Notes under the pieces: model-generated | The model's database searches: none | What the model was told of the DNA's origin: nothing | The model's input: only the letters and a program-made list of their open reading frames with translations | NCBI GenBank assembly: GCA_905178155.1 | Contig: CAJINV010000011.1 | Span: 72,154-136,153 of the forward strand | Direction of reading: 5' to 3' | Origin: Amoebophrya sp. A120 | Taxonomy: Eukaryota > Protista > Dinoflagellata | Length of the DNA stretch: 64,000 nucleotides | Program-made: the position numbers and the translations under genes | Shown here: piece by piece, positions 1 to 64,000 of the stretch | Layout of the letters: every line of letters starts with the position of its first letter | Position numbering within the stretch: position 1 is the stretch's first letter

Positions 1-734
1 TCATAAGGAGCGGCAGGAGTTTTCCGTGGGATAAAATTTGCAAAACTTCTCATCCCTGAAAGAGTCTGCTGCATCTGATGCTGAACTTCAAACAACCTTT
101 ATAGACATCAATGCCAGCGTAAGAATAAATATGTATTAACTTGATAAAATTATTGCCTGACGTCCTGCCATTATAGGCAAGCATTAGCGGAAAAATACAA
201 CCACGAAAAGTAAAAAACACGCTTTGCTCGAAAGCAAGGACTATTAAATCACTTGAGGATGCAACACGGGATTTTGTGCGGAAGGTCCTCTGTGATGTTG
301 TGGCCGCCCACCTAGCTGTAGTATTATGCACGTGTCCAGCTGGTTTCTTGCTCTTTGTACTGTGCCGCTTGGTACTAACTTGGAAGGCACATAAAAACGT
401 TCAGAGCTGCACGATGACCATGAGAAGGCTAAATCGGATCTACTTCTCAGTGCTCGTAAAAAATGGTTTGGTTTTTGCGCGACTTACCCCAGGGGGCGCG
501 TTGATGACGCACATAAATACACTTCAACACGATCGTCGAAATGAATGAAATTGCAAAGTCTAACTACATTCGACGCTTTTGCTTTTTTATTATCAAGATT
601 CTGCGTTCACACATCTACACACTTCGAAACCTAGTTCCCAGCAAGTGCACAACAGTTGTCTTGGAAACTTCTTCGTCAAAGTTCGCCGGCCACTTCGATT
701 GCAAGTCGGAGGTGAGTGTTGAGCGGTTCACAGA

Positions 735-3700
735 TCATGAATAGGTCTTGCGTAGGTGCGGTACCACGTCAGGGAAGACGTTCGGAGAAATCTCAATCAT
801 CGGTGCAGCAGCTGCGTCGGTGCTGTACTGGAAAGGAGAGAAAAGTAGTTCGCGGTTGCTGTACTTGCCGAGAGGCGGATCCTCATCTTCTTCTTTACCT
901 CCGCCACCACCACAGTCTCCGCACTGCCCCGCCGTCGAACAACCGGCATATTTGTCAACATCTTGCGCTTGAGTCGACATTTTCTGTTCCTGCGAAGATG
1001 TTGTCGCCGCGAAGAAAAGCATGTTCTGCACACGAACACCCGTAGATGATACGGCGTTTATTAATGCGTTGTAACACCCCAGCACTAAGTACGCGTCTAG
1101 TGCCGCGTAGCGCTGGTAAAGCTCGGGCAAAGGGCGTGGTAGAAAGGCCCAAGGACTGCACTCCAGTTGCCTGTTCAGCTGGAACCCTTTGTAAACAACT
1201 TCACACAGCTCGGTCATGGAGGTCCAGCACGACGCGGAGTGGTCCTCTTCCTTCGTGGTGGGTGTGAACATCTTCAAAGCGGGCTCTTCATTTGGTTGGG
1301 TGGAGGAAGCGAACTCGAGCTTTTGGGTGCTGGCACTGGGGACGCAAAATTTTTTTGCGTTTGTGCTGCAATCCGAGTAGTCCGATTCGGCATCACCTGG
1401 GTTGTAGTTCTGGGGCGCCGGGACGGTTTGCAAATTGATCAACTCCGCAAGGTATGGATTGCAAATACGTCTGGGTCTGGAAGATTGCAACTCGTCATGC
1501 TAAATCTGAAGCATGCAGAAAGAGAAATCTGTGTTGCATGAGTGCCAAAAGCTGTCCACTTTCGATCAAGTTGGAAGAAAATTTCTGCCGCAGGATGCTT
1601 AGGCATGGCAGAGAACAACTCACAGAGTCTGTCATGCTCGGTCCCGCATTTGAGACCTCATAGCTCATGAAAACCCTGCATGACAAGTTTACATTCTTCC
1701 AGGCATCCCGGGATTGTATTTGGATTTGATACAAGGTGGTAGGACTTGGATTTCTTCGTTTTGCGGCTCTTGTTCTCCAGTTCATCACCTGGTGTCAAAT
1801 TCCGTCGCAGACCACCTCCGACCGGGTTTATTTTTCCTGCTTCATCTCTACAACTCAATTCTACTTGTTCTTCAGCATCTCCACCATGATGATCATCCAC
1901 GGAAAGACCCAGCCTGGAAAACTCCTCCGTTCCGAAGGCCACAATTTTCTCGGCATACTTTTCCGAAATACTGCGCACCAAATCCAGGGCGTAGTTGCTG
2001 AAGGCGCGGTCGAGGCGGCGAGCCTGTTATGCATGTGGAAATATGTCTGGGTCTGGAAGATTTTAACTTGTGATGCTGTCTTCGGATTCGAAAAAAATCT
2101 GTATTGCATGACCAGCAAGGGGAGTTGTCCAGTTTTTTCTACACGAAAAGGGCATTTTTGACGCAGAATTGGCATCAAGCGAAGTCCTCTAAAAATCTGT
2201 GGCGCTAGGCCATGCGTTACAGGCATCACGGGTCATGCAAAATATGCATGACAAATCTGGCATCAATCTTCCAGACCCAGATTGATATTTGCAGTTGATA
2301 CCTGTTCTTTGTAATCAATTACTGTTTCGCCCGGCTCTTTCGCGGTCACATAACAGCTTCTCGTAAGGTACCGGGCCCTCAGTGGAACAAGGTCGATTAA
2401 AAACACCTTCTCGGCCACCGCAAGGAGGACCAAAGAGCCGGCGGGAAGATGGTGCTCGCAATCGTGTCTGTGGTCGTCGGGCGGGGGGGCAGAGGTTGTT
2501 GTACTTGCGCCCCCTTTACCGGAGGTCCTCGCAGCCTGAGAGGAGCAGGAACTACAAGGAGAAAAACCCACCTGTTCATTACTGCATTCGGAAAACTTCT
2601 GCCACTTACACTTCAGACCGAACGTGTAACGTTGACCTTCTTGCAGGTGCTTGTCCACGTCCTGCAGGCCAAACACCGGGATGACCGGGACTTCGGGCGG
2701 TAGTATCCAATGCAAATTTGTCTGGGTTTGGACGGATGCAACGTGTCATGCTGCATCTGCTTTCTCCAAAAACCTGTATTGCCGGAACAGCAAAAGAGGT
2801 CCAGTTTTGGCCACGGCGAGAGGGCATTTCTCATGCGGTATAGGCATTGGGAAGCCCACCTCACAGAATCTGTGATGCTAGGGCATGCATCACAGACATC
2901 AAAAGTCATGCAAAATGTGCATGACAAACCTTGCATCCTTCCAGACCCAGACATATTTGCATTTGGTAGGTAGTCGCAAAAACCTACTGGTCGCAGGCGG
3001 GAGTGGCCCTCGTCCCGGCCATTCGGCGCTCTGCGTTTCCAGAGGACCCACTTCCGCTGCTTCGGTACATGTAGTTGTACGGGTGGAACAAGATCTCGAG
3101 ATGAGAGGATGCGCGCAGCCGCAGTCTTCTTGTTCTTCGTCGGAAATAAATGAAGTGGTTGTACCGGAAAAACGTTGAAAAGTGCTTTCCAGCTGCTCTT
3201 GCTCGCCCGAGATGTTGCTCTGTAGCCCCGAGCTGGTCCTCTGTACTCCCCGCGACGGAAAGTGGTTGGTTCTGTGGCTGCAATTCCAATTCTTCTCTTC
3301 ACCATGCGAAGGCGCCAACTCTTGCTCTTCACGGGTGAGCGCCAATTCAGCGTCTGCAAACGCCTTCTGTAGTCTTTCGCGCTCTACTTGCAGGAAAAAT
3401 TCAGCTCCACCTGATTTTGACAATTGGTCTCTTTCGCACGATGTACGTGCACTGGGACGACTCGTGGTCCAACTAAATGATAAAACATGGATGATGGTCA
3501 GAACGGTATACTAGATTGTGATGTGAAGAAAGCGAGAAAGAAATGAATTTAGATTTACTCACCGTGACGTGAAAAGGAAAAAGCTTTCGCCTTCTGTCGT
3601 CTTTTCTGTTCTTTCAGGAAATATCAAATGCAACCATGTCTGGGTCTGGAAAAATACCACAGTATCTGCTCAAGCAGTTTTTCCAAGCTGTGAGGAAGTA

Positions 3701-5587
3701 GCTCCGTTATGCAACACAGATTCAGGTAGTACTTGCGTTAGCCGCAAACCACGCATAACAAGTTTATGCTTTTTTCCCGACTGCGACATTATGTTTGCAG
3801 AATGCATAGGAAAACCTGTTCCCGCAGTTGTTCGAAGTCGCAGAGAAACTCGTGGTATCCTGTGCAAAAGTATCGCACTCGTACAAATGCATTACAAATT
3901 TCCTCAGCATGAAAAATAAAATTTGTAATGCTGATTTACCTTGAAAAAAAGATTTGTAATGCATGATTGCAATACAAGTGCAATACTTTTGCACAGGATA
4001 AGTGGGAAAAAGTGTTGTACAAAAAGGCCTCGCTGAGTTCGTCGGCCGCGCACTGTCTGCGTAGTTCCTGATCAAGTTGATATTGGTTCGACGCAGCTCC
4101 GAGTAATAAATCCTCGTCATGATGAAGAAGATGTTGCTCTTCATCCAGCACCGTAACAAGTGCAACACCATGATCGCGTTCATCATTTCCCCGCGTCGCT
4201 CTTGTCGTAGAGGGAGCAACCGTGCGAGGACTACTACCAAGTGGACTGGTGGAACGAAATTCCGATTCATCATGCTCCTGCTCCGTTTCAACATCTTGCA
4301 TTAGACACAGCTGCTGCGCCGCTTGCTGAAGTTCCTCACGGACTAAATCCAAGAGCTCCAGTGCCCGCTTGGCCGGCAGACGCAAAACCGCCTCTTCCCA
4401 CGCGGTCGCCAGGTCAGACAGCAGAAACTGATCGTCTTGCGAGACCATCTGCGACAAAACGTGGGGAAGAGGGTAGATCTTGAGCATGACCAAGGCCACG
4501 GCGACACTCGCATTCCGGTCCACCGCTTCCGTCAACTGCTCGATCCAGTAAGCGTAGTCTACGTCGTTGCGTCGAATGATCGCGTCGATGATCGTGTACT
4601 CGTTTTTCAACCGGTTGTCGTGGTGCTTCTCCGCACTACCGCCCATAAATTCCTCCGCAAAGGGGCTTAGTGCTTGGTAGGCCTCGGCGAGCAAGGAAGC
4701 GTCCAATTTGCAGTCTTTCTCCTCGGGAATTTCGACCAACGCGTGCCGAATCCAGGAGACGCAGGTGGGAATTTCATTTTTTGCGTGTGATTTGCTGCAG
4801 TCTACTGGTGTGCTGTGGTGGTCGTGGTGGTGCGCCGGGTCGTCGTGGTGCAGTATTGTCTTTTGTCGGTCCTCGCACTGGAGGTGTGGTGCTGCTGGTG
4901 TGGTTTTTTCACGCTGGTGTGGACCAACGACGAAGCTTGTAGAATCTTCCCCGCTGATCATGCGAGTCGCAGTTTCGGCAAGCGGTGCGCTGCCGCGCGA
5001 CGTGCGAAGTTCTTTCGGTACTACAGTTTGTTCTGGCGTTCTTGCGACTACGTTGTTCTTCTCACCAGCAGCAGCCTGCTGTGGCGCATCAGCAGGAGCT
5101 ATAGCTGCGCCAGTTATTATTTCTTGTGTGAAAAAGATTCCAGTTTCACCGAAAAAAGAGAAAGAAGAAGAAGATTCGAAAATTTCAAATTTTTGAATTT
5201 GTAGTCGCGGTTGATCACGTGATTATTGTTTATTGTTTGTTCTACAGAAGTTCTTTCTCTTCTAATTTCAAAATAGTCTTAAGTACCTGTCGTGCCGGCG
5301 CTCTTGGTAACATTCTGCCGAAATTCGTGAAGCGCGTGGTACCAACGGACTCGTAAGGAGGAACTAGTAATCGTGTCGGAAAGACGAGGCTGCTTCGAAG
5401 TGGACGCTGAGCCCCCAGATAGCGCCTCCTCCTGCTCCTTCATTTCACTCTCACATGTTTGTTCACCTCCAACCGCCAATTGCCAAATTTGCCGCAGCCG
5501 AAAATTGCACTTTCCATGTGGCGTGGCCCTTTCGGCAAGAATTCTCGGGCAAATCATTGCGGGCCGTTTCTTGTTCGTTTTTACCAC
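735..5587 (-). CDS. Multi-exon hypothetical protein (5 introner introns plus 2 probable GT-AG introns at 3411-3562 and 5123-5286)
   Basis: ORFs 5279-5587, 3936-4961, 2899-3423, 2263-2715, 1658-1981 and 735-1490 join in frame after excision (SYHL|AELINL, DYKEQ|ARRLD, FLRLP|PEVP, FSH|EFLCD). No recognisable domain; 5' end uncertain. Confidence 0.65.
1453..1731. mobile_element. Introner, family A
   Basis: Left end TATGGATTGCAAATACGTCTGGGTCTGGAAG; right end ...TTTGGATTTGATA; direct repeat CAAGG/CAAGG; frame restored. Confidence 0.9.
2028..2300. mobile_element. Introner, family A (readable as GT-AG)
   Basis: Inverted repeats with GTCTGGGTCTGGAAG core; direct repeat CCTGT/CCTGT; frame restored. 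Confidence 0.9.
2704..2968. mobile_element. Introner, family A
   Basis: TATCCAATGCAAA...TTTGCATTTGGTA; direct repeat GGTAG/GGTAG; no GT-AG register possible. Confidence 0.9.
3622..3808. mobile_element. Introner, family A (short, degenerate right end)
   Basis: TATCAAATGCAACCATGTCTGGGTCTGG...TTTGCAGAATGCATA; direct repeat GGAAA/GGAAA. Confidence 0.8.
3856..4000. mobile_element. Introner, family B
   Basis: TATCCTGTGCAAAAGTATCGCAC...GTGCAATACTTTTGCACAGGATA; direct repeat CGTGG/AGTGG. Confidence 0.9.
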
Positions 5588-7534
5588 TGAAAAACTATTT
5601 CGTACTTGTACTTACTTTCTTTGTAAAAATCCACTCAAAAAGAAAAATGCTTACTTGTCACAATTAAAATGATTTGTTCTTCGTGCTTTATGTGTATTTT
5701 TCGACCTCAAGACTTACTGGCACTTTTGTATATTCATCTTGTTTTGGATAAGTTCCTCTTCTGATACACCGAGTTGATCCAAACGAAGTTGCTTTTGAGT
5801 ACTTGCTGCTTTGAATTTAAGTAACCGAGCTCTCTCTTTACTCTTTAGATGACAGAATAATCGATATTACAAACGCCCTTAGCTGCGGCCTCAGAAAAGG
5901 TCCATGCCCTGAAGGTTGTCTTTATCAAGAGATCTTAGATAAACAAGAGTGAGAAGGATAAAAGTACATGAGCGATGAAAATGGCTACTGTCGCATCGAA
6001 ATGAGATGTGAATACGTACTAGATTGTCGCTGTGGGTTTGGATGGTAAAGGACAACCGAGATTCAGACTATCTATCCAAATAAAGTTGGCTTTCTGGAGT
6101 ATGAGGACGACAGAAGTCGCGTTCATTGGTAAAGATGTAGTGCATGATACGTTTGCTGTGACGGATCCTCTTTTTCGTAGACGAAAGCACGCTGAGTGTA
6201 CTGTACGCATGACTGCAAACTCAGACCCGACAAAAAATCAGGTCACACGATTAACATGTCACTCCGAAATTAGGAATTTCCGCGGTACACTGTCAGAGAG
6301 CCAAGTTTTGTGATACACGAAGAAGAGAAAAGCAATCGCTTCGCAAATTGTGAGCATGTTTTTGCAGCGCAAAGTGGTCGATCAGATCTAGTGTGTCATG
6401 TGTCGTAAATCTACACAAGATCAATCTGTTGAACCACTTACGGAGGTTCTTTGTCATGCATTTTCGATAAGCTTGAACTTTTTGTTTTTCTGAGATGGAG
6501 TCTCTGCTGCTCCCATGTGGAAGTGGAACAAGAAAAGCATAACTTCTCGTTGCAAAGACAAGAACTCATGTTCGTGTCCTCCGACACAGGCTTCGAGATG
6601 AGCAACATTGTCAGAGAGAATACAGGAAAAGGTCTTGTATTGAGTAGAGCAATCAACTTCACGACTCGCCCGGCGTGGAGTACTTGCTGACACTGAACCT
6701 ATTCTAGAAGTGAATGCAACACAATCGATTCTCATGTATAGGACTTTTTCGACGCAAGATCGCTTTCTTTTTGGTCTGTGGTTTGTTGAAAATAATAGAG
6801 CGCAGGAACGCTGCCTGATCTTGCGAAGGTACTCACACGGCAAGACTGAGCGCGACCAAAGTCGCGGAGGGTCCGCCTTGCATCTGTCTAGTTGTCTTGT
6901 ATGTCCCTTCGCAGCTCTCGCAGATCAAGTGGCGCCGTCAAAGTTTCACTTTGTTCACCGCTTTTCACACTACCGCGAAAGCAGACCACTTCTTGGTAGC
7001 AGTGCGTTGCGAAACTCCGGCCACTGCTTCACCTACTATTTTCAATCGAATGTGCCTCCTGTGAAGGGAAAAACATATCGAAAAGAGTCTTCATGTGCGG
7101 AGAGCAGCAACATGTCCGACCTCAAGTGAATTTTTTCCGGTTGAAGTTCCTTTTTTCCGTTCCTACGTCAAAACGTTGCAGAATGTCCAGAACCACTTAG
7201 TCGATCTCCAATCTTGATTGATGTTGAACCTCTCGAAAGTCAAAAATAAAAAAGAACGAACTAAAAAAAACTACGCGCGGGCGCTAGCTCCTTTATTTGT
7301 CTTTGTTCAGTGGCATTCGAAACAGGGGCTTTGCTTGAAGTAGCGCTACAGGAAAAGGGTGTGTAAACGCGTTCCCACCTTCACGCACAAACACAAACAA
7401 ACAACAAAAAAATGATCGGTATGCCTGGTACTTCTTGTGAAGTAAAATAATTTCATACCCCTATCATCTGAAAAAATGAAAATCTATTTCTACGGAAAAA
7501 GTAAGTAGGTACGGTCTTGAAGAAGAGCAGCATA

Positions 7535-7667
7535 CAGTTCGAAATTCTTTCTCGGTGTGAAATTTTTGTGTGCTTATCAGTTCGAAATTTTTTCTCGGTG
7601 TGAATGTTTCGTGTGCTTATCGGTTCGAAATTCTTTCTCGGTGTGACATTTTCGTATGCTTATCAGT
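7535..7667. repeat. Intergenic tandem repeat, 43 bp x 3
   Basis: Unit CAGTTCGAAATTCTTTCTCGGTGTGAAATTTTTGTGTGCTTAT at 7535, 7578 and 7621, with a few substitutions and no spacers. Confidence 0.9.
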
Positions 7668-8062
7668 GGTAATCTCTAATGTGTTTTGTACGTCGTACGA
7701 CGAAAGGAAATAAATGTTGGAAATAATACAAGACTCTAAAGGGTGAGTTTTTTTATTGCTTGCGAAGTCTAAAGTTTCTACAAGAAGATGTCCTTTTTCC
7801 GTCTCTGTTGCTGGAGGTAGGACGAGCTTGGGAAAGCTATTGCTTTTTCAGCCTGAGGGAAAATAAAACGCTAAACGAAAGTTGAAAGTTCTACTGGTCC
7901 TGCCGTCTTACTGCGAAGTGCTTTATTCCCGTAGAGTTCCTTGCTCTTTCGTGGTACGATTACGAGAAACTATAGAGAAACTATAGAAGTTTTTCAACAT
8001 CGAGCACACTCATCTGCGACCCGAAATATCACAGAAGTAGCAACTTGTACATTTTTTCAAAG

Positions 8063-11000
8063 TCATTTTTGCCACGACCAAGCTGGTAGGTTTAAAATCG
8101 CCTCGTGCATGTTGCGCAATCCATCCAGCAGGTAGTCGCGTTGCATCTTTTCGCCTCGGTGCATCTCGAAGTGTTTCTGTGCCTCCTCGATGGTCTTGAA
8201 GTGCCCGTACCGGAGGAGATACGCGATCACAAAAAAACCAGTGCGGTTCACGCCATGTGTGCAGTGGATCGCGATCTTCTTGTCGGGATACCGTGTCACA
8301 TAGTCACGCAGATGAATTGCAAAAGTATCGCACTCGTAGTAATTGCAGTCACGCATAATTTTTACAAATCTTTTCCTTAAGGTAAATCCGCATACACAAA
8401 CTTTATTTTTCAAAATGAGCAAATTTGCAATGCATTTGTATGAGTGCGATACTTTTGCAATCCATAATGCATCCACCAGGTGACGTCGTCTACGTCTCCG
8501 AGCGTTGGCACTGGCTATGCTGAGGAAAAATCTCCCCCACACATCAAAAAGGCAATTTTTGATGCTGATAGTCTTGCGCACAAGGCAAACGGCACCCATG
8601 TGGCGCATTGCGCAGCCAGTCTGTCGCGTGCTTTCGCCTATATCAGACCTGTTTCACATGCGCAGCTGCTAGCCGGATGCGTACCAAAATGAGCTTCGAA
8701 TATGCCGGCAAGATCTTGATCTTGCTGCAAATACAATACAAATTTCATTTGTGCACACAAATCCAGCAACACAAATCGTCTTTTGAGAATGGGGTGGGGG
8801 CTTTTTTCACTTTGATACTTTCCGTCCTGCCACCTTCTTCTGCCACACATATATGGAGTCGAAGCCTTCCAGATCTTTTATTTCTTCCTCCCAAGAGCAG
8901 TACCTGCAGTAGAGTTTGTCCAAGTCGGATGAGTGGATACTTATCGCAACGGCGAAAGTCATAGCCTTGTTTTTCATCGTAGCTGACAACCTGCTCGAAA
9001 AAACGAGAAACGCAAATAAAGGAATAAAGGAGCACGAATAATAATACTTGTCTGTGTTCGTCAGGTTCACGATAAGCGAGACCTCGTTCGGCCGCTCCCT
9101 CAGGAAATCTGCGCAACCGAACCGCTCCGCTTCGGGAATAGCCCAGTCCCACTTCCAAGAGCAGGGAGTTTTGAGCGGTATGATTTTATCTATCACGGGG
9201 TCGCCAAACTTCGTGCACTCGAGCCACTTCTGCACCCATTCTGGTTTATTCCGCGTGCCGTAATTGGTATTGCCCTGATATCCATGTTGATTTTGATTTC
9301 CGCCCCCAGCCCACGACGTTCTCACCTCGTATGCATATGCAAATGTGCTGTCTGGGTCTGAAGGATTGCAACTCGTAGAGCTGGTGCGTTTGCAGCATTT
9401 AGACGCAATAAATCTGTCGTTCACAGTCAGAACAAAGCCTACGGTTTTCGTTTCCCGCAAAGTTAACCATTTCCCATGCAGGGTGTACATGGAGAGGCCT
9501 CTACTGCGGGTCTTGTCATGCTCTGCGTCCAAAAATTAAAATTCACACGGGCTTGCCCAGGTCCACAGAACACATGACAAGTGTCTGCAGTCTCCCAGAC
9601 CCAGACGAATCTACATTTGGTACCTCGTTTCCCCGTGCGGAAGATGCAGATGATTTCAACCGGTTTCCTTGCTGCGTGGACGTTCCTATCCTAAGTAAAA
9701 ACGTCCCCACCCTAGAGTTGTCATGCAGATTAGCAAGCACAGGAGCATTTGTGAATTGTGACGCGCATTCCCAAGAGAGGCAATTCCAGTCGTGCTCTGG
9801 AACTTGTAATGCTGTAAACAGGATGAGCAGATGGATTTGTTATGCGGATTCCCTTGCTAAACTGAATTACACTACAGCCTGCAACTTGTCATGCGCGAAC
9901 CACAAATCTTCCAGCTTTGTGTTGCAAAATCTCCATCTTGACTCTGCGGCGGGGACGTCTTTCCTGAGAATAGTTCCATGCTCCGCATTGTCGTGATAGT
10001 CGTTGCGAGCTTGCTGCTCCGTCGTTCCAGCAGCTGGTTGTTGATGTGTTACAATAGAATTGACGTGTGCCCAGCAACATAAAAAGCGGCGCAAATTATT
10101 CATCTGTTGTCAATAGTGTCTAGAGTATCACACTGAGGACGCATAATGTCCGCGGAACATTTCTGCAGAAAAAAGCTGCATAGTAGGCACCTTTTCCGTT
10201 CTTATTATCGACGTCTGCAGCCGCTGTAGGTGCCGGACGAGCGCGATTCAGCGCCTCGCTACCAGTCGCGCGCCCCCGGTCGGTGCCTTGCCTCCGGCTG
10301 CGGCTTCGATGAGAATCGCCGTGGAGGATTCTGTTCGCAGGCACTGGCGGAAAATTCCGGGTCCGGGGAACCTCTGGCGCAGAACGTGGAGCACCCGGCG
10401 CAGCTTTTGCCCCCGGGGCGGCTGCATTTGCCGATCCAGGTCGTTCTTGCTCAACTGCTCCATGGTTCTTGCCCGCGGTCGAAGATGACGCAGAACAAGA
10501 ATGCAGCACTCCCGGCGTCGTGCCCGCCGACGGGCCCGGTGGCTTTGATGCGCAGCTAGCAGGTTGATCAGGAGCTGCACTTCCCGCGCTGCCCGACGAA
10601 CCCGCGTGCGCCCCTTTTGTACATGGAATTGCATGACAGATAAAAAAGGTCAGGTTGCTTACGTTTTTCTTGTGTCTCTGCCACATTTTCTGGGCGGTGT
10701 GCATTCATAAGGATACCATTGTTATGCATCGTGTGTGCTGGAACTGAAAAATGAAAAGAATTCACCGTAAACGAAGTGAAAGTTGTAGTACCATTTTTTT
10801 CTCTCATACCCTCCTTCCCGGCCGTGGTTTTTGGCACAGCACTTGGCAGTTGACCTTTCCGCCCGTGGTTTTTGGCACAGCCCTTGGCAGTTGCAGCTTG
10901 TTCTTGTCCGCCCGCACGCAGTAATTCGCCACCGACCACTGCAGAAGAGCTGGTAGAAGTTGTACCTTGCACCGGCATATCAAATGCAAAAATGTCTGGG

Positions 11001-14000
11001 TCTGGAAACTTGTGATGCTAAAAGTGAATGGTAGACGGACTGCAATACGCAGCTGTGCATGACAAATTTTTTGGCTCCCATGTCTTACGTATTCCGCGTG
11101 ACAAACTGCGTTTTTGCATGACAGGTAAGAAAGCCTTTTCGTGCCTATGCATGACAGATTCGCGAGTTATGCCAGACAAGCATGACAGACTTGCATTCTT
11201 CCAGACCCAGACACTTTTACAATTGATACGGCAAGGGTCCACGGCCTGGCGGCTTGGCGACCGCAGCAGAAGTGCTCCTCCTGCCGGTTGTAACGGTTTC
11301 ATCCCACGACTCGCCTTCGTCTGCCTTTTGATACTTCTTGGGCTGGTATCAAAGGTGCACAAGAGCTACTCTCCGTTCCCCTCATCATGTGATGTCATGC
11401 AAAATATCAAATCCACTTCTTGCGCTACTTAGGGACTGGTAGCATGACAAGTTCTCTGTTCCTCGAGTACTAGGAATTCCTCGAGTACTAGAGAAAAAAA
11501 CAGTACTAGAATTGTTATCCTTCTTGTTCGGATTTTACATGCGGGAGATGACCCACTTCTGTGCCACTAAAACTTGTCGTGGGGCTTCTAAATAAATATG
11601 CGTTTGTTCAAATGAAGTTGATGGGGGGCGTTGAGCACAACTACAACTCTGACTCTCGTAGCTGGTCGCCGTGCCGTTTGCTCGCGCTCCTCGGGCGTTT
11701 GTTGGTGTGTTCCTTTACCTTGCTGGAGTACCGCGACGGGCCTGGGCCGCCCAGAATGTCGCGCGAGGAGCGGTCGTTCTTGGCGCGAGGAGAACTTGTT
11801 TCACCTCGTTCATCTCCCCACGGAGACACCGGTCTTTTCGGATTCTTGGCGAGGCCGTCATTGTGGTTTTTAGCAACTTCATTGCCTCCGCCCACAGAAG
11901 TAGTGTTGCAGTTCGTCTCGAAAGAAGTTGTGTCCTTCTGTTTGCTCTGGCCTCCACCTCTCGGTTTATTATTGTCCTTCACCTTGCTTTGCCCACCTCT
12001 CGGTTCCCGGGGCAGGCTACGTTGCTTCACCTTACTTTGCTTGCCACCATCTTCGCGAACGTTATTCGAAGTGCTGTCGACGCGCTCCTTGCTACTTCGG
12101 CCGCCACGGAGATGTACGGGTGTGGTCTTCTTATCTTTCACTTTGCTCTCGCCCCGTCCATTTGGTCGGTTTATCACGGCAGGTATGGAGTGCAAACGCA
12201 TCGCTCTAGCAGTAAGTAATTATTGCTCAGCATGAGTAGAAATGGAATTTGTAATGCGGATTTCCCTTGAAAAAAAAATAGCAATGCATGACTGCAATAA
12301 CAACTGAGAGCGCGATACTTTTGCACAGGATAGAAGGAGGTCGGTTTATCTTGGCGACCGCAGCAGAAGTGCTCCTCCCGCCGGTTGTACAGCTACGCTG
12401 CTGCTGCAGTTGCATATGCATTGCAAATATGTCTCGGTCTGGAAGAGTGCAACTTGTCATGCTGCATCTGGATCAGGGAAAAATTTGTCTTGCATATATT
12501 ACCAAAAGATGCCCACTGTTGAACAAGTTTAGAGGCAGTTTCTCATGCAGCAAAGGCATGATAGAGATCTCACATAACCTGTCATGCTAGGCCGCGCATG
12601 CCAAACCGTGCGCGTCATGGAAAACCTGCATGACAAGCCTAGCAATCTTCCAGACCCAGACATATTTGCAATGCATAGTGCACCAGCAAAGGTCCACGGC
12701 CTGGCGACTTGGCGACCGCAGCAGAAGTGCTCCTCTCGCCGGTTTTACAGCTAGGCTACTTATCAAATGTAAAAATGTCTGGGTGTGGAAGATTGCCAGG
12801 TTTGTCATGCATATTTCTCATGATCCATGATGCCTGTAATGCATGACCTAGCATTACAGACTTTTAGAGGGCTTCCTGATGCACCTTTCGCATGAGAAGT
12901 GCGCTGTCCGGCAAGCACAAACCGGACCCCTCGTTCTGGTCATACAATACAATTTTTTTTAGTGTCCAAATTCAGCATGACAAGTTGCGCTCTTCCAGAC
13001 CCAGACATTTTTAGATTTTGCATTTGATACTGCTCCTGCAGTTGCTTGCCCCGGGGGGCCCTGCTTGCGCCCCGCTCCGGTTCTGTTGAATGAAATGATT
13101 TCTTATTATCTTTATTGTTTTCCGCGACTCTATCCATCTTTGTCTCCGCGTCTGCAGCAGGACTTGTTCCCATTTCCTTGCATACAACACATGAGTGACA
13201 TGCTCTACATCTTTATATCCTTATAAGAAACGGCGATAAAAATCTTCAGGAGGGCGATCTAGATAATCTTCATTAGCAGAATAGGACCTTCGTATACCTT
13301 TCTTTTCCCCCGTCGCTGCAGTACCATCAGCAGTCGTTCCCAGAGCAGCAGCAGGACCATCGCGCGCTGCCGTAATCTTGGCCACAATGTCGGCACTTGG
13401 GAAATCAGACATTTGTTTCAGCAGGCCTGGCCCTCGTTGGTCCGAGCTACAACTCACAGATTGCGTCCGACGAGTTGGGGCACCTTCTGCCAGGGTCTAT
13501 CCTGTATCGAAACGTCCCCACACCAGAGTCAAGATGGGAAATCTGCTAGACAAATCAGCCAGCATTGGCTGCTTCGCGTGACAAGTTCTTTGTCCTCGCA
13601 GTGTAATCCTGTAGTTTAGCTACTTCATCAGCATCACAGATCTAGCATATCAAGCTGATCTTAGCATCAAAAATTCCAAAACACAACCAAAAAATGCTTT
13701 TCATGGGGCTCCGCATCAGAAACTTTTTTGGCATGCAAATTGGCATGACAACTATCGGGTGGGTACGTTTTTGCTCAGGGTAGGACGCCCTCGTTGCTCG
13801 TCGTTATTTTTTGTCGTAGTTGATGTGCTCCAGCTCTTTCGCCGAATGAAGAGGATGGGCCAGAAGCGGCACTCGTACGACCTCTGCGAGGCGCGATGGC
13901 GCTTCCAAGGTTCACTTGCTTCTTGTTCGCAGATGAAGATGTAGAAAGTGCAGCGGAAGATGCACACACGGACGAACTACTCCCCGATGGGATAGGAGCC

Positions 14001-14890
14001 ACTGCTCCTGTAGAAAGTGGCGGATCCAGTGCTGCTGCTTCTTGCGCTGGTTCTTTCAGCGGTGCCTTGGTTTGTTGATGACTCGCCGACTGTTTCATAT
14101 TTCCTGATACTGCTCTATGCTGCTGGTCTTGCTTTTGGTCTTCCCCAGCGTCATCTGTGATCTTAATTGCTCTACTTACCGACGCGGTACGGTTGATCTT
14201 GGTAGCATTGGCCGGCATGGGAGGCAGGTCCTGTTTGCAGACGCACCCTGATGTGGTTCCTCGGGCCCGCGACTTACTCAGACCGGGCGCGGGGCAGCGC
14301 CTCACACTACGAATACGATACGTCTCCTCCTGCTTCTTGCCGTTAAAGGTTCTTTGGTCGGGGACTGGCGGCGCAAAATGACCGCCCAAAGATGAAGATA
14401 TAGCCGCGTCGTGACTCTTGTTGTCTTTACTGCCACGACCTCCTGTTGCGCTCCTACCTCTACTTCTGCTCCGGAGCCGAGGTGGAGACACAGCAAGGCT
14501 GGGCTGCCCGACATGCTGCACCACCGCAGAACGAGCAGAAGGGTCCACCAAATTCGATTCTTCCTTGTTGTTTTGCTTGCTAGTGGTGGAGGCCGCTGCT
14601 GGTGCACGACTGCAACTCGTGGCGTTGCGAAAAACGCTGGGCCTTTGCTTTTTTGATCGTGGAGGCATTGGCGACTCCTCCTTTTTTTTTTCCTTCTTCA
14701 TGGTCCTCTTCTTCCTTCTAATTGGAGCTTCGTTTTCATCCGGGCCGAGGACAGCTGTCTCCCACTCGTCAGAGGACGACTTCTCGCTTATTACAATGAA
14801 AAATGTCACCATCCCAGAAATTGGCACCGTTTGTATTGCAAACCCTATTTTTTCCATTGATTGGGAGCATTCCCCGTCTACTTCTTGCAT
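8063..14890 (-). CDS. RNA 5'-triphosphatase of the cysteine-phosphatase family (DUSP11/PIR1 or capping-enzyme type) with long low-complexity N-terminal region
   Basis: Spliced C-terminal domain reads KIIPLKTP...LIVNLTNTDKY...VAGRKVPTLGDVDDVTWWMRDYVTRYPDKKIAIHCTHGVNRTGFFVIAYL...AQKHFEMHRG, with the HCTHGxNRTG P-loop. Upstream exons join in frame across introners; a few ordinary introns are unresolved and the 5' end is uncertain. Confidence 0.8.
8311..8466. mobile_element. Introner, family B
   Basis: TTGCAAAAGTATCGCACTC...GAGTGCGATACTTTTGCAATCCATA; direct repeat ACGCA/ATGCA; restores phosphatase frame. Confidence 0.85.
8516..8817. mobile_element. Introner, family C (degenerate)
   Basis: TATGCTGAGGAAAAATCTCCCCCAC...GTGGGGGCTTTTTTCACTTTGATA; direct repeat CTGGC/CTTTC; frame restored. 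Confidence 0.75.
9330..9622. mobile_element. Introner, family A (readable as GT-AG)
   Basis: TGTCTGGGTCTG core at both ends; direct repeat CCTCG/CCTCG. Confidence 0.9.
9687..9972. mobile_element. Introner, family C
   Basis: TATCCTAAGTAAAAACGTCCCC...GGGGACGTCTTTCCTGAGAATA; direct repeat GTTCC/GTTCC. Confidence 0.9.
10978..11228. mobile_element. Introner, family A
   Basis: TATCAAATGCAAAAATGTCTGGGTCTGGAA...TTCCAGACCCAGACACTTTTACAATTGATA; direct repeat CGGCA/CGGCA. Confidence 0.92.
11347..11660. mobile_element. Degenerate introner
   Basis: TA...TA ends; direct repeat GCTGG/GCTGG; frame restored (GDQ|PKKY); inverted repeats eroded. Confidence 0.65.
11700..12160 (-). repeat. Coding peptide repeat (GGxSKVK-like, about 5 copies)
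   Basis: GESKVKD, KQSKVKQ, GQSKVKD, GQSKQKD and YSSKVKE in ORF 11641-12201. Confidence 0.65.
12184..12332. mobile_element. Introner, family B
   Basis: TATGGAGTGCAAACGCATCGC...GCGATACTTTTGCACAGGATA; direct repeat GCAGG/GAAGG. Confidence 0.85.
12415..12677. mobile_element. Introner, family A
   Basis: Near-perfect TATGCATTGCAAATATGTCT inverted repeat; direct repeat TTGCA/GTGCA. Confidence 0.92.
12761..13029. mobile_element. Introner, family A
   Basis: TATCAAATG...CATTTGATA; direct repeat CTACT/CTGCT. Confidence 0.9.
13498..13782. mobile_element. Introner, family C (readable as GT-AG)
   Basis: TATCCTGTATCGAAACGTCCCCAC...GTGGGTACGTTTTTGCTCAGGGTA; direct repeats diverged; frame restored. Confidence 0.8.
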
Positions 14891-15136
14891 ATCTACTCAG
14901 CATCACACATGATAATTTTCATGCTGAATATTAGCTCAAGTTTGTGTTGCAATGGAGCCCAGCAGCAGCCGGATCTGTATATACAAAAAGGATACCTTCT
15001 TGCGCACCTACATTTTTCTACATCAGAAAGACGCGTAGCTCTTTCATGCAAAACAAAAAGTTTTCATCCGGATGAAACCTTGCATCAGGAGAAACTTTTG
15101 AGAATTTTGGGGGTGGGGGCACTTTTCATTCTAATA
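14890..15136. mobile_element. Degenerate family C-like element
   Basis: Right end GGGGTGGGGGCACTTTTCATTCTAATA resembles that of 8516-8817; direct repeat TTGCA/TTGCT; frame joining unresolved. Confidence 0.55.
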
Positions 15137-18100
15137 TTGCTGGAACACGAAGATGCCACCGAAGCTCGACGAGGCGCCAGCGAATACCTAATGCTCCCAC
15201 CTGGAGAACGGCTGCAAGCGGTTTCGTAGCCTCTTGCGCGCTTCAAGTGACTCGGAACCCACGGACGCTGCGATCCCGGGTTGGTGCGGCGTTCTGGTGC
15301 TGTTTCATTTTGTACTTCTAGGCACCTCTCGTCAGGAACTGGTGGTGATTGCCTTATGCGGAGCGCCAGCCCTCCTGCTACTTCCGCTGCATTTTTCTTC
15401 GGCCCGGGTTCTACAGTGGCGGGAAATAGATGACCGGTTTGCGTGTTCGTGCGAAGTACATCTGTTTGATCTTGTTCTTCCACGACTGGCGAAGGTCCAC
15501 GGCCTTGTTGTGGGTCCGCGACCGCAACGGAGATTCCCCCAACTAAACTCCCGCTTGAACTCGCGCTCGGAGGTTGTTCTTGCCCGCCAGCAACTTGAAA
15601 TACTTCTCCACCGTCCATTTTTGCAGAAGAGCTGCCAGTACAACTCCCTATGCCTCCTCCTTCCGGGCTTGTCTTCCCGGCTGTTGCGACGTTCTGTGAA
15701 GAAGACGCCTTTGTAGGAACGCCAGTTGCAGCTGACGCTGTCCCCCCATCTTCGCGGCTGTTCTTGTCGGTAGTTCCAAGAACGCCTTCTGTTTGTGCCT
15801 GTTCTTCCGGAGGTCGTTGTACAACAGCAGGGGCTCCTGCTCGCTGGGCGCCAGCAGACGCAGCGGCACTATTACCCCCTCCACGACGATGCTGCGCACT
15901 GGCGGTTCGAAGGTTTACTGCCGTCATCTTATCCTGCGCAGAGGAAGACGATGAAGATGCAGATGCAGCCGATGAGGACGATTGCGGTGGCGCAGCTGCC
16001 GCGATAGAAAGTGGCCTGCCTTCAACTGCAGGCTTTTGTTCACCGCGTCGATGCCCAGGAACATCTGCGTCGGCAGAGTCGTCTGGTGGGTCGCGTTGTG
16101 GCTCCGACGACGGGCAGCTGTTTCCTAGAGCCGCTTTCCCTGCTCCCGTCGTGCTGGTTGTACCCGTTGTCTCTGTGATTCTTGCTCGCGCTCCGTGGTT
16201 CTTGCCCACGGGTGATGCTACTGCTGATGTTGAAGATGTTGCGGAAGAAGGTGCCAGCACACCCGTACCCGCTGACGAACCCAGTGGCGCAGTAGCTTTC
16301 GCTGCGTTCTTATCCGCCAGCTTTTTCGACGAAGCGACTCTGTGGCCATCACCGACATTATGTCTGCTCTTTTTGTTTTCATCGTTTCTCGGCGGTCCTT
16401 TCGCAGCACTACCTCCAGCGGCCACAGGCTGAATCCTACTAGAAGTTGTTCCCACTGGTGCGGCCACCTCACCGAGGTTCGGACGAGCAGCAGTGGTCGG
16501 TGCAGTAGAGGTTGCAGTAGCAGGTGGACCTTGAGGGCCAGGGCCGGGACCCCCCTTCGCTAGCGGAGCGGGAGCTCCACCTGGGGTCGGACGAAAAAAC
16601 TGCTCCACTTTTTCCAAATGTTTCTTTTCCAGCAGTTTGCTGTACTCTTCGAGCCCGACGCGGCACGAGGCGCTTTTCGCCTGGTTGCCAATCTTCATGA
16701 AGAGCAGCTTCGCCGCCTTGTGGTTGCCGTCGTCATACAACCGGTCGCCAATCATCTGGCAGTCCACTTCTGTGTTCGTTCCGGACCTCCACACGGAGTC
16801 CATTAAATCGTCCAGCTTGTCAATTTTCGCGTAGCTGTATGCTAGTTCCGACTCCAAATGTTGGTCTTTCCACGACTTGCGCGCCATTTCCAAAAACGGG
16901 ACCAGCTCCCCAAACTTGTTCTCCTTCTTGGCCACGGAGATCACCTCCGTGTAGTTTGAACCGTCGTTCGCCTTAAGGTAACTGGCGATGGCATCCGCGA
17001 CGGAACCTGATTGTTCGAGATACGCCTTTCCCAATTTGGTCCAGACAACCGGCTCGTTCACCCTTGCAGCATACGTGGCCGCGCGATCCATTCTCTTGGC
17101 CGTGTTCTTGATGCAGTCAAGCAAAACGGACATGGCCTCCGGGTGCATCTCCAGTTTGACGTAGCACGACGCCAGCTTCGCGTTGTTGCCAATCGACTGG
17201 AAGAGCAGCTTGGCCGCCTTGTAGTTGCCCTCGTCGTACAACCGGTCGCCGATCATCTGGCAGTTGGCGGTGCTTATCAAATGCAAAAATGTGGTCTGGG
17301 TCTAGAATGCAAACTTGGCAAGCGTACTTTGCATGCCCCACGAGGTCTGCTATGCAGGACCTAGCATGACAGGTTCTGCGAAGTCTCTATCATGTCTATC
17401 CTGCATGACAAACTGCCGCTAAAGTTGTTCAAACGTGGACGCCTTTCGGTAATCATGCAACACAAATTTCTGCACTATCCAGACTCAGCATGACAAGTTG
17501 CATCCTTCCAGACCCAGACATTTTTGCAATGCATAGTGTTGGTGCCAGACACGAACTCCTCCAAGTCCGCCAAATTGTCGATTTTCGCGTAGCTGTACAC
17601 CAGTTCCTATGCACTGCAACAGTAGCGCGCTCGTAGTAAAACTAAAAATTAAAATTATCGCAGTCATGGTCCATTACAAATTTAGTTATCAAGGTCAGTC
17701 CGCATCACAAATTAATGCACTTGTAATGCTGAGCCAATTTGTAATGCAATTCCTACTAGTACGGTACTTTTGCAATGCATAGTTCCGAGTCCAGGTGCTG
17801 GTCCTTCTGCGACTTCCGCGCCATTTTCAGAAACGTCACCAGTTCCTCGAATTTGTTCTGCCTCTCCGCCACGGAAATCACCTCCATGTAGTCCGAAGCG
17901 TCGTTCGCCTTAATGTAACTGTCGATAGCCTCGGCCACGATACCTGATAATTTCATTTTGCGTATATATCATGCAGGACAAACCTCCTTCGCGCAGTAGA
18001 TCAATCAGCATGACAAATTATTTTTGTCATTCTGAGCTCAATTTGAAAATTATGCACGTCACAATACCTGATTCCAAGTACGCCTTTCCCAATTTGCTCC

Positions 18101-21100
18101 ACACGACCGGCTCGTTCACCCGTGCGGCGTATTCCGCGGCCCGTTATCAAATGCAAATATGGTTGGGTCTGGAAGAGGGCATTTGTCATGCGGAATAGGC
18201 ACCAAGAAGCTCTCAAAAAATCTGTGATGCTAGGGCATGCATCACAGACATCAGGGCTCATGCAAAACGTGCATGACAAGTGTCACAATCTTCCAGCGCC
18301 AGACATTTTTACAGTTGATACCCGTTCTATGCTGTCAATGTTCAAAAGCAAAACGGACATGGCCTCCGGGTGCATCTTATCAAATTGAAAAATGTCTGGG
18401 TCTGGAAACTTGTGATGCTGGGTGGCGTCTCATGATGAGGCCACAAATGCTGGCTCAGCATGACAAGTTTCTAAGCTTCTAGGTGTTGCCTATTCTGCAT
18501 GACAAACTGCGTTCCTGCAGCACAGAAAAGTGGAGCTCTTGCGTAACGTGCATGACAGATTTAAGAGTCATGCCAGACAAGCATGACAAACCTGGCATTT
18601 TTCCAGACCCAGACACTTTTACATTTGATACATCTCGGCTTTCTCGAAGATCACCGACGCCACCTCGTGATACTCGTACTGCAGGGCGATCTGCGCGAGC
18701 TCTGGGCCGTTGGAAGTGAGATTTGTGACCAACAACCGGTTGATAAGATACATGACGAACTTTGGGTTCTCTTTGTCAACAACGATGGCCTCTCGAATCT
18801 CGTTTGTGTGCCAGTCCGCTCCGTAACAATCGGGCTGGATGGAAACGATCTCTTCTATCAAGTCACGGCGCTCCGCGATCAGTCCGGCATCTCCAAAAGC
18901 GGTCATATGGATTGTAAAAATGTCTGGGTCTGGAAGAATTCACGTTTGTCATGCTTGTCCGGCAGGACCCTTCCATCTGTCTATGCACGTTACCCAAGAG
19001 CTCCACTCTTCCGTGATGCAGAGCCGCAGTTTGTCATGCAGAATAGGCAACACCTAGGAGCTCGGAAACTTGTCATGCTGAGCCAGTATTCGTAGCCTCA
19101 TCATGAGACGCCACCCAGCATCACAAGTTTCCAGACCCAGACATTTTTACTTTTGATAGGTCAGGGCGGTTGACAAAGTGCATTTCTTCTCCGAGTCCTC
19201 CATAGTCGAGTTCTTTAACAGTGCAGGCACAGCGACGGTTATGCAAGAAAAAAACTACGTGAGTGTAAGTCTGTGATGCAGAAAGTGCAAAACTGTTTAC
19301 ACTTGTCATGCTGGGTCTGCGTCATAGGCTACTTTCACACGTGTTTCCACGTGCTAGCTGCGCATCACAGGAGTTCCCTGCAATGCAAAGCGAGTCTGTG
19401 ATGCTATTCTCGCTACAGAGTTACACTTACACAGTTTTTTTCCTGGATAACGGTAATGGTCGCATCGACGAGTCTCTTTCGGTTTTCTCTGTTCGCCGTG
19501 TTCATCCCGATCAACGTTCCCCATAGCTCCGAAGATTTCCTTCCCAGCAAGTACGTGGCTTGTTCGGAGAACATTTCGTGTTTGGTTGTCACCGCCACTA
19601 CTTCCTCGTCGCACCAGCCAGGCGCGCGACTGTAACAGATGTAAGCGAGGTGTGGTTTGTCTTTCTTTTCGCAGTACTTGCCGATCACTTTGAAGTCGCA
19701 CAGAAAGTGGTCATCCGTCAAGCGGGCCTCGGCCGCGCTAGGTTTCATCATCCTCGTCGAGTCGCAGTCGGCCTCGACGTAGGTCATCGCCAGCAGGTTC
19801 AGCAGTGAGCGGGTCATGTTCTCCATTGTTGCGACGACGTCCGGCGAGAGGACCGGGCCCGTCGTTGATGTTGTCTCTACTGCGTGCTGGGTGCGACGTG
19901 GAGGTGCAACGTCTTCGGAGGACCCTGTATCGTCACTGCATGTTGACCTTTTCCCTTTTTCTGTGACCGGTGCGTCGTCAAGCAGTTGCAGTCTGTTGAC
20001 CCGTTCCTGCATGGAAGATTTGGAAAATAGCTGCTCGAGCCACTGTTGCAGTGGGAGAAGGCGGTTCCGGCTTTTGTACTCCGCCACAAACTATGAAATG
20101 CAAAAAATATGTCTGGGTCTCCTGGAAGATTTCGAGATTTGTCTCATGCAGTTTTTATTCCCAGCTTCCTGAAATCAGGAATGCGCATCCTAGCATCACA
20201 GGTTCTACTGCAGCCCCTTTGTGATGCCTATTCTGCATGAGAAACACCTTCTCAGCAACATGGCCAGAAGTGAGCACCTGTTGCCAGTCATGCAAGACAA
20301 ATCTTTGTACGATCCGCACTTCGCATCACAAGTTCGGTTCCTTCCATTTCCAGACATATTTGCACTGGATACAATCGGCTCGACCGGGCACTGGAGTCGG
20401 ACCGCTAGGAGGACACAGGAGTGGAGAAAGTCTTCCGCCGGACAATAGACCTTACAGTCAAGCAGGCTACCCAAAACGGTTGGACCGTGGAAAGGGTGTG
20501 CTCGCAAATACCTTCTTATCACGGATTGCCACTCTACAACCGGTGGGCGAAAATTATTATTACCTGTAACCAGTTTCTCCAGTTCCTTCACGAAGCCGTG
20601 CTTGCCGCAGACGTAGCACAAACACAAAGGGAAGTCCGCGTGTTCTTTCAGGAACTTATCTCGTTTCGCTACCGGGTCGTACTTGCCGGGATTGTTCATG
20701 AGCCATAGGAACGTCACCCCGTCGCCGTCCTCTTTACTTTTTGCTGCCTTATCGTGGTTCTCGGCCCCACTAGGTTGACCTGAACTACTAGCCGACGCAG
20801 AGGCAGGGTCGGGGCCGCGAACGGTCAGCAACGCCGTGTGCAAAGCGGAGGGGGCACTGCCTACAGGTGCGGGAGATGAAGAAGGCGCATCTCCTCCGGT
20901 CGTGCTGGCTGTACCTGTTGTCTCTGTGATCTCCCTTGGCTCGTCGCCAGGGCCAGACCTCGTCTTGAATGCCCAAATCGCCTCCAGCAGATCGAAGAGT
21001 CTTTTCGTACACAATCGCTGTCCATCCTCGGTTTGGTAAACAACACGCCTCTGAAACCGTCCGCTTTTGTCCATGAAGGGAATCCGTGTCACCGTCCAGG

Positions 21101-21520
21101 AGGGCGGTATGTCTTTTGTAAGCGATATGCATTGCAAATTTTTCTGGTTCTGGAAGAATCCAAATTTTCTACGCTACAACGATCGGCCAGCATGACTGTC
21201 AAGTCTGTCATGCACGTGACCGAAGCACCTCGTTTTTCTGTCAACATGCAGAAACGCAGTTTGCTATGCAGAATTATAGGGCTTACCGATCAGCTAGAAA
21301 ATTCGCCATGCACATGCTCGGCCCTCAATTGTTGATATGTCCTCATGATTTTCCTAAGTACCTGCATCACAAGTTAATTCCAGACCCAAAACTATTTGCA
21401 GTGGATAACATGGCAGGTCCTGCCATCTCCTGTGTGGATAAACAGCAGGCGATCGTGTTTATCGGGAACCCACGACATCTTGAGGATGCGGTTATTTCTA
21501 GTTGCCGGCTCAATCCAGTT
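15085..21520 (-). CDS. Divergent partial clathrin heavy chain-like protein (leg/CHCR repeats) with an internal repeat duplication and low-complexity tail
   Basis: Spliced peptides YDPVAKRDKFLKE, PVEPIVAEYKSRNRLLPLQQWLE, VIGKYCEKKDKPHLAYICY, VNEPVVWSKLGKAYL, AIDSYIKANDASDYMEVI, LVTFLKMARK and IGDRLYDEGNYKAAKLLF match clathrin heavy chain leg repeats. Nine introners restore frame; both gene ends are uncertain. Confidence 0.8.
17275..17535. mobile_element. Introner, family A
   Basis: Family A ends; direct repeat GTGCT/GTGTT; restores SGTNT|ANCQM. Confidence 0.9.
17608..17781. mobile_element. Introner, family B
   Basis: TATGCACTGCAACAGTAGCG...CGGTACTTTTGCAATGCATA; direct repeat GTTCC/GTTCC; restores DSEL|VYSY. 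Confidence 0.9.
17948..18066. mobile_element. Degenerate introner-derived GT-AG intron
   Basis: TA...TA ends; direct repeat CCTGA/CCTGA; internal GCATGACAAA; restores YLESG|IVAEA. Confidence 0.7.
18145..18320. mobile_element. Introner, family A (internal-deletion derivative)
   Basis: Direct repeat CCCGT/CCCGT; body matches the right two-thirds of 2704-2968. Confidence 0.9.
18378..18630. mobile_element. Introner, family A
   Basis: Direct repeat CATCT/CATCT; restores KAEM|HPEAM. Confidence 0.92.
18906..19158. mobile_element. Introner, family A (inverted near-copy of 18378-18630)
   Basis: Direct repeat GGTCA/GGTCA; reverse complement aligns along its full length to 18378-18630. Confidence 0.92.
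19240..19449. mobile_element. Introner, family D
   Basis: TATGCAAGAAAAAAACTACGTGAGTGTAA...TTACACTTACACAGTTTTTTTCCTGGATA; direct repeat ACGGT/ACGGT. Confidence 0.85.
20092..20371. mobile_element. Introner, family A
   Basis: Direct repeat CAAAC/CAATC; restores PVEPI|VAEYK. Confidence 0.88.
21126..21407. mobile_element. Introner, family A
   Basis: TATGCATTGCAAA...TTTGCAGTGGATA; direct repeats diverged, but 5-nt-offset removal keeps frame. Confidence 0.8.
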
Positions 21521-24017
21521 CAAAAAAAGGGAAATTTTTTTCGTTATTTGGTTTTTCAGTGCTGTTGCTGTTACTTCTTATACGCTGACTTTTTGGGGTG
21601 TATCTTTACAAAAATTCGCTCCACCTCGTATAGTAATTACCTGAAGCCAAAGCGCAAGAAGCCTGCACAGCGGTGCTACACTTTCTACTTTTAATATCTA
21701 AAAATCTTTGAACGAGAGCAATGAAGTTAAGCAAACACCTGAAGAACGAAACAAAAAACAGTGTTGAGTTTACACATGGGCGAAACCATCAATACTATTT
21801 TTGAGTGGGGTAACAAATTCACAACAAAAGGAAAATGTACTATTTTTGCGCAGCTAGAACTTGAGGAGCTAAAAGAAAAATAACCGATAAAAAATACTCG
21901 ATCGCCTAAAAGTAAAATCAATTTGCGGAAGAAGTCGCGAGCTCAACTTTCTCATGCTAATCGTCGCTGTGGTCATGTTTTCATTCAACAGTCATCTGAT
22001 GATTACAACACTTCATGGCAACCGGTTTTTCGTGGCTCTTCTACGTTCAAGCTTTGTCGAAAAAAAACGTTCTCTTAGATGATCAAATTGATGAAAGAAA
22101 ACGGAGCTAGCCTGGCACCAGAAAGGAGTTAGCGTGCCACTGTCATTTTTAACATGATCAGCGGCACAACTCTTGTGCGGCAACTTTCTTTTTGACCACG
22201 CCGGCTGCCGAGGATCACAAGATTACTCCTTTCTACCAGAATCAACTACTAAAGCACGAAAAAAATCTCGCTGTCCTCCCATGAGTCTCTTGGTGCAACC
22301 CGTGTTCTTTTCAGTTTTACGAATGCATCTAGATCTTTTACCATCCTTCCAATGCAACTGAAAATGATTACATTTCATCCCGGAATGGAAAGTATGACGG
22401 CCGAGATGGAAATGCCGAGCACTTCTATGCCATATTTTTATGATCAGCTGCGCCACCAAACTGTTGAAGTGAAACTACAGAAGTGAACAAACCGAGGGCC
22501 GCGAAATAGCCACGTGATGCCGCTCTCCCGCTTTTGTTCGATGAAGATTCTTCATCGCGACGCAAAGATGATTTTCAATCGTGAAGATGAAAAAAAAGAA
22601 GAATGAGTTTCAGAATTTTTCGTCCTTGTGGGCTCATCCGTAGATGTAGAAACTTCTGTGTTATTCCGCGTTACTTTCTTTGAATGGGTCCTTGCTCGTG
22701 ATATCGACGGTTCTATGCCGACCGAAAATTACGTCTTCTTTACCTCTGCTATATGGTATTCTATGAGCAGCTCCTCAGCTGCGTAGATCACTTGTGGTAT
22801 CGGGATTTGTCTATCGAGTACAGTCTTGGACTCCAACATTTTCTTCCTTGACAAAAATCTAAAAAAAAAATCGAACAAGAAAATGAGTATGTTACTATAC
22901 GACGTGGTCGTTTCATCTGCATAGGTCTCATCTACGAAGGTCTCATCCGCGGAGGCGTCTACGGTGTGGAAGACGATATAAGTCTGTTCTAAAATTTTTC
23001 GTGATAGTATCAAACTTGCGTAGGTGACACTGCGACAAAGAGATTTTGTTTCCCTTGCCTCAAAAAAGTTCGGAAAATTGACGCAGACCGAGGTTCCTGG
23101 GAAGCACAGCTATGGGTCGAGATGTGCTGAAGCGACTCCGTTAGACAGCTTAGGAAGAGAACCATGCACAAATCGACAGTTGTTGCTCCAGTTGCTTCTG
23201 ACTGTTCTGGTGTACCTGTTGAGATCATTTATTTTTGTGTCGACATGATGATGTTTTCTCGTGTGTCTACTAGCGCCTAATACCTACATGATGCAAGAAA
23301 AAATTGACCGGGTGACGTTCATTTTCCGTGTGCACAAAAGTTTTACGTAGATAAGATATTATGCTTTGAAAAAAAATTTTCTATACCAGCATGAAAGGTC
23401 TTGGGTGGAGATCGCTCGAGCACCAGCTGTGCATCAGCGATGTCGCGATTGAAAACGCACACGATTCTAGTACCGTCCGGTACTTCATCATTCCTTTGCA
23501 AGCTGGATAGTAGTTGTCTGTGAGCACGATGATGAGAGTGTTCATGGATGTCACCGGAAATTGCTGTTTTCATTTTGCTTATTCACTGTCACCGCAATCG
23601 GCCTTCGATCGTTGGCTAGTGTTCGGCACGCTTTGGTGAATATGAGAGTGCACATTTCCCCGCGCCATTCATCGGTGTAGCATGAACGGCAGCACAAGCA
23701 ACGCGCAAAATGTAGTATCGGCCGCATCTTCACAAATGTTCTGCACTCGGAGTCTCGTCCTGGCTGAGGTTCGACAATCTGGCGTGCATTATCATAGAGA
23801 ATTCTTGACTTCTCTGAACTTCGGATCCTTTAACCCGATAGAAGAGGACCTGAGAATGTTTCACAAGATTATTTGTTTTCAGTATTTCAACATTTTTACT
23901 TAGCGAGCGATGTTTTTCATTTATCAATTACTAGTCACGACTTCTTGTATAGTAGTTTCACTGTCGGCAGGTTAAATCATTGCAGCACATACGCTATGGT
24001 GATGCTTATTTTAAATA

Positions 24018-27000
24018 CTATTTTTCCCCACGCATCATCTCCAGCGCTAGTTTTTCGACCCGCCGCTGGTGCTCCTCGCCCGTTTCATCTGGGCCCTTTT
24101 CCGCCATTTCTTCGATAGATGCGGTAATATCGGCATCGAACGGCTTCTTGGGGGTCGCGACCTCGTCATCTACTGTGGTCTTCAGCCCCGTTTTCGCGTT
24201 GGAAACATCTTGATTTTTCGCGCCAGCTCCGTATCGCACGAAAAGAGTGTTACAGTTACAGTCAATTCAGCGACACAAATTTCTATGCATGAGACGACAG
24301 AAAACTTGCAATGCAGAAATCCTAAGGGAAAACACCTATGAAGCGAAGCTCCTATGCATATGCGGCATGAAAGAGCTGGTCTGTGTTGCTTGGCCTGCAA
24401 CACAATGTGTACTCAACTGTAGCACTTTTTTCTTGCGATATTCCGATCTTTGCTGCTACTGGCGTGACTTTCGGTCCCGCCCACACTGTATCCTGTGCAA
24501 AAGTATCGTATTCGTATAAATTTACTTGAATGCAAGTCTTGCATTACAAATCATTTTCTCAAGGCAGATCCGCATTACAAATTTGATTTCCCATGCTAAG
24601 AAAATTTGTAATGCATTTATAAGAGTACGGCACTTTTGCAGTTCATACGCTGGGTAAGTTTTTCCCCACTTCTTCTTCTTCGGGATGGTCGCGTCCTTCC
24701 GCAGCTCGTTCTTCTGCAGCTGCGGCTTTTTGTTTTGCGATTTCCAGTTCTCCTGCTTCTGGTTCTTCTCCGTCTTGCTATTTTTCTTGTTGTTCTTTTT
24801 CTTGAAGTGGGCAGCTTTCTTGTTCGCGTGGGTATTATTACGAAAAAAAGTGCTCGCACGGCTGTTGCTGTCTCCACTGCCGAGCTCCGAAAACTTCTCA
24901 CGCATGCAGACAATTTGGCACCCGCAATGCCTCTGCTCCCACTGCGTCTGTAGTCTGATTGTCCCAAATTTCCGCAATTTTATCCCACAGTAGAAAACGA
25001 AAAAAGCTGACGCGCGAAATCTATAATATGCAAATACAACCGAAACGCCTATAATGCACGAGACAATCTGTCTTCCATAGCTGGCGACCTGAGACGCCGG
25101 GGGGCTCGCTCGCGCCAGGCTTTCTCTTTGGCGCCGTGGGCTCTCTGGCACTATTTATAAATATCACGTCGGCGGGCTTTTCTTGTGGGATAACCTTGTC
25201 GGGGTTCGCATACTCCACGGCAACCTCTGCGTAGGCCCTGCATCGTATGCACTGAAAGCGCGTCTCGGTCATTTGGAAGCTTGTGACGCTATCTCAAGCA
25301 ACTATTTTCTCGCATGACAAAGAGGCTCGGGCATGTTTGGCCAGCCATGCAAGAAAGGCTCCACAGGATCAGGATTGCAATACACAAACAGCAGGCAACG
25401 CAGGCGCTAAATGCTCCAGATCGTGACCGTGACCGATTCGCATCGGATACGTCGCCGAGTATCCACGACGATCGCATTCTGGTCGTAACGAAAAGAGAGG
25501 AGCTATCCTGAGCAAAAACGTCCCCCATCCCACAGCCAAGTTTCTTTGTAAATGAATCTGCAACACAAAAAATCTTCAAGTTTAGGGACTTATGCATGAC
25601 AGGTGTATGTCTACAGCGTAGCGCTGAGGAGCAAGAGCAGCCGCATCAGAAAGACGCCTGCTTGTCCTGTTTACACCATTACAAACCCCAGAGCGCGGCC
25701 TCGTGCCCCATGCGCATGCGCATTAACGCCGTTTCTGTAGACGCCAACCAGCACGACAACGCTGGGGCGAGAACGTCTTTGCTCCGGATAGGAGCTGCTG
25801 CCCTCTTTCGTTCGTCCACATGGCCCAGAAGTCCCCCGCAAGTATGCACTTTGCAAAACTACGTCTGCCTCTGGATTTCTCATGCGGGATCATTTCAAGC
25901 ACAGTGCTCAAACTTGATGCATAAATGCGAGCGGCCACCTCGTTCGTCGTGCTGCAAGGTAGCTCGTGATGTAAGTGATTGATCGATTTGCAAAAAGCCG
26001 AGAGAGACTTGCCATGCTGTTATGCCCTCCAAATGCAATGCTCTTCATGCAAAAGCCTCGGCGTCAAAGACAAAACTTTGGTATCTTTCTAAGCCTACTT
26101 AGACATATTTGCATTTGGTACCAATCTCCTCCGGACCATAATACTCTTTCATGATGCCCCCCGATTCCCAGCAAAGCTTTGCCACCACCTTACCTTTGGA
26201 AAACCACTTGAAGGCAAACGCATAACCTATCCTGAGCAAAAACGTGTTCACTCCGTAGTCAACAAGTTTGGCACCGTGCAACACAAATCGAGAAGTTTTG
26301 GGCGCCACGCATGACAAATTATTCTCTGTATTGAGTTTCAGATTAGCAAGGACCGCCGCATGACGAAGCCATCTCATTGTCGTGTTTACAGCATGACAAA
26401 TGCCGAAAAACGGCTGAAAATGGCTCTCATGGGGATGTTGCGCATTACAAGTCTTCCTGTCTCTGCAAATCTGCATGACAACTGTGGTGGAGTGAAAACG
26501 TTTTTACTCAGAATAACACCGTGCGCATTGCTGTCACCGTTCTCAAACGTCGGCGCGTCGGCGGCCTGTCGCACTGCTTGATCTTGCCGTCCCGCATCGC
26601 CGTTGTCGCCCATGATGTTGTCCTCGCTGACTTGTATCGGCGAGGAGCCTCGTCCGCTTTCCCATTCGCCACTTCCCTCATGTTTCTCGCCACTTTCAAT
26701 CAAGTCCTTCTGAATTTGTTGGCCAGTCTCGTCGCAATGCGGCACCCGGTGCTCGTACCATTGCGCCGCCCGATGTAAGGTTGGGCCGAAAGCCGCTGGG
26801 TCGTCACGGTGCATGCACCCTATTCGATTCCAGCACTTTTCGTAGTCATCCAGGAACTCAGTGAAGGTCGCAGTGCAAAATTGTTTCCTTGGCGAAAAGG
26901 ACTCCTTCGCATCCAGGGCAAATTCAGGCACCTTGATCTTTTTTGTTCTACCCAGCTTGACACCTTCATTTTCATTTCTGCGTCCTATGCCCAGGACATC

Positions 27001-29252
27001 CTCGTGCAGCTTCCACGATTCGCTGATGACGGTCGGGGGCAGGGGGTCGTCGCTCTTCGCGTTTGTTTTCTTCGAGCTACCATGATGCTTGCCGTCTTCT
27101 CTGTGCTGCGCGGAAGTGTGGTTTTGTGGCGTGTTGCCCTTCAGCTGCTCCTCCTTCATCATCGCCTCAAACCGTCGCTGTTCCCCAATGCTTCCGTCGG
27201 TAGACCAGTACAAATCTGAGTCGTAGTACGGTTCCTCTTCGTGCGGGTTTTCCTCGCCGTTCATCATCTCGACGTCCTCGTCCCTGCCAGCCTCGTTGTC
27301 CGCTGCCGAAATCTCCATGTGAGTGGTCCCCTGCTCTTTGCCTCGCTGATCCTGATTCTCACCCGCACCACCCCGTGGAGCGTCCGCGCTTTCCTCGTCG
27401 CTGTCAACCATCTTGTCCTTCCCCACGGGCTTTCGCGGAGAAAGCTGTAGTCCCTTCCACGGTTTTTTCGGATGCCGATCTGCATCCTGTCCACGCTGCT
27501 TGGCTTTAGACCCGTCGCTGTTGTCCGCATCGTAGATGACGTCGTCCATTGCCACGTCAGACGACGCTTGCGAGATGTCCGAGTCGGAAAGTAGATGGTT
27601 CTGCTCTACTTCGTGGTCCGTGGCGACACGGTGGTTCTGCAGGTCGTCTTTCTCGGCGAGCAAAGCCGCCTGCCGTTCTTTTTCTTCTTCTTCCACTTCG
27701 AGCTTGCGCTGCTCGTCCGAGTCTGCCGTCTTCAACGCACCGCGACGCAGAAAAACGAAATATTCCTTCATCAGTCTAAGTTTCCCGTACTCGTCAAAGT
27801 AGAGGATTGCCTGAAAAGCCGCCTCGGTTGGCCGTCCAGCAGGTTTTCCGCCCTCATCCATGGCTTCCCACTTCACCTGGAAATCGACCACCGCAGAGCG
27901 GCGCAACGTGTCCACGAGCGAGATGTTGACCTTCTTGTACACGAGGACCTGCGTTTTGCGGATTCTGGCCCAGTAGCTTTTCATGGCCGCAGGTCCCCGG
28001 TTTTTTTCCGTACTGGATGTTGAAGATGCTGGAACGAAGACGCTTGCTTCGTTCAGAAATTCACTCACAAACTCCTCCCGCTCTTGGCTGTCTCCGTTCC
28101 AGCACTTGAAGTATCCCTGCATGAATTTCTTTGGCGTCCGTGGGTGGAAGAGGTCACGTCGAGTCTTGTTGCCCACCGTCTGCCTGTTCGGATCCATCAC
28201 CCGAAATCCAAGTGCGTACAATGCTTCCTCGCCCTCCGCATGGGTCTGTACGTAATCAGGCCGGCCGAGTTTGCTGGGCTGTAGCGGGACGTCGTCTTCG
28301 GACGATGAATCACCGCTACTTGAACTACCGTCGCTGCTGGCTTCCTCTCGTCGTGCATCATGCTGATGAATCTCGTCCTCATCACTGCTGCTGCTGCTGC
28401 CGTACTGGCTGTCTCCGTCGATCGCGAGCTCCGTGCGGGTACGCCGTAGGTCATATTCAGGGAGTTCTTCAAGTCCCTCTTCGTCGCTACAGTCGGAGTT
28501 CAGGCCGACAACGCGTGTCGTCCTCATTTTCCCCGTGAATTCATTGCTCTATCGCAGAGAAAAGTAGACGGATCCATACCACAAAAAATGTTTGTCTTTA
28601 TGGTTCCTAGGGCTACAAGCAAACTCTCTTTCGTTGTTCAGCATGACAAAGCCTTTGCTACCCCTCTAACTGCTAAACCGCATCACACACAACTGCAGTC
28701 TGCACACCAGAAAACTGTCTCCATGGTGGTATCCGAAATTTCCCAGGTCGCTGTGACGCCAAATGAACAACACCAATTCGCTTTTTTCTAGTGTGGGTCT
28801 ACTTTTCCGTGCCGTACATTTTTCCTCAGCTGCTCATCCGTGACTAGGTCTTCCCGGGGCTCTCTTTCGTCGCGCTTTGGGTCTTTGTGCTGGTGCTCAA
28901 CCGGTTGCTTTCGTTTTTCCTGACCCACCGGCCCGAAGCCGCGGGAAGAATCGATCGTGTTACCAGCAGTCGCTGTGGTGCTGTATTCGTGCCTGTGCGA
29001 AGAGGTACCTGTGGGAGAGTCCCGTGGCGTGTCGTGCGAATTGCGGGTCGCCATGTCATCTCGCATCTCCCCTGCTGTGGTCTCGCGCTTGCGCCTCGAG
29101 GAGGACCATTTTCCACTGATGGTTTTCCGGGTGCTGTGGTCAACCCTGTCTTCCTCACGACGGGGGCTTCGACGCTCGTCCGGGCTGTAGTTGCTGCCAC
29201 CTGCAGCTCCGCGGCGCCGGCCGCTTCCCCGATGTTGACTCCTTTTGCCCAT
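24018..29252 (-). CDS. Multi-exon protein with acidic/low-complexity regions and one, possibly two, SnoaL/NTF2-like domains
   Basis: ORFs 28788-29252, 26386-28527 and small downstream exons join across introners (RKN|SNEF, AHG|YAFAF, EEI|AGDFW, QQL|LSFRY, KIG|AGAKN). Segment FMQGYFKCWN...GPAAMKSYW...AILYFDEYGKLRLMKEYF has a SnoaL-like pattern. Two junctions (24833, 25290) are not cleanly resolved. Confidence 0.6.
24232..24440. mobile_element. Introner, family E
   Basis: TATCGCACGAAAAGAGTGTTACAGTT...AACTGTAGCACTTTTTTCTTGCGATA; direct repeat CTCCG/TTCCG. Confidence 0.88.
24489..24647. mobile_element. Introner, family B
   Basis: TATCCTGTGCAAAAGTATCG...CACTTTTGCAGTTCATA; direct repeat CACTG/CGCTG. 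Confidence 0.88.
24833..25079. mobile_element. Possible degenerate introner (family E-like)
   Basis: Left end TATTATTACGAAAAAAAGTGCT; weak right end and direct repeat; junction unresolved. Confidence 0.4.
25290..25449. mobile_element. Possible degenerate introner
   Basis: TATC...GATA ends and internal GCATGACAA; direct repeat poor; GC-AG splicing would restore frame. Confidence 0.45.
25504..25790. mobile_element. Introner, family C
   Basis: TATCCTGAGCAAAAACGT...ACGTCTTTGCTCCGGATA; direct repeat GGAGC/GGAGC. Confidence 0.9.
25843..26120. mobile_element. Introner, family A (degenerate)
   Basis: TATGCACTTTGCAAAAC...AGACATATTTGCATTTGGTA; direct repeat GCAAG/CCAAT; frame restored. Confidence 0.78.
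26228..26515. mobile_element. Introner, family C (readable as GT-AG)
   Basis: TATCCTGAGCAAAAACGT...ACGTTTTTACTCAGAATA; direct repeat TAACC/ACACC; inverted relative of 9687-9972. Confidence 0.88.
28550..28816. mobile_element. Introner, family E-like
   Basis: TATCGCAGAGAAAAAGTAGAC...GTCTACTTTTCCGTGCCGTA; direct repeats diverged; frame restored. Confidence 0.7.
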
Positions 29253-30815
29253 TTGCGAGATTGGCTAGAGTACGTCGCTGGACGAGAGAAAACACCAAAT
29301 TTGAAGTGCGATATAAGGATTTTGTTTTACGGTCCCTTATTCTAAGTACTTAATAGACCCGAACCCGACGGTACAACATGAAAATTGACTTTACACTTGA
29401 TTTTACGTCGACATACGAGAATCAAAAAGTTTCTGTACTTACTTCCAATATACAAATATCAGAATGAGGTATCAACGTATAGAAAATTATCGAAGAAAAT
29501 AGTTATGGGAGTCAAATAATACGGTTATCGGCGTTTTCCTCAATTCATGAAAAATACCGTGTACCTGCACAAAAATCTACTTTTCAGTCGCTAAAGTGTA
29601 CAACTACAATTGGGATTACTCTCTATTGCTGAAAGAATATAGAAATTTAGATTTACTGGGCCACTTCTAGATTGTATTTTTGTATCATTGCGTCTTACTA
29701 CTTTTTACCTGAGAAGCCGGTCTGAAAAACGAGTCGATATTAAAAACTTTGAATACAAATCACTGCAGATTTGTCCCGCAGCCTCTCACCGGGTGCATGC
29801 ATACTGTGTGACAACAAGCGAAGAACTTTTACAAAAGCGATGCAACAAACATATCCGTATCCAAGCTCACTCGGGTCTCAATTGCATCGTACTGCTCATC
29901 AGCATCCCGATTCTCGAGATCAAGAAACTGGGATCATCAGATGATCGTCCAACACGGAATTACAAGCGTCAACGGTGGATCGACTACACACATCTCGATC
30001 ACATGTGCCAAGCTCGCAGACGCAAATTCGCTTCGGCGGCAATCACATCGCGGATCCATCCCTAAAGCAAAGATCCTTTGTGCTTTGTGCCATCATAGGA
30101 TCTTCTCAGCTTGCGCTACTTAGGGGGACCTCCACCAACGCTTCATCTGCATATGGAAACCGAGAAATATTGAGAAACAATGTGATCGACGCATGATTCC
30201 CATGCCACACGAATTCTGATTGCCGAAAGACAAGTTGTGAATCACTCGGGAAACAAAAATACGTATCACGTCGTGACCTCTTTTGTTCCGGTGTGACGTT
30301 CCTGTGGGGCTTTTTTCCTTTTCTTCCAAATCGTTAGCAGAAATAATGTTCTTACGAACTAGAATCAATACTCGGCGTTGCTGCTGCAGTGTTGCAGTGG
30401 CGGACCGAAAAAAATTTATGGCACCGAAAACCGCATGTGTCTAAGAAAATGCATGCACATGCGGCCTTTCAAGTTCATGATCTGGTAGCGCAGCACCAGC
30501 AGTTGCCCATGATATAAAAACAACAGAGAAAAGCAAATGTTTGACGATGATGATGTTGGCAGTGTGCCCCTCGGCGGACTGCTGCATTTAGTGTTTATCA
30601 CGATATAAAAATGATGGTTTGGATTTGGTTAGAATTTAAAAAAGAGCAGCTCGATTAGTCGTTTATTCCTCTGACGTGAAGATAAAACAGAAGCGTACCG
30701 ACTGGAACTCTTTCATGGATGATATAAATTAAACTTGCGAAGCCCCTCTCTATAACGCAATTACGTGGTTGACAGCAGGAAAAGAATATTTGCTCCTGCG
30801 GAATGATCTTCAGCT

Positions 30816-33800
30816 CTAACAGTTGGTTCTCGGCACCTGTATTTCTTGAAAGGGATTCGTCGCGAGCCGCTGGAGGGTCTCGAAAAAATGCATGGCAAGC
30901 GTGAAGCCGGGTGCGCAAACTCCCTCTCGCAACGCCATCTGCAGTGTCCACTCGCCCGAGCTCTGTTCGTCGACGAAGGCATCGAGCGGGGCTTCGCACC
31001 ACTTCCGATTTTTGCGCGGGTTCGGTTTCGTGTGCGCCCAGTCCAGGACTTGAGTGACACCAGGGAACACTTCCTTCACCGCCGGCCGGATGTTCAGGCT
31101 GATTCTCTGGTGCAGCCACGGATCTGTGGCTGCGGGGGCCTTCCAACTGCGGTCCCGGAGGATTTGCGACAACTCGGAGATAGCACCTTCAGATATGTGA
31201 GATTGACATTGAGAAGATTGCATTACAAAACAAAGTTATAATTAGGTATCTTCATCGTCACAAGCAATAGCCCCAAATGTCGGCAATCTAAAACAACTTG
31301 AAGATATTGGGTGCCGATGGAACAGTGGCCCTTCACTACACGCAAATGAAAAACTTAAAGTGATCGAATACCATAGTAGGTCTTCGATCGGAGATTCAAC
31401 TCGAAGGTCCTGTCAACGACCACGTTTGAATATGAAGTTGCACAACGGCTCATCTTCGCCCTCATTTGTCATGCAACATGGCAATCAGAATCAAATCAAA
31501 TCATGATACAGTCTCTCTCCGCCTTGTTACGTTGTCTCCATGACAGATTGCTATTCCGCGGCGAGAACTGTGCACTGCGATGAAACTACATCATTTGCCG
31601 GCTCTTACAAATATGTTACTGCTCATGAACTGCATGAAATGACGGCGGGTGAGAGTCGTGCAATCTGATATTGCGACGAGCTCCTCCTCGTTCGCGCCGT
31701 CTCGGTTGGGAACCAGGATGCGGTACGGAAGAATGCCTTGTTTGAGAGTATCTGTAGCGGTGGGTGGCGAGGGCCACTGCGCATTTGAAAAGCTGCCCTG
31801 CCGCACCTGATCATTTACACTGCTGTTGTCGTGGCCCTTTAATATTTCCTCGCGGTCTTGCTCAGCTAGTTTCTGCTGGTTCTCAAGCATCTCCCGCCCG
31901 GCATAGTGCAGCGGCTTTAGCTTCTCGAAGTTATCGCTGCTGATCGAATAGGGAAGATACTCTTTTTCGTTGACGTAATACGCCAAGTGCGAACCCCACT
32001 GCTTGGGATGCACTGATTTCCACTCGTCGTAGCTGCTCCTCCGTGAAGAGGACCACCGCCAGTTTTGCTGCGGCTCCCAACTTCCTTGCGTCTTCTTGGT
32101 GTCAACAGCAGGTCCTGTGCTAGAGTTATTTCTTTGCCGAACATCAACATCTTGTTCACCGGGCCTTTTGCCGTCGTTTGATTTTTGTGCTTTCGTGCCA
32201 GCGTCGTCGTTTATTCCAGAGTGAGGCTGCATCGCATGGTTCGATGCGGTTTGCCCTCGTGGTTCTTGTGCAGGACTCGATTTATTTGTGAGTTCCTGCA
32301 CGACCTGGTCCGCCTCAAGAATCGTTGGAAGCAAATGCTGTTGATCTACTATTTCCGCAGTTTGTTCCGGGTTCGATCCGACAAGGGAAGCAGCAGAACC
32401 CGCATCTTTAGCTTTACTGTCGGAAAGAAGTTTATTTGATGTGCATGTGCTACCCCATGATGGCTGCTCCGTTGTTCCGCCGACCTTTGGCTCCACCTCC
32501 GCGGGAGGCTGCTGTCTAGATGAAGGAATGGGGGCAGCTGGCTGGTAGATCCAGTTCTCTTTCCTCCGCATGTGGACGTTTTCGTAGTACCAGTGGGTCG
32601 CCAAGGTCGACTGGTAGTACGCGATGCCGATGACGGCACACAAAATGTGGTCGACCGGAATCTGGAAGGTTTTCGAGACGCGCTTCACCAGCACCATCGC
32701 CGTGCGCTCGATGTTGAGGAAGAACTGCATGCCCCACCCCTTCACCTGCAGGGGTCCTGCCCAGTAGGCGCAGGCAGCGTCGCTGAACAGAATGTGTTCC
32801 TGCTTCAGCTGGTACGGCGTCAACGACGAGGAACCGGCGGTGGCCAGCTGCATGGCTTGGGAGTTGCCCAGGCTGTGGTTCTGTACGTGATTCCAAAACA
32901 GGCCCTTCTTCAGCCGCTCCTCCAGGACATCGAACGTGGAGATCGTAGGCAGGGGCGGAACTGCAATGCGTACTCGTGATGGGTTCGTTATCTTTCGCAC
33001 GACCGGCTTTCCGCTTTTTTCATCTTTTTGTTTCCACGAGCTGTCTGCCACGTCGTCGACTCCCGTGCTGTAGTCCGTCTTCGTGGCTCGCTCCAAGAAC
33101 CCCGGAGACTGTTTTTCCAGTTCCAGTTTCAGCTCTCTTGTCGATAGCGTATCCACCTTTCTTCTCCAGGCCGCTGCCCTCTTGCTGGCCCGTGCCATGG
33201 AGTCGCGCGAAGACGATGTTGTTCCGGCAGCGGCGTTTGTGAACAGCAATTGAAAATCTGCGAGCCGATCAACGTCCGCATCAAGCTCCAAATCCGCCGT
33301 GACGAAGGGAACCAGGAACACATTGCTTTTTTGCTGTTCCTGCGATGACGTCGACGGGGAATGGTGCTCCTTTGCTCTTGCTGGTGCGAATGCAGCTTCG
33401 CTTTGCGGTTTTCCCTGCGCCTGCCCGTCCGGGTGGTCGTGAAGAGGGCTAGGAGACCAGTCGCATTTTTCCTGATTTCCAAACGCCTCTTCGTCTCGCC
33501 ACTCGATGCGGTGTGGGAGGCGCAGCGCCATTTTGGCTCGCGGGGAGTCCGGCTCTTGCAGACGCCCAACAGCGACGAAGGACGCACAACTTCTTGTTTC
33601 GTTGCATGAGGTAGTTCTTGTACCATCCTTTTCTTCCACAACACCGCGCACATCATCGGGCTCAAGCGCGAAGTCGTAGATACCGCCAACGCGCACCGTT
33701 GCACCACCATCGCTCGATTTATTTTCACCCGGACGGGGAATTGTTTTCATCCTCACCGCGCAAGAATACAAGTTCGGTGAACTACAAACCGCCACTGGAG

Positions 33801-36800
33801 CTGCTTCTACGGCACCATCTACTGCCTGTTCCTCGGATAATGGTGGGGGTCCAACTGATCTACTACTTTTCAGTGTCTTGCCCTTCTTTGTTGGTCGTCT
33901 CTTGTTGTCACCAGAAGTAGAGATGAACTCGAAGCTGAGCAACATGTGCCGCTTTTCTACGCCGTCGTAAAAGACCCAGGGACCGTCATCTACCAGGCTT
34001 TCCACGTGTCTCCGCAAGGACCTGCGACTTTCCTGCGCAAAGAGTTCGAGGTCGTCTGGAGAGCAAGCAGCTGTGCCTGGAGGTCGGGGTGGTACTTGTC
34101 CTCCAACAGCAACAGGGGAGGAGCCCGAACTACATTCGCCGTGCGTCTGTTCCTGCACCACCGGCGGATAATGATCGAGTTTCTTATCACCCGTGAAAAT
34201 CTTTGCCTCCCTACAACAAGCACGTCGCGCGAGTCGCTGCTGCCGCTGGCGCCGTTTTTTGCGCAATTTCCGTCTGCGCTTCTTCTTTTTTTGCTGCTGC
34301 CGCTTTTTTCGCCGGTTCTTCGGACGCTTCTTTTTCCGCGGCAGCTTCGGTTTCTTCCAGTGCGGCCTAGTTCTTTTGTTCTTTCGTTTTGCGGACGTGA
34401 TGGGATGAAGCGACGCGGGCTCGTTTTGCGCAGAGGTTGGTCGAACCGGTACCGCAGAGGCGGTTACTTCTAGAGGCGGTCGTTCTCTGTCAACAGCACC
34501 TTCGCATCTCGCTGAAAAAATCTGACAGGTCCCCGCTTTAGAAGAACACGGATCTTGTTCGTGGCTCTCTCTGTTCGCTCCAGCAGAGGGATCATTCGGA
34601 AGTGGATCCTCCTTTCGAATTTTTGCGCGATTGCGCTCACACTCTTCTTCCTTGGCTCGTCTTTCGACTAAGGTGTTCTCCAACTTCTGCTTTAAACTGC
34701 GTACTTCCGTCGCAACCCTTTCTTTTTCCTGATCCATTGCGGAAATCCAGTTTTGGAAAAACTTGCTTAGTTGCAAGAACGTCTTCAACAGGGGCTGCAG
34801 CGCATTTGCGTCGCCGATCGCATGGTTGACGATCAGTAGCAGTCTGGCCGTCTGTCCGGGCACCGGTCGCGGATTTTGCGTACAGCCACTTGTTCCACCT
34901 GACGTGTTCTTTGTGCTGTCCACGAAACCCTGGTTATTATTGTTCGTCGACGCGGCAGCGTAGCCCCACGACTTGCCGCTCTGGCGGTTGTGATCCTGCT
35001 GCTTCGGATAGAAGAAGCTCTGCTTGATTAGGAAGGGCTTCCAGCTCTTCTCCCAGCGCTGCCGGATGGTATCGTTGTATTCCCTCGTAGTTCGGAACCA
35101 GGCGTTGTGATCAAACTGCGTTGGGTGGTAAGGCGTCCCTGAGCTTGTTCCCGAACATGATTCTCCGTCTGGAAGACCACCGGCAGTTCTTGGCGAGCAG
35201 GTGGAGGTCGCAGAATTGTTGGTGTCGACTTTTGCAGTTGATGCTCCCGAGGGTTTGTAGTTCTTTCCGCCACGGTGAACAGCGTCGTCCAGCAGTGGCC
35301 ATTCGCTACCCTTCGTCCGGGTGCGCGACACGACAAACGTGCTCGCTGCAAAGGCCTGTTTTGCGGCTTGTTTTGCGGCCGCTGCAGTCCTCGGCGAAGA
35401 AGGTGGTTCAACATCGGTTGTGTCTTGGACTTTTTTTGACACCTCAGGAGGATGTCGATCTACGCTGCCCGCCGTGCCTGCTGACGGATTCTGCTCTACT
35501 GATGTCGGCTTGTTCCGCGTGCAGCGTTCGGGTAGAAGTCCAACTTCTGATGTGGTTCTAGTTCGTGTGGTTTCGTAATTTCGGCTCGCATTTCTCAAGA
35601 ACTTAAAGAAGTGGCACTGCAGCTCCGGCCAGTAGTCAAACACCTGTTGTCCGAAGTCCGCAACGCCGATTTCCTGCAAAACCTTGTGCAGGCCCGAGGA
35701 GTCGACTTGCACCGCATGGCTCTTGTGCTCCTTCGCCGATTCCCCGAATGTGGACGAGTGCGGCTTCTTTTCGTTGGGCTGGAAATTTTCCGGCACCTGC
35801 GGCCGCAGCCCGGTCTGCTTCTTCAGGTCCACGAGCAGTTCGGGAAAGTAGTAGGGCAGCAAAAAGCACGAGGCGTAGAAAGCGTCTTCTGAAATCGGGT
35901 GCTGCAGCTCAAACTCCCACTTCACGGAGCCATTGAAATACCTCGGTGTGAAGTAGCCCTTCTTCCCTACAACGTGCCGCTGCAGGTGCTGGTACAGGTC
36001 CGGACTTCTACCGGTCGAAATAATGCGCACTGGCTTGTTCTTCGCTTCGTCGGGTGCTGCTGCACTGGAGGCGCTATGCTCCTGCTGCGCTCTTTTCCGA
36101 CCCAGTGTCAAATAGTGTTGCAGCTCTTCCAACAGAAACCCGAGCATATCGAAGGCAAATCTGCCAGTCTCTGTTGTTCCTTCGGGGAAACATGCAACAG
36201 GAAGCGGGGACATTGACTGCAGGTGTGCAGCATGATGTAAGTATAAGCTGATATGAGAAACCATAGCTGATCCTGATGGCGATGGCCGCATCACAAACAC
36301 AAAAAAATTACTTCTAGTAGATTCGTAATACGAAGGATGCAGTGCTTCAACTTGCTTTTACTCATGCCCGCATCACGAGAAGTCGAAGTTGTCGTAATCC
36401 TCATGATTTCCTTTACGCAGAGACCGCGGACAGTTTTGAGTACCGCTGATACGGTAATCGCAGCGAAGATTCCACTTCGAGGCTTCGACCGCGGAAGCAC
36501 GAGGAAAAGTACCTTTCAACCGCCAACGTCGGATGAAGCAGCGCAGATTTTTTGCGCAAAAAATTAAGCCTGTAGCACCTCGCTCGGGCGATATGCTTCG
36601 ATCCATATGGGCGACTTGTCGCTGGTCCTCTTCGGGCATCATGCCTCGTAGTAGGCTCGGAAAGTGCAGCAAGTCCGGCCAAATAGTGTGCCTGAATTCG
36701 CTTCCTCATTCTGGAACTGCTAGCCAGTTGCTGCGAGTAGTACTGCAAGAGCGCGCGTTCCAGCCACTTTTTCCGGGAGGGGAGTTTCACCGGCCGGGGA

Positions 36801-39800
36801 ACATGCCGGTCTGGCACTACGTCGGGCGACACGAGAAGACAGTCTGCCTCTTCGGACGAAGAATCGGATTCCTCACCATCACTACCTCCTCCAGCAGCGG
36901 CCGTTACTTGCTTGTCCAAGACAAAGTTTACCAGATCCTGGACGATTTTGAAATCTGTGCGTAGCTGGAGGAAACTGACTCGTGCGAAGTCTCCGAAGTG
37001 GTGCAGCAGATTGCTCTGCAAAGAGATCATGGCTGTCGAATCGATGCCGTTGAGCTCCATGTCGGCAGTCCACACTGCGCCACCTGTCATATGCATTGCA
37101 AATCATATCTGGGTCTGGAATAAACTTGTGATGCTGTTGAGTGAGCTTTTTTTCTGATTCTGGATGACAGAAAAATGAGGCTCCTTTTGGGAAACGTGCA
37201 TGAAAAACTTGAGACTCCTGCAACCCGAGCACGACACACCTCGCATTCTTCCCGGAGACCCCGACCCAACAACATATTTGCAGTTGATAAGTCACCCGTT
37301 GGAGCAATTCCAGTACTTTCGACTCCAACGCGCGGCTTCTCGTGCCTAAGGGGCAGGAACCGGTAACCACGACGCCACTTTGGTCCTTCTTGTCCGCCCC
37401 CGGAGTTGAATCTGACCCCTGCTTGGCGGCCCAGGACTGCCTGCCCCTTCGGTAGTACTCCCGCTCATCCTCCTTCAGGACGATGGACTCCAGTTCGGGA
37501 AAATGCAAATACGCGATGGCCTTGGGTGGCTCCGCCGGCTCGACGTAGTGGTAGCGCCATTTTGTCCACGGAGTGTAGTTGTTTTCAGCTGTTGTAGGTG
37601 AAGATGCCCTGTTTTTATTCCAGTCGCCGGCCTTGTTGGGAAATGACTGCCAGCCACTGGCACTACCCGCGTGCCCATCCTGCCTCTCGCTATAATTGGC
37701 CCAGCCCGAAGATGCCGACCACCGATTTTTGTCTTCGTGAGAAGTGTTTGTGACGGCTGCAGCTCCGTGGTTGACAGCTGTTTCGGAAGCTTTGGGCGTC
37801 GCAGCTAGCATGATTTGTTGTTGTTCCTGCTGGTTACCACCGTGGTCCGAGCGCCCACTGCGATCCATCCACGTATCGGACTTTCTGCTCCAACCGGACG
37901 ACACGTTGTGGTGTCCTTCTAGCGCGCCGTCTTTAATATTCCAACTGTTCCTGCTTGAAGCGCTTTTGTTCTGTGCAGAAGTGCAGGAGCCACCAGACTT
38001 CCAATTTTGCCAACCAGTAGTACTTTTGCCGTCCTGGTTGTAGTAGGTCCAGCGAGAGGCGTTGCTCTGTAGATGATCTCCGGAACGACGCCAGTCCTTC
38101 TGCCAGCTGGTCTTCTTCTGGTCGTAGTTCCAGCGGGAATTTTCCCAGCTCCAAGTTTTCTCGCTATGTTGGTTCCAGTCTGTGTAATAGCCGTTCATCC
38201 AGGTCGTCGTGTTTACCACCCAGGCGTCGCCGTAGAAATAATAATATTCCTCCTCCTCGTACTCCTCCAGTTCGAAGGTGGGCAAGGGTAAAAGCTCCCG
38301 TAGCTTTCCTATCGCGTCCTCGAGATACTGTCGTCGACCGGGCCTGCCTTCCCAGACGTTGGCTTCCAGCCACTCGCTGTCGGAGGAGAGTTGTGAAAAC
38401 ACGGTTTGTGGGAGTTTTCTTTGCCAGAAGTCCTCGAGGAAGTCCCGGTTATTTGAAGAACTGCACATGCAGTTGTTGTGCTCCTTTTGCAGCCTGTTCT
38501 CCGTCCACGCCACGTCATTTGCAACGCGGTCCACGCGGTCGTGCAAATGCCGATTTTCATAGCGTCGAAAACCCAGGCTGAAGAACGTCTCGAGCTGCTC
38601 GCAATGTCGGCCGTCTTGGTCTTGATCAAGATCCTTGGATTTCGAAAAGCTCGGCAGTGCAGCGACCAGCAGCTGACGGAAGTTCCCGAACATGCCGCGA
38701 AGCAAGCACCGTAGCAGACCGTACACCCCGCCGGGAAAATGCTCGAAGAAATCTTTCGTCGAGGCTTGCCGCACCTCGTTTAACCGCAACAACATGTCAA
38801 ACAGGATCCCTGCGTGATGGAGAAAGCGGTTTTTGTCGCAATCATTGTGCAGCTCCAGCAGTGGCGCAAGCTCGTATTCCACGCTGTCGACGATAAACTG
38901 GAAGTAGTGCTCGGCCTCCTGCACCTGCGAGTTGCAAAACGCTGTGTCCGGAAGCAGAGTTTGAACCAGCTCGTAGGTTGCTCCAAAGGTCGACGTTGTG
39001 GTTGCCGGCGTTTCCAGAGTGGCGTGCCTTGATGCTGTACACAAAAACTCCGATTCGGCCACCTGCCGGCAAAACGCAATCGCGGCGGGTGAGGGCACGC
39101 GGTACTGGGTCTTTTCAAAACTCGGCTGCATGGACGTTTCCAAATCGTCGCTACAGGACAGAAGCTGGGTGACCAGAGGCTCCATAACGATATTTTCATT
39201 ATCTGAGTGGTAGTAGCCGCGATCATAGAAGTCACCGTACTCTTTATAGTACCCATGATCGGGGCCTTGTGAACCAGCCTCTCCGCTGTGAAATTCGGTC
39301 GGCTGGTGCGATCGGCTTCCTTCGCCGGACCAATTCGCACTTTGGTCGCCGGTCCAGCAGCCGCTTCCAGTCTCGCACCTCCAGCGAGATGAATCTGATT
39401 TGCTCCATCGACATTTTTCGCCTCCGTGTGTGATTTCTTGGTTCCAAAAAACTCCGTATGTCACACCAGACTGGTGGGCCGAGCGATCGTTACGATCGCG
39501 ATGCTGACCTGGTTTTCGTGCAGCACTACCGCTGCCAAACTGCAACCAGTTCGTCGCGGAGGAGGCTGGGCCAAATTGCGACAGCTGCAGATCCTTTGTT
39601 TTGCCCATGCGCACATGATCCTCGACACCCTGCTCCACCGCCACTTCGTCTCGTCGCCGGGAAACAACGACAGCGTCGTCGAACATCAGGTTCCTCTCCA
39701 GTGGAAGCAGGATCCGTGCGTCATCAAAACTCCCATTGGAGGCACAGCACCCCCGTTGCCGGTTGTAAGCTACGTAGCTTTTGTAGGTAAACATGGGCAG

Positions 39801-42800
39801 CCACGTTTTTCTGTAAAACTGGATCGCCGCCTGGAGTGAGTGAAAAAATAGCATCCGACCCACGGCTTCGGGATTGATCCTGGTGAAAGTCGCTGCACCA
39901 GAACTACTACGCTGCGTCCCTCCACGTCGACATGAGTCCAGCCGAACGCCAGCGTACCGCCTGTTGTAGCCGGCCACGTTCATTCGCTTCCAGTACTTCC
40001 AGAGGAAGTAGAGTCGCGCGTAGTGAAAGACAACTCGGAACACGAGTGCAGATGTGGTGTAGTACGGCAAAACAAATCCGTCGCCCAGAGCTCGAAGATT
40101 CAGGTTCTGGGCCTCGCGGCTACGGACTTGCCGTCCCGCGGGTAGCTTCCTGGAGCTTCCACCGCCTATTGAAGTACCGCGGCTAGTACTGTAGGTCGCT
40201 TCTTCGACGACCCGCTGGAGGGAAACATCATTGCTAGTTGCAAGAGCTGAACGGGCCAGCGTCTGTGCGTTGCTTGACCCACGAACAAGACCTGTATCTA
40301 GATTTACGTGCTCGCCCCCCAGATACACACTGCAGACCTCGCGAAGCAGCCGTTTCCGATCCACTTTGCCCGTCACTGCGTGGCGGAAGAGCCTTCCGAC
40401 GAAATGCAGCTTCGTGCCCTTTGCGGGAATGAGCCGTCGGACCTTTTGCACCCGGTCCGCGGCCGCAGAGAGCTCCGCGTCGGAAGCCGACGTCGCTGGG
40501 TCTTCGCCGGGAAAAGGGAGGTGTCTTGTTTGTTCGGGGTTTTGTGTAGTACCTGCTGCTGTTGAGCAGTTGCTCTCCATCACGACGAAGAAGTGCCGAA
40601 TGCTGGTTTGCACATCCAGCACTGCGACCGCCTCATGTGCCAGACCCTCGATCTTGGTCACGATTTCCCGAATGTCCACCCATTTGCCGCCCACCTTCGC
40701 GTACTCGTCGAGGCGGCCGTGGTAGTGCAGCTCGTGCTGCCCGCAAGCTGTTCTGGTGACTTTCACCAGGTCGTTGGTGCGGAAATACTTGGCTTCTTCG
40801 CTGCAGGAGATCCGGTTTTTTTCTGTGCGGGCTTCTAGTTGCTCGTCGTCGGCACACGGTTGTGCGTGGAAAAACTGGGTTTGTGCCAAGTCTTCGCGAC
40901 CAAAGTACTCGCCCAACATTGGCCCGGCGATGCACAGTTCCCCAACCACGTTCCTCGAAGCGGCTTGCGTGGGTGTCAGTAGCTTGTGATTTGGCTTGTG
41001 ATGTTCTTGGGGTATCATCTTTTTCCTGGGGATTTTTATGCAGTGGGAAAAAACGCAAATTTCTGGTATCGTTCAACACTCTAGTACATGATAAAAACAG
41101 CGGACAATTATCATCGTGTTGTGTGCTTATGTTGCGGACGATATGAAAAGTCAATGGAAAGTTGGTTTGGCCAAAAGAGGTGGATATTGTTCGGCCAAAA
41201 GAGATTTTTATAATTCCCATCAAAACGCACGGAAAGCGTGAAAAAAATCGACATAGTATACGTACTTCATCTACTTTTCGAAAATGTTGACAGTCGCACA
41301 AGTGCTGGCTCAACGCGATGATTTGCATTTTCCACGATAAGAGATGAGGACGCGGTCGCGCTTTTATTCCGAGTGGAGGTTGGTCCTGTGCGGATGTTGG
41401 TTGCGCCGGTGCCCACCTGCTGTAGTTCATCCGCGCTTTCCTCTACTCCAGCTTGAAATTCCTCTGTTTTATCCTCCACCCGGGCGCCGTCATCTACAAC
41501 AGGGCGTATCAGGATGCTGCATTCGTCGGTCCACGAATAGCCAATGGGCTTATCATCTAACACCCCGGTCCACCTGTTGTCCTCGAAAGCCGTTGGCGCT
41601 GTGTCCGTTCTGTGAACGGCGTCCACGGCGCCGGCACTCATGGCGGATGTTGACGACACGATGTCCACATCTAGCACCTGAGTTGATGATGTAGTTTTGT
41701 CCCCCGAAAGACCAAGCTGCGCGGACCGGAATAAAGACGAGGTGTGCTCCTGTATAGTCGTAGTTGTGTAGTTTCTCGTCGAGCTGCCATTTCCTCCCAA
41801 CCTCCGGTACAGGCACAGCCAGTATTCCGTGGCAATGAGCAGTTCGAAGATCTGGATGTTTCGCTTCACGTAGCCGTTGGAAACGGCAGGTGACAAGGCC
41901 TCGCCCCATGTGAAAATGGTACTCACCGACTGCGCGAAGCAGGCTGTGCTCGCTGCTTTGCTCTCCGTGGTGGTTTCTGGTCGTGACGGGAGCACACCGA
42001 GCTCATTCTGGAGGCTATCCAATAGCAAAGTCCTCTCGAGTTGTACACAAAAGCAACACTGAGCCTGAGAATATCTATTTGTGTATTTTCACTGGAATAG
42101 TTATATTATGCCGGATGGAAAGGAGAATAAAAGAAGGAAACTGGGTGAAGGACCACTGTGCAGAGAAAGCCACGTTTAATGCATTCAATTCTGGCCTATA
42201 CAGAAAAAGTCTACTTCTATGAATCATTTTGCTGCTACAATCGACAACTCAAGTTTTTTTTCGACGATACAGGGCCTCGAGGATGCTGGGGACCGCACCG
42301 AACACGTTTATCCGGTGCTTGGCGATGGCCTGCTGCAAAAGCTGGGGGCGGGAGGCGCTCGTGGGGAACTCCGCGACCACGAGGCAGCCTTGCAGCGCGA
42401 ACGCGATGTCCCATTCGCCGATACAACTGGCGCCCCAGTACAGGGAAAAATAGTTCAAGCAGCGGATTTCAGCAGCAGCGGGGTTTTGGTCTGCCCCAAC
42501 TTGTTGTGCACCTTCGGCCCCACGAGTACCTCCGGATGTAGTTGCGCGCAGATCATCCTGCAACTGACCATGGCCGTACTGGCCACGGCTGGCGGAAGTG
42601 GCAACGGAATCTTGTTTCGTTCTCTGCAAACAAAAGTCGGTCGTACTGTCCTGCCGTCGGAAAAGCTGGGGATACCCGGGAACGATCAAAAAGAAAAGCA
42701 CGACGACGCCCATAGAAGTACCGAATGACTCAGTTGTACTATCATCATCACCATAATTGAGTAGACAATCGTTGCTCCTGCGATCAAGTAAATCTCAACT

Positions 42801-44124
42801 TGCACAAGATGTCCGGTCAATTTTACTGACATTCATCTAGTACATAATATCACGCATGAGCACAAATCTTACCTGAGTCTGGTATGTTGGAGAATTATTT
42901 GCTTTTCTTCACGATAATCAGCACTTCGTACTCGATCATTGCGAACGAAACCTGAACGCACTTTGCCGCCGACGTCGTGCCGCCCGTGAACTGGTAGAAC
43001 AGGGTGGCCTCGCTTGACAGCAACGGGAGCTGGTTCAAAGAGGTTCTGGTCTGCTTGGACGCGACTCGCACATCGGTTTCATTCGCGCGTACTGCAGCCT
43101 CTCGTCCTTGTTTCCGCGGCTCTGTTACTCCGTTTGAACCGTGGCCACGCACTAGGCCATTCCTCTTCGTTTCAAGGCTCTTACGACGATCCTGTCGATC
43201 TTTTCCTGAGTTGTCATTCGGTTTTGATGAAATCAAACCCAATTCCTGAACATGAAAAATCTGGACACCAGCTTGCAGCAGGCGCCGCCGCCAGGAAAAC
43301 GTCGCGGGTGTTGAGCTGCTATTCGTATTTCCGAAGTCCTCGGCGCCCGCTTGATGATCCTGCGATTTGTTTCCTAAATTGGAGTTGCCATTGTTCGCCG
43401 TAGTTCTGTCTTCGTGAAGTCCAGCGAGCTGGACGTCATCGGTGATCAACACCGAGATTTTCGGACACAGCGCGTTTGCTCGCGAGGATGTACTAGATGT
43501 TCCTCCGGTCGTCGCGCCTCCATTGCTCTTGGTTTGTTCCCCGCCGAGAAACAAACCTTCGACGGTAACTTGCAAATTCCGGTCCGCTTCGACCGCGTCC
43601 TGCATGTCGCGCGACAGGCAAACCACACCGCAGGTCCGCAACTTGATGATGCCCAAGAGCAGTGCGAAGAAATCGACCCCCCGGTGGAGGTGGAGGGCAA
43701 GGGTTGGCGGACGACAACCGCTAAAATCAGACCCGGCCGATTTGTGTTCTCCCGGAAATGAAATCGCAATTCCCGCGAGCGCGTCCGCAGCGCGCTCAGC
43801 TTGCAGGCGGAGCCCGCCGTAGGTGCACTCTCGCCCGGTCGCATCCTCGACGATGGCGCGCCTGGTGGGTTCGATGCTGCAGAGGTATTCCCAAAGAGGA
43901 TTGGGTTTCGGGTCGTGCTGGAAATCACATTTAATATTGGAGGCATCATTTTGATTTTTTTGTGCAGCTATCATTTGGTCGAGGTCATGGCCCTCTCTTA
44001 CGAGTTTTGCACGCCGGATTGCGCCAGCACCACATTCATTGTCCGCTATAGGTGCTGGTACTGTATGGATAGGAGGAGCACAACTACCATCAGGCCTACG
44101 GACGGACGAAAGACACGGTCCCAT
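30816..44124 (-). CDS. Giant NRPS-like enzyme: adenylation, carrier (T) and condensation-like domains with large insertions
   Basis: A-domain motifs in order: TYGGL, FTGGTTSAAKC (A3), TWGEAL, GELCIAGPMLGEYF (A6), YFRTNDL (A7), GRLDEYAKVGG (A8), TGKVDRKRL (A10). Carrier motif LNGIDSTAM at about 37030-37055. C-domain-like NHAIGD at about 34810-34828 and VPNRD at about 31700. Exon borders are approximate. Confidence 0.8.
37090..37289. mobile_element. Introner, family A, inside the NRPS carrier domain
   Basis: TATGCATTGCAAATCATATCTGGGTCTGG...ACATATTTGCAGTTGATA; direct repeat TGTCA/AGTCA; restores LLQRVT|GGAV. Confidence 0.88.
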
Positions 44125-45394
44125 GTACGCCTAAATTCACGTGGGATTAGTCGAGCATTGTGGAATGAAAACAAAATGAACCACTTTTATGAAAATCTTT
44201 GAGCCGATGTTCGGCATCTTTCGCTGCGGGGAAATAGGACCACTGCGGGTCTTAGCAGAAGCAACATAAAGGAGAGCAACTTGTTCGCAATCGGATCGAA
44301 AAGTACAAAGCAAATTTCCCAACGCTGACGCCATTAGGAAAAAAGGGAACAAAAGAACTTCGCGCTGCCTTTATTCACACAGTGCAACTGTACCAGGATC
44401 ACCATTGTCTTATTTCAATTGCTGAATTTTGTGATCTCGAAGTAGAGGTGAAGTCTTGCGTTTGCGCTGCGGGTTTCCCGACTCCCATTGCTTTTGCTAG
44501 TACGTTGTACTTGGCCTCCAATAGAAATATACATTTATTAGTTCTTGTTCCGCAGAAACTCTGGACTTGCGTTTTCTAAATAGAGTTCTTGAAACTGAAC
44601 ACAAGTTTTGTTTTTCGATTGTCACCACAGTACGCTCGTACTCCAGCACATTCAGAAGGCCGCCAAGCTCTACATTCTGACCGGTCAGGATTCCTCTTAT
44701 AGCTTTTCTTCCGATGACCACACCCTTTCGCAAGCCTTCGGACGGACTTTGCGCATCCAGGCCTGTGTAACAGACTGGCACAACCATGACACCCGGCGCT
44801 ACACCAAGGAAAACGCTTTCCGGTTGTAAAGGTGCCGGTTAATGGCGGCCGTTTCAATGGGCGGTGTGGTCTATCTAGATTTTGGTAGAATTCGAAGTTC
44901 AAGTACTTCAGCATCCTTATCCACACGAAACAACATCTAAAGGGTTTGTATCGACACGCGGGGTCCCGAACTCGAAAAAATACGGTGGTTGCTCGATGGG
45001 GGGCACTAGCTGCGAGTACGAGTTTCGTTTCGATTTATATCATAAAAGTTAGTTTCGGCGACATCATTCAGATATTCTTGGAGCACGAGCACGCTGACAA
45101 TGCTATGCTTGCTGTCTATTTTGTTGCGTACTATACGACGCACTGCACTAGCCATCAGAATGGCCATTTCTCGGCCTAAGCCAACGTTTCGTTTTCCAGC
45201 AGGAATACCCCGACTGCAGATGATGTACTGTGTACGAATATATTTTTGAACCGGTTGCTTTACTAGTTTCACATACAGATTCGAACCCAAATCATTTGTG
45301 ATGGCCCGCCTCCTCTTCTGCAGCTGGCGAGCGTTCCATGTTCACTTAGCGACGTTCCGTTTCTGGTGCACTTGAGATGGGAAATCGGTGCCAT

Positions 45395-48300
45395 CTACGT
45401 ATAATTATTGCCTGAAGATTCTGCCAGCCTGAAGCGTATGTCTTTTTGCGGCACCTGTGGGTGCAACTGCAACGGCGCCGGCGCCGGCTCTGCATCAGGT
45501 TCCGAACAAAGTCCAGACAGGGGCAGCTGTTCGGCGAAAGACTGCTCTACTAAGGGGAACGAATTAGTACCCGACGACGTCCTCGTCCTCGTGGATATCA
45601 ACGAAGACGGCGAACTGCGCTGCTTGCCGGCAAGATTCAGTCGTAGCCGACTTGCTGGTAACGTTTTTGCTTTTTTCAGGTTCAACCCAGCGCTTTTTGC
45701 TTTTCCACGTGGGAGTGCCTGCTCAGTAGATGCAGATGCCCTGCGGTCGTCGAACGGCGGGTCCGTGCGTAAGGCGCCAGCGCCGCGAAACAACGATTGT
45801 TCGGGAGAGAATACCTGTGGTGGCCCGCAAGCTTCCGGAAGCGGGAAGTAAGAACTGGGTACAAAAAGTGCTCCTTCCCGTCGGTCATCTAGCCCCTCCT
45901 TCCCCGCTGCATATGCGTGGATGCTGTCGTGGAAGCTGTCCGAGGACGCGCCTACCATCTCTGCATCGGGTTCTTCATATTCTTGTCCTTCCTCGTCGAG
46001 AGCACCCTCTTCTTCTTTTTCTTTCAGTTGCGCCTCCTTGGTGGAACTCCATGGCACTAGGGCCACGTGTGACGCACACACCCCAGCAGCGGCAGTTGTA
46101 GTTATACGCTTGTTAGTAACATGGTAGCCGAGCAGGACCCGTAGTTGCGCCACTTTCGCACCATCAACTCCAGCCACCTTCCGTGCGGCCAGCACCAGAA
46201 CCCGGAGCGCCGAGTCGAGCAATAGATTCTGGCTGAATTCTAACCGCTGCTGCCGTTCCTTTAGAATTCCCTCCAGCACGGGGAGGAGGCAAACGCGCGC
46301 GTAGAACTCGTCCGCGCCCTCATTCGCGAGCGGCTGGGCGTGCTTCTCGTCATCATTACGGGGCGGGCACGCTTTTTTGCTCGCACGCAGTGAACTGAGC
46401 CGCTCCAGGACGGAATCAAAGATCGAGGGAACTCCGCTTTTATCCTGGTGGTTGTTGTTGAAGAACGGTTTTGTGGTCGTGCTCCAGGCCGCACCAACGT
46501 CAGTACTATCGGGAATAAAATCTTCGTCGGCGTATATCGTGGCCATCGCCGGGTCCTCGTCGCGTCCTATAACCATAGGGGCTTTGTACAAATCGTCGAG
46601 CGCGAAAAGCGGGACGAGAAACTCCTCGCCCTTGGCATCCTTGAATGCCTGTTTCATATTGCACTTGCTCATGTGGTATTCAGGAGGCTGTGGCAAAGAG
46701 GTGGCCAGAATCCAGTCTGTGTAGCCGTCCACGAAGTCGTTCTGGTCCTCGGGCAAGACGACCCGCGGTAGACTTGAGGGCGGCTCTCCACCTCCATTCC
46801 GGCGGCTTACGCGGCGTAACACTTTGAGGCCCGAGGCGAGCTCCCGCACCGCACTGTCGCGACGTGCATCCTTGTTGTGCAGGTGGGCGAGCGAATTAAC
46901 TTGTGTTTTGTAGGCTGCGAAAAGGTTTTCATAGATAACATCTTCGATTATACCGACGCGCGAGAGCATTGATGCGTAGTGCTGAACATGTTCTTCCTTG
47001 TCTGCATCCTGGAATCGTGGCCGCAGCATGCGCTCTATTCGAATTGCAGCTGCATATTTCTCAAAGTGCTGTGTCAGGAGGGTGTCTACTGTGTGGTGCA
47101 ACCCGGTGCTCGGTGCGTTTGGGAGGAAAAGCCACTGCGCAGTCAGCGTGGCGGGTTGACGGCTCACTTTTGGTGCACCGGATTTCTGTCGGACTTCTTC
47201 TGGCAGCTCGTCGTGTGGGTCGGCGAGTCGCGATGGGCTTTCGCCTTGTTCCTGCAGCGCAATCGCATCCACCTCCGTTGTTCCGCCCGGCTGATACAGC
47301 ACGGCCTGTAACCGAGCCGCCGCGGCGCCGGCCGGCCCATGTTTTGCGGGGCAGGCAGAGATGGTCTGCCACGGGAAGGCCCCCATCCAGCGCCGGCCCA
47401 ATCTCTTTCCTACGTCCAACAGTTCAGGTACGCCCGGCGGTGCACTGAAATCGGCAAAAACGTCATGGAATCTTCTTTGCTGCTGGGGCTCCGCTCCCAC
47501 TTCCAACCAAGCAGTCTTCATCTCGTCCAGCAGCGTCTGCATTTTGAGTTCGCGATGCAACACCGGTCGAAAGTCGCTGTCAAAGTTGATAGGAGCAACT
47601 TCTGTGTTGTCCGCCCTGATGGCTAGTCGATGCAGCTCGCGTAGCATGTGGGTGCGGTACTGCAGCTTCTCTCGCAGCGCCTCCGCAACATCCCAGTCAT
47701 CCGGCTCAGTGGTCTTAAGTAGCTCGTAGTGCGCAGGAGTAAACGGTTTCGGCTCAAGCGTCACCGAATTTATTACGCTTTCATCCTCGAGTAACGCAAC
47801 GTAGGTCAGCAGCAACCGCATTCGCTCCTCGCTTGACATGTTCTTTTGCTGCTGCGTTTCCTGCGTCTCTGGCCCGGCCGGCGGGCTACTTGTGACGGGG
47901 CTCTGCGCGGCTTCCTCGGCAGACGCGCTTATTTCGGGGTTCATTGGTCCTGCGTGGTTTCCAGCAGGAGTTGCAGGTGCAAGTGCCTGCGAACTCGTCG
48001 CGCATGATCTTTCTTTACCTGTGCTTTCGCATGATCCCGGCCCATGTAGTAGCTCCTTCACTGGGGACGATCGGTCTTTGGTAAACCAGAGCTCAACCAT
48101 TTTGCCCACGGGGCTACGCATCTCCGGAGCAACAACGTTGTCCTCTCGTCGCGTGGCCCCCGTCGCTCGAAAATATGCCGCCAGTCGTCGTCCAGTTGGA
48201 CTCGTCGCTGCCGGTGTTGCTTCTGCAAGTGCAACAACTGGGACTTTCGCAGCGCCAAGGATTTCCGTCCGCGTTTCCCGTTCTGCGTCCGCTATTCGCT

Positions 48301-49885
48301 CTCCGATCTCCTTCGCTAAGAAATGTGGGTTTGCCACCAGGTCACCGGAATAAATCCTGGTGATGACTTCTTGAAGTTTCTGCCGGATCCTGCCATCGCT
48401 GCTGAACTGCTTCAGCAGGAAAGGCTGCAGCGATTTGAGAGAAGGCGCGCTAGCCGCGAGTCTTGTCACTGCGGCCGTCAACCCGGGCTCCAAAACGATC
48501 TTGTCAAACTGCCGTGCCCGTTCCTCCCGACTCCCTGCAGATTGTGCTAGCTGCGCTGCGAAGTCGGCTATGCGCATCGCACGAAAAAGTGTTTCACTGA
48601 TGTAACGACTACATGGCCAATTTTGCATCACAAAGCTGGTCAGTACATGCTGATCAGGAAAGGGAATATCAGTATTTGCCATGCGTGCTGCCGTAGGGAA
48701 ACGGAAACTAAATCTAAGAATCCGCTGTCTCGCATGTGTAGCTGCAAGAAAAATACTTGTGTGCTGTGGCATCGTCCGTTGCGCCACACGAAGTCCACAA
48801 GGAAATACTCTTTTCGGTTCGATACTGCGTCCGGTACGCGTACTAGCATACCCGGATTGCACGACGGCTCGTGCAAGGGGGCCTGGCGCCTGCCAGGCTC
48901 GATAGAGTATCGCATTGACGATCCTGTCAACGAACCATTCGCTGAGGAGTTCCACTCGCCTCTCTTCCACGTCGGAAACCGGGGCTTGTTCTTGCATGGT
49001 GTTCTTCTTGCCGTCGAGCAAAAATCCCTCTGCCGCGGGGTCTTTGGTGGAGGCCCCTGAAGATGAAGATGAGGCACTCGTTGATCGTCCCGGCGCCGCC
49101 TGCAGCACGCGTCCAAAAGTGTACAAGAACGCGTCCTTGTCATCGGCAGACCAGTTGATCTGCCTCTCCCACGGTCCCGGAACTAGGCGCTCCGCCCCAC
49201 TTGACGCCAGCTCGTCATGCGAAGCCCTCTGCCTGCCATTGTGCAGGGAACAGAGCAGGTGCAACCGTCTCGACCCGTCCGTCGCTTCGCCATCACCCAC
49301 GTCCTCCTCCACAAAAAGCCAGGGCTGCGGTTGGTCCTCCTCGCCTGCGCGAGATTTATTTCGTGCGGGCCCCAGGAGGACACGGTGACGGCGGCCGCGG
49401 TATGCGCCAGAGTTCGCCCTCCCAGGCTCGTCGGTGCCGGCCAGATCCACGCGGGCCGCCGCACGGAGTGCGCCCCGCACTCGCTTTTGGAACTCCCCGA
49501 GGGTATCCGCTCCTCTGGCCGGGTGCGCGTTCTGACCACAGGTGTGATCCCCGGGCGGCGGGGCCGCAAACCGAATGTGCGTAGTTTTCATCCCCGAATT
49601 GCGGCCACCATCTTGGTTCGTTTGCCATTCGTACCGTGCCACCGCCCGAATGCCAAACTGCGGTGTTCTCTGTGCGACACTTCTTCTCTGGTTCCACAGA
49701 ACCGACTCGCGGTGCTGTTCTTGCCGCTCGGGCCGGCGGAGTCGCACCAGGTCCTCCTGTTCGTCCTCTTCCTCTGGGCTCGTTGTACTAAGCGGCTCCA
49801 GCCTGTGCAAGCGAAGGTCCCAGTCTCGGATCTGGTCCGAGTTCTGCAGCTTGTCCGCGTCCGCACTGACCACGAACACTTGCAT
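45395..49885 (-). CDS. Large hypothetical protein (1496 aa main exon), paralogue of the gene at 52406-57434; probable additional 5' exon near 50307-50813
   Basis: Uninterrupted 4.5-kb ORF sharing collinear blocks with the neighbouring gene (DWDLRL, VARYE, LLCSxHN, FVDRxVN, RMLRP, ALRVL). Confidence 0.85.
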   Translation of the reverse strand: MQVFVVSADADKLQNSDQIRDWDLRLHRLEPLSTTSPEEEDEQEDLVRLRRPERQEQHRESVLWNQRRSVAQRTPQFGIRAVARYEWQTNQDGGRNSGMKTTHIRFAAPPPGDHTCGQNAHPARGADTLGEFQKRVRGALRAAARVDLAGTDEPGRANSGAYRGRRHRVLLGPARNKSRAGEEDQPQPWLFVEEDVGDGEATDGSRRLHLLCSLHNGRQRASHDELASSGAERLVPGPWERQINWSADDKDAFLYTFGRVLQAAPGRSTSASSSSSGASTKDPAAEGFLLDGKKNTMQEQAPVSDVEERRVELLSEWFVDRIVNAILYRAWQAPGPLARAVVQSGYASTRTGRSIEPKRVFPCGLRVAQRTMPQHTSIFLAATHARQRILRFSFRFPTAARMANTDIPFPDQHVLTSFVMQNWPCSRYISETLFRAMRIADFAAQLAQSAGSREERARQFDKIVLEPGLTAAVTRLAASAPSLKSLQPFLLKQFSSDGRIRQKLQEVITRIYSGDLVANPHFLAKEIGERIADAERETRTEILGAAKVPVVALAEATPAATSPTGRRLAAYFRATGATRREDNVVAPEMRSPVGKMVELWFTKDRSSPVKELLHGPGSCESTGKERSCATSSQALAPATPAGNHAGPMNPEISASAEEAAQSPVTSSPPAGPETQETQQQKNMSSEERMRLLLTYVALLEDESVINSVTLEPKPFTPAHYELLKTTEPDDWDVAEALREKLQYRTHMLRELHRLAIRADNTEVAPINFDSDFRPVLHRELKMQTLLDEMKTAWLEVGAEPQQQRRFHDVFADFSAPPGVPELLDVGKRLGRRWMGAFPWQTISACPAKHGPAGAAAARLQAVLYQPGGTTEVDAIALQEQGESPSRLADPHDELPEEVRQKSGAPKVSRQPATLTAQWLFLPNAPSTGLHHTVDTLLTQHFEKYAAAIRIERMLRPRFQDADKEEHVQHYASMLSRVGIIEDVIYENLFAAYKTQVNSLAHLHNKDARRDSAVRELASGLKVLRRVSRRNGGGEPPSSLPRVVLPEDQNDFVDGYTDWILATSLPQPPEYHMSKCNMKQAFKDAKGEEFLVPLFALDDLYKAPMVIGRDEDPAMATIYADEDFIPDSTDVGAAWSTTTKPFFNNNHQDKSGVPSIFDSVLERLSSLRASKKACPPRNDDEKHAQPLANEGADEFYARVCLLPVLEGILKERQQRLEFSQNLLLDSALRVLVLAARKVAGVDGAKVAQLRVLLGYHVTNKRITTTAAAGVCASHVALVPWSSTKEAQLKEKEEEGALDEEGQEYEEPDAEMVGASSDSFHDSIHAYAAGKEGLDDRREGALFVPSSYFPLPEACGPPQVFSPEQSLFRGAGALRTDPPFDDRRASASTEQALPRGKAKSAGLNLKKAKTLPASRLRLNLAGKQRSSPSSLISTRTRTSSGTNSFPLVEQSFAEQLPLSGLCSEPDAEPAPAPLQLHPQVPQKDIRFRLAESSGNNYT

Positions 49886-52405
49886 CTCATGACACCCGTT
49901 CTCCTGAACGCGGATGCATCATGTAGAAAAAGGCTAGCGAAAGTTCGTGGTACCTGTCGTGCTAAACACCAAGAGAATTATGTAGAAAACGTTTTTATTC
50001 GCCTCTAGTGCCTATGCATCATGATATAACTGTACTGCTAAATCGATGTTAGTTGGCTGTGCGTTGTACTCGAATCATATCACGGCATCTTTCCATTTCA
50101 TTTCTCTTCATGTTGCTGCAATAAATCGTATCTACTCTACCTCGTCCAGCACATTGAGACGACAAAGAAGGCAACCTCGTATTTCGTTCATATCTCTTCA
50201 GACAAGATGGCGTGTGGTCTGTTGATGCTAGCGTGGCATAGTAGTTTTTCGATAATATTATATTTGGATTTTTGTACCACTAGGAGAAGCTTGAAGCCGC
50301 GAATTTCTAGAAGGATAGAACGAACCGACCGCGCTGTTCCAGCTTTTCCCCCGCATAGTGGTAGCGTTGAGACGCATTTAGGTCTTCTCCTCGAATGCAG
50401 TACTCCTGCTCAACACCGAGTGGAAGATGCTCTTCCCGGTTGGCGCCGCGAGACGAGGAGTCACTTCCCCGGCTGAATAAACTCGTGAAACCCACGTAGC
50501 AGGCACTACTACTATTCCCGGTTGGAAATACCGCTCTGCTATTTGCGTCGGTCGGAACAGAAGACTCGCCTTCGGAGGTGCCGGCCCAGGACGAGAAAAG
50601 TTCGTGCCTTGCACCAGCGGCGCCTGTGAGCAGCATCACCGTGCTACTATGTACGCCAAGAAGGAGCAGCTGACGCACTGCAGTGTAGGAAAACAAGGCT
50701 GGAGATGAATGCTCCCGCGTTCGTTTCCTTTTTGTCCACACGGAAACACTCGATGGCAACATTTTTGCTGGTTCGATGCCTAGTTGTGCTTGTGGCTGCG
50801 TAGTACTCCTCATGTGGAGTTGTAATTCAAAAGAGCTAGTACCAGAAAGATGAACATGATAAGTACCTCCTTACCAGCCTAATTTTTCTGTAGTGAGCAG
50901 AAATGAGGTTCGGCCACATCAAAAATTTTGTGCTGGGGAAGAATATACGACTGAAATAAAAGTTCGTGATTCATTCCCTGGCGGTAAGCTGCCCTGAAAT
51001 TGGAGTCTCAGTTTGTTTCTACTGGGTTGCCATTCTCGTGCACGAGCAGCTCTTGTAGAAACCAGAACGTCAATCATGGCCATCTGTAGAGCTGCGAAAA
51101 AGGCCTGCTGAAGCTAAACAGAATAGATCTGGAACGTTCATGTGGTGATCCTGAAAAATTAAACTGAAAGGAGTCGCTTGGTAATATAGAAAAAAATAGA
51201 GTGGAACAGGAAAAATGAGAATGACGGAGAAAAACGGAAATTTCTAAAATTCTATCCACCAGCGAGCAGGATGACATAAGCGAATGTTGGGTAAAGGCCG
51301 CTATATAGAACTTATCCAAGATGACACCAAAACCAAAACATTGCGCGCAACATAATTTAATTGATCGGCGCCAGGCTGGAAAACGAAGGTCCTGGAATAA
51401 AAGATAGAGGAACTGCCTGTGTCTTTCATGAACACAACGTGCGTCCTCGTCGGCGCTTTCAGATGCCGCAAAAGCAATTAGGCAAGCACATGCTCGCTTG
51501 TCACAAAATTATACCTGTAGGTCCTAAAGACTTCTGAAATAAGCGGCATGATCTCGATGCGAAAAGTAGTTAATGTCAATCGCACTGTCAGCGATGAATA
51601 TTCACATTTTTACGCCACCCCAAATTATCTCCGTGTTCCGTTAAAATTAGCTGTCGAAAGTACATTTCCATTTTCCATTTTGTATCTTCGTATGCATCAA
51701 AAATTATACGGTGCGCGGATGCTTGGGTTCACAAAATATTTCCCCATCTACCCCATCGGGTTCAAACAGCTGAACTTGATGAGGGTCGTGAAGGCACGCA
51801 CGTAGGTGCGGGACGCTTTCTACCTCTAAATACGAAAGTACGTCTTATTGCTGGCATGGTTATAGCTTTGGTAGATCTGATTGCACTTCTCCCGAAATGC
51901 TGTTGCTATTGATCAGAAATAAATATAAAGTGGTACAGATCAGCTCGTATTCGGTACATCTCGATGCTGTGATGAACTACAATAAATTCTGCTTCTCTAT
52001 TGGTTTTTTCGAAACTATCATTTGCGTCTAGCCAAACAAAAGCGAGACCTGTACCTAGCGGAAATCCCAAACGGCTGAGATTTTTCATCTTTAGGTAGCA
52101 TTGAGGTATCTCCAAAACTTGCTGGCGCGTGTGAGTGTTACATGGTCTTTCTAACAACTACGCACAAAAACAAATGTGAGGAGCTACAGACTTTTTGCAA
52201 AATCTTACGTGCTCCATAGAGTTTGTGACTTTTGCCACTACATGCTCAAAATAAACAAAATCTAGAGAGCATGATAATTTTCGTATCTGTCTACAAAATG
52301 TAGAAAGCAAAAGCGTGATATTTTTTGATGCCAGCTGTTTGCTGAAGTAATAAGTTGAGCGCGGAATAAGCAGAGTTGTCTTTAGCTTCGTCAGAATCAA
52401 GTACA

Positions 52406-55400
52406 TTATAATCTTCGTGTTGGAGCTCGTCCAGTTGCATTATGCATTGCAAATATATTATAATCTGGGTCTGGAAGTAGACTGTTGCATTTATTATGCA
52501 TGTGGTCTGACTCTGACATGACGCGAGAGTCTGTCTCTGTCATGCATGGGCACGAAAATGCCCTCCGACCTGTCATGCAAAAACGCAGTTTCCTACCTCT
52601 ATGCGAACTACGCAACACATAGCAGCTCAAAAATTGGCCATGCTTAGCTGCGCAATGCAGTGCGGCTATCATTCACTCTGAGCATTACGAACAGTTTGTC
52701 ACTCTGACAATTCGAAAAAGTCGTATTTACGGTCCGTGGGTATTGAGGTCGCCGTTCCTCTAGCCTTGCTTGTAAGTTGCCGCGGTGCTGTCGCTTCTTT
52801 GTAGTCTGCTCTAAACCAGTCCCTGTCGTAGTGTGGGCTAATCCGGGGTCTAGTCGCATGTCCGTCGGGGCCACGGCGGACCTTGGTCTGCAGACCGCTC
52901 CTTCCGGAAGAAGAAGCTGGGCTCAGGCCAGGTTCTGGACAGGGTTCGCGCTGCTCGCTTCTGCTCGGGGCTATCCGTGATTGCCCGCTCGGGGCTATCA
53001 AATGCAAATATGTCCGGGTTCTCTGGATGAACGCAGATGATCGTCATGCTGTTTTCGTCTGACCAAGAAGGTATGCGTATGGTATGCCAGCCCTCACATC
53101 ACAGGTTTTGAGGAGGTGTCTTGTCAATGCCACCTGAAGATCCGCAGGGCAAATCATCACTTTCGGTGATAAGAAAACGGGCAACTTTTGTTGTCCATGC
53201 ATGTTGGCAATTATTTTTTTATTCATCTGAAATGCGCACCAGAACCAGATGCAGATATATTTGCCACGCATAGAGGCTTGGCCACTTATTGCCGTGGAGG
53301 AAGCTCCGGATGATCTGTGCGCCCTGTGGATTGGACGATGATCGTCTGGGTCGCCAAAACCGAAAAGGTCCTTGAGCTTTTTCGTTTTCACTGCTTCGGG
53401 ATCCGCCCTCTTGGCGCCATTGAGCAGCACCCGCAGGGCCGTCTCGAACAAAATTTTCTTTCGCAGCTCGAGTCGAAACAGCCGTTCTTGCAGAACCTGT
53501 TCGAGGAGCGGGAGAAGTAATACCCGGACAAAGTAGCGCGCGGGCCCGTGGCGAGGGTCCTTTTCATCCTGTCGAGGGGCGGGCACCTGCAAAAATTTGT
53601 GCTCTGGTCCCATGCGGCTTCGCGCGGGCATGACGAACTGTACGAAGTCCTTGCGCTTCTCGACTTCTTCGAACATGGCGTCGACGATGCTAGGAAGCTT
53701 GCTCTTCTCCTCTTGTTCCCACTCAGCCGTTCCGGGGACAAATCGTTCCTCCAGGTAGAAGTTCGACTTTTGCCAAGCATTCACGTTCGTCCTCACCTCC
53801 AGCTCCCCGCGGAGCTCGTCATCCATTCTATTAAGCGGCGACACGGCGGCGTTGGCGTAGATTACATCTAGCTCAAGCAAGGCCAATAAAAATTCGTCCC
53901 CTCTACTAGGGGTCCTTTGCCTGCTTCCCCTCCGTATGCATTGCTAAAGCACCGCACTAGTATAAATCGCATGACAGATAATTTTCTCAGCACGAGCCAT
54001 AAAGTTTGTATTTTGGTAGATGTTCCTAGAGAAAGGGATTTGCACTGCATGACTTCGATCAGTACGAGTACGATACTTTCGCAAAATCATACTGCTTCTA
54101 AGAGAAGATGAAACCATATATTCACCTGCTTCTGTCAATTGCAAACGTGTCTGAGTCTGGAAGTAGAGTTGCGTCTTGTGATGCAAAAGTCGGATCACGC
54201 AAAAATTTTTGTTGCATGAACTCCAAAAGCTACCCATACCTTGCTACGCAAAAAGGGAAGCTAAGAGGCGGCACAGGCATCAAGTTCAAGACACCTGCGC
54301 AAAACCTGTACCACTTTTGCGTGCATATAGCATTCCAGATCATCTGCGTGGTCCGCGAGATGCATGACAAACTTCCAGACCCAGACATATCTGCCTTCGA
54401 TAGCGTCCCGGACCCATTGACTTATTCCTTCACGGATTTGGTCTCGTTTTGCACCGCGCAGAAAGCCATGGAAGGAGCTCCCTGGTTGACGATCGGCCGA
54501 CTGTAGTCTCTGTGGCCTTGGGAGGAAGGCGGCCAGCAACCAATCCCGCATTTTTTCCTCGCTGCTCCTCGCCAGCGCTGTCAAGAAGTCCTGGGCCCAA
54601 GCCGCGTATGCAGCGTTACCAAATTCAGCGACAAAAAGGGACATGAAGCGGTCCCCCAAATCTGCGATAATCTCGTCCCGACTAGCGTCCTGGTTGTGGT
54701 CGGCAGCAAGCAGCTTCGCGTCCGTGCGGTACCGGCTGATCGGATCTTCGGTTTTCTTCTTGCCATCTTTGTCCACGGTGACGGCAATGGCATCAGGAAG
54801 AGGAGTACCAGTTGGATAAGACTCGCGCAGTTTTGACTCGAAAGCCTGGACGTGTTTCTCGCGCTCCGCTTCTGTCCAGGACGGACGCAACATTCGCTGG
54901 ACGCGGATCGCGCAACCGTACTTGTTCAAAAAAATGCTCAAGCTCTCTTCCGACGGAGCAAACAACCAGTGCGTAGTCAACTCGTAAAAGCTTGTCGGTT
55001 TATCGGGGTCATCTTGTTCCACACCAAAGTAATCTTCTCCGCCGTGCAAGTGTAGCCTCTCTGCGCGCTCCCGCGTCAAGTCAACGTCTCGATTGTTGTT
55101 CGTGTAGCTCAACATGAAGTCGTACTCAGGCTGGAAGAGTACAGGCGTCAAGTGTTCGGTGTACCGTTGTACATCCTGTGTGTAAGCGTAGTTGATGCGG
55201 GGCATGCTGTCCGTCCCGCCAGAAGGCGAACTCTCCTCCTCCGGCTCGTAAGGCCCGGGCAGCATCTTCCTCTCACTTTCGCGCCACAGCGTCTTCATCG
55301 AATCCAGAAAGTACTTCCTCTTGCGCTCCCGCTCCAAAATTGATTGTGAACGCGAACTCTTCAAAAAATGCTCCCCGACGTCCGCAGACGGCTCGATCGT

Positions 55401-57434
55401 GAGCCGATAAAGTTCTTCCATCAGTTCGATCCTGTGCTGAATTTGGACATGCGTTGACTTGTACGTCCGAAACTCATCCTCGTTGGCGTCCAAGATATCA
55501 AAGTAGCGCTGCGAAAACTGGTCCGCTTCCCTCGCGTAGTCTACAAGGGAACCGTATGTGAAAAGCAGTCCGGCACGCCGCTCGTCGTCGTTATTGGCGC
55601 CTTCATCGGAAAGTAGTTTGTCGCAGAGGTCCACCACACCTTTTTCGACCCTTTCTTGGATCTCGTCGAACGTGTTTGGAAACATTTTGCTTACCGTGTC
55701 GCGCAATTTCGGCACATTCGCAGCTTTATGTACGCACTCTTTTACAAACTTTGGTGCCACCTTTTTGCCCTCGTGCTTCATGATGCGCGCCACCTTGCTG
55801 CCACCTGGCGGAAAGAACGAGGTGACCACGCGTCCCACAGGATCTCTTGGAAGCCCTTGGGGTTTAGCGGAAAAAATACTCTTCAGCCACGTCATAAACT
55901 TCGACGCTGGCCTGGAGCGCGGGGGAAGTTCCTTTTTCAGGGCACCGTAGACTTGTTCTACCGCCTCGCGGTGCGCAGCAGCTCGTTCTCCTGAAAGCGC
56001 CGACTTTAGTGCGGCCAGCGAGTCTGGATCAGCAATTAGGCCCCAATTGAAAAGACTTGCCCGTCCCTTGCTCCGCGTCTCCGCCCCCGCGTCGACAAGC
56101 GCCGCGCGCCACCATCCACCAGCGTTTCCAGCTAACCAGTCGAGCTGCTGATCCCATTTACCCAAGGGGACCTTCGTCTGAAACCAAGGCATGACCGCCA
56201 GTTTGTGTACCGCCAGTTTGGCTGCCGTAGCTATGCCATGGCCCGCGGCGTCCAGTACCGGCCCCACCAGGAGGGCGCCACCTGCACGCACGAGCACGTC
56301 GGTGCGGGCGCCATTGACGTTGTGCTTTGTATACGACAACCACTTCGCAATTCTCACGTCTTGAGGATAAACAATCACGTTGACTACTCGGTCTACGAAG
56401 AACTTGCGCAACGCAGCGCTTTCCACCTCGTCATTAGCGTTAAAAAGGTTTCCAAAACTCCGAATGAATCTTTGTAGCTCCCCCTCAAACGCGGCGGGGT
56501 CTTTAATATTGTCAAAGAAATCCGGGAAAGCTCGCTGCTCTTTTGTACTTTTGCGACCTCCAGTGTCGTTGTGCGGCGAGCACAGAAGGTTAAGCGGCCT
56601 GATCGACGTAATCTTCTGCATCCACTCGGGGAGCGCGGTCTGCCTCTTGACGAAAAGCAGCGGCAATTGCCCTTTGAACCCACTGATCAATATCCGTCTT
56701 CCTGGGGCACGAGTGGTCTCAGCCTTATCGCCCCTGACGTTTGCCGCCGCCGCATTTACTTCTTCCTGAAGTTTAAAATTAGCCGCATCGAGGGCTGCAC
56801 TTAGCGTATCTGTGTACCACTTCCTCGCGTTCCCGTCCTTGTCGTCGAGGGAGGACGGTGGGCCGTAGTAGTAAGCGCGTTTGCCCCCCGACGTGACTTC
56901 GTACCTTGCAACCCCACGAAGTCCCCTGAAGGGAGCGCCCCTTCCACCTGTTTTGGTCGGGGAGAGCGCTGGCATTGTAGATGCATCGTCGACACGCATT
57001 AGCCGGAGGTCCCAATCCTTCACCTTCAGGGAGGACTTCATCATGTCTTCGTTCGCGTGGAGCACGTACACCTCCATGTCATCCTCGATCTTTGAAAATT
57101 TCACAGATGCTTGAGACCTCGCTTGGTTCGCGGACGGCGCAGGGGCGTACACCACCTGGCTGTGCTGGTCTGCGGGTGCGCTCCGGAGCCGTGGGTCGGG
57201 ATTGTATGGGTAGCCTCCGGAACCGACGTCGCCCGAGGAGGTCCGGTAGTAGTCCGCTGGACTCCTGTAACGATCGTGCGCGGGGTATGGCGGATGAAAA
57301 TCGTGAGTAGAGGCACTACTGCGTGAAGCAGCCGACGCACACGAGGCCCCTAAGAACAACTGCAGGACCACTAGGTAACGCGCCGCTGCACGGCCCGTCC
57401 GAGCCCACAGGTTTTTTTGCTGCGGCTCCACCAT
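52406..57434 (-). CDS. Large hypothetical, probably secreted protein; paralogue of 45395-49885
   Basis: ATG at 57434 followed by hydrophobic YLVVLQLFLGASCASAA. Main exon to 54403, then exons joined across introners (VRD|AGEY, LRS|RGSR, SGQA|PSGQ). 3' end uncertain. Confidence 0.8.
52441..52725. mobile_element. Introner, family A (right end eroded)
   Basis: Clear left end TATGCATTGCAAATAT...TCTGGGTCTGGAAG; body is an inverted relative of 10978-11228; right border approximate. Confidence 0.65.
52996..53272. mobile_element. Introner, family A
   Basis: TATCAAATGCAAATATGTC...GATATATTTGCCACGCATA; direct repeat GGGGC/GAGGC. Confidence 0.85.
53935..54091. mobile_element. Introner, family B
   Basis: TATGCATTGCTAAAGCACCGCACT...AGTACGATACTTTCGCAAAATCATA; direct repeat CTCCG/CTGCT; frame restored. 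Confidence 0.78.
54133..54402. mobile_element. Introner, family A
   Basis: TGTCAATTGCAAACGTGTCTGAGTCTGGAAG...CTTCCAGACCCAGACATATCTGCCTTCGATA; direct repeat GCTTC/GCGTC. Confidence 0.85.
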
Positions 57435-59730
57435 CTTGTAGCCAACGGCGCGGACGGAGCTGAGTCGCTGGGCGAAAGAATAGTATGAAAATACGCTTGA
57501 AGATTTTTTGAGAGCAAATTTTGCTCGCAAACACAAATAATGAAATCTATTTTAGCGAAAGACGCTATGCCTGCAGTCTGCTTTACAATTCTGCCCGTAC
57601 GAGGACAAGGCTACGTAGCCGGGAAAAGCAAAACTGTATAAGGAATCGGAAATGAAACTCAATATCTCTTGCAGCACCAGGTGCTCCTGAACCTGCTTTC
57701 TTGATCTTGTATGAGGGCAATTATATGAATCGGCTCCACTCGCATCCTTGCTGAAAAAAAAACGCGATTGCGCAAAAATACAGTTATCTGGATGTAGCAT
57801 CATTGACGCATCAAAACAATTATCCATCGCCCCAGCGGGAAGTAGATCATGTTGTACTAGTGTAGTAAGAGAAGTAACAGTAAGTTGCCGCCACAGACAT
57901 GGTAGATGCATTGATATTGGATCATTTGCCACCACGCAGATAGCTCCAGTGACGCCGGTCTATAGGCGGCCCTCGTGTCGCGCCTAAACTAGATACAAAT
58001 GGTTCAGAGATCTTATTATGTCAGCGTTTTCTCTTGTTTGTCTTCGGGCTATTCAACAGTTGTTCACCGTAAAAGACACGCCTCAATAATACGATACCAA
58101 TGATCCAAAAAAGCACTGTCAGAGTCGTCTCCTCGGGCTGTTCAATACAGAGATCGTGGCACCAGAGGATTAAATACCTGGCATCACAGCTCTTGTTCGT
58201 TGCTAGCAAGGACAATGTTCTCGCAGCTGTGGCTGCCTATTCAAATTCATTTGGATCTTTCTTTCTTACATTTTTTACACACACGAGAAGTAGGTGTCTT
58301 AGGCTGGTGTCGTGGTAGTGACTGTTGAACCAGGACGGAGGGTGGAAAATCCGTTGCAATCGCAAAGCCATCCAATAGAAATCTCGGTGGAGACTTAGCA
58401 GATGAAGAATACTTATATTGAGATCCATACCTTCGGAATATTGAGATCCACACGTTCCGTAAATTCTGACTTGCTAATACTCAAAATATTTGCGTGGAGC
58501 TGCTCTCTAGAGCGAAAATCCGGAACAGGTTCGCGTGTTCCTTCTATAAGTACCGTAAGAAGTGCTTTTTAAAGGAAATGAGAAGCTTGTATTTCATTCT
58601 TCATCTAAAACGAAGGCAAGGTACCGCTGAAAGACGAAGGAGCCTTTATCAGTAGCGAAACATCAAGACGATTTTGATCGTCTTGCTCGGGCTGCTGAGA
58701 CATGTGGTCACTTCGAACCGGTGTTCATCGGACCCCAAGGAATCTATTACTTTCTTTTGTTTCTGACCAAAAGAACGAGAACCGGGTCTACGATGCGACA
58801 TATGCGCAGCGGGCTTTGATAAGAGTTGTAAGTTCTAGTTCTTCTAATTGCAATTTCAGTTCTCTAAATTTTCGATCTGACCTTTTATTTTTCTACAAGA
58901 AACGACCAAAGGCAAAAGCAAAACGATTAACAGCAAAATGAACGAGATCTGAATGCCCTTTGCGCCACACACGGTGTACATCGACGAAATCACAAATTCC
59001 TCCAACGGACCTATTTCCGAAAGCGAAATCTTAGCATTCTCTAAAACCAAACTACGTAGAGTCTCTCTCTGATGCTACTAGCATGTACTTACTAGATGTA
59101 TCTTTCTTGATGCTCTTTTCTGTCACAATTGCAATTGGAAGTGGTGACTTCCGTTCTGGTTTCTGCATCGACATCGACATCCCTCTTAGTACTACTTTTC
59201 TTTCGTACGACTAACCTCTGATGATTGCGTACATGATTTCTGACGTCCGTGTGGGAAATGCGCTAGCGAAGACGAACACTTCCAGATAGACTAGCAACGC
59301 CGAGCTGAGTGCCACCCTCGATAAAATTTCACCTACTGGTGTACCAGGACCTTCACCTTGCAAGCATGTACCAGATGCTCTCTGTGTATTCAAGTCTGAG
59401 AAAGAGAAATGTGCTCATGCGGTCCTCAGGAACCCACCGTCCTGTTCCTCGCCATGTGCGTCTCGAAGAGTGAAATTCCGCCTCTATTCCTGATCAGACT
59501 TTGTCGCGAAGTACTGGATCAGCGCTCGACAATGCCGAGATCTAGGGTACCGTGGTACTGCGACTAAAATGGCCTCCGCGGCTTTGGACAGGTTTGCTGC
59601 ATCCGCCGTCTCGTCGCCCGCCTGCCAGCTCTCTCATATGCTACGAAAACACGCCCTTCCCTGCAAGCCGGTAGTACGTAATGCAAAATATGCGTGCAGT
59701 GTCAGTTGATGTTGAAGGATTAGGATATAT

Positions 59731-62700
59731 TCAAGTAACTCGACACTTCAACATCTTCTCTTTGTACTGATGGTTAGGAGGGGTCGTGTCTTTACACAAG
59801 ATACGCCAGTAGATCGACCTTCTCTGCAGCTCCAATGCAACCGCCGTCTCCAAATCGCGTCGCGGCGTAACGCCGTCATGCAGATTGAAACGTAGCACCC
59901 TACGGCACAGTATGCAGTGCAAACGTGTAGTTGTCCGGGTGTGGAAAAGTGCGAGGTGTGACGCGTGTTTTACAGTTCTGGAAAATATGCGTTGCATGAC
60001 CGACATCACAAGCGATAGTTGTTTTGTCATGCGAAAACGCAGCTTGTCATGCGTACTAGGGATGAGAAAGCGAAAGCGTTCTAAATCTGTCCTGCTTCTT
60101 GGCCGGAGGGCCTTTAGCAGTGCTGCACTCATCCATAAGTAGCCCAGCATCACAAGTTTCCAGAGCACCCAGACGTACTATATTTGCATTTGATATGCAG
60201 ACGATCCTCCGAGAGCGTCGGGTCCCAGAAGTCCTCGTGCGGAGCAGAGACGATCATGAGGTCGTACTATCGCGAGAAGAAAGTGTTTCGCTGATAACTC
60301 GCAATGCCGAATAAAATGTCTTGATACACATTTTCGTTCGTGTTGCTACACTTACAAGGCAGTGGATTTGCAGTTATGTCGTACCTTGTTTGGGACGAGC
60401 GCACGGCAAGTTTTCTTTGTTTATGTGTACTTAAAAGAGGACTTGTGATGCAGAGGGTCATAACAGTAATGTAACAAAACAATTTTCTCCTACGATACGT
60501 ACTGATTTGGGACAAACAGGTCGAGGAGGAAACGCGAAGCTTCGCGGGCTTTCTGCGGCACGTGGTCCGTCGTACTGCGCTGCTTGTCGCCCACCGCCCG
60601 CGGCTCGAGTCCTTCGAACATAGTCTCCAATTTCGCTGTCGCGATGCACACCGCTCTCCGATGGAAAAGTTCGGTCGCGCCTTCCAGAGCTGCAAGCTCG
60701 CACCCCTGACAGTGGATCTTCAAGTAGGTGAGCGCTTCCCCAGCGCCGGCAAAGGTACTAACGGCGGCGTCCGTTAGTGCGACAGGAGGCGCTGCCACTG
60801 CAGGGGCCGCGAGACTGCGTCCGGGACCCGTAAACCAATCCGACAAAGTAGTAGCGCGCACAACGTCGTAGTGGTCGCACTCCTGCGCGTCAGGCCGCAG
60901 GATGCAGGCGGAGGCGTCCTGAACTTTCTTTTGCCGCTTCGTGTGAAAGAACGAGTCCGAGGTCGCGTAGCTCTCCGCTGTGGAAAAGGGGTTCAGGTAG
61001 ATCGTGTGCAGGTCTTCCGCATCTGGAATGCGCATTTTCGGGATCTTCGGCGTCCTTGCGTCTACTTGTATTTCGGACGCACCCTCGGAAGTAGTTCCGG
61101 CTGTAGTTGTAACATCGCCGGTCGTTTCATCCGCCGTGCCGTCCTTCTGGTCTGGCTTCTTCGCAGTTCTTCGCGCAACCACCATTTTTTGCACCACGCG
61201 CACTCGTTTTTCCCAGCCGTTGGCCCTCACCGTGCGCTGGAAGGCGGCCACTGCGAGCTTGCTCGGCTCAAAAACCACGGCTTGCGCGTCGGGAAACTTG
61301 CGGAGCGCGTGTATGATGCAATCCCCTTGGTGCGCGCCAACCTCAACAAAGACGAAGGGAGAATCGCCACTCGCTCGCTCCTCCGACGCGGCGAGGTCTC
61401 GGTCCGGGAAGACCGGTGTAGCGTCGACAAGGCGGATGAACAGTCCATCCGTGCAGAACGGTCTTTGGCCACCATTCACGCGCACGTTGTTGCCAACAGA
61501 GTCGTAGAACGGCACCGTGAAAAACTGTGACAGGCCTCGCGCTCCGAGAAACAACGCACTGGCCGCAAGCCCCAGAGCGGAAAGCAGTGAAAGCACTGGA
61601 AAGGTCGGCCACTGCTTGTGTGCGTGAGGGGAACCAAAAAGCACCAGATCCGACAGAGGGTTGCTTGACGTCTCCAGGGCGCGCTCCAGAAAACTCTGCG
61701 CCTTCGCAATGTGCCGACGTGCGTCTTGCTGGACTTGTTTGCCACTTGCAACATCTACCGAAAGCAGGGTGGGGGCGTCGTGGGCAAGTAGGCTGTGTGC
61801 GGCTGCCAGATGTACTGTAGCCTGCCTGAAGCAGGCGACAAAGGTCTTCGTTGGGGCCGGCAAGTACTCGGTTGTACTCTCGTCCTGTTTTCGCGAATCT
61901 GCCTGCCATTCCCACATGATGGCTTTCTTGGTAAATTGGGAGATCGTGCTGTTGCCACCACCGAAAATGGACCGCAAAAAGTCCACATCACAGGTGTGCG
62001 GGGCAGCAAAGTCCAGAAAAATCTGCGCTGAAATGCGGTCGTTGCGGGTCAGCGCCCTGCTGATGTGACTGATCAGAGTCCGGTCCTGCCTTCTTTCCTT
62101 CTCCGAGACCCACTGGTGTATTCGGCAGACCGCGCAAGAGCTTCCGGGACCGAACCCAACAGTCTGCGGCTGCGAAGAGTGTAGTTGCTGCTGAGTGCGA
62201 AATATGCATTGCGAAACAAATGTCGCCTTCGCACAAGAACTAGTACCAAGTGCATAGCAGAACGAATAATCGAATTTGTCATGCATAGGAAGAAAAAAAA
62301 ACAGGTCTGTCATGCAAGAGCCGCATTTGATTTCGTACGAGTGCGATTGCGAGACTTGTTTTGCACACGATAGTACGAAGCGCGTTCCATTCGCTCGGCT
62401 TGATGCCACCAAACGGACCCCATCCGAACGCAGCCGGCTCCTTGCCCACCAGCACAGTATCGGACCACGTCTGTGCGAGCCCGTCGATGATGGAGAAGAG
62501 CTGCCATTGGCCGGCGAGAAGGAGGTCGTACAGGGTCAGAGACTTGCTGCGCCACAAGGCGGCGAAAATGACCTCCGTCACGCGCAAGTGGTAGTGCAGG
62601 TCGTGAAAATAGACGTCCAGTTCGCGAAACGAGGTCTTGCCCTGAAACCGGTGCACCCCCATTTGCAGCACCGTGCCCGATATGCATAATGCAAATATCC

Positions 62701-64000
62701 CTGGATCATGTCTGGAGATGATTTGTGACGCTGAACTGTGGATCATGAGGAGGACTCTTCCGAATGCAGCCAATGGCACGACAAGTTCGCAGAACGCTTT
62801 CTCAAACGCAATCCGCACTTTTCCATGACAAAAGAATCTACACTTCTTTATGAGACTTCACTGCGGTTTTTTATGACAAAAGAATCTGAGTGACTTCGTT
62901 TTGTTGGTCCCCCTGCAACACAGATTTCACAAGAATGGAAGCTCAGCATTACAAGCTCCACCTTTCCAGACCCAGATCGAGATTTGCATTTGGTACCCGA
63001 GGTAGCGGACGCCGCAAACTCACCGAGAATGCAGTGTCGTCGGTCCGACCGCTTCAGCACCTTGCCGGCAACCGACTTGTCTGCTGGTGTTGCAAAGAGC
63101 ACCTGCCGCTTCCAGAGCTTCCAAAAACGTTCCTCTTCGCTGCCGATTACCAGCCCGTGCTCGCAATTTAAGGCCTTCTGGACGAGCTCTTCTCGCCAGC
63201 GGTATTGTATGCCACAGAGAAATACTACTATTACACCATCAATTTGCACTACTACACCGTCAATTTGCTAGAAATAATGAACGGAATTTCTGCTGCTCTT
63301 TCGCTGTTACTAGGATTAGATCAGATATTTTGAGGTGTTCAGCATGACAAAGTTTTATATTATTTTGGTCCTTCGTAATCGTAAAAATCGATGAAGCCCG
63401 TTTGTTGCAAACAGCATTTTCCGTGACAGCAGACCGCGTCTTTGGCTATCTCCGCATCACTACAAAGGCTCTTACCGCACGACTATAGCAACACAAAGCT
63501 ACAAATATGTTTTTTTTCTGGTGCAAATTCTCGTGCAAATGACTTTTCTGTAGGATATATCTGTCGCAGCAAACTGCCGCCATCGATGAGCAGGCGGCGT
63601 AGAAGTCGCTCCGACCGTACAAACGAACCAGAGCATCGTGGTCGAGGCAGCATACCGGCCACTCCAGCGTCGTCGCGTTGTTTTGCCGCTTGTGCGGATA
63701 TCGACTAAAAATATGCCTGAGTGTGAGTGAAGCTTGTAATGCTAAAAGCGAATAAGAATGGTGAGCGCACTGCAATACGCAGCCAGGCATTACAAGACTT
63801 TCCGCTGCTATGTTTTGCGCCTTCCGCATGGCGTGACAAAGTGCGTTTTTGCATGATAGGTAAGAGGGCCGTCTCGGTCGTACCTAGACATCACAGATTG
63901 TCGATTCATATCAGACATGCATGGCGAATGCAACAATCTTCCAGGCCCAGACACATTTGCATTCGATAGCGGAGGTACGAGGCAGGCGTCGCCCGTCGAG
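59731..64000 (-). CDS. FkbM-family SAM-dependent methyltransferase, multi-exon, 5' end outside the window
   Basis: VFVEVGAHQGDC, VVFEPS, RTVRANGW and YLKIHCQGCELAALEGA motifs in ORF 60490-62412. Six introners restore frame (DRY|RWRE, TSG|TVLQ, ALR|TQQQ, NQY|DLMI, DRL|CRRV). Confidence 0.8.
59911..60195. mobile_element. Introner, family A
   Basis: TATGCAGTGCAAAC...ATTTGCATTTGATA; direct repeat CACAG/TGCAG; frame restored. Confidence 0.82.
60268..60497. mobile_element. Introner, family E
   Basis: TATCGCGAGAAGAAAGTGTTT...AAACAATTTTCTCCTACGATA; direct repeat CGTAC/CGTAC. Confidence 0.85.
62203..62375. mobile_element. Introner (degenerate)
   Basis: TATGCATTGCGAAACAAATGTCGC...GCGAGACTTGTTTTGCACACGATAGTA; direct repeat CGAAA/CGAAG; frame restored. 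Confidence 0.75.
62681..62995. mobile_element. Introner, family A
   Basis: TATGCATAATGCAAAT...ATTTGCATTTGGTA; direct repeat CCCGA/CCCGA. Confidence 0.88.
63208..63557. mobile_element. Introner (separate or degenerate family) containing a 20-bp tandem duplication
   Basis: TATGCCACAGAGAAAT...ACTTTTCTGTAGGATA; direct repeat TATTG/TATCT; frame restored. Confidence 0.7.
63699..63968. mobile_element. Introner, family A
   Basis: Right end TTCCAGGCCCAGACACATTTGCATTCGATA; direct repeat GCGGA/GCGGA. Confidence 0.85.

Follow-up and report, generated by a model that had tools for sequence, protein, structure and literature searches.

Introners of Amoebophrya sp. A120 appear to be spliced at a fixed offset from the element ends

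The introns formed by introner elements in the marine parasite Amoebophrya sp. A120 very probably begin, at the RNA level, 1 nt ahead of the element's TAY start and stop 4 nt past its RTA end (the -1/+4 cut). The analysis covered one stretch of 64,000 nucleotides (the window), in which 49 elements were curated (Table 1). These are almost certainly the known A120 introners and were already published; what is added here is the cut rule, which was not found in the surveyed literature on these introners. The splice sites are described as variable and without signature in the available portion of Farhat 2021 (PMC7789003), whereas here they resolve to -1/+4, a single rule. Because the rule names the true first and last intron base, it predicts the exact junction that a lariat or circle would have, for which existing RNA can be searched, and it is usable by gene finders for the Amoebophrya lineage. 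The whole explanation that we favour, in which A120 introners are cut at this fixed position by an altered spliceosome positioned by the element ends, is given a probability of roughly 0.55.

Table 1. Elements of the window and one ordinary intron. Intron ends are those at the -1/+4 cut; repeat, matching positions of the 5-bp direct repeat; "permits" refers to candidate excision positions 0-5, position 4 being -1/+4.
Coordinates	Feature	Strand	Intron ends	Repeat	Details
1453..1731	element	-	GT..TT	5/5	
2028..2300	element	-	GT..AG	5/5	RNA-like contig edge at 2301
2704..2968	element	-	CT..AC	5/5	contig edges 2698, 2969
3411..3562	ordinary GT-AG intron, same gene (internal control, not an element)	-			X3 record 9 skip
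3622..3808	element	-	CT..TC	5/5	length arithmetic, X3 record 9
3856..4000	element	-	TT..AC	4/5	RNA permits 0-4; position 5 gives a stop
8311..8466	element, phosphatase gene	-	TT..CG		RNA permits 4-5; X3 record 10, X6 record 18 end 8305
8516..8817	element	-	GT..CA	3/5	
9330..9622	element	-	GT..AG	5/5	held in DNA-like contig X1 record 4
9687..9972	element	-	CT..AA	5/5	
10978..11228	element	-	GT..CC	5/5	run X1: 48 contigs, other flanks
11347..11660	element, weak end pairing	-	CT..AG	5/5	X3, X6 contigs begin 11661
12184..12332	element	-	CT..TG	4/5	
12415..12677	element	-	CT..CA	4/5	
12761..13029	element	-	GT..TA	4/5	positions 0-2 give a stop
13498..13782	element	-	CT..CC		position-1 GT-AG unused; RNA permits 3-5; X6 record 20 begins 13782
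14789..15136	element	-	AT..CG		RNA permits 4-5; X6 record 20 joins 15137 to 14783; in X1 record 7
17275..17535	element, clathrin-like gene	-	CT..CA		gapless match to P0001, P0003 requires position >=2
17608..17781	element	-	CT..AA	5/5	gapless junction vs P0001
17948..18066	short decayed element	-	GT..AG		end pairing not above chance
18145..18320	element	-	GT..GG	5/5	
18378..18630	element	-	GT..AT		89% identical to inverted 18906
18906..19158	element, inverted sister of 18378	-	CT..AC		
19240..19449	element	-	TT..CG	5/5	X3 record 14 begins 19450
20092..20371	element	-	GT..TT		RNA permits 2-5; held in DNA-like contig
21126..21407	element	-	TT..GC	1/5	repeat nearly gone
22714..22923	doubtful old element	-	CT..AC		no long frame spans it
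24232..24440	element	-	AT..GA		P0066 permits 0-4
24489..24647	element	-	GT..GT		P0066 permits 4-5
24981..25192	element	-	TT..AT		P0066 permits 4-5
25246..25449	element	-	GT..AT		P0066 permits 4-5
25504..25790	element	-	CT..TC	5/5	P0066
25843..26120	element, weak end pairing	-	GT..TG		P0066 permits 1-4
26228..26515	element	-	TT..TT		P0066 permits position 4 only; position-1 GT-AG unused
28550..28816	element	-	GT..GC		best repeat 3 nt off (28542-28546); cut tracks element end; P0066 permits 3-4 full length
31431..31670	element	-	AT..CA	3/5	
36147..36451	element	-	GT..CT	2/5	joins 2985-codon frame
37090..37289	element	-	TT..AC	4/5	
42016..42269	old element	-	GT..CT	3/5	
48575..48824	element	-	GT..CA	4/5	
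52996..53272	element	-	CT..CC	4/5	
53935..54091	element	-	GT..GA	3/5	
54133..54402	element	-	CT..AG	4/5	
59637..59803	element, recognised only after P0067 seen	-	GT..AG		full-length match at position 4 only
59911..60195	element	-	AT..GT		P0067 permits position 4 only
60268..60497	element	-	GT..AC	5/5	P0067
62203..62372	element	-	CT..TC		best repeat 3 nt off (62376-62380); cut tracks TAT end; position 4 only, P0067
62681..62995	element	-	GT..GG	5/5	P0067
63208..63557	element, weak end pairing	-	AT..AT		P0067 permits 2-5
63699..63968	element	-	CT..CG	5/5	P0067

Curation drew on scans and on boundaries chosen by eye. Element 22714 is a doubtful member, and the one-ended candidates 52441 and 41037 were left out of the 49. 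The elements measure 119-350 bp (mean 243) and total 11,927 bp (18.6% of the window); about 44, with inverted repeats and 5-bp duplications, had been predicted from the letters of the sequence. Pairs combining an exact 5-bp repeat with an inverted-repeat score of at least 9 numbered 13, against a mean of 0.15 in 20 block shuffles, and direct-repeat identity (48 elements) averaged 0.79 at 5 bp and 0.17-0.30 at the other lengths from 2 to 9. The 5-bp repeat matched at 5/5 positions in 18 of the 49, at 4/5 in 15, at 3/5 in 10 and at 2/5 or fewer in 6. In the transcript sense, the 5' end is TAT in 42 elements and TAC in 7, and the 3' end is ATA in 45/49; the inverted ends have the form TAY + 7 nt + AAA, with A at positions 11-13 in 35-44 of 48 per end.

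Clustering (bit score 40) gave families of 19, 7 and 4 elements and 18 singletons, and 42-48 contigs of run X1 carry elements with other flanks. The sister elements 18378 and 18906 (89% identity) lie in opposite orientations within one gene, and related copies in a second assembly (176 loci, with no flanks in common with the window) occur in orientation ratios of 27:25, 14:12, 9:8 and 4:2. The longest Met-started frame inside the elements is 86 codons. With terminal inverted repeats, a target duplication of constant length, short size and no transposase gene, the elements have the features of MITEs, and their structure makes it likely that they are non-autonomous cut-and-paste DNA transposons, as proposed in the original prediction; neither a transposase nor an empty site was found for them, the window contains no autonomous copy, and the available portion of Farhat 2021 (PMC7789003) reports no transposase in A120.

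As far as that portion describes them, the A120 introners (some 30,000 by Farhat's count) carry a TAT triplet, seven less-conserved nt and three As, have direct repeats of 3-5 nt, measure about 240 nt, form a hairpin and have RNA-supported non-canonical ends. The end motif, the repeats at the exon-intron boundary, the RNA-supported non-canonical ends, the families and the strain were all matched here. The exon at 26518-28545 is 100% identical over 676 residues to the protein P0066 (Amoebophrya sp. A120); by this sequence identity the window is DNA of strain A120 or near-identical to it, and the elements, whose link to Amoebophrya introners had been anticipated, are the published ones.

Removal from RNA, also predicted, was supported for 25/49 elements. 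For 10 of these the evidence is RNA-like contigs from X3 and X6, whose RNA status is a software guess and which give presence, not proportion; for the other 15 it is the deposited proteins P0066 and P0067, gene models from transcript alignments that may share RNA data with the contigs. Contig edges beside elements fell where splicing predicts in 9/9 cases, and position 4 was the sole position common to the five informative edges. P0066 was compared after position 4 had been fixed: over 8 elements, position 4 gave 0 differences in 1096 residues, and the other five positions gave 4-6. P0067, compared over 7 elements and 897 residues, showed 0 differences once two boundaries had been corrected. 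With a boundary at 62375 one residue differed until it was shifted to 62372, and 59637 was added after P0067 had been seen. All 16 informative junctions fit position 4, which 4 of them fix uniquely; 9 exclude position 3 and 8 exclude position 5. The nine predominant A120 non-canonical motifs in Table S4 of Farhat 2021 (PMC7789003) all have T at +2. Both terminal TA are removed with the intron, and a repeat displaced by 3 nt was ignored in 2/2 cases (28550, 62203). Excision had been proposed as the element plus one repeat copy: the removal is borne out, but its exact form is the fixed -1/+4 cut.

Reading frames agree with removal. After exact removal, each side kept an open stretch of 60 codons or more in 39/48 elements (about 40 rejoined frames had been claimed), compared with 14-17/48 after shifts of 1-2 nt, and retention would disrupt the frame in 45/48. 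Among the conserved sequences said to be rebuilt, the clathrin-like gene aligned without gaps to P0001 across five junctions (17275-18378) and the phosphatase exon matched DSPc (Pfam, E 6e-11); a carrier domain was not confirmed, as Pfam gave no match when the two exons flanking 37090 were scanned unjoined.

The spliceosome normally requires GT and AG. An exact-excision position offering GT-AG exists in 6/49 elements, the five foretold (2028, 9330, 13498, 17948, 26228) and 59637, recognised later; in 12/49, including 2704 and 3622 as claimed, no position yields either GT or AG. At the used position GT..AG stands in 4/49, so that the set does not have canonical U2-intron ends, and 31 distinct end pairs occur. 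Where GT-AG lay at another position it was ignored (2/2; 13498, 26228), and none of the results named beforehand as refuting, the use of other GT-AG sites among them, was seen. The cut thus follows the element ends rather than the dinucleotides. What is read may be the pairing of the ends, as proposed, or their sequence: the ends pair in 45/48 predicted folds, and the weakly paired 11347, 25843 and 63208 (z > -2) are all still removed.

For the catalyst of the fixed cut, the spliceosome is the putative candidate, with odds somewhat in its favour. According to the available portion of Farhat 2021 (PMC7789003), A120 has U2, U4, U5, U6 and all but 6 of 89 spliceosomal proteins, and U1 was not found. 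In the favoured explanation, a transposase acting in trans would insert the element and duplicate 5 bp. Because 5 bp are duplicated and the two repeat copies are split 4+1, the original codons would be rebuilt whatever the target or orientation; the rule thus explains harmless insertion and would permit genome-wide spread. Donor +2 U and +3 A would come from the element and +1 from the host repeat, and paired or protein-bound ends may substitute for U1 and AG recognition, giving both sites a fixed geometry. The 12 elements lacking both GT and AG count against the spliceosome; should it prove to be the catalyst, it does without G+1 or AG on a large scale.

The less likely catalyst, though a serious one, is a system outside the spliceosome that takes its distances from the paired ends, as has been proposed for Euglena; it would consist of a nuclease and ligase or a second dedicated machine and release a circular or linear intron. 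The diversity of end pairs, the 12 elements just mentioned, the disregard of off-position GT-AG, the presence of both orientations and the paired folds all speak for it, as does the Euglena precedent. Nonconventional introns there follow N3-CDG ... CHG-N5-6 and then a purine (PMC12501133; PMC11282704), and share with the A120 elements the lack of GT-AG, paired terminal motifs at a fixed cut spacing and a proposed MITE origin. The A120 form is instead N1-TAY ... RTA-N4, and its exons need not begin with a purine (G19 C17 A7 T5; purine 26/48). In Euglena the rule was genetically tested and circles were reported; the A120 introns would share with those of Euglena only the way of working. Against a separate system, the bases that never vary, U at +2 and A at +3, sit where a normal donor has them, removal extends to some elements with weak pairing, and no such machine was identified in the surveyed literature. 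At precisely the used position there are also weak biases, neither of them present in both data sets: G at +1 in 21/48 window elements (background 0.30, p 0.035, uncorrected), not replicated in the second assembly (59/170, p 0.11), and AG at the 3' cut in 21/170 there (background 0.072, p 0.012, uncorrected; neighbouring positions 8, 10 and 11), not replicated in the window (5/48, p 0.26). A catalyst other than the spliceosome would mean a second nuclear splicing system. It is conceivable, at similarly modest odds, that a second splicing code, N|UAY ... RUA-NNNN|, exists in A120, served by a dedicated machine that dispenses with U1 and GT-AG and measures from transposon ends; every insertion, whatever its target or orientation, would then be a perfect intron, and structure-guided splicing like that of Euglena would have arisen independently in an alveolate.

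Two post hoc patterns of the window did not replicate. End pairing was lost in 4/4 GT-AG elements (p 0.001), against 0/7 and 0/6 in the second assembly, and TAC was confined to 5' ends (7:0), leaving a conserved A at -7 as a candidate branch point, against 4:1 and 2:1.

It is improbable that the cut lies at -1/+4 merely as a rule of thumb, varying by element or family, and that the sample agrees by luck. In the portions of the sources available, Farhat 2021 (PMC7789003) describes the sites, in a figure legend, as differing in their place with respect to the hairpin and puts the inverted repeats 1-5 nt from the splice sites, and Gozashti 2025 (PMC12130899) lists 21 A120 family rows with mixed splice sites and repeats of 2-5 where given; few of the informative junctions, moreover, fix the position alone. 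All of these junctions nevertheless fit position 4 across several families, and 7 in P0066 were predicted beforehand (chance about 0.001 under random position, by hand arithmetic). The apparent variability may arise because perfect repeats let aligners place the boundary arbitrarily.

It is very improbable that the elements are excised from the DNA of certain cells or life stages, as ciliate internal eliminated sequences are, and so never enter a transcript. Ciliate-type sequences are absent from expressed DNA and leave one TA. The TA..TA ends recall them, and RNA contigs by themselves cannot separate RNA splicing from DNA excision; however, flat-depth contigs of the DNA-like run X1 (records 4, 7 and 8) hold whole elements with no differences, and both TA are removed. 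The -1/+4 cut is also asymmetric with respect to the transcript direction, which would be unlike an orientation-blind DNA cut, and X3 record 9, which skips 494 nt (152 + 192 + 150), lacks the ordinary intron as well as the elements. That the genes are dead and transposon-riddled, their open frames a by-product of exact duplication, is scarcely credible: removing an element and one repeat restores any original by construction, and 13/21 exons have no Pfam family, but stop-free frames reach 2985 codons, RNA-like contigs skip the elements and deposited proteins match exactly, which refutes this reading for the genes with RNA-derived evidence.

Several transposon-derived systems resemble the spliced A120 elements in part. 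The introners of Gozashti 2022 (PMC9860276) and 2025 (PMC12130899) are likewise TIR elements with splice sites partly in the duplication and the message unchanged; theirs depend on GY and AG being supplied by the duplication or the element, whereas any 3' dinucleotide and any +1 base serve here. IS3EU/GingerRoot elements (PMC10045372, PMC12730594) share TA..TA termini, with fungal families TAYGG..CCRTA, but make 6-bp duplications rather than 5 bp (identity 0.26 at 6 vs 0.79 at 5); with no transposase seen, this kinship is a lead only. Non-canonical introns of the tunicate Fritillaria borealis, as summarised in PMC11282704, are also MITE-derived, with TIR and duplication, and an adapted spliceosome is reported to remove them; most of them end in AG-AC or AG-AT, in contrast to the 31 end pairs in 49 elements here.

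Elements were located by a scan for TA-started inverted ends with 5-bp repeats, followed by an end profile and by-eye inspection; 13 end pairs reached a score of at least 9 in the window, versus a mean of 0.15 in 20 shuffles. Forty-eight elements, named by their start coordinate, were curated first, and a 49th (59637) was added after the tail of the deposited protein P0067 showed it. The elements measure 119-350 bp, make up 18.6% of the window and have a G+C content of 0.44 (0.56 in exons). Both ends consist of TAY, seven variable bases and AAA, and the target duplication of 5 bp is imperfect in 31/49. Sequence clustering gave groups of 19, 7 and 4, plus 18 singletons, and the Rfam search returned 0 matches. 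The motif CAT(G/C/T)ACA had 99 matches within the elements (11.8 kb) versus 15 in the 52 kb outside, on both strands. It often lies about 40-55 nt from element ends and could be a binding site for a transposase or a splicing factor.

An unbroken 676-codon exon is 100% identical to P0066, a deposited protein named Amoebophrya sp. A120. In A120 introners, the inverted repeats were described as starting with TAT, followed by seven less-conserved bases and then three As, and the direct repeats as 3-5 nt long; 29,850 such introns were counted and their non-canonical junctions were RNA-supported (Farhat 2021, PMC7789003). Because of this identity and this description, the window is assigned to the known introner system: agreement with the A120 introners was found on every feature tested. 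The elements are real, were correctly read in the original prediction, including its link to Amoebophrya introners, and as a class are already published. TA..TA ends are shared with IS3EU/GingerRoot elements, but the latter duplicate 6 bp (PMC10045372, PMC12730594) and the window elements 5 bp, so membership of that group was rejected. Among 21 of the 58 A120 rows of Gozashti 2025, most are classed as TIR DNA elements whose family is unknown and whose splice sites are mixed. Introners co-opting canonical sites from the duplication are listed in Gozashti 2022, and GT-AG is used in other Amoebophrya strains (PMC12005148). A term search of PMC13326754 gave no mention of Amoebophrya.

Removal from RNA was assessed by a contig comparison covering window positions 1300-20700, with junctions taken from piece edges (24 pieces listed of more than 21,000). 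The DNA-like run X1 had a flat depth of 24-34, and its contigs contained the whole elements 9330, 14789 and 20092 without differences; 42-48 contigs had other flanks at element ends, which indicates many element copies elsewhere. Among the runs listed for this sequence none was recorded as RNA; X3 and X6 were called RNA-like from their contig behaviour (an automatic guess), and their contigs show presence, not proportion. In X6 (record 20), position 15137 was joined to 14783. In X3 (record 9), 100 nt stood for 594 nt in the genome, and the 494 nt missing correspond to an ordinary GT-AG intron (152 nt) plus a pair of elements, each taken with one repeat copy (192 and 150 nt). Contig edges beside elements lay at the place predicted by splicing in 9/9 cases. 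In X3 (record 10), another 479 nt, including the stretch at 8942-9043, stayed unexplained; they had 412 possible intron solutions and were not used. The raw RNA run X9 gave 6 reads only and says nothing on junctions.

At repeats whose copies are not identical, the source copy of each base can be read from the message, and cut positions were numbered 0-5 by the number of bases kept from the upstream copy. The five informative contig edges allowed positions 0-4, 4-5, 3-5, 4-5 and 2-5; the single value common to all is position 4, at which the upstream copy contributes four bases and the downstream copy one. This position was recorded from the contigs before the deposited A120 proteins, products of the Farhat pipeline built on transcript alignments (PMC7789003), were fetched. 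P0066, whose gene crosses 8 elements, had 0 differences in 1096 residues at position 4, versus 6, 5, 5, 4 and 4 differences at positions 0, 1, 2, 3 and 5. For P0067, one residue was missing with the initial boundaries: the end of 62203 had been placed at 62375, anchored on a better-looking repeat 3 nt off, and was dropped in favour of the TAT at 62372 on the fit to P0067, which removed the discrepancy. After both corrections (the 62372 boundary and the addition of 59637), 0 differences remained in 897 residues across 7 elements. Removal from RNA, as originally proposed, is thus supported both by the RNA-like contigs, which skip the elements, and by the two proteins.

All informative junctions (16/16) fitted position 4, which was fixed alone by 26228, 59637, 59911 and 62203; for 59637, positions 0-2 pass as compatible solely through truncation at a stop. 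The 63699 row was dropped from one position table as an edge artefact. At 13498 and 26228, GT-AG is available at position 1 and unused. In two elements (28550 and 62203) the best-matching repeat copy is displaced by 3 nt; there the cut tracks the element end and an extra codon remains. Since every informative junction fits and both off-position GT-AG and displaced repeats are ignored, the intron is N-TAY ... RTA-NNNN (-1/+4 from the element ends), its boundaries being set by those ends, with neither dinucleotides nor the repeat serving as the anchor. No statement of a fixed cut was found in the literature searched, which covered open-access text, including that of Farhat 2021, and 21 of the 58 A120 Gozashti rows. 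Splice sites are called variable in the text of Farhat 2021; despite this, nine of the nine predominant A120 motifs in its Table S4 have T at +2, as position 4 requires (PMC7789003). Of these results, the -1/+4 rule most deserves follow-up, since with it the mechanism of splicing can be tested directly.

The 176 loci returned by a pattern search all lie on contigs of a second assembly, JACKZZ01. They contain 293 distinct elements, which reach 92-95% identity to the copies in the window and have no flanks in common with them. Strand was assigned with a codon model for 170/293 elements (123 were dropped); applied to window elements, the model called 14/18, all correctly. The orientations of related copies were about even (27:25, 14:12, 9:8 and 4:2), and the window sisters 18378 and 18906 lie in opposite orientations in one gene. 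This near-equality suggests a symmetric signal and so points to the ends. The same element families occur there with mostly perfect repeats (252/293), which suggests a close relative with recent insertions.

Insertion would be carried out by a transposase acting in trans, with duplication of 5 bp, and the 4+1 cut would then rebuild the original five bases, so that any insertion would be silent. Neither a transposase nor U1 was detected in A120 by Farhat 2021, which reports the other snRNAs as present (PMC7789003). An altered spliceosome is favoured as the cutter, since the element TA falls on donor +2/+3, the other snRNAs are present and weak G+1 and AG biases fall at this cut position. The G bias at +1 (p 0.035 in the window) fails in the second assembly, and the AG bias at the 3' cut (p 0.012 in the second assembly) fails in the window. 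A branch-point A at -7 was suggested by a TAC asymmetry of 7:0 in the window, but the second assembly, at 4:1 and 2:1, did not support it (pooled 11:1, p 0.006, post hoc). Alternatively, the elements could be excised by a machinery distinct from the spliceosome. Such a system has been proposed for Euglena, in which the cuts are set by paired motifs lying at a fixed spacing (PMC12501133; review PMC11282704). Predicted folds had at least 10 end-to-end pairs in 45/48 elements (z -4.6 for 26228), yet 11347, 25843 and 63208 are removed despite weak end pairing. Of the original idea that paired ends are read instead of dinucleotides, the end-anchored cut stands, and the data stop short of making pairing a requirement. 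Loss of end pairing in GT-AG elements (4/4 in the window versus 0/7 and 0/6 in second-assembly sets that favour intact copies) was set aside. Excision at the DNA level is unlikely, because the X1 contigs hold the elements and the cut is strand-asymmetric.

Exact removal restored reading frames as predicted: in 39/48 elements the frame then stayed open for 60 codons or more on each side, versus 14-17 elements with a 1- or 2-nt shift. The five GT-AG cases named in the original prediction were exactly those among the first 48, 59637 being a sixth, and 12/49 offer neither GT nor AG, in line with its mention of several. Among the conserved sequences said to be rebuilt, clathrin was recovered (five junctions align gap-free to the full A120 clathrin, P0001) and the phosphatase gave a Pfam match; for the carrier domain, Pfam on unjoined exons confirmed nothing. 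A deposited phosphatase protein was searched for and not found, and the clathrin search did not return the window's own gene model.

Coordinates of further features in the window
Coordinates	Strand	Feature	Observation
1-64000	-	Long spliced frames	Minus strand only; agrees with one-directional gene clusters in the Farhat abstract (PMC7789003)
7537-7667		Intergenic tandem repeat	43-bp unit, three copies, 89-93% alike
8942-9043		TAT..ATA stretch	Exact 5-bp repeat, no inverted repeat
12761-12794		Element end in X9	Few 2026 RNA reads carry it with a different flank
13224-21577	-	Clathrin-heavy-chain-like gene	Distinct from full clathrin; patch nearly identical to P0001 at ~17.2-18.4 kb; internal duplication 16657/17158 and 16843/17780; long low-complexity tail
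41037-41330		One-ended candidate	Flanked by two long frames of an AMP-binding-like gene
52441-52742		Candidate element, not counted	Clear end at 52441; interior matches second-assembly copies; other end decayed; at 52742 a possible partner end whose repeat is shifted by 1 nt

All long frames crossing elements are on the minus strand. The clathrin-like gene may be a paralogue that is chimeric or partly converted; a second, better expressed clathrin was seen in X6 (depth 69). The X9 reads were read as unspliced or excised element RNA from a related strain. Removing 8942-9043 at the usual position gave an apparent frame shift (by hand). The AMP-binding-like gene had weak Pfam matches, below cut-off, at 42.3-44.1 kb and runs on into a 2985-codon frame.

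Follow-up and report, generated by a model that had tools for sequence, protein, structure and literature searches.

The window, by which we mean the whole 64-kb stretch of Amoebophrya sp. A120 DNA analysed, carries on its minus strand a reconstructed host gene stretch (15137..20091) that encodes clathrin-heavy-chain repeats (PF00637) followed by a low-complexity tail. Once six elements and one GT-AG intron are removed, it reads as a single frame of 1157 codons. The top match of the predicted protein is from Amoebophrya sp. A120 itself (70 per cent; the runner-up reaches at most 50 per cent), and a 160-residue stretch is nearly identical to this A120 relative.

Two elements of this gene, here called A (18378..18630) and B (18906..19158), are each 253 bp long, with no strand assigned. 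Element A starts with TAT, ends with ATA, and has terminal inverted repeats (TIRs) of ~30 nt and a non-coding, polar interior; element B, likewise with a polar interior and TIRs of ~30 nt, belongs to the same subfamily and lies in the opposite orientation. The flanking 5-bp target duplications (given on the plus strand) are CATCT for A (left copy 18373..18377, right copy 18631..18635) and GGTCA for B (left copy 18901..18905, right copy 19159..19163), and thus differ as a preliminary description of this DNA had stated. The elements are spaced by 275 nt, one duplication copy included. After excision, the minus-strand exon between them (18632..18901) would comprise 270 nt (90 codons) of a clathrin heavy chain homologue. 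With a register of 4 + 1 taken from other introns, the predicted minus-strand introns are 258 nt long each: 18374..18631 (GT..AT) for A and 18902..19159 (CT..AC) for B.

Precise removal of each element together with one duplication copy restores the open frame, which would stop at 332 codons if A were retained and at 242 if B were retained. In an alignment of the joined protein with the A120 clathrin P0001, the A and B junctions are both free of gaps. By itself, the middle exon has no homologue among longer proteins and belongs to no Pfam family; its clathrin homology is visible solely in the joined alignment. Canonical splicing was rejected, as neither GT-AG nor GC-AG occurs in any precise register. 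Specifically, B has no frame-keeping GT-AG or GC-AG boundary in the interval scanned, and the sole frame-keeping candidates for A are GC-AG pairs that would cost 6 or 18 exon bases. The earlier view of A and B as introns at adjoining positions is thus probably correct, judging from reading frame and homology.

Several other features of the gene and its surroundings were recorded. A 1.2-kb stretch (17149-18375) is near-identical to the ordinary clathrin heavy chain within an otherwise diverged paralogue; it duplicates one repeat, and one of its breakpoints lies at the target duplication of element A. Speculatively, it could reflect template repair of a break at that element. The first clathrin repeat contains three elements and one GT-AG intron, and the second, with the long low-complexity tail, is a single intron-free exon (15502-17270). 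After element removal, every stop-free stretch of more than 281 codons in the whole window is on the minus strand, like the co-oriented gene blocks described for Amoebophrya. Elsewhere, three tandem 43-nt copies occupy an AT-richer stretch (7537-7667), and exonic repeats of ~62 nt flank several elements (11231-12747), which suggests an internally repeated protein.

Kinship of the two elements

In an end-to-end alignment, A and the reverse complement of B are identical in 224 of 254 columns (88 per cent, with two gaps), and the alignment score of 354 compares with a top score of -117 in 300 shuffles. The interiors alone score 264 when aligned in opposite orientation versus 20 when aligned in the same one, and neither of them matches its own reverse complement; the inversion is therefore genuine and does not stem from the terminal repeats. 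The preliminary description had B as the reverse complement of A over all 253 bp. The inversion stands, but the copies are close relatives at 88 per cent identity and not exact mirror images. Two further inverted pairs named there hold at lower identity than A and B: 2028/12761 (74 per cent in global alignment) and 9687/26228 (72 per cent across 161 nt, one family in opposite orientation).

Both elements have the defining features of miniature inverted-repeat transposable elements (MITEs), being short and non-coding, with TIRs and a target duplication of fixed length. Each is a copy of one and the same MITE-like element, whose ends mirror each other and which is flanked by target duplications of 5 bp. 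The accessible part of the report by Farhat et al. (2021; PMC7789003) names no cognate autonomous transposase element in A120. At least 25-28 elements lie in the 64-kb window, and the same search returned zero elements in three locally shuffled windows. The TIR pattern had no match in viral contigs, and a search of 17900-19600 against Rfam gave no match.

The comparison set consisted of the window and 140 loci (408 kb) of another assembly (prefix JACKZZ01), chosen by the TIR pattern and drawn from an estimated ~350 matching stretches in that assembly. It contained 358 distinct elements, 289 of them with perfect duplications, in 12 families of at least three members. Among the loci of the other assembly were 22 further copies related to A at 81-94 per cent identity.

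These relatives speak against the local hopping that had been proposed from the adjacency of A and B, as the two copies are not sisters. Their identity of 0.882 is just the median value among 276 pairs from the subfamily, and B ranks as the 19th closest of A's 23 relatives, the comparison copies being from the other assembly. Among the matches listed from that assembly, the closest copies reach 94 per cent to A and 92.5 per cent to B. A forced A + B clade is rejected with whole elements (approximately unbiased [AU] test; P-value = 0.021) and is compatible with the interiors alone (P-value = 0.11). Across 134 same-family pairs within 3 kb of each other, the median identity is 0.671 versus a background of 0.670, and A and B are among the three most similar of these pairs. 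Trios of short elements of one family, 82-89 per cent identical and in the same orientation, occur at one locus each in L065:3307-4621 and L015:49-1904; the family may have spread locally or been multiplied by duplication of exons.

Orientation and reading frame across the family

We called the host strand of each element with a codon model and checked the calls on 75 of 123 eligible elements. Pfam matches were found in 11 of the 75 flanks on the called strand and in none of the 75 on the other strand. Seven of the 11 Pfam-supported flanks surround A-like and four B-like elements, and the genes at L041 and L059 contain both.

At a calling threshold of 6, the orientations in the largest family divide 62:84 (146 of 171 members called). 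Other families give 24:12 (36 of 44), 18:8 (26 of 32), and 12:11 (23 of 24), and the A/B subfamily gives 11:8 (19 of 23). The skews found were 28:13 in family 1 at the loosest threshold of 3 (P-value = 0.03) and 15:5 in one subfamily. The counts are compatible with an orientation bias of up to about 2:1, and no large family is one-sided. The sense-to-antisense ratio per family, proposed in the preliminary description as a genome-wide check, thus shows both orientations to be common in this sample of 358 elements, which covers part of the genome.

Of 205 informative cases (303 elements were oriented), 197 show the flanking frames in agreement once the element plus 5 nt is removed, and this holds for both orientations; retention would disrupt the frame in 201. 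GT-AG ends in any precise register are possible for only 14 of 241 elements. The 289 perfect target duplications comprise 244 different 5-mers. When the two element ends are compared in transcript sense, their position-wise base counts match.

Excision boundaries and mode of removal

Contigs of run X4, presumed to be RNA and also lacking GT-AG introns, omit seven elements (9330, 9687, 10978, 11347, 12184, 12415, and 14789) by exactly the element plus 5 nt. One of these is a family relative in A's orientation (10978..11228, no strand assigned; 76 per cent identical to A), which is absent together with one duplication copy and with no mismatches. Another, in B's orientation, is a distant family relative (12415..12677, no strand assigned), likewise missing from an RNA-type contig, and its mismatched duplication helps to set the register. 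Neither an A nor a B junction was seen among the 15 of 26 joints listed, and runs X9-X11 of raw reads gave only partial matches that come from other element copies and leave the locus uncovered. X4 does contain mismatch-free contigs for downstream exons of the host gene (16579-17145 and 13782-16026). From the frame, the homology, and the behaviour of their relatives, removal of A and B from RNA is likely.

Joints at 17269-18321 were rejected as evidence for the locus: the contig behind them is deeper, shows three differences, and runs into ordinary clathrin sequence at both ends, and we treat it as mRNA of the clathrin paralogue. A mismatch-free X4 contig of 713 nt has a listed piece (16579-17145) whose end coincides with the place expected for a left-aligned joint to 18631; the contig has 146 nt besides this piece. 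The sites at 17145 and 18631 have 33 exact bases in common, so that a real form and a short-cut in the assembly are equally likely. The contig end is only a hint that the upstream boundary of A is in use.

Where the two copies of a duplication differ, a contig reveals which base was kept, and thereby k, the number of duplication bases kept upstream. The joints at 12184 and 14789 permit k = 4-5, and the joint at 12415 permits k = 0-4. All 10 joints examined admit k = 4, the sole value shared. It is fixed by the three joints with mismatched duplications, which are junctions in assembled contigs of one run of presumed RNA, two of them marked 'between: not known'. Independently, element 12761-13029 requires k of at least 3, as keeping the downstream duplication copy would create a stop codon. 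When the register was tested by codon scores on 51 mismatched duplications, no signal emerged. The register that fits the three joints, with cuts 1 nt ahead of TAT and 4 nt beyond ATA, suggests a relaxed spliceosome. In the accessible part of Farhat et al. (PMC7789003), the top nine non-canonical motifs of A120 all start with N-T and the nine of A25 all with TT (Table S4), in keeping with this register, though a figure legend calls the position of the intron border unknown. The published N-T motifs may be a product of software placement of ambiguous boundaries.

On balance, we favour removal of A and B by a relaxed spliceosome that would read the TIR motif, with use of the spliceosome itself inferred. 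The two elements would likely have inserted independently into coding DNA and would adjoin by chance within an element-dense gene. Since their ends are mutually reverse-complementary, a transcript would begin each intron with TAT and end it with ATA whichever way the element had landed. The donor would be N-T-A-T, which resembles GT-A except that any first base is allowed; distance, and not AG, would set the acceptor. Exact removal of one duplication copy would leave the protein unaltered. B would be transcribed before A, and would likely be folded or committed by the time A appeared.

Mirror ends present the same 5' and 3' sequences on the sense strand whichever way the element faces, so that orientation would be invisible to a polar spliceosome, too. 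Independence of orientation follows from the terminal inverted repeats and is not evidence of a non-polar machine. The preliminary description had proposed orientation-independent splicing with strand-symmetric signals, unlike those of polar introns. Splicing in either orientation is supported by elements of both orientations in coding exons, by the mirror ends, and by the RNA contigs that lack relatives of both orientations. The signals are indeed mirrored at the two ends, but the step to a non-polar machine was overstated, as a polar spliceosome fits too.

The ends themselves carry a weak indication of polarity. In transcript sense, substitutions number 140 in the 5' TIR versus 191 in the 3' TIR (151 elements; permutation P-value = 0.011, in a post hoc comparison), with 366 versus 368 in an interior control. 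On private changes alone, the asymmetry weakens to 74 versus 104 (P-value = 0.09). Better conservation of the 5' TIR would be a polar signal, if a weak one.

The strongest competing explanation, which we regard as possible though not probable, is a non-spliceosomal excision guided by structure, in which the TIRs would pair and an endonuclease and ligase would cut at constant distances from the stem base. Both predicted introns close a long terminal stem and are modelled as strong hairpins (z = -6.1 for A and -4.7 for B), and the end dinucleotides are unconstrained among elements. The accessible text of PMC7789003 reports U2, U4, U5, and U6 snRNAs in A120 and U1 as undetected. According to the accessible text of PMC11282704, euglenid introns with TIRs and repeats like target site duplications (TSDs) are released as circles without lariats. 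The stems themselves argue against such a guide. As a proxy of limited power for selection on RNA-level pairing, we compared G-U with A-C pairs in terminal stems and found no excess of G-U (321 versus 305; 82 versus 99; 49 versus 57 on private changes). Stem positions 4, 5, and 7 are non-Watson-Crick in 130, 113, and 171 of 303 elements, and the predicted fold of B leaves its outermost bases open. Inverted neighbours of the same family, which would be expected to disturb stems, are not depleted (67 direct and 67 inverted among 134 pairs), and the N-T-A donor looks spliceosomal.

The pairing of A with B raises the further possibility, unlikely in our judgement, that a duplex in the pre-mRNA regularly causes in-frame skipping or circularization of the middle exon. 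The A-B duplex is the predicted minimum-energy fold (-500.6 versus -279.4 kcal/mol for local folding), and the stem of B is predicted to be displaced once ~40 nt of A have been transcribed. The skip would remove 786 nt in frame, and a 270-nt circle would have one stop-free frame. On the other hand, ~290 nt of transcription would allow B to fold alone before A interferes, inverted neighbours are neither over- nor under-represented, and no skip or back-splice joint appears among the 15 of 26 joints listed, which are contigs only, at low depth. We find similarly improbable a combined model, in which a staggered ruler cut, blind to dinucleotides and made 1 nt before one TIR and 4 nt after the other, would undo the 5-bp duplication anywhere and in either orientation, and the A-B duplex would turn the outer TIRs into one composite intron, yielding the in-frame skip of 90 residues and a stop-free circle of 270 nt.

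Finally, it is highly improbable that the gene is a clathrin paralogue in decay, with A and B as insertions that stay unspliced. Such a view would account for the lack of A and B junctions among the joints listed and suits a paralogue that is rearranged and diverged and has duplicated internally, but not a 1157-codon frame that survives seven interruptions, the mismatch-free X4 contigs over downstream exons, or the excision of family members elsewhere in the window.

Relation to known introners

By their sequence features, A and B are introner elements of the system published for Amoebophrya sp. A120 (Farhat et al. 2021; PMC7789003). The accessible text of that report describes inverted repeats that start with TAT, continue with seven variable bases, and then enter a stretch of A, together with direct repeats of 3-5 nt and a mean length of 240 nt for non-canonical introns. 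The elements fit this description, and the system is therefore already known. Shared features are the inverted repeats (TAT, seven variable nucleotides, and at least three A), a 5-bp duplication within the 3-5 nt range, lengths of ~240-250 nt, many families, and non-canonical ends, with CT-AC among the motifs listed; we found no structural differences.

The searched text of PMC7789003 does not discuss the orientation of elements relative to the gene, and we found no statement of orientation ratios for Amoebophrya elements in the accessible literature, figures and preprint supplements aside. In their accessible parts, PMC9860276 describes a method that already allows opposite-orientation matches, and the passages of PMC12130899 and PMC11453091 that mention A120 introners give no orientation data. 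To what is published we add orientation counts, a candidate for a fixed register, derived from mismatches, and a locus well suited to tests.

Introners of Polarella glacialis and Aureococcus anophagefferens, as described in the accessible text of 10.1101/2020.10.14.339549, are also DNA transposons with TIRs that form introns in both orientations, and they draw on the target duplication for the boundary. Their splice sites are GT/GC/GA-AG, their duplications must have certain sequences, and their simple classes favour one orientation, whereas in the Amoebophrya elements the duplication sequence is free and AG is not needed. The nonconventional introns of euglenids resemble them in variable non-canonical ends, a TIR stem, TSD-like repeats, and a presumed MITE origin (accessible part of PMC11282704; see also PMC3935182). 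Their own features, in the same part of PMC11282704, are a pyrimidine|purine junction consensus and circular excision products, and they belong to an unrelated lineage. MITE-derived introns of Fritillaria borealis, as summarized in the accessible part of PMC11282704, likewise have TIRs, TSDs, and non-canonical ends, and are removed by an adapted spliceosome; they keep AG-AC and AG-AT motifs, whereas in Amoebophrya the second donor base alone looks fixed.

The locus sharpens the question of how tens of thousands of non-canonical introns are removed in Amoebophrya, in which no U1 snRNA has been detected. Because a cross-duplex of 230 bp competes with the stem of each intron, the A/B pair is a natural test of hairpin-guided versus motif-guided splicing. 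Near-even orientation, a free target, and a fixed register would together explain why such elements can insert at any coding site at little cost.
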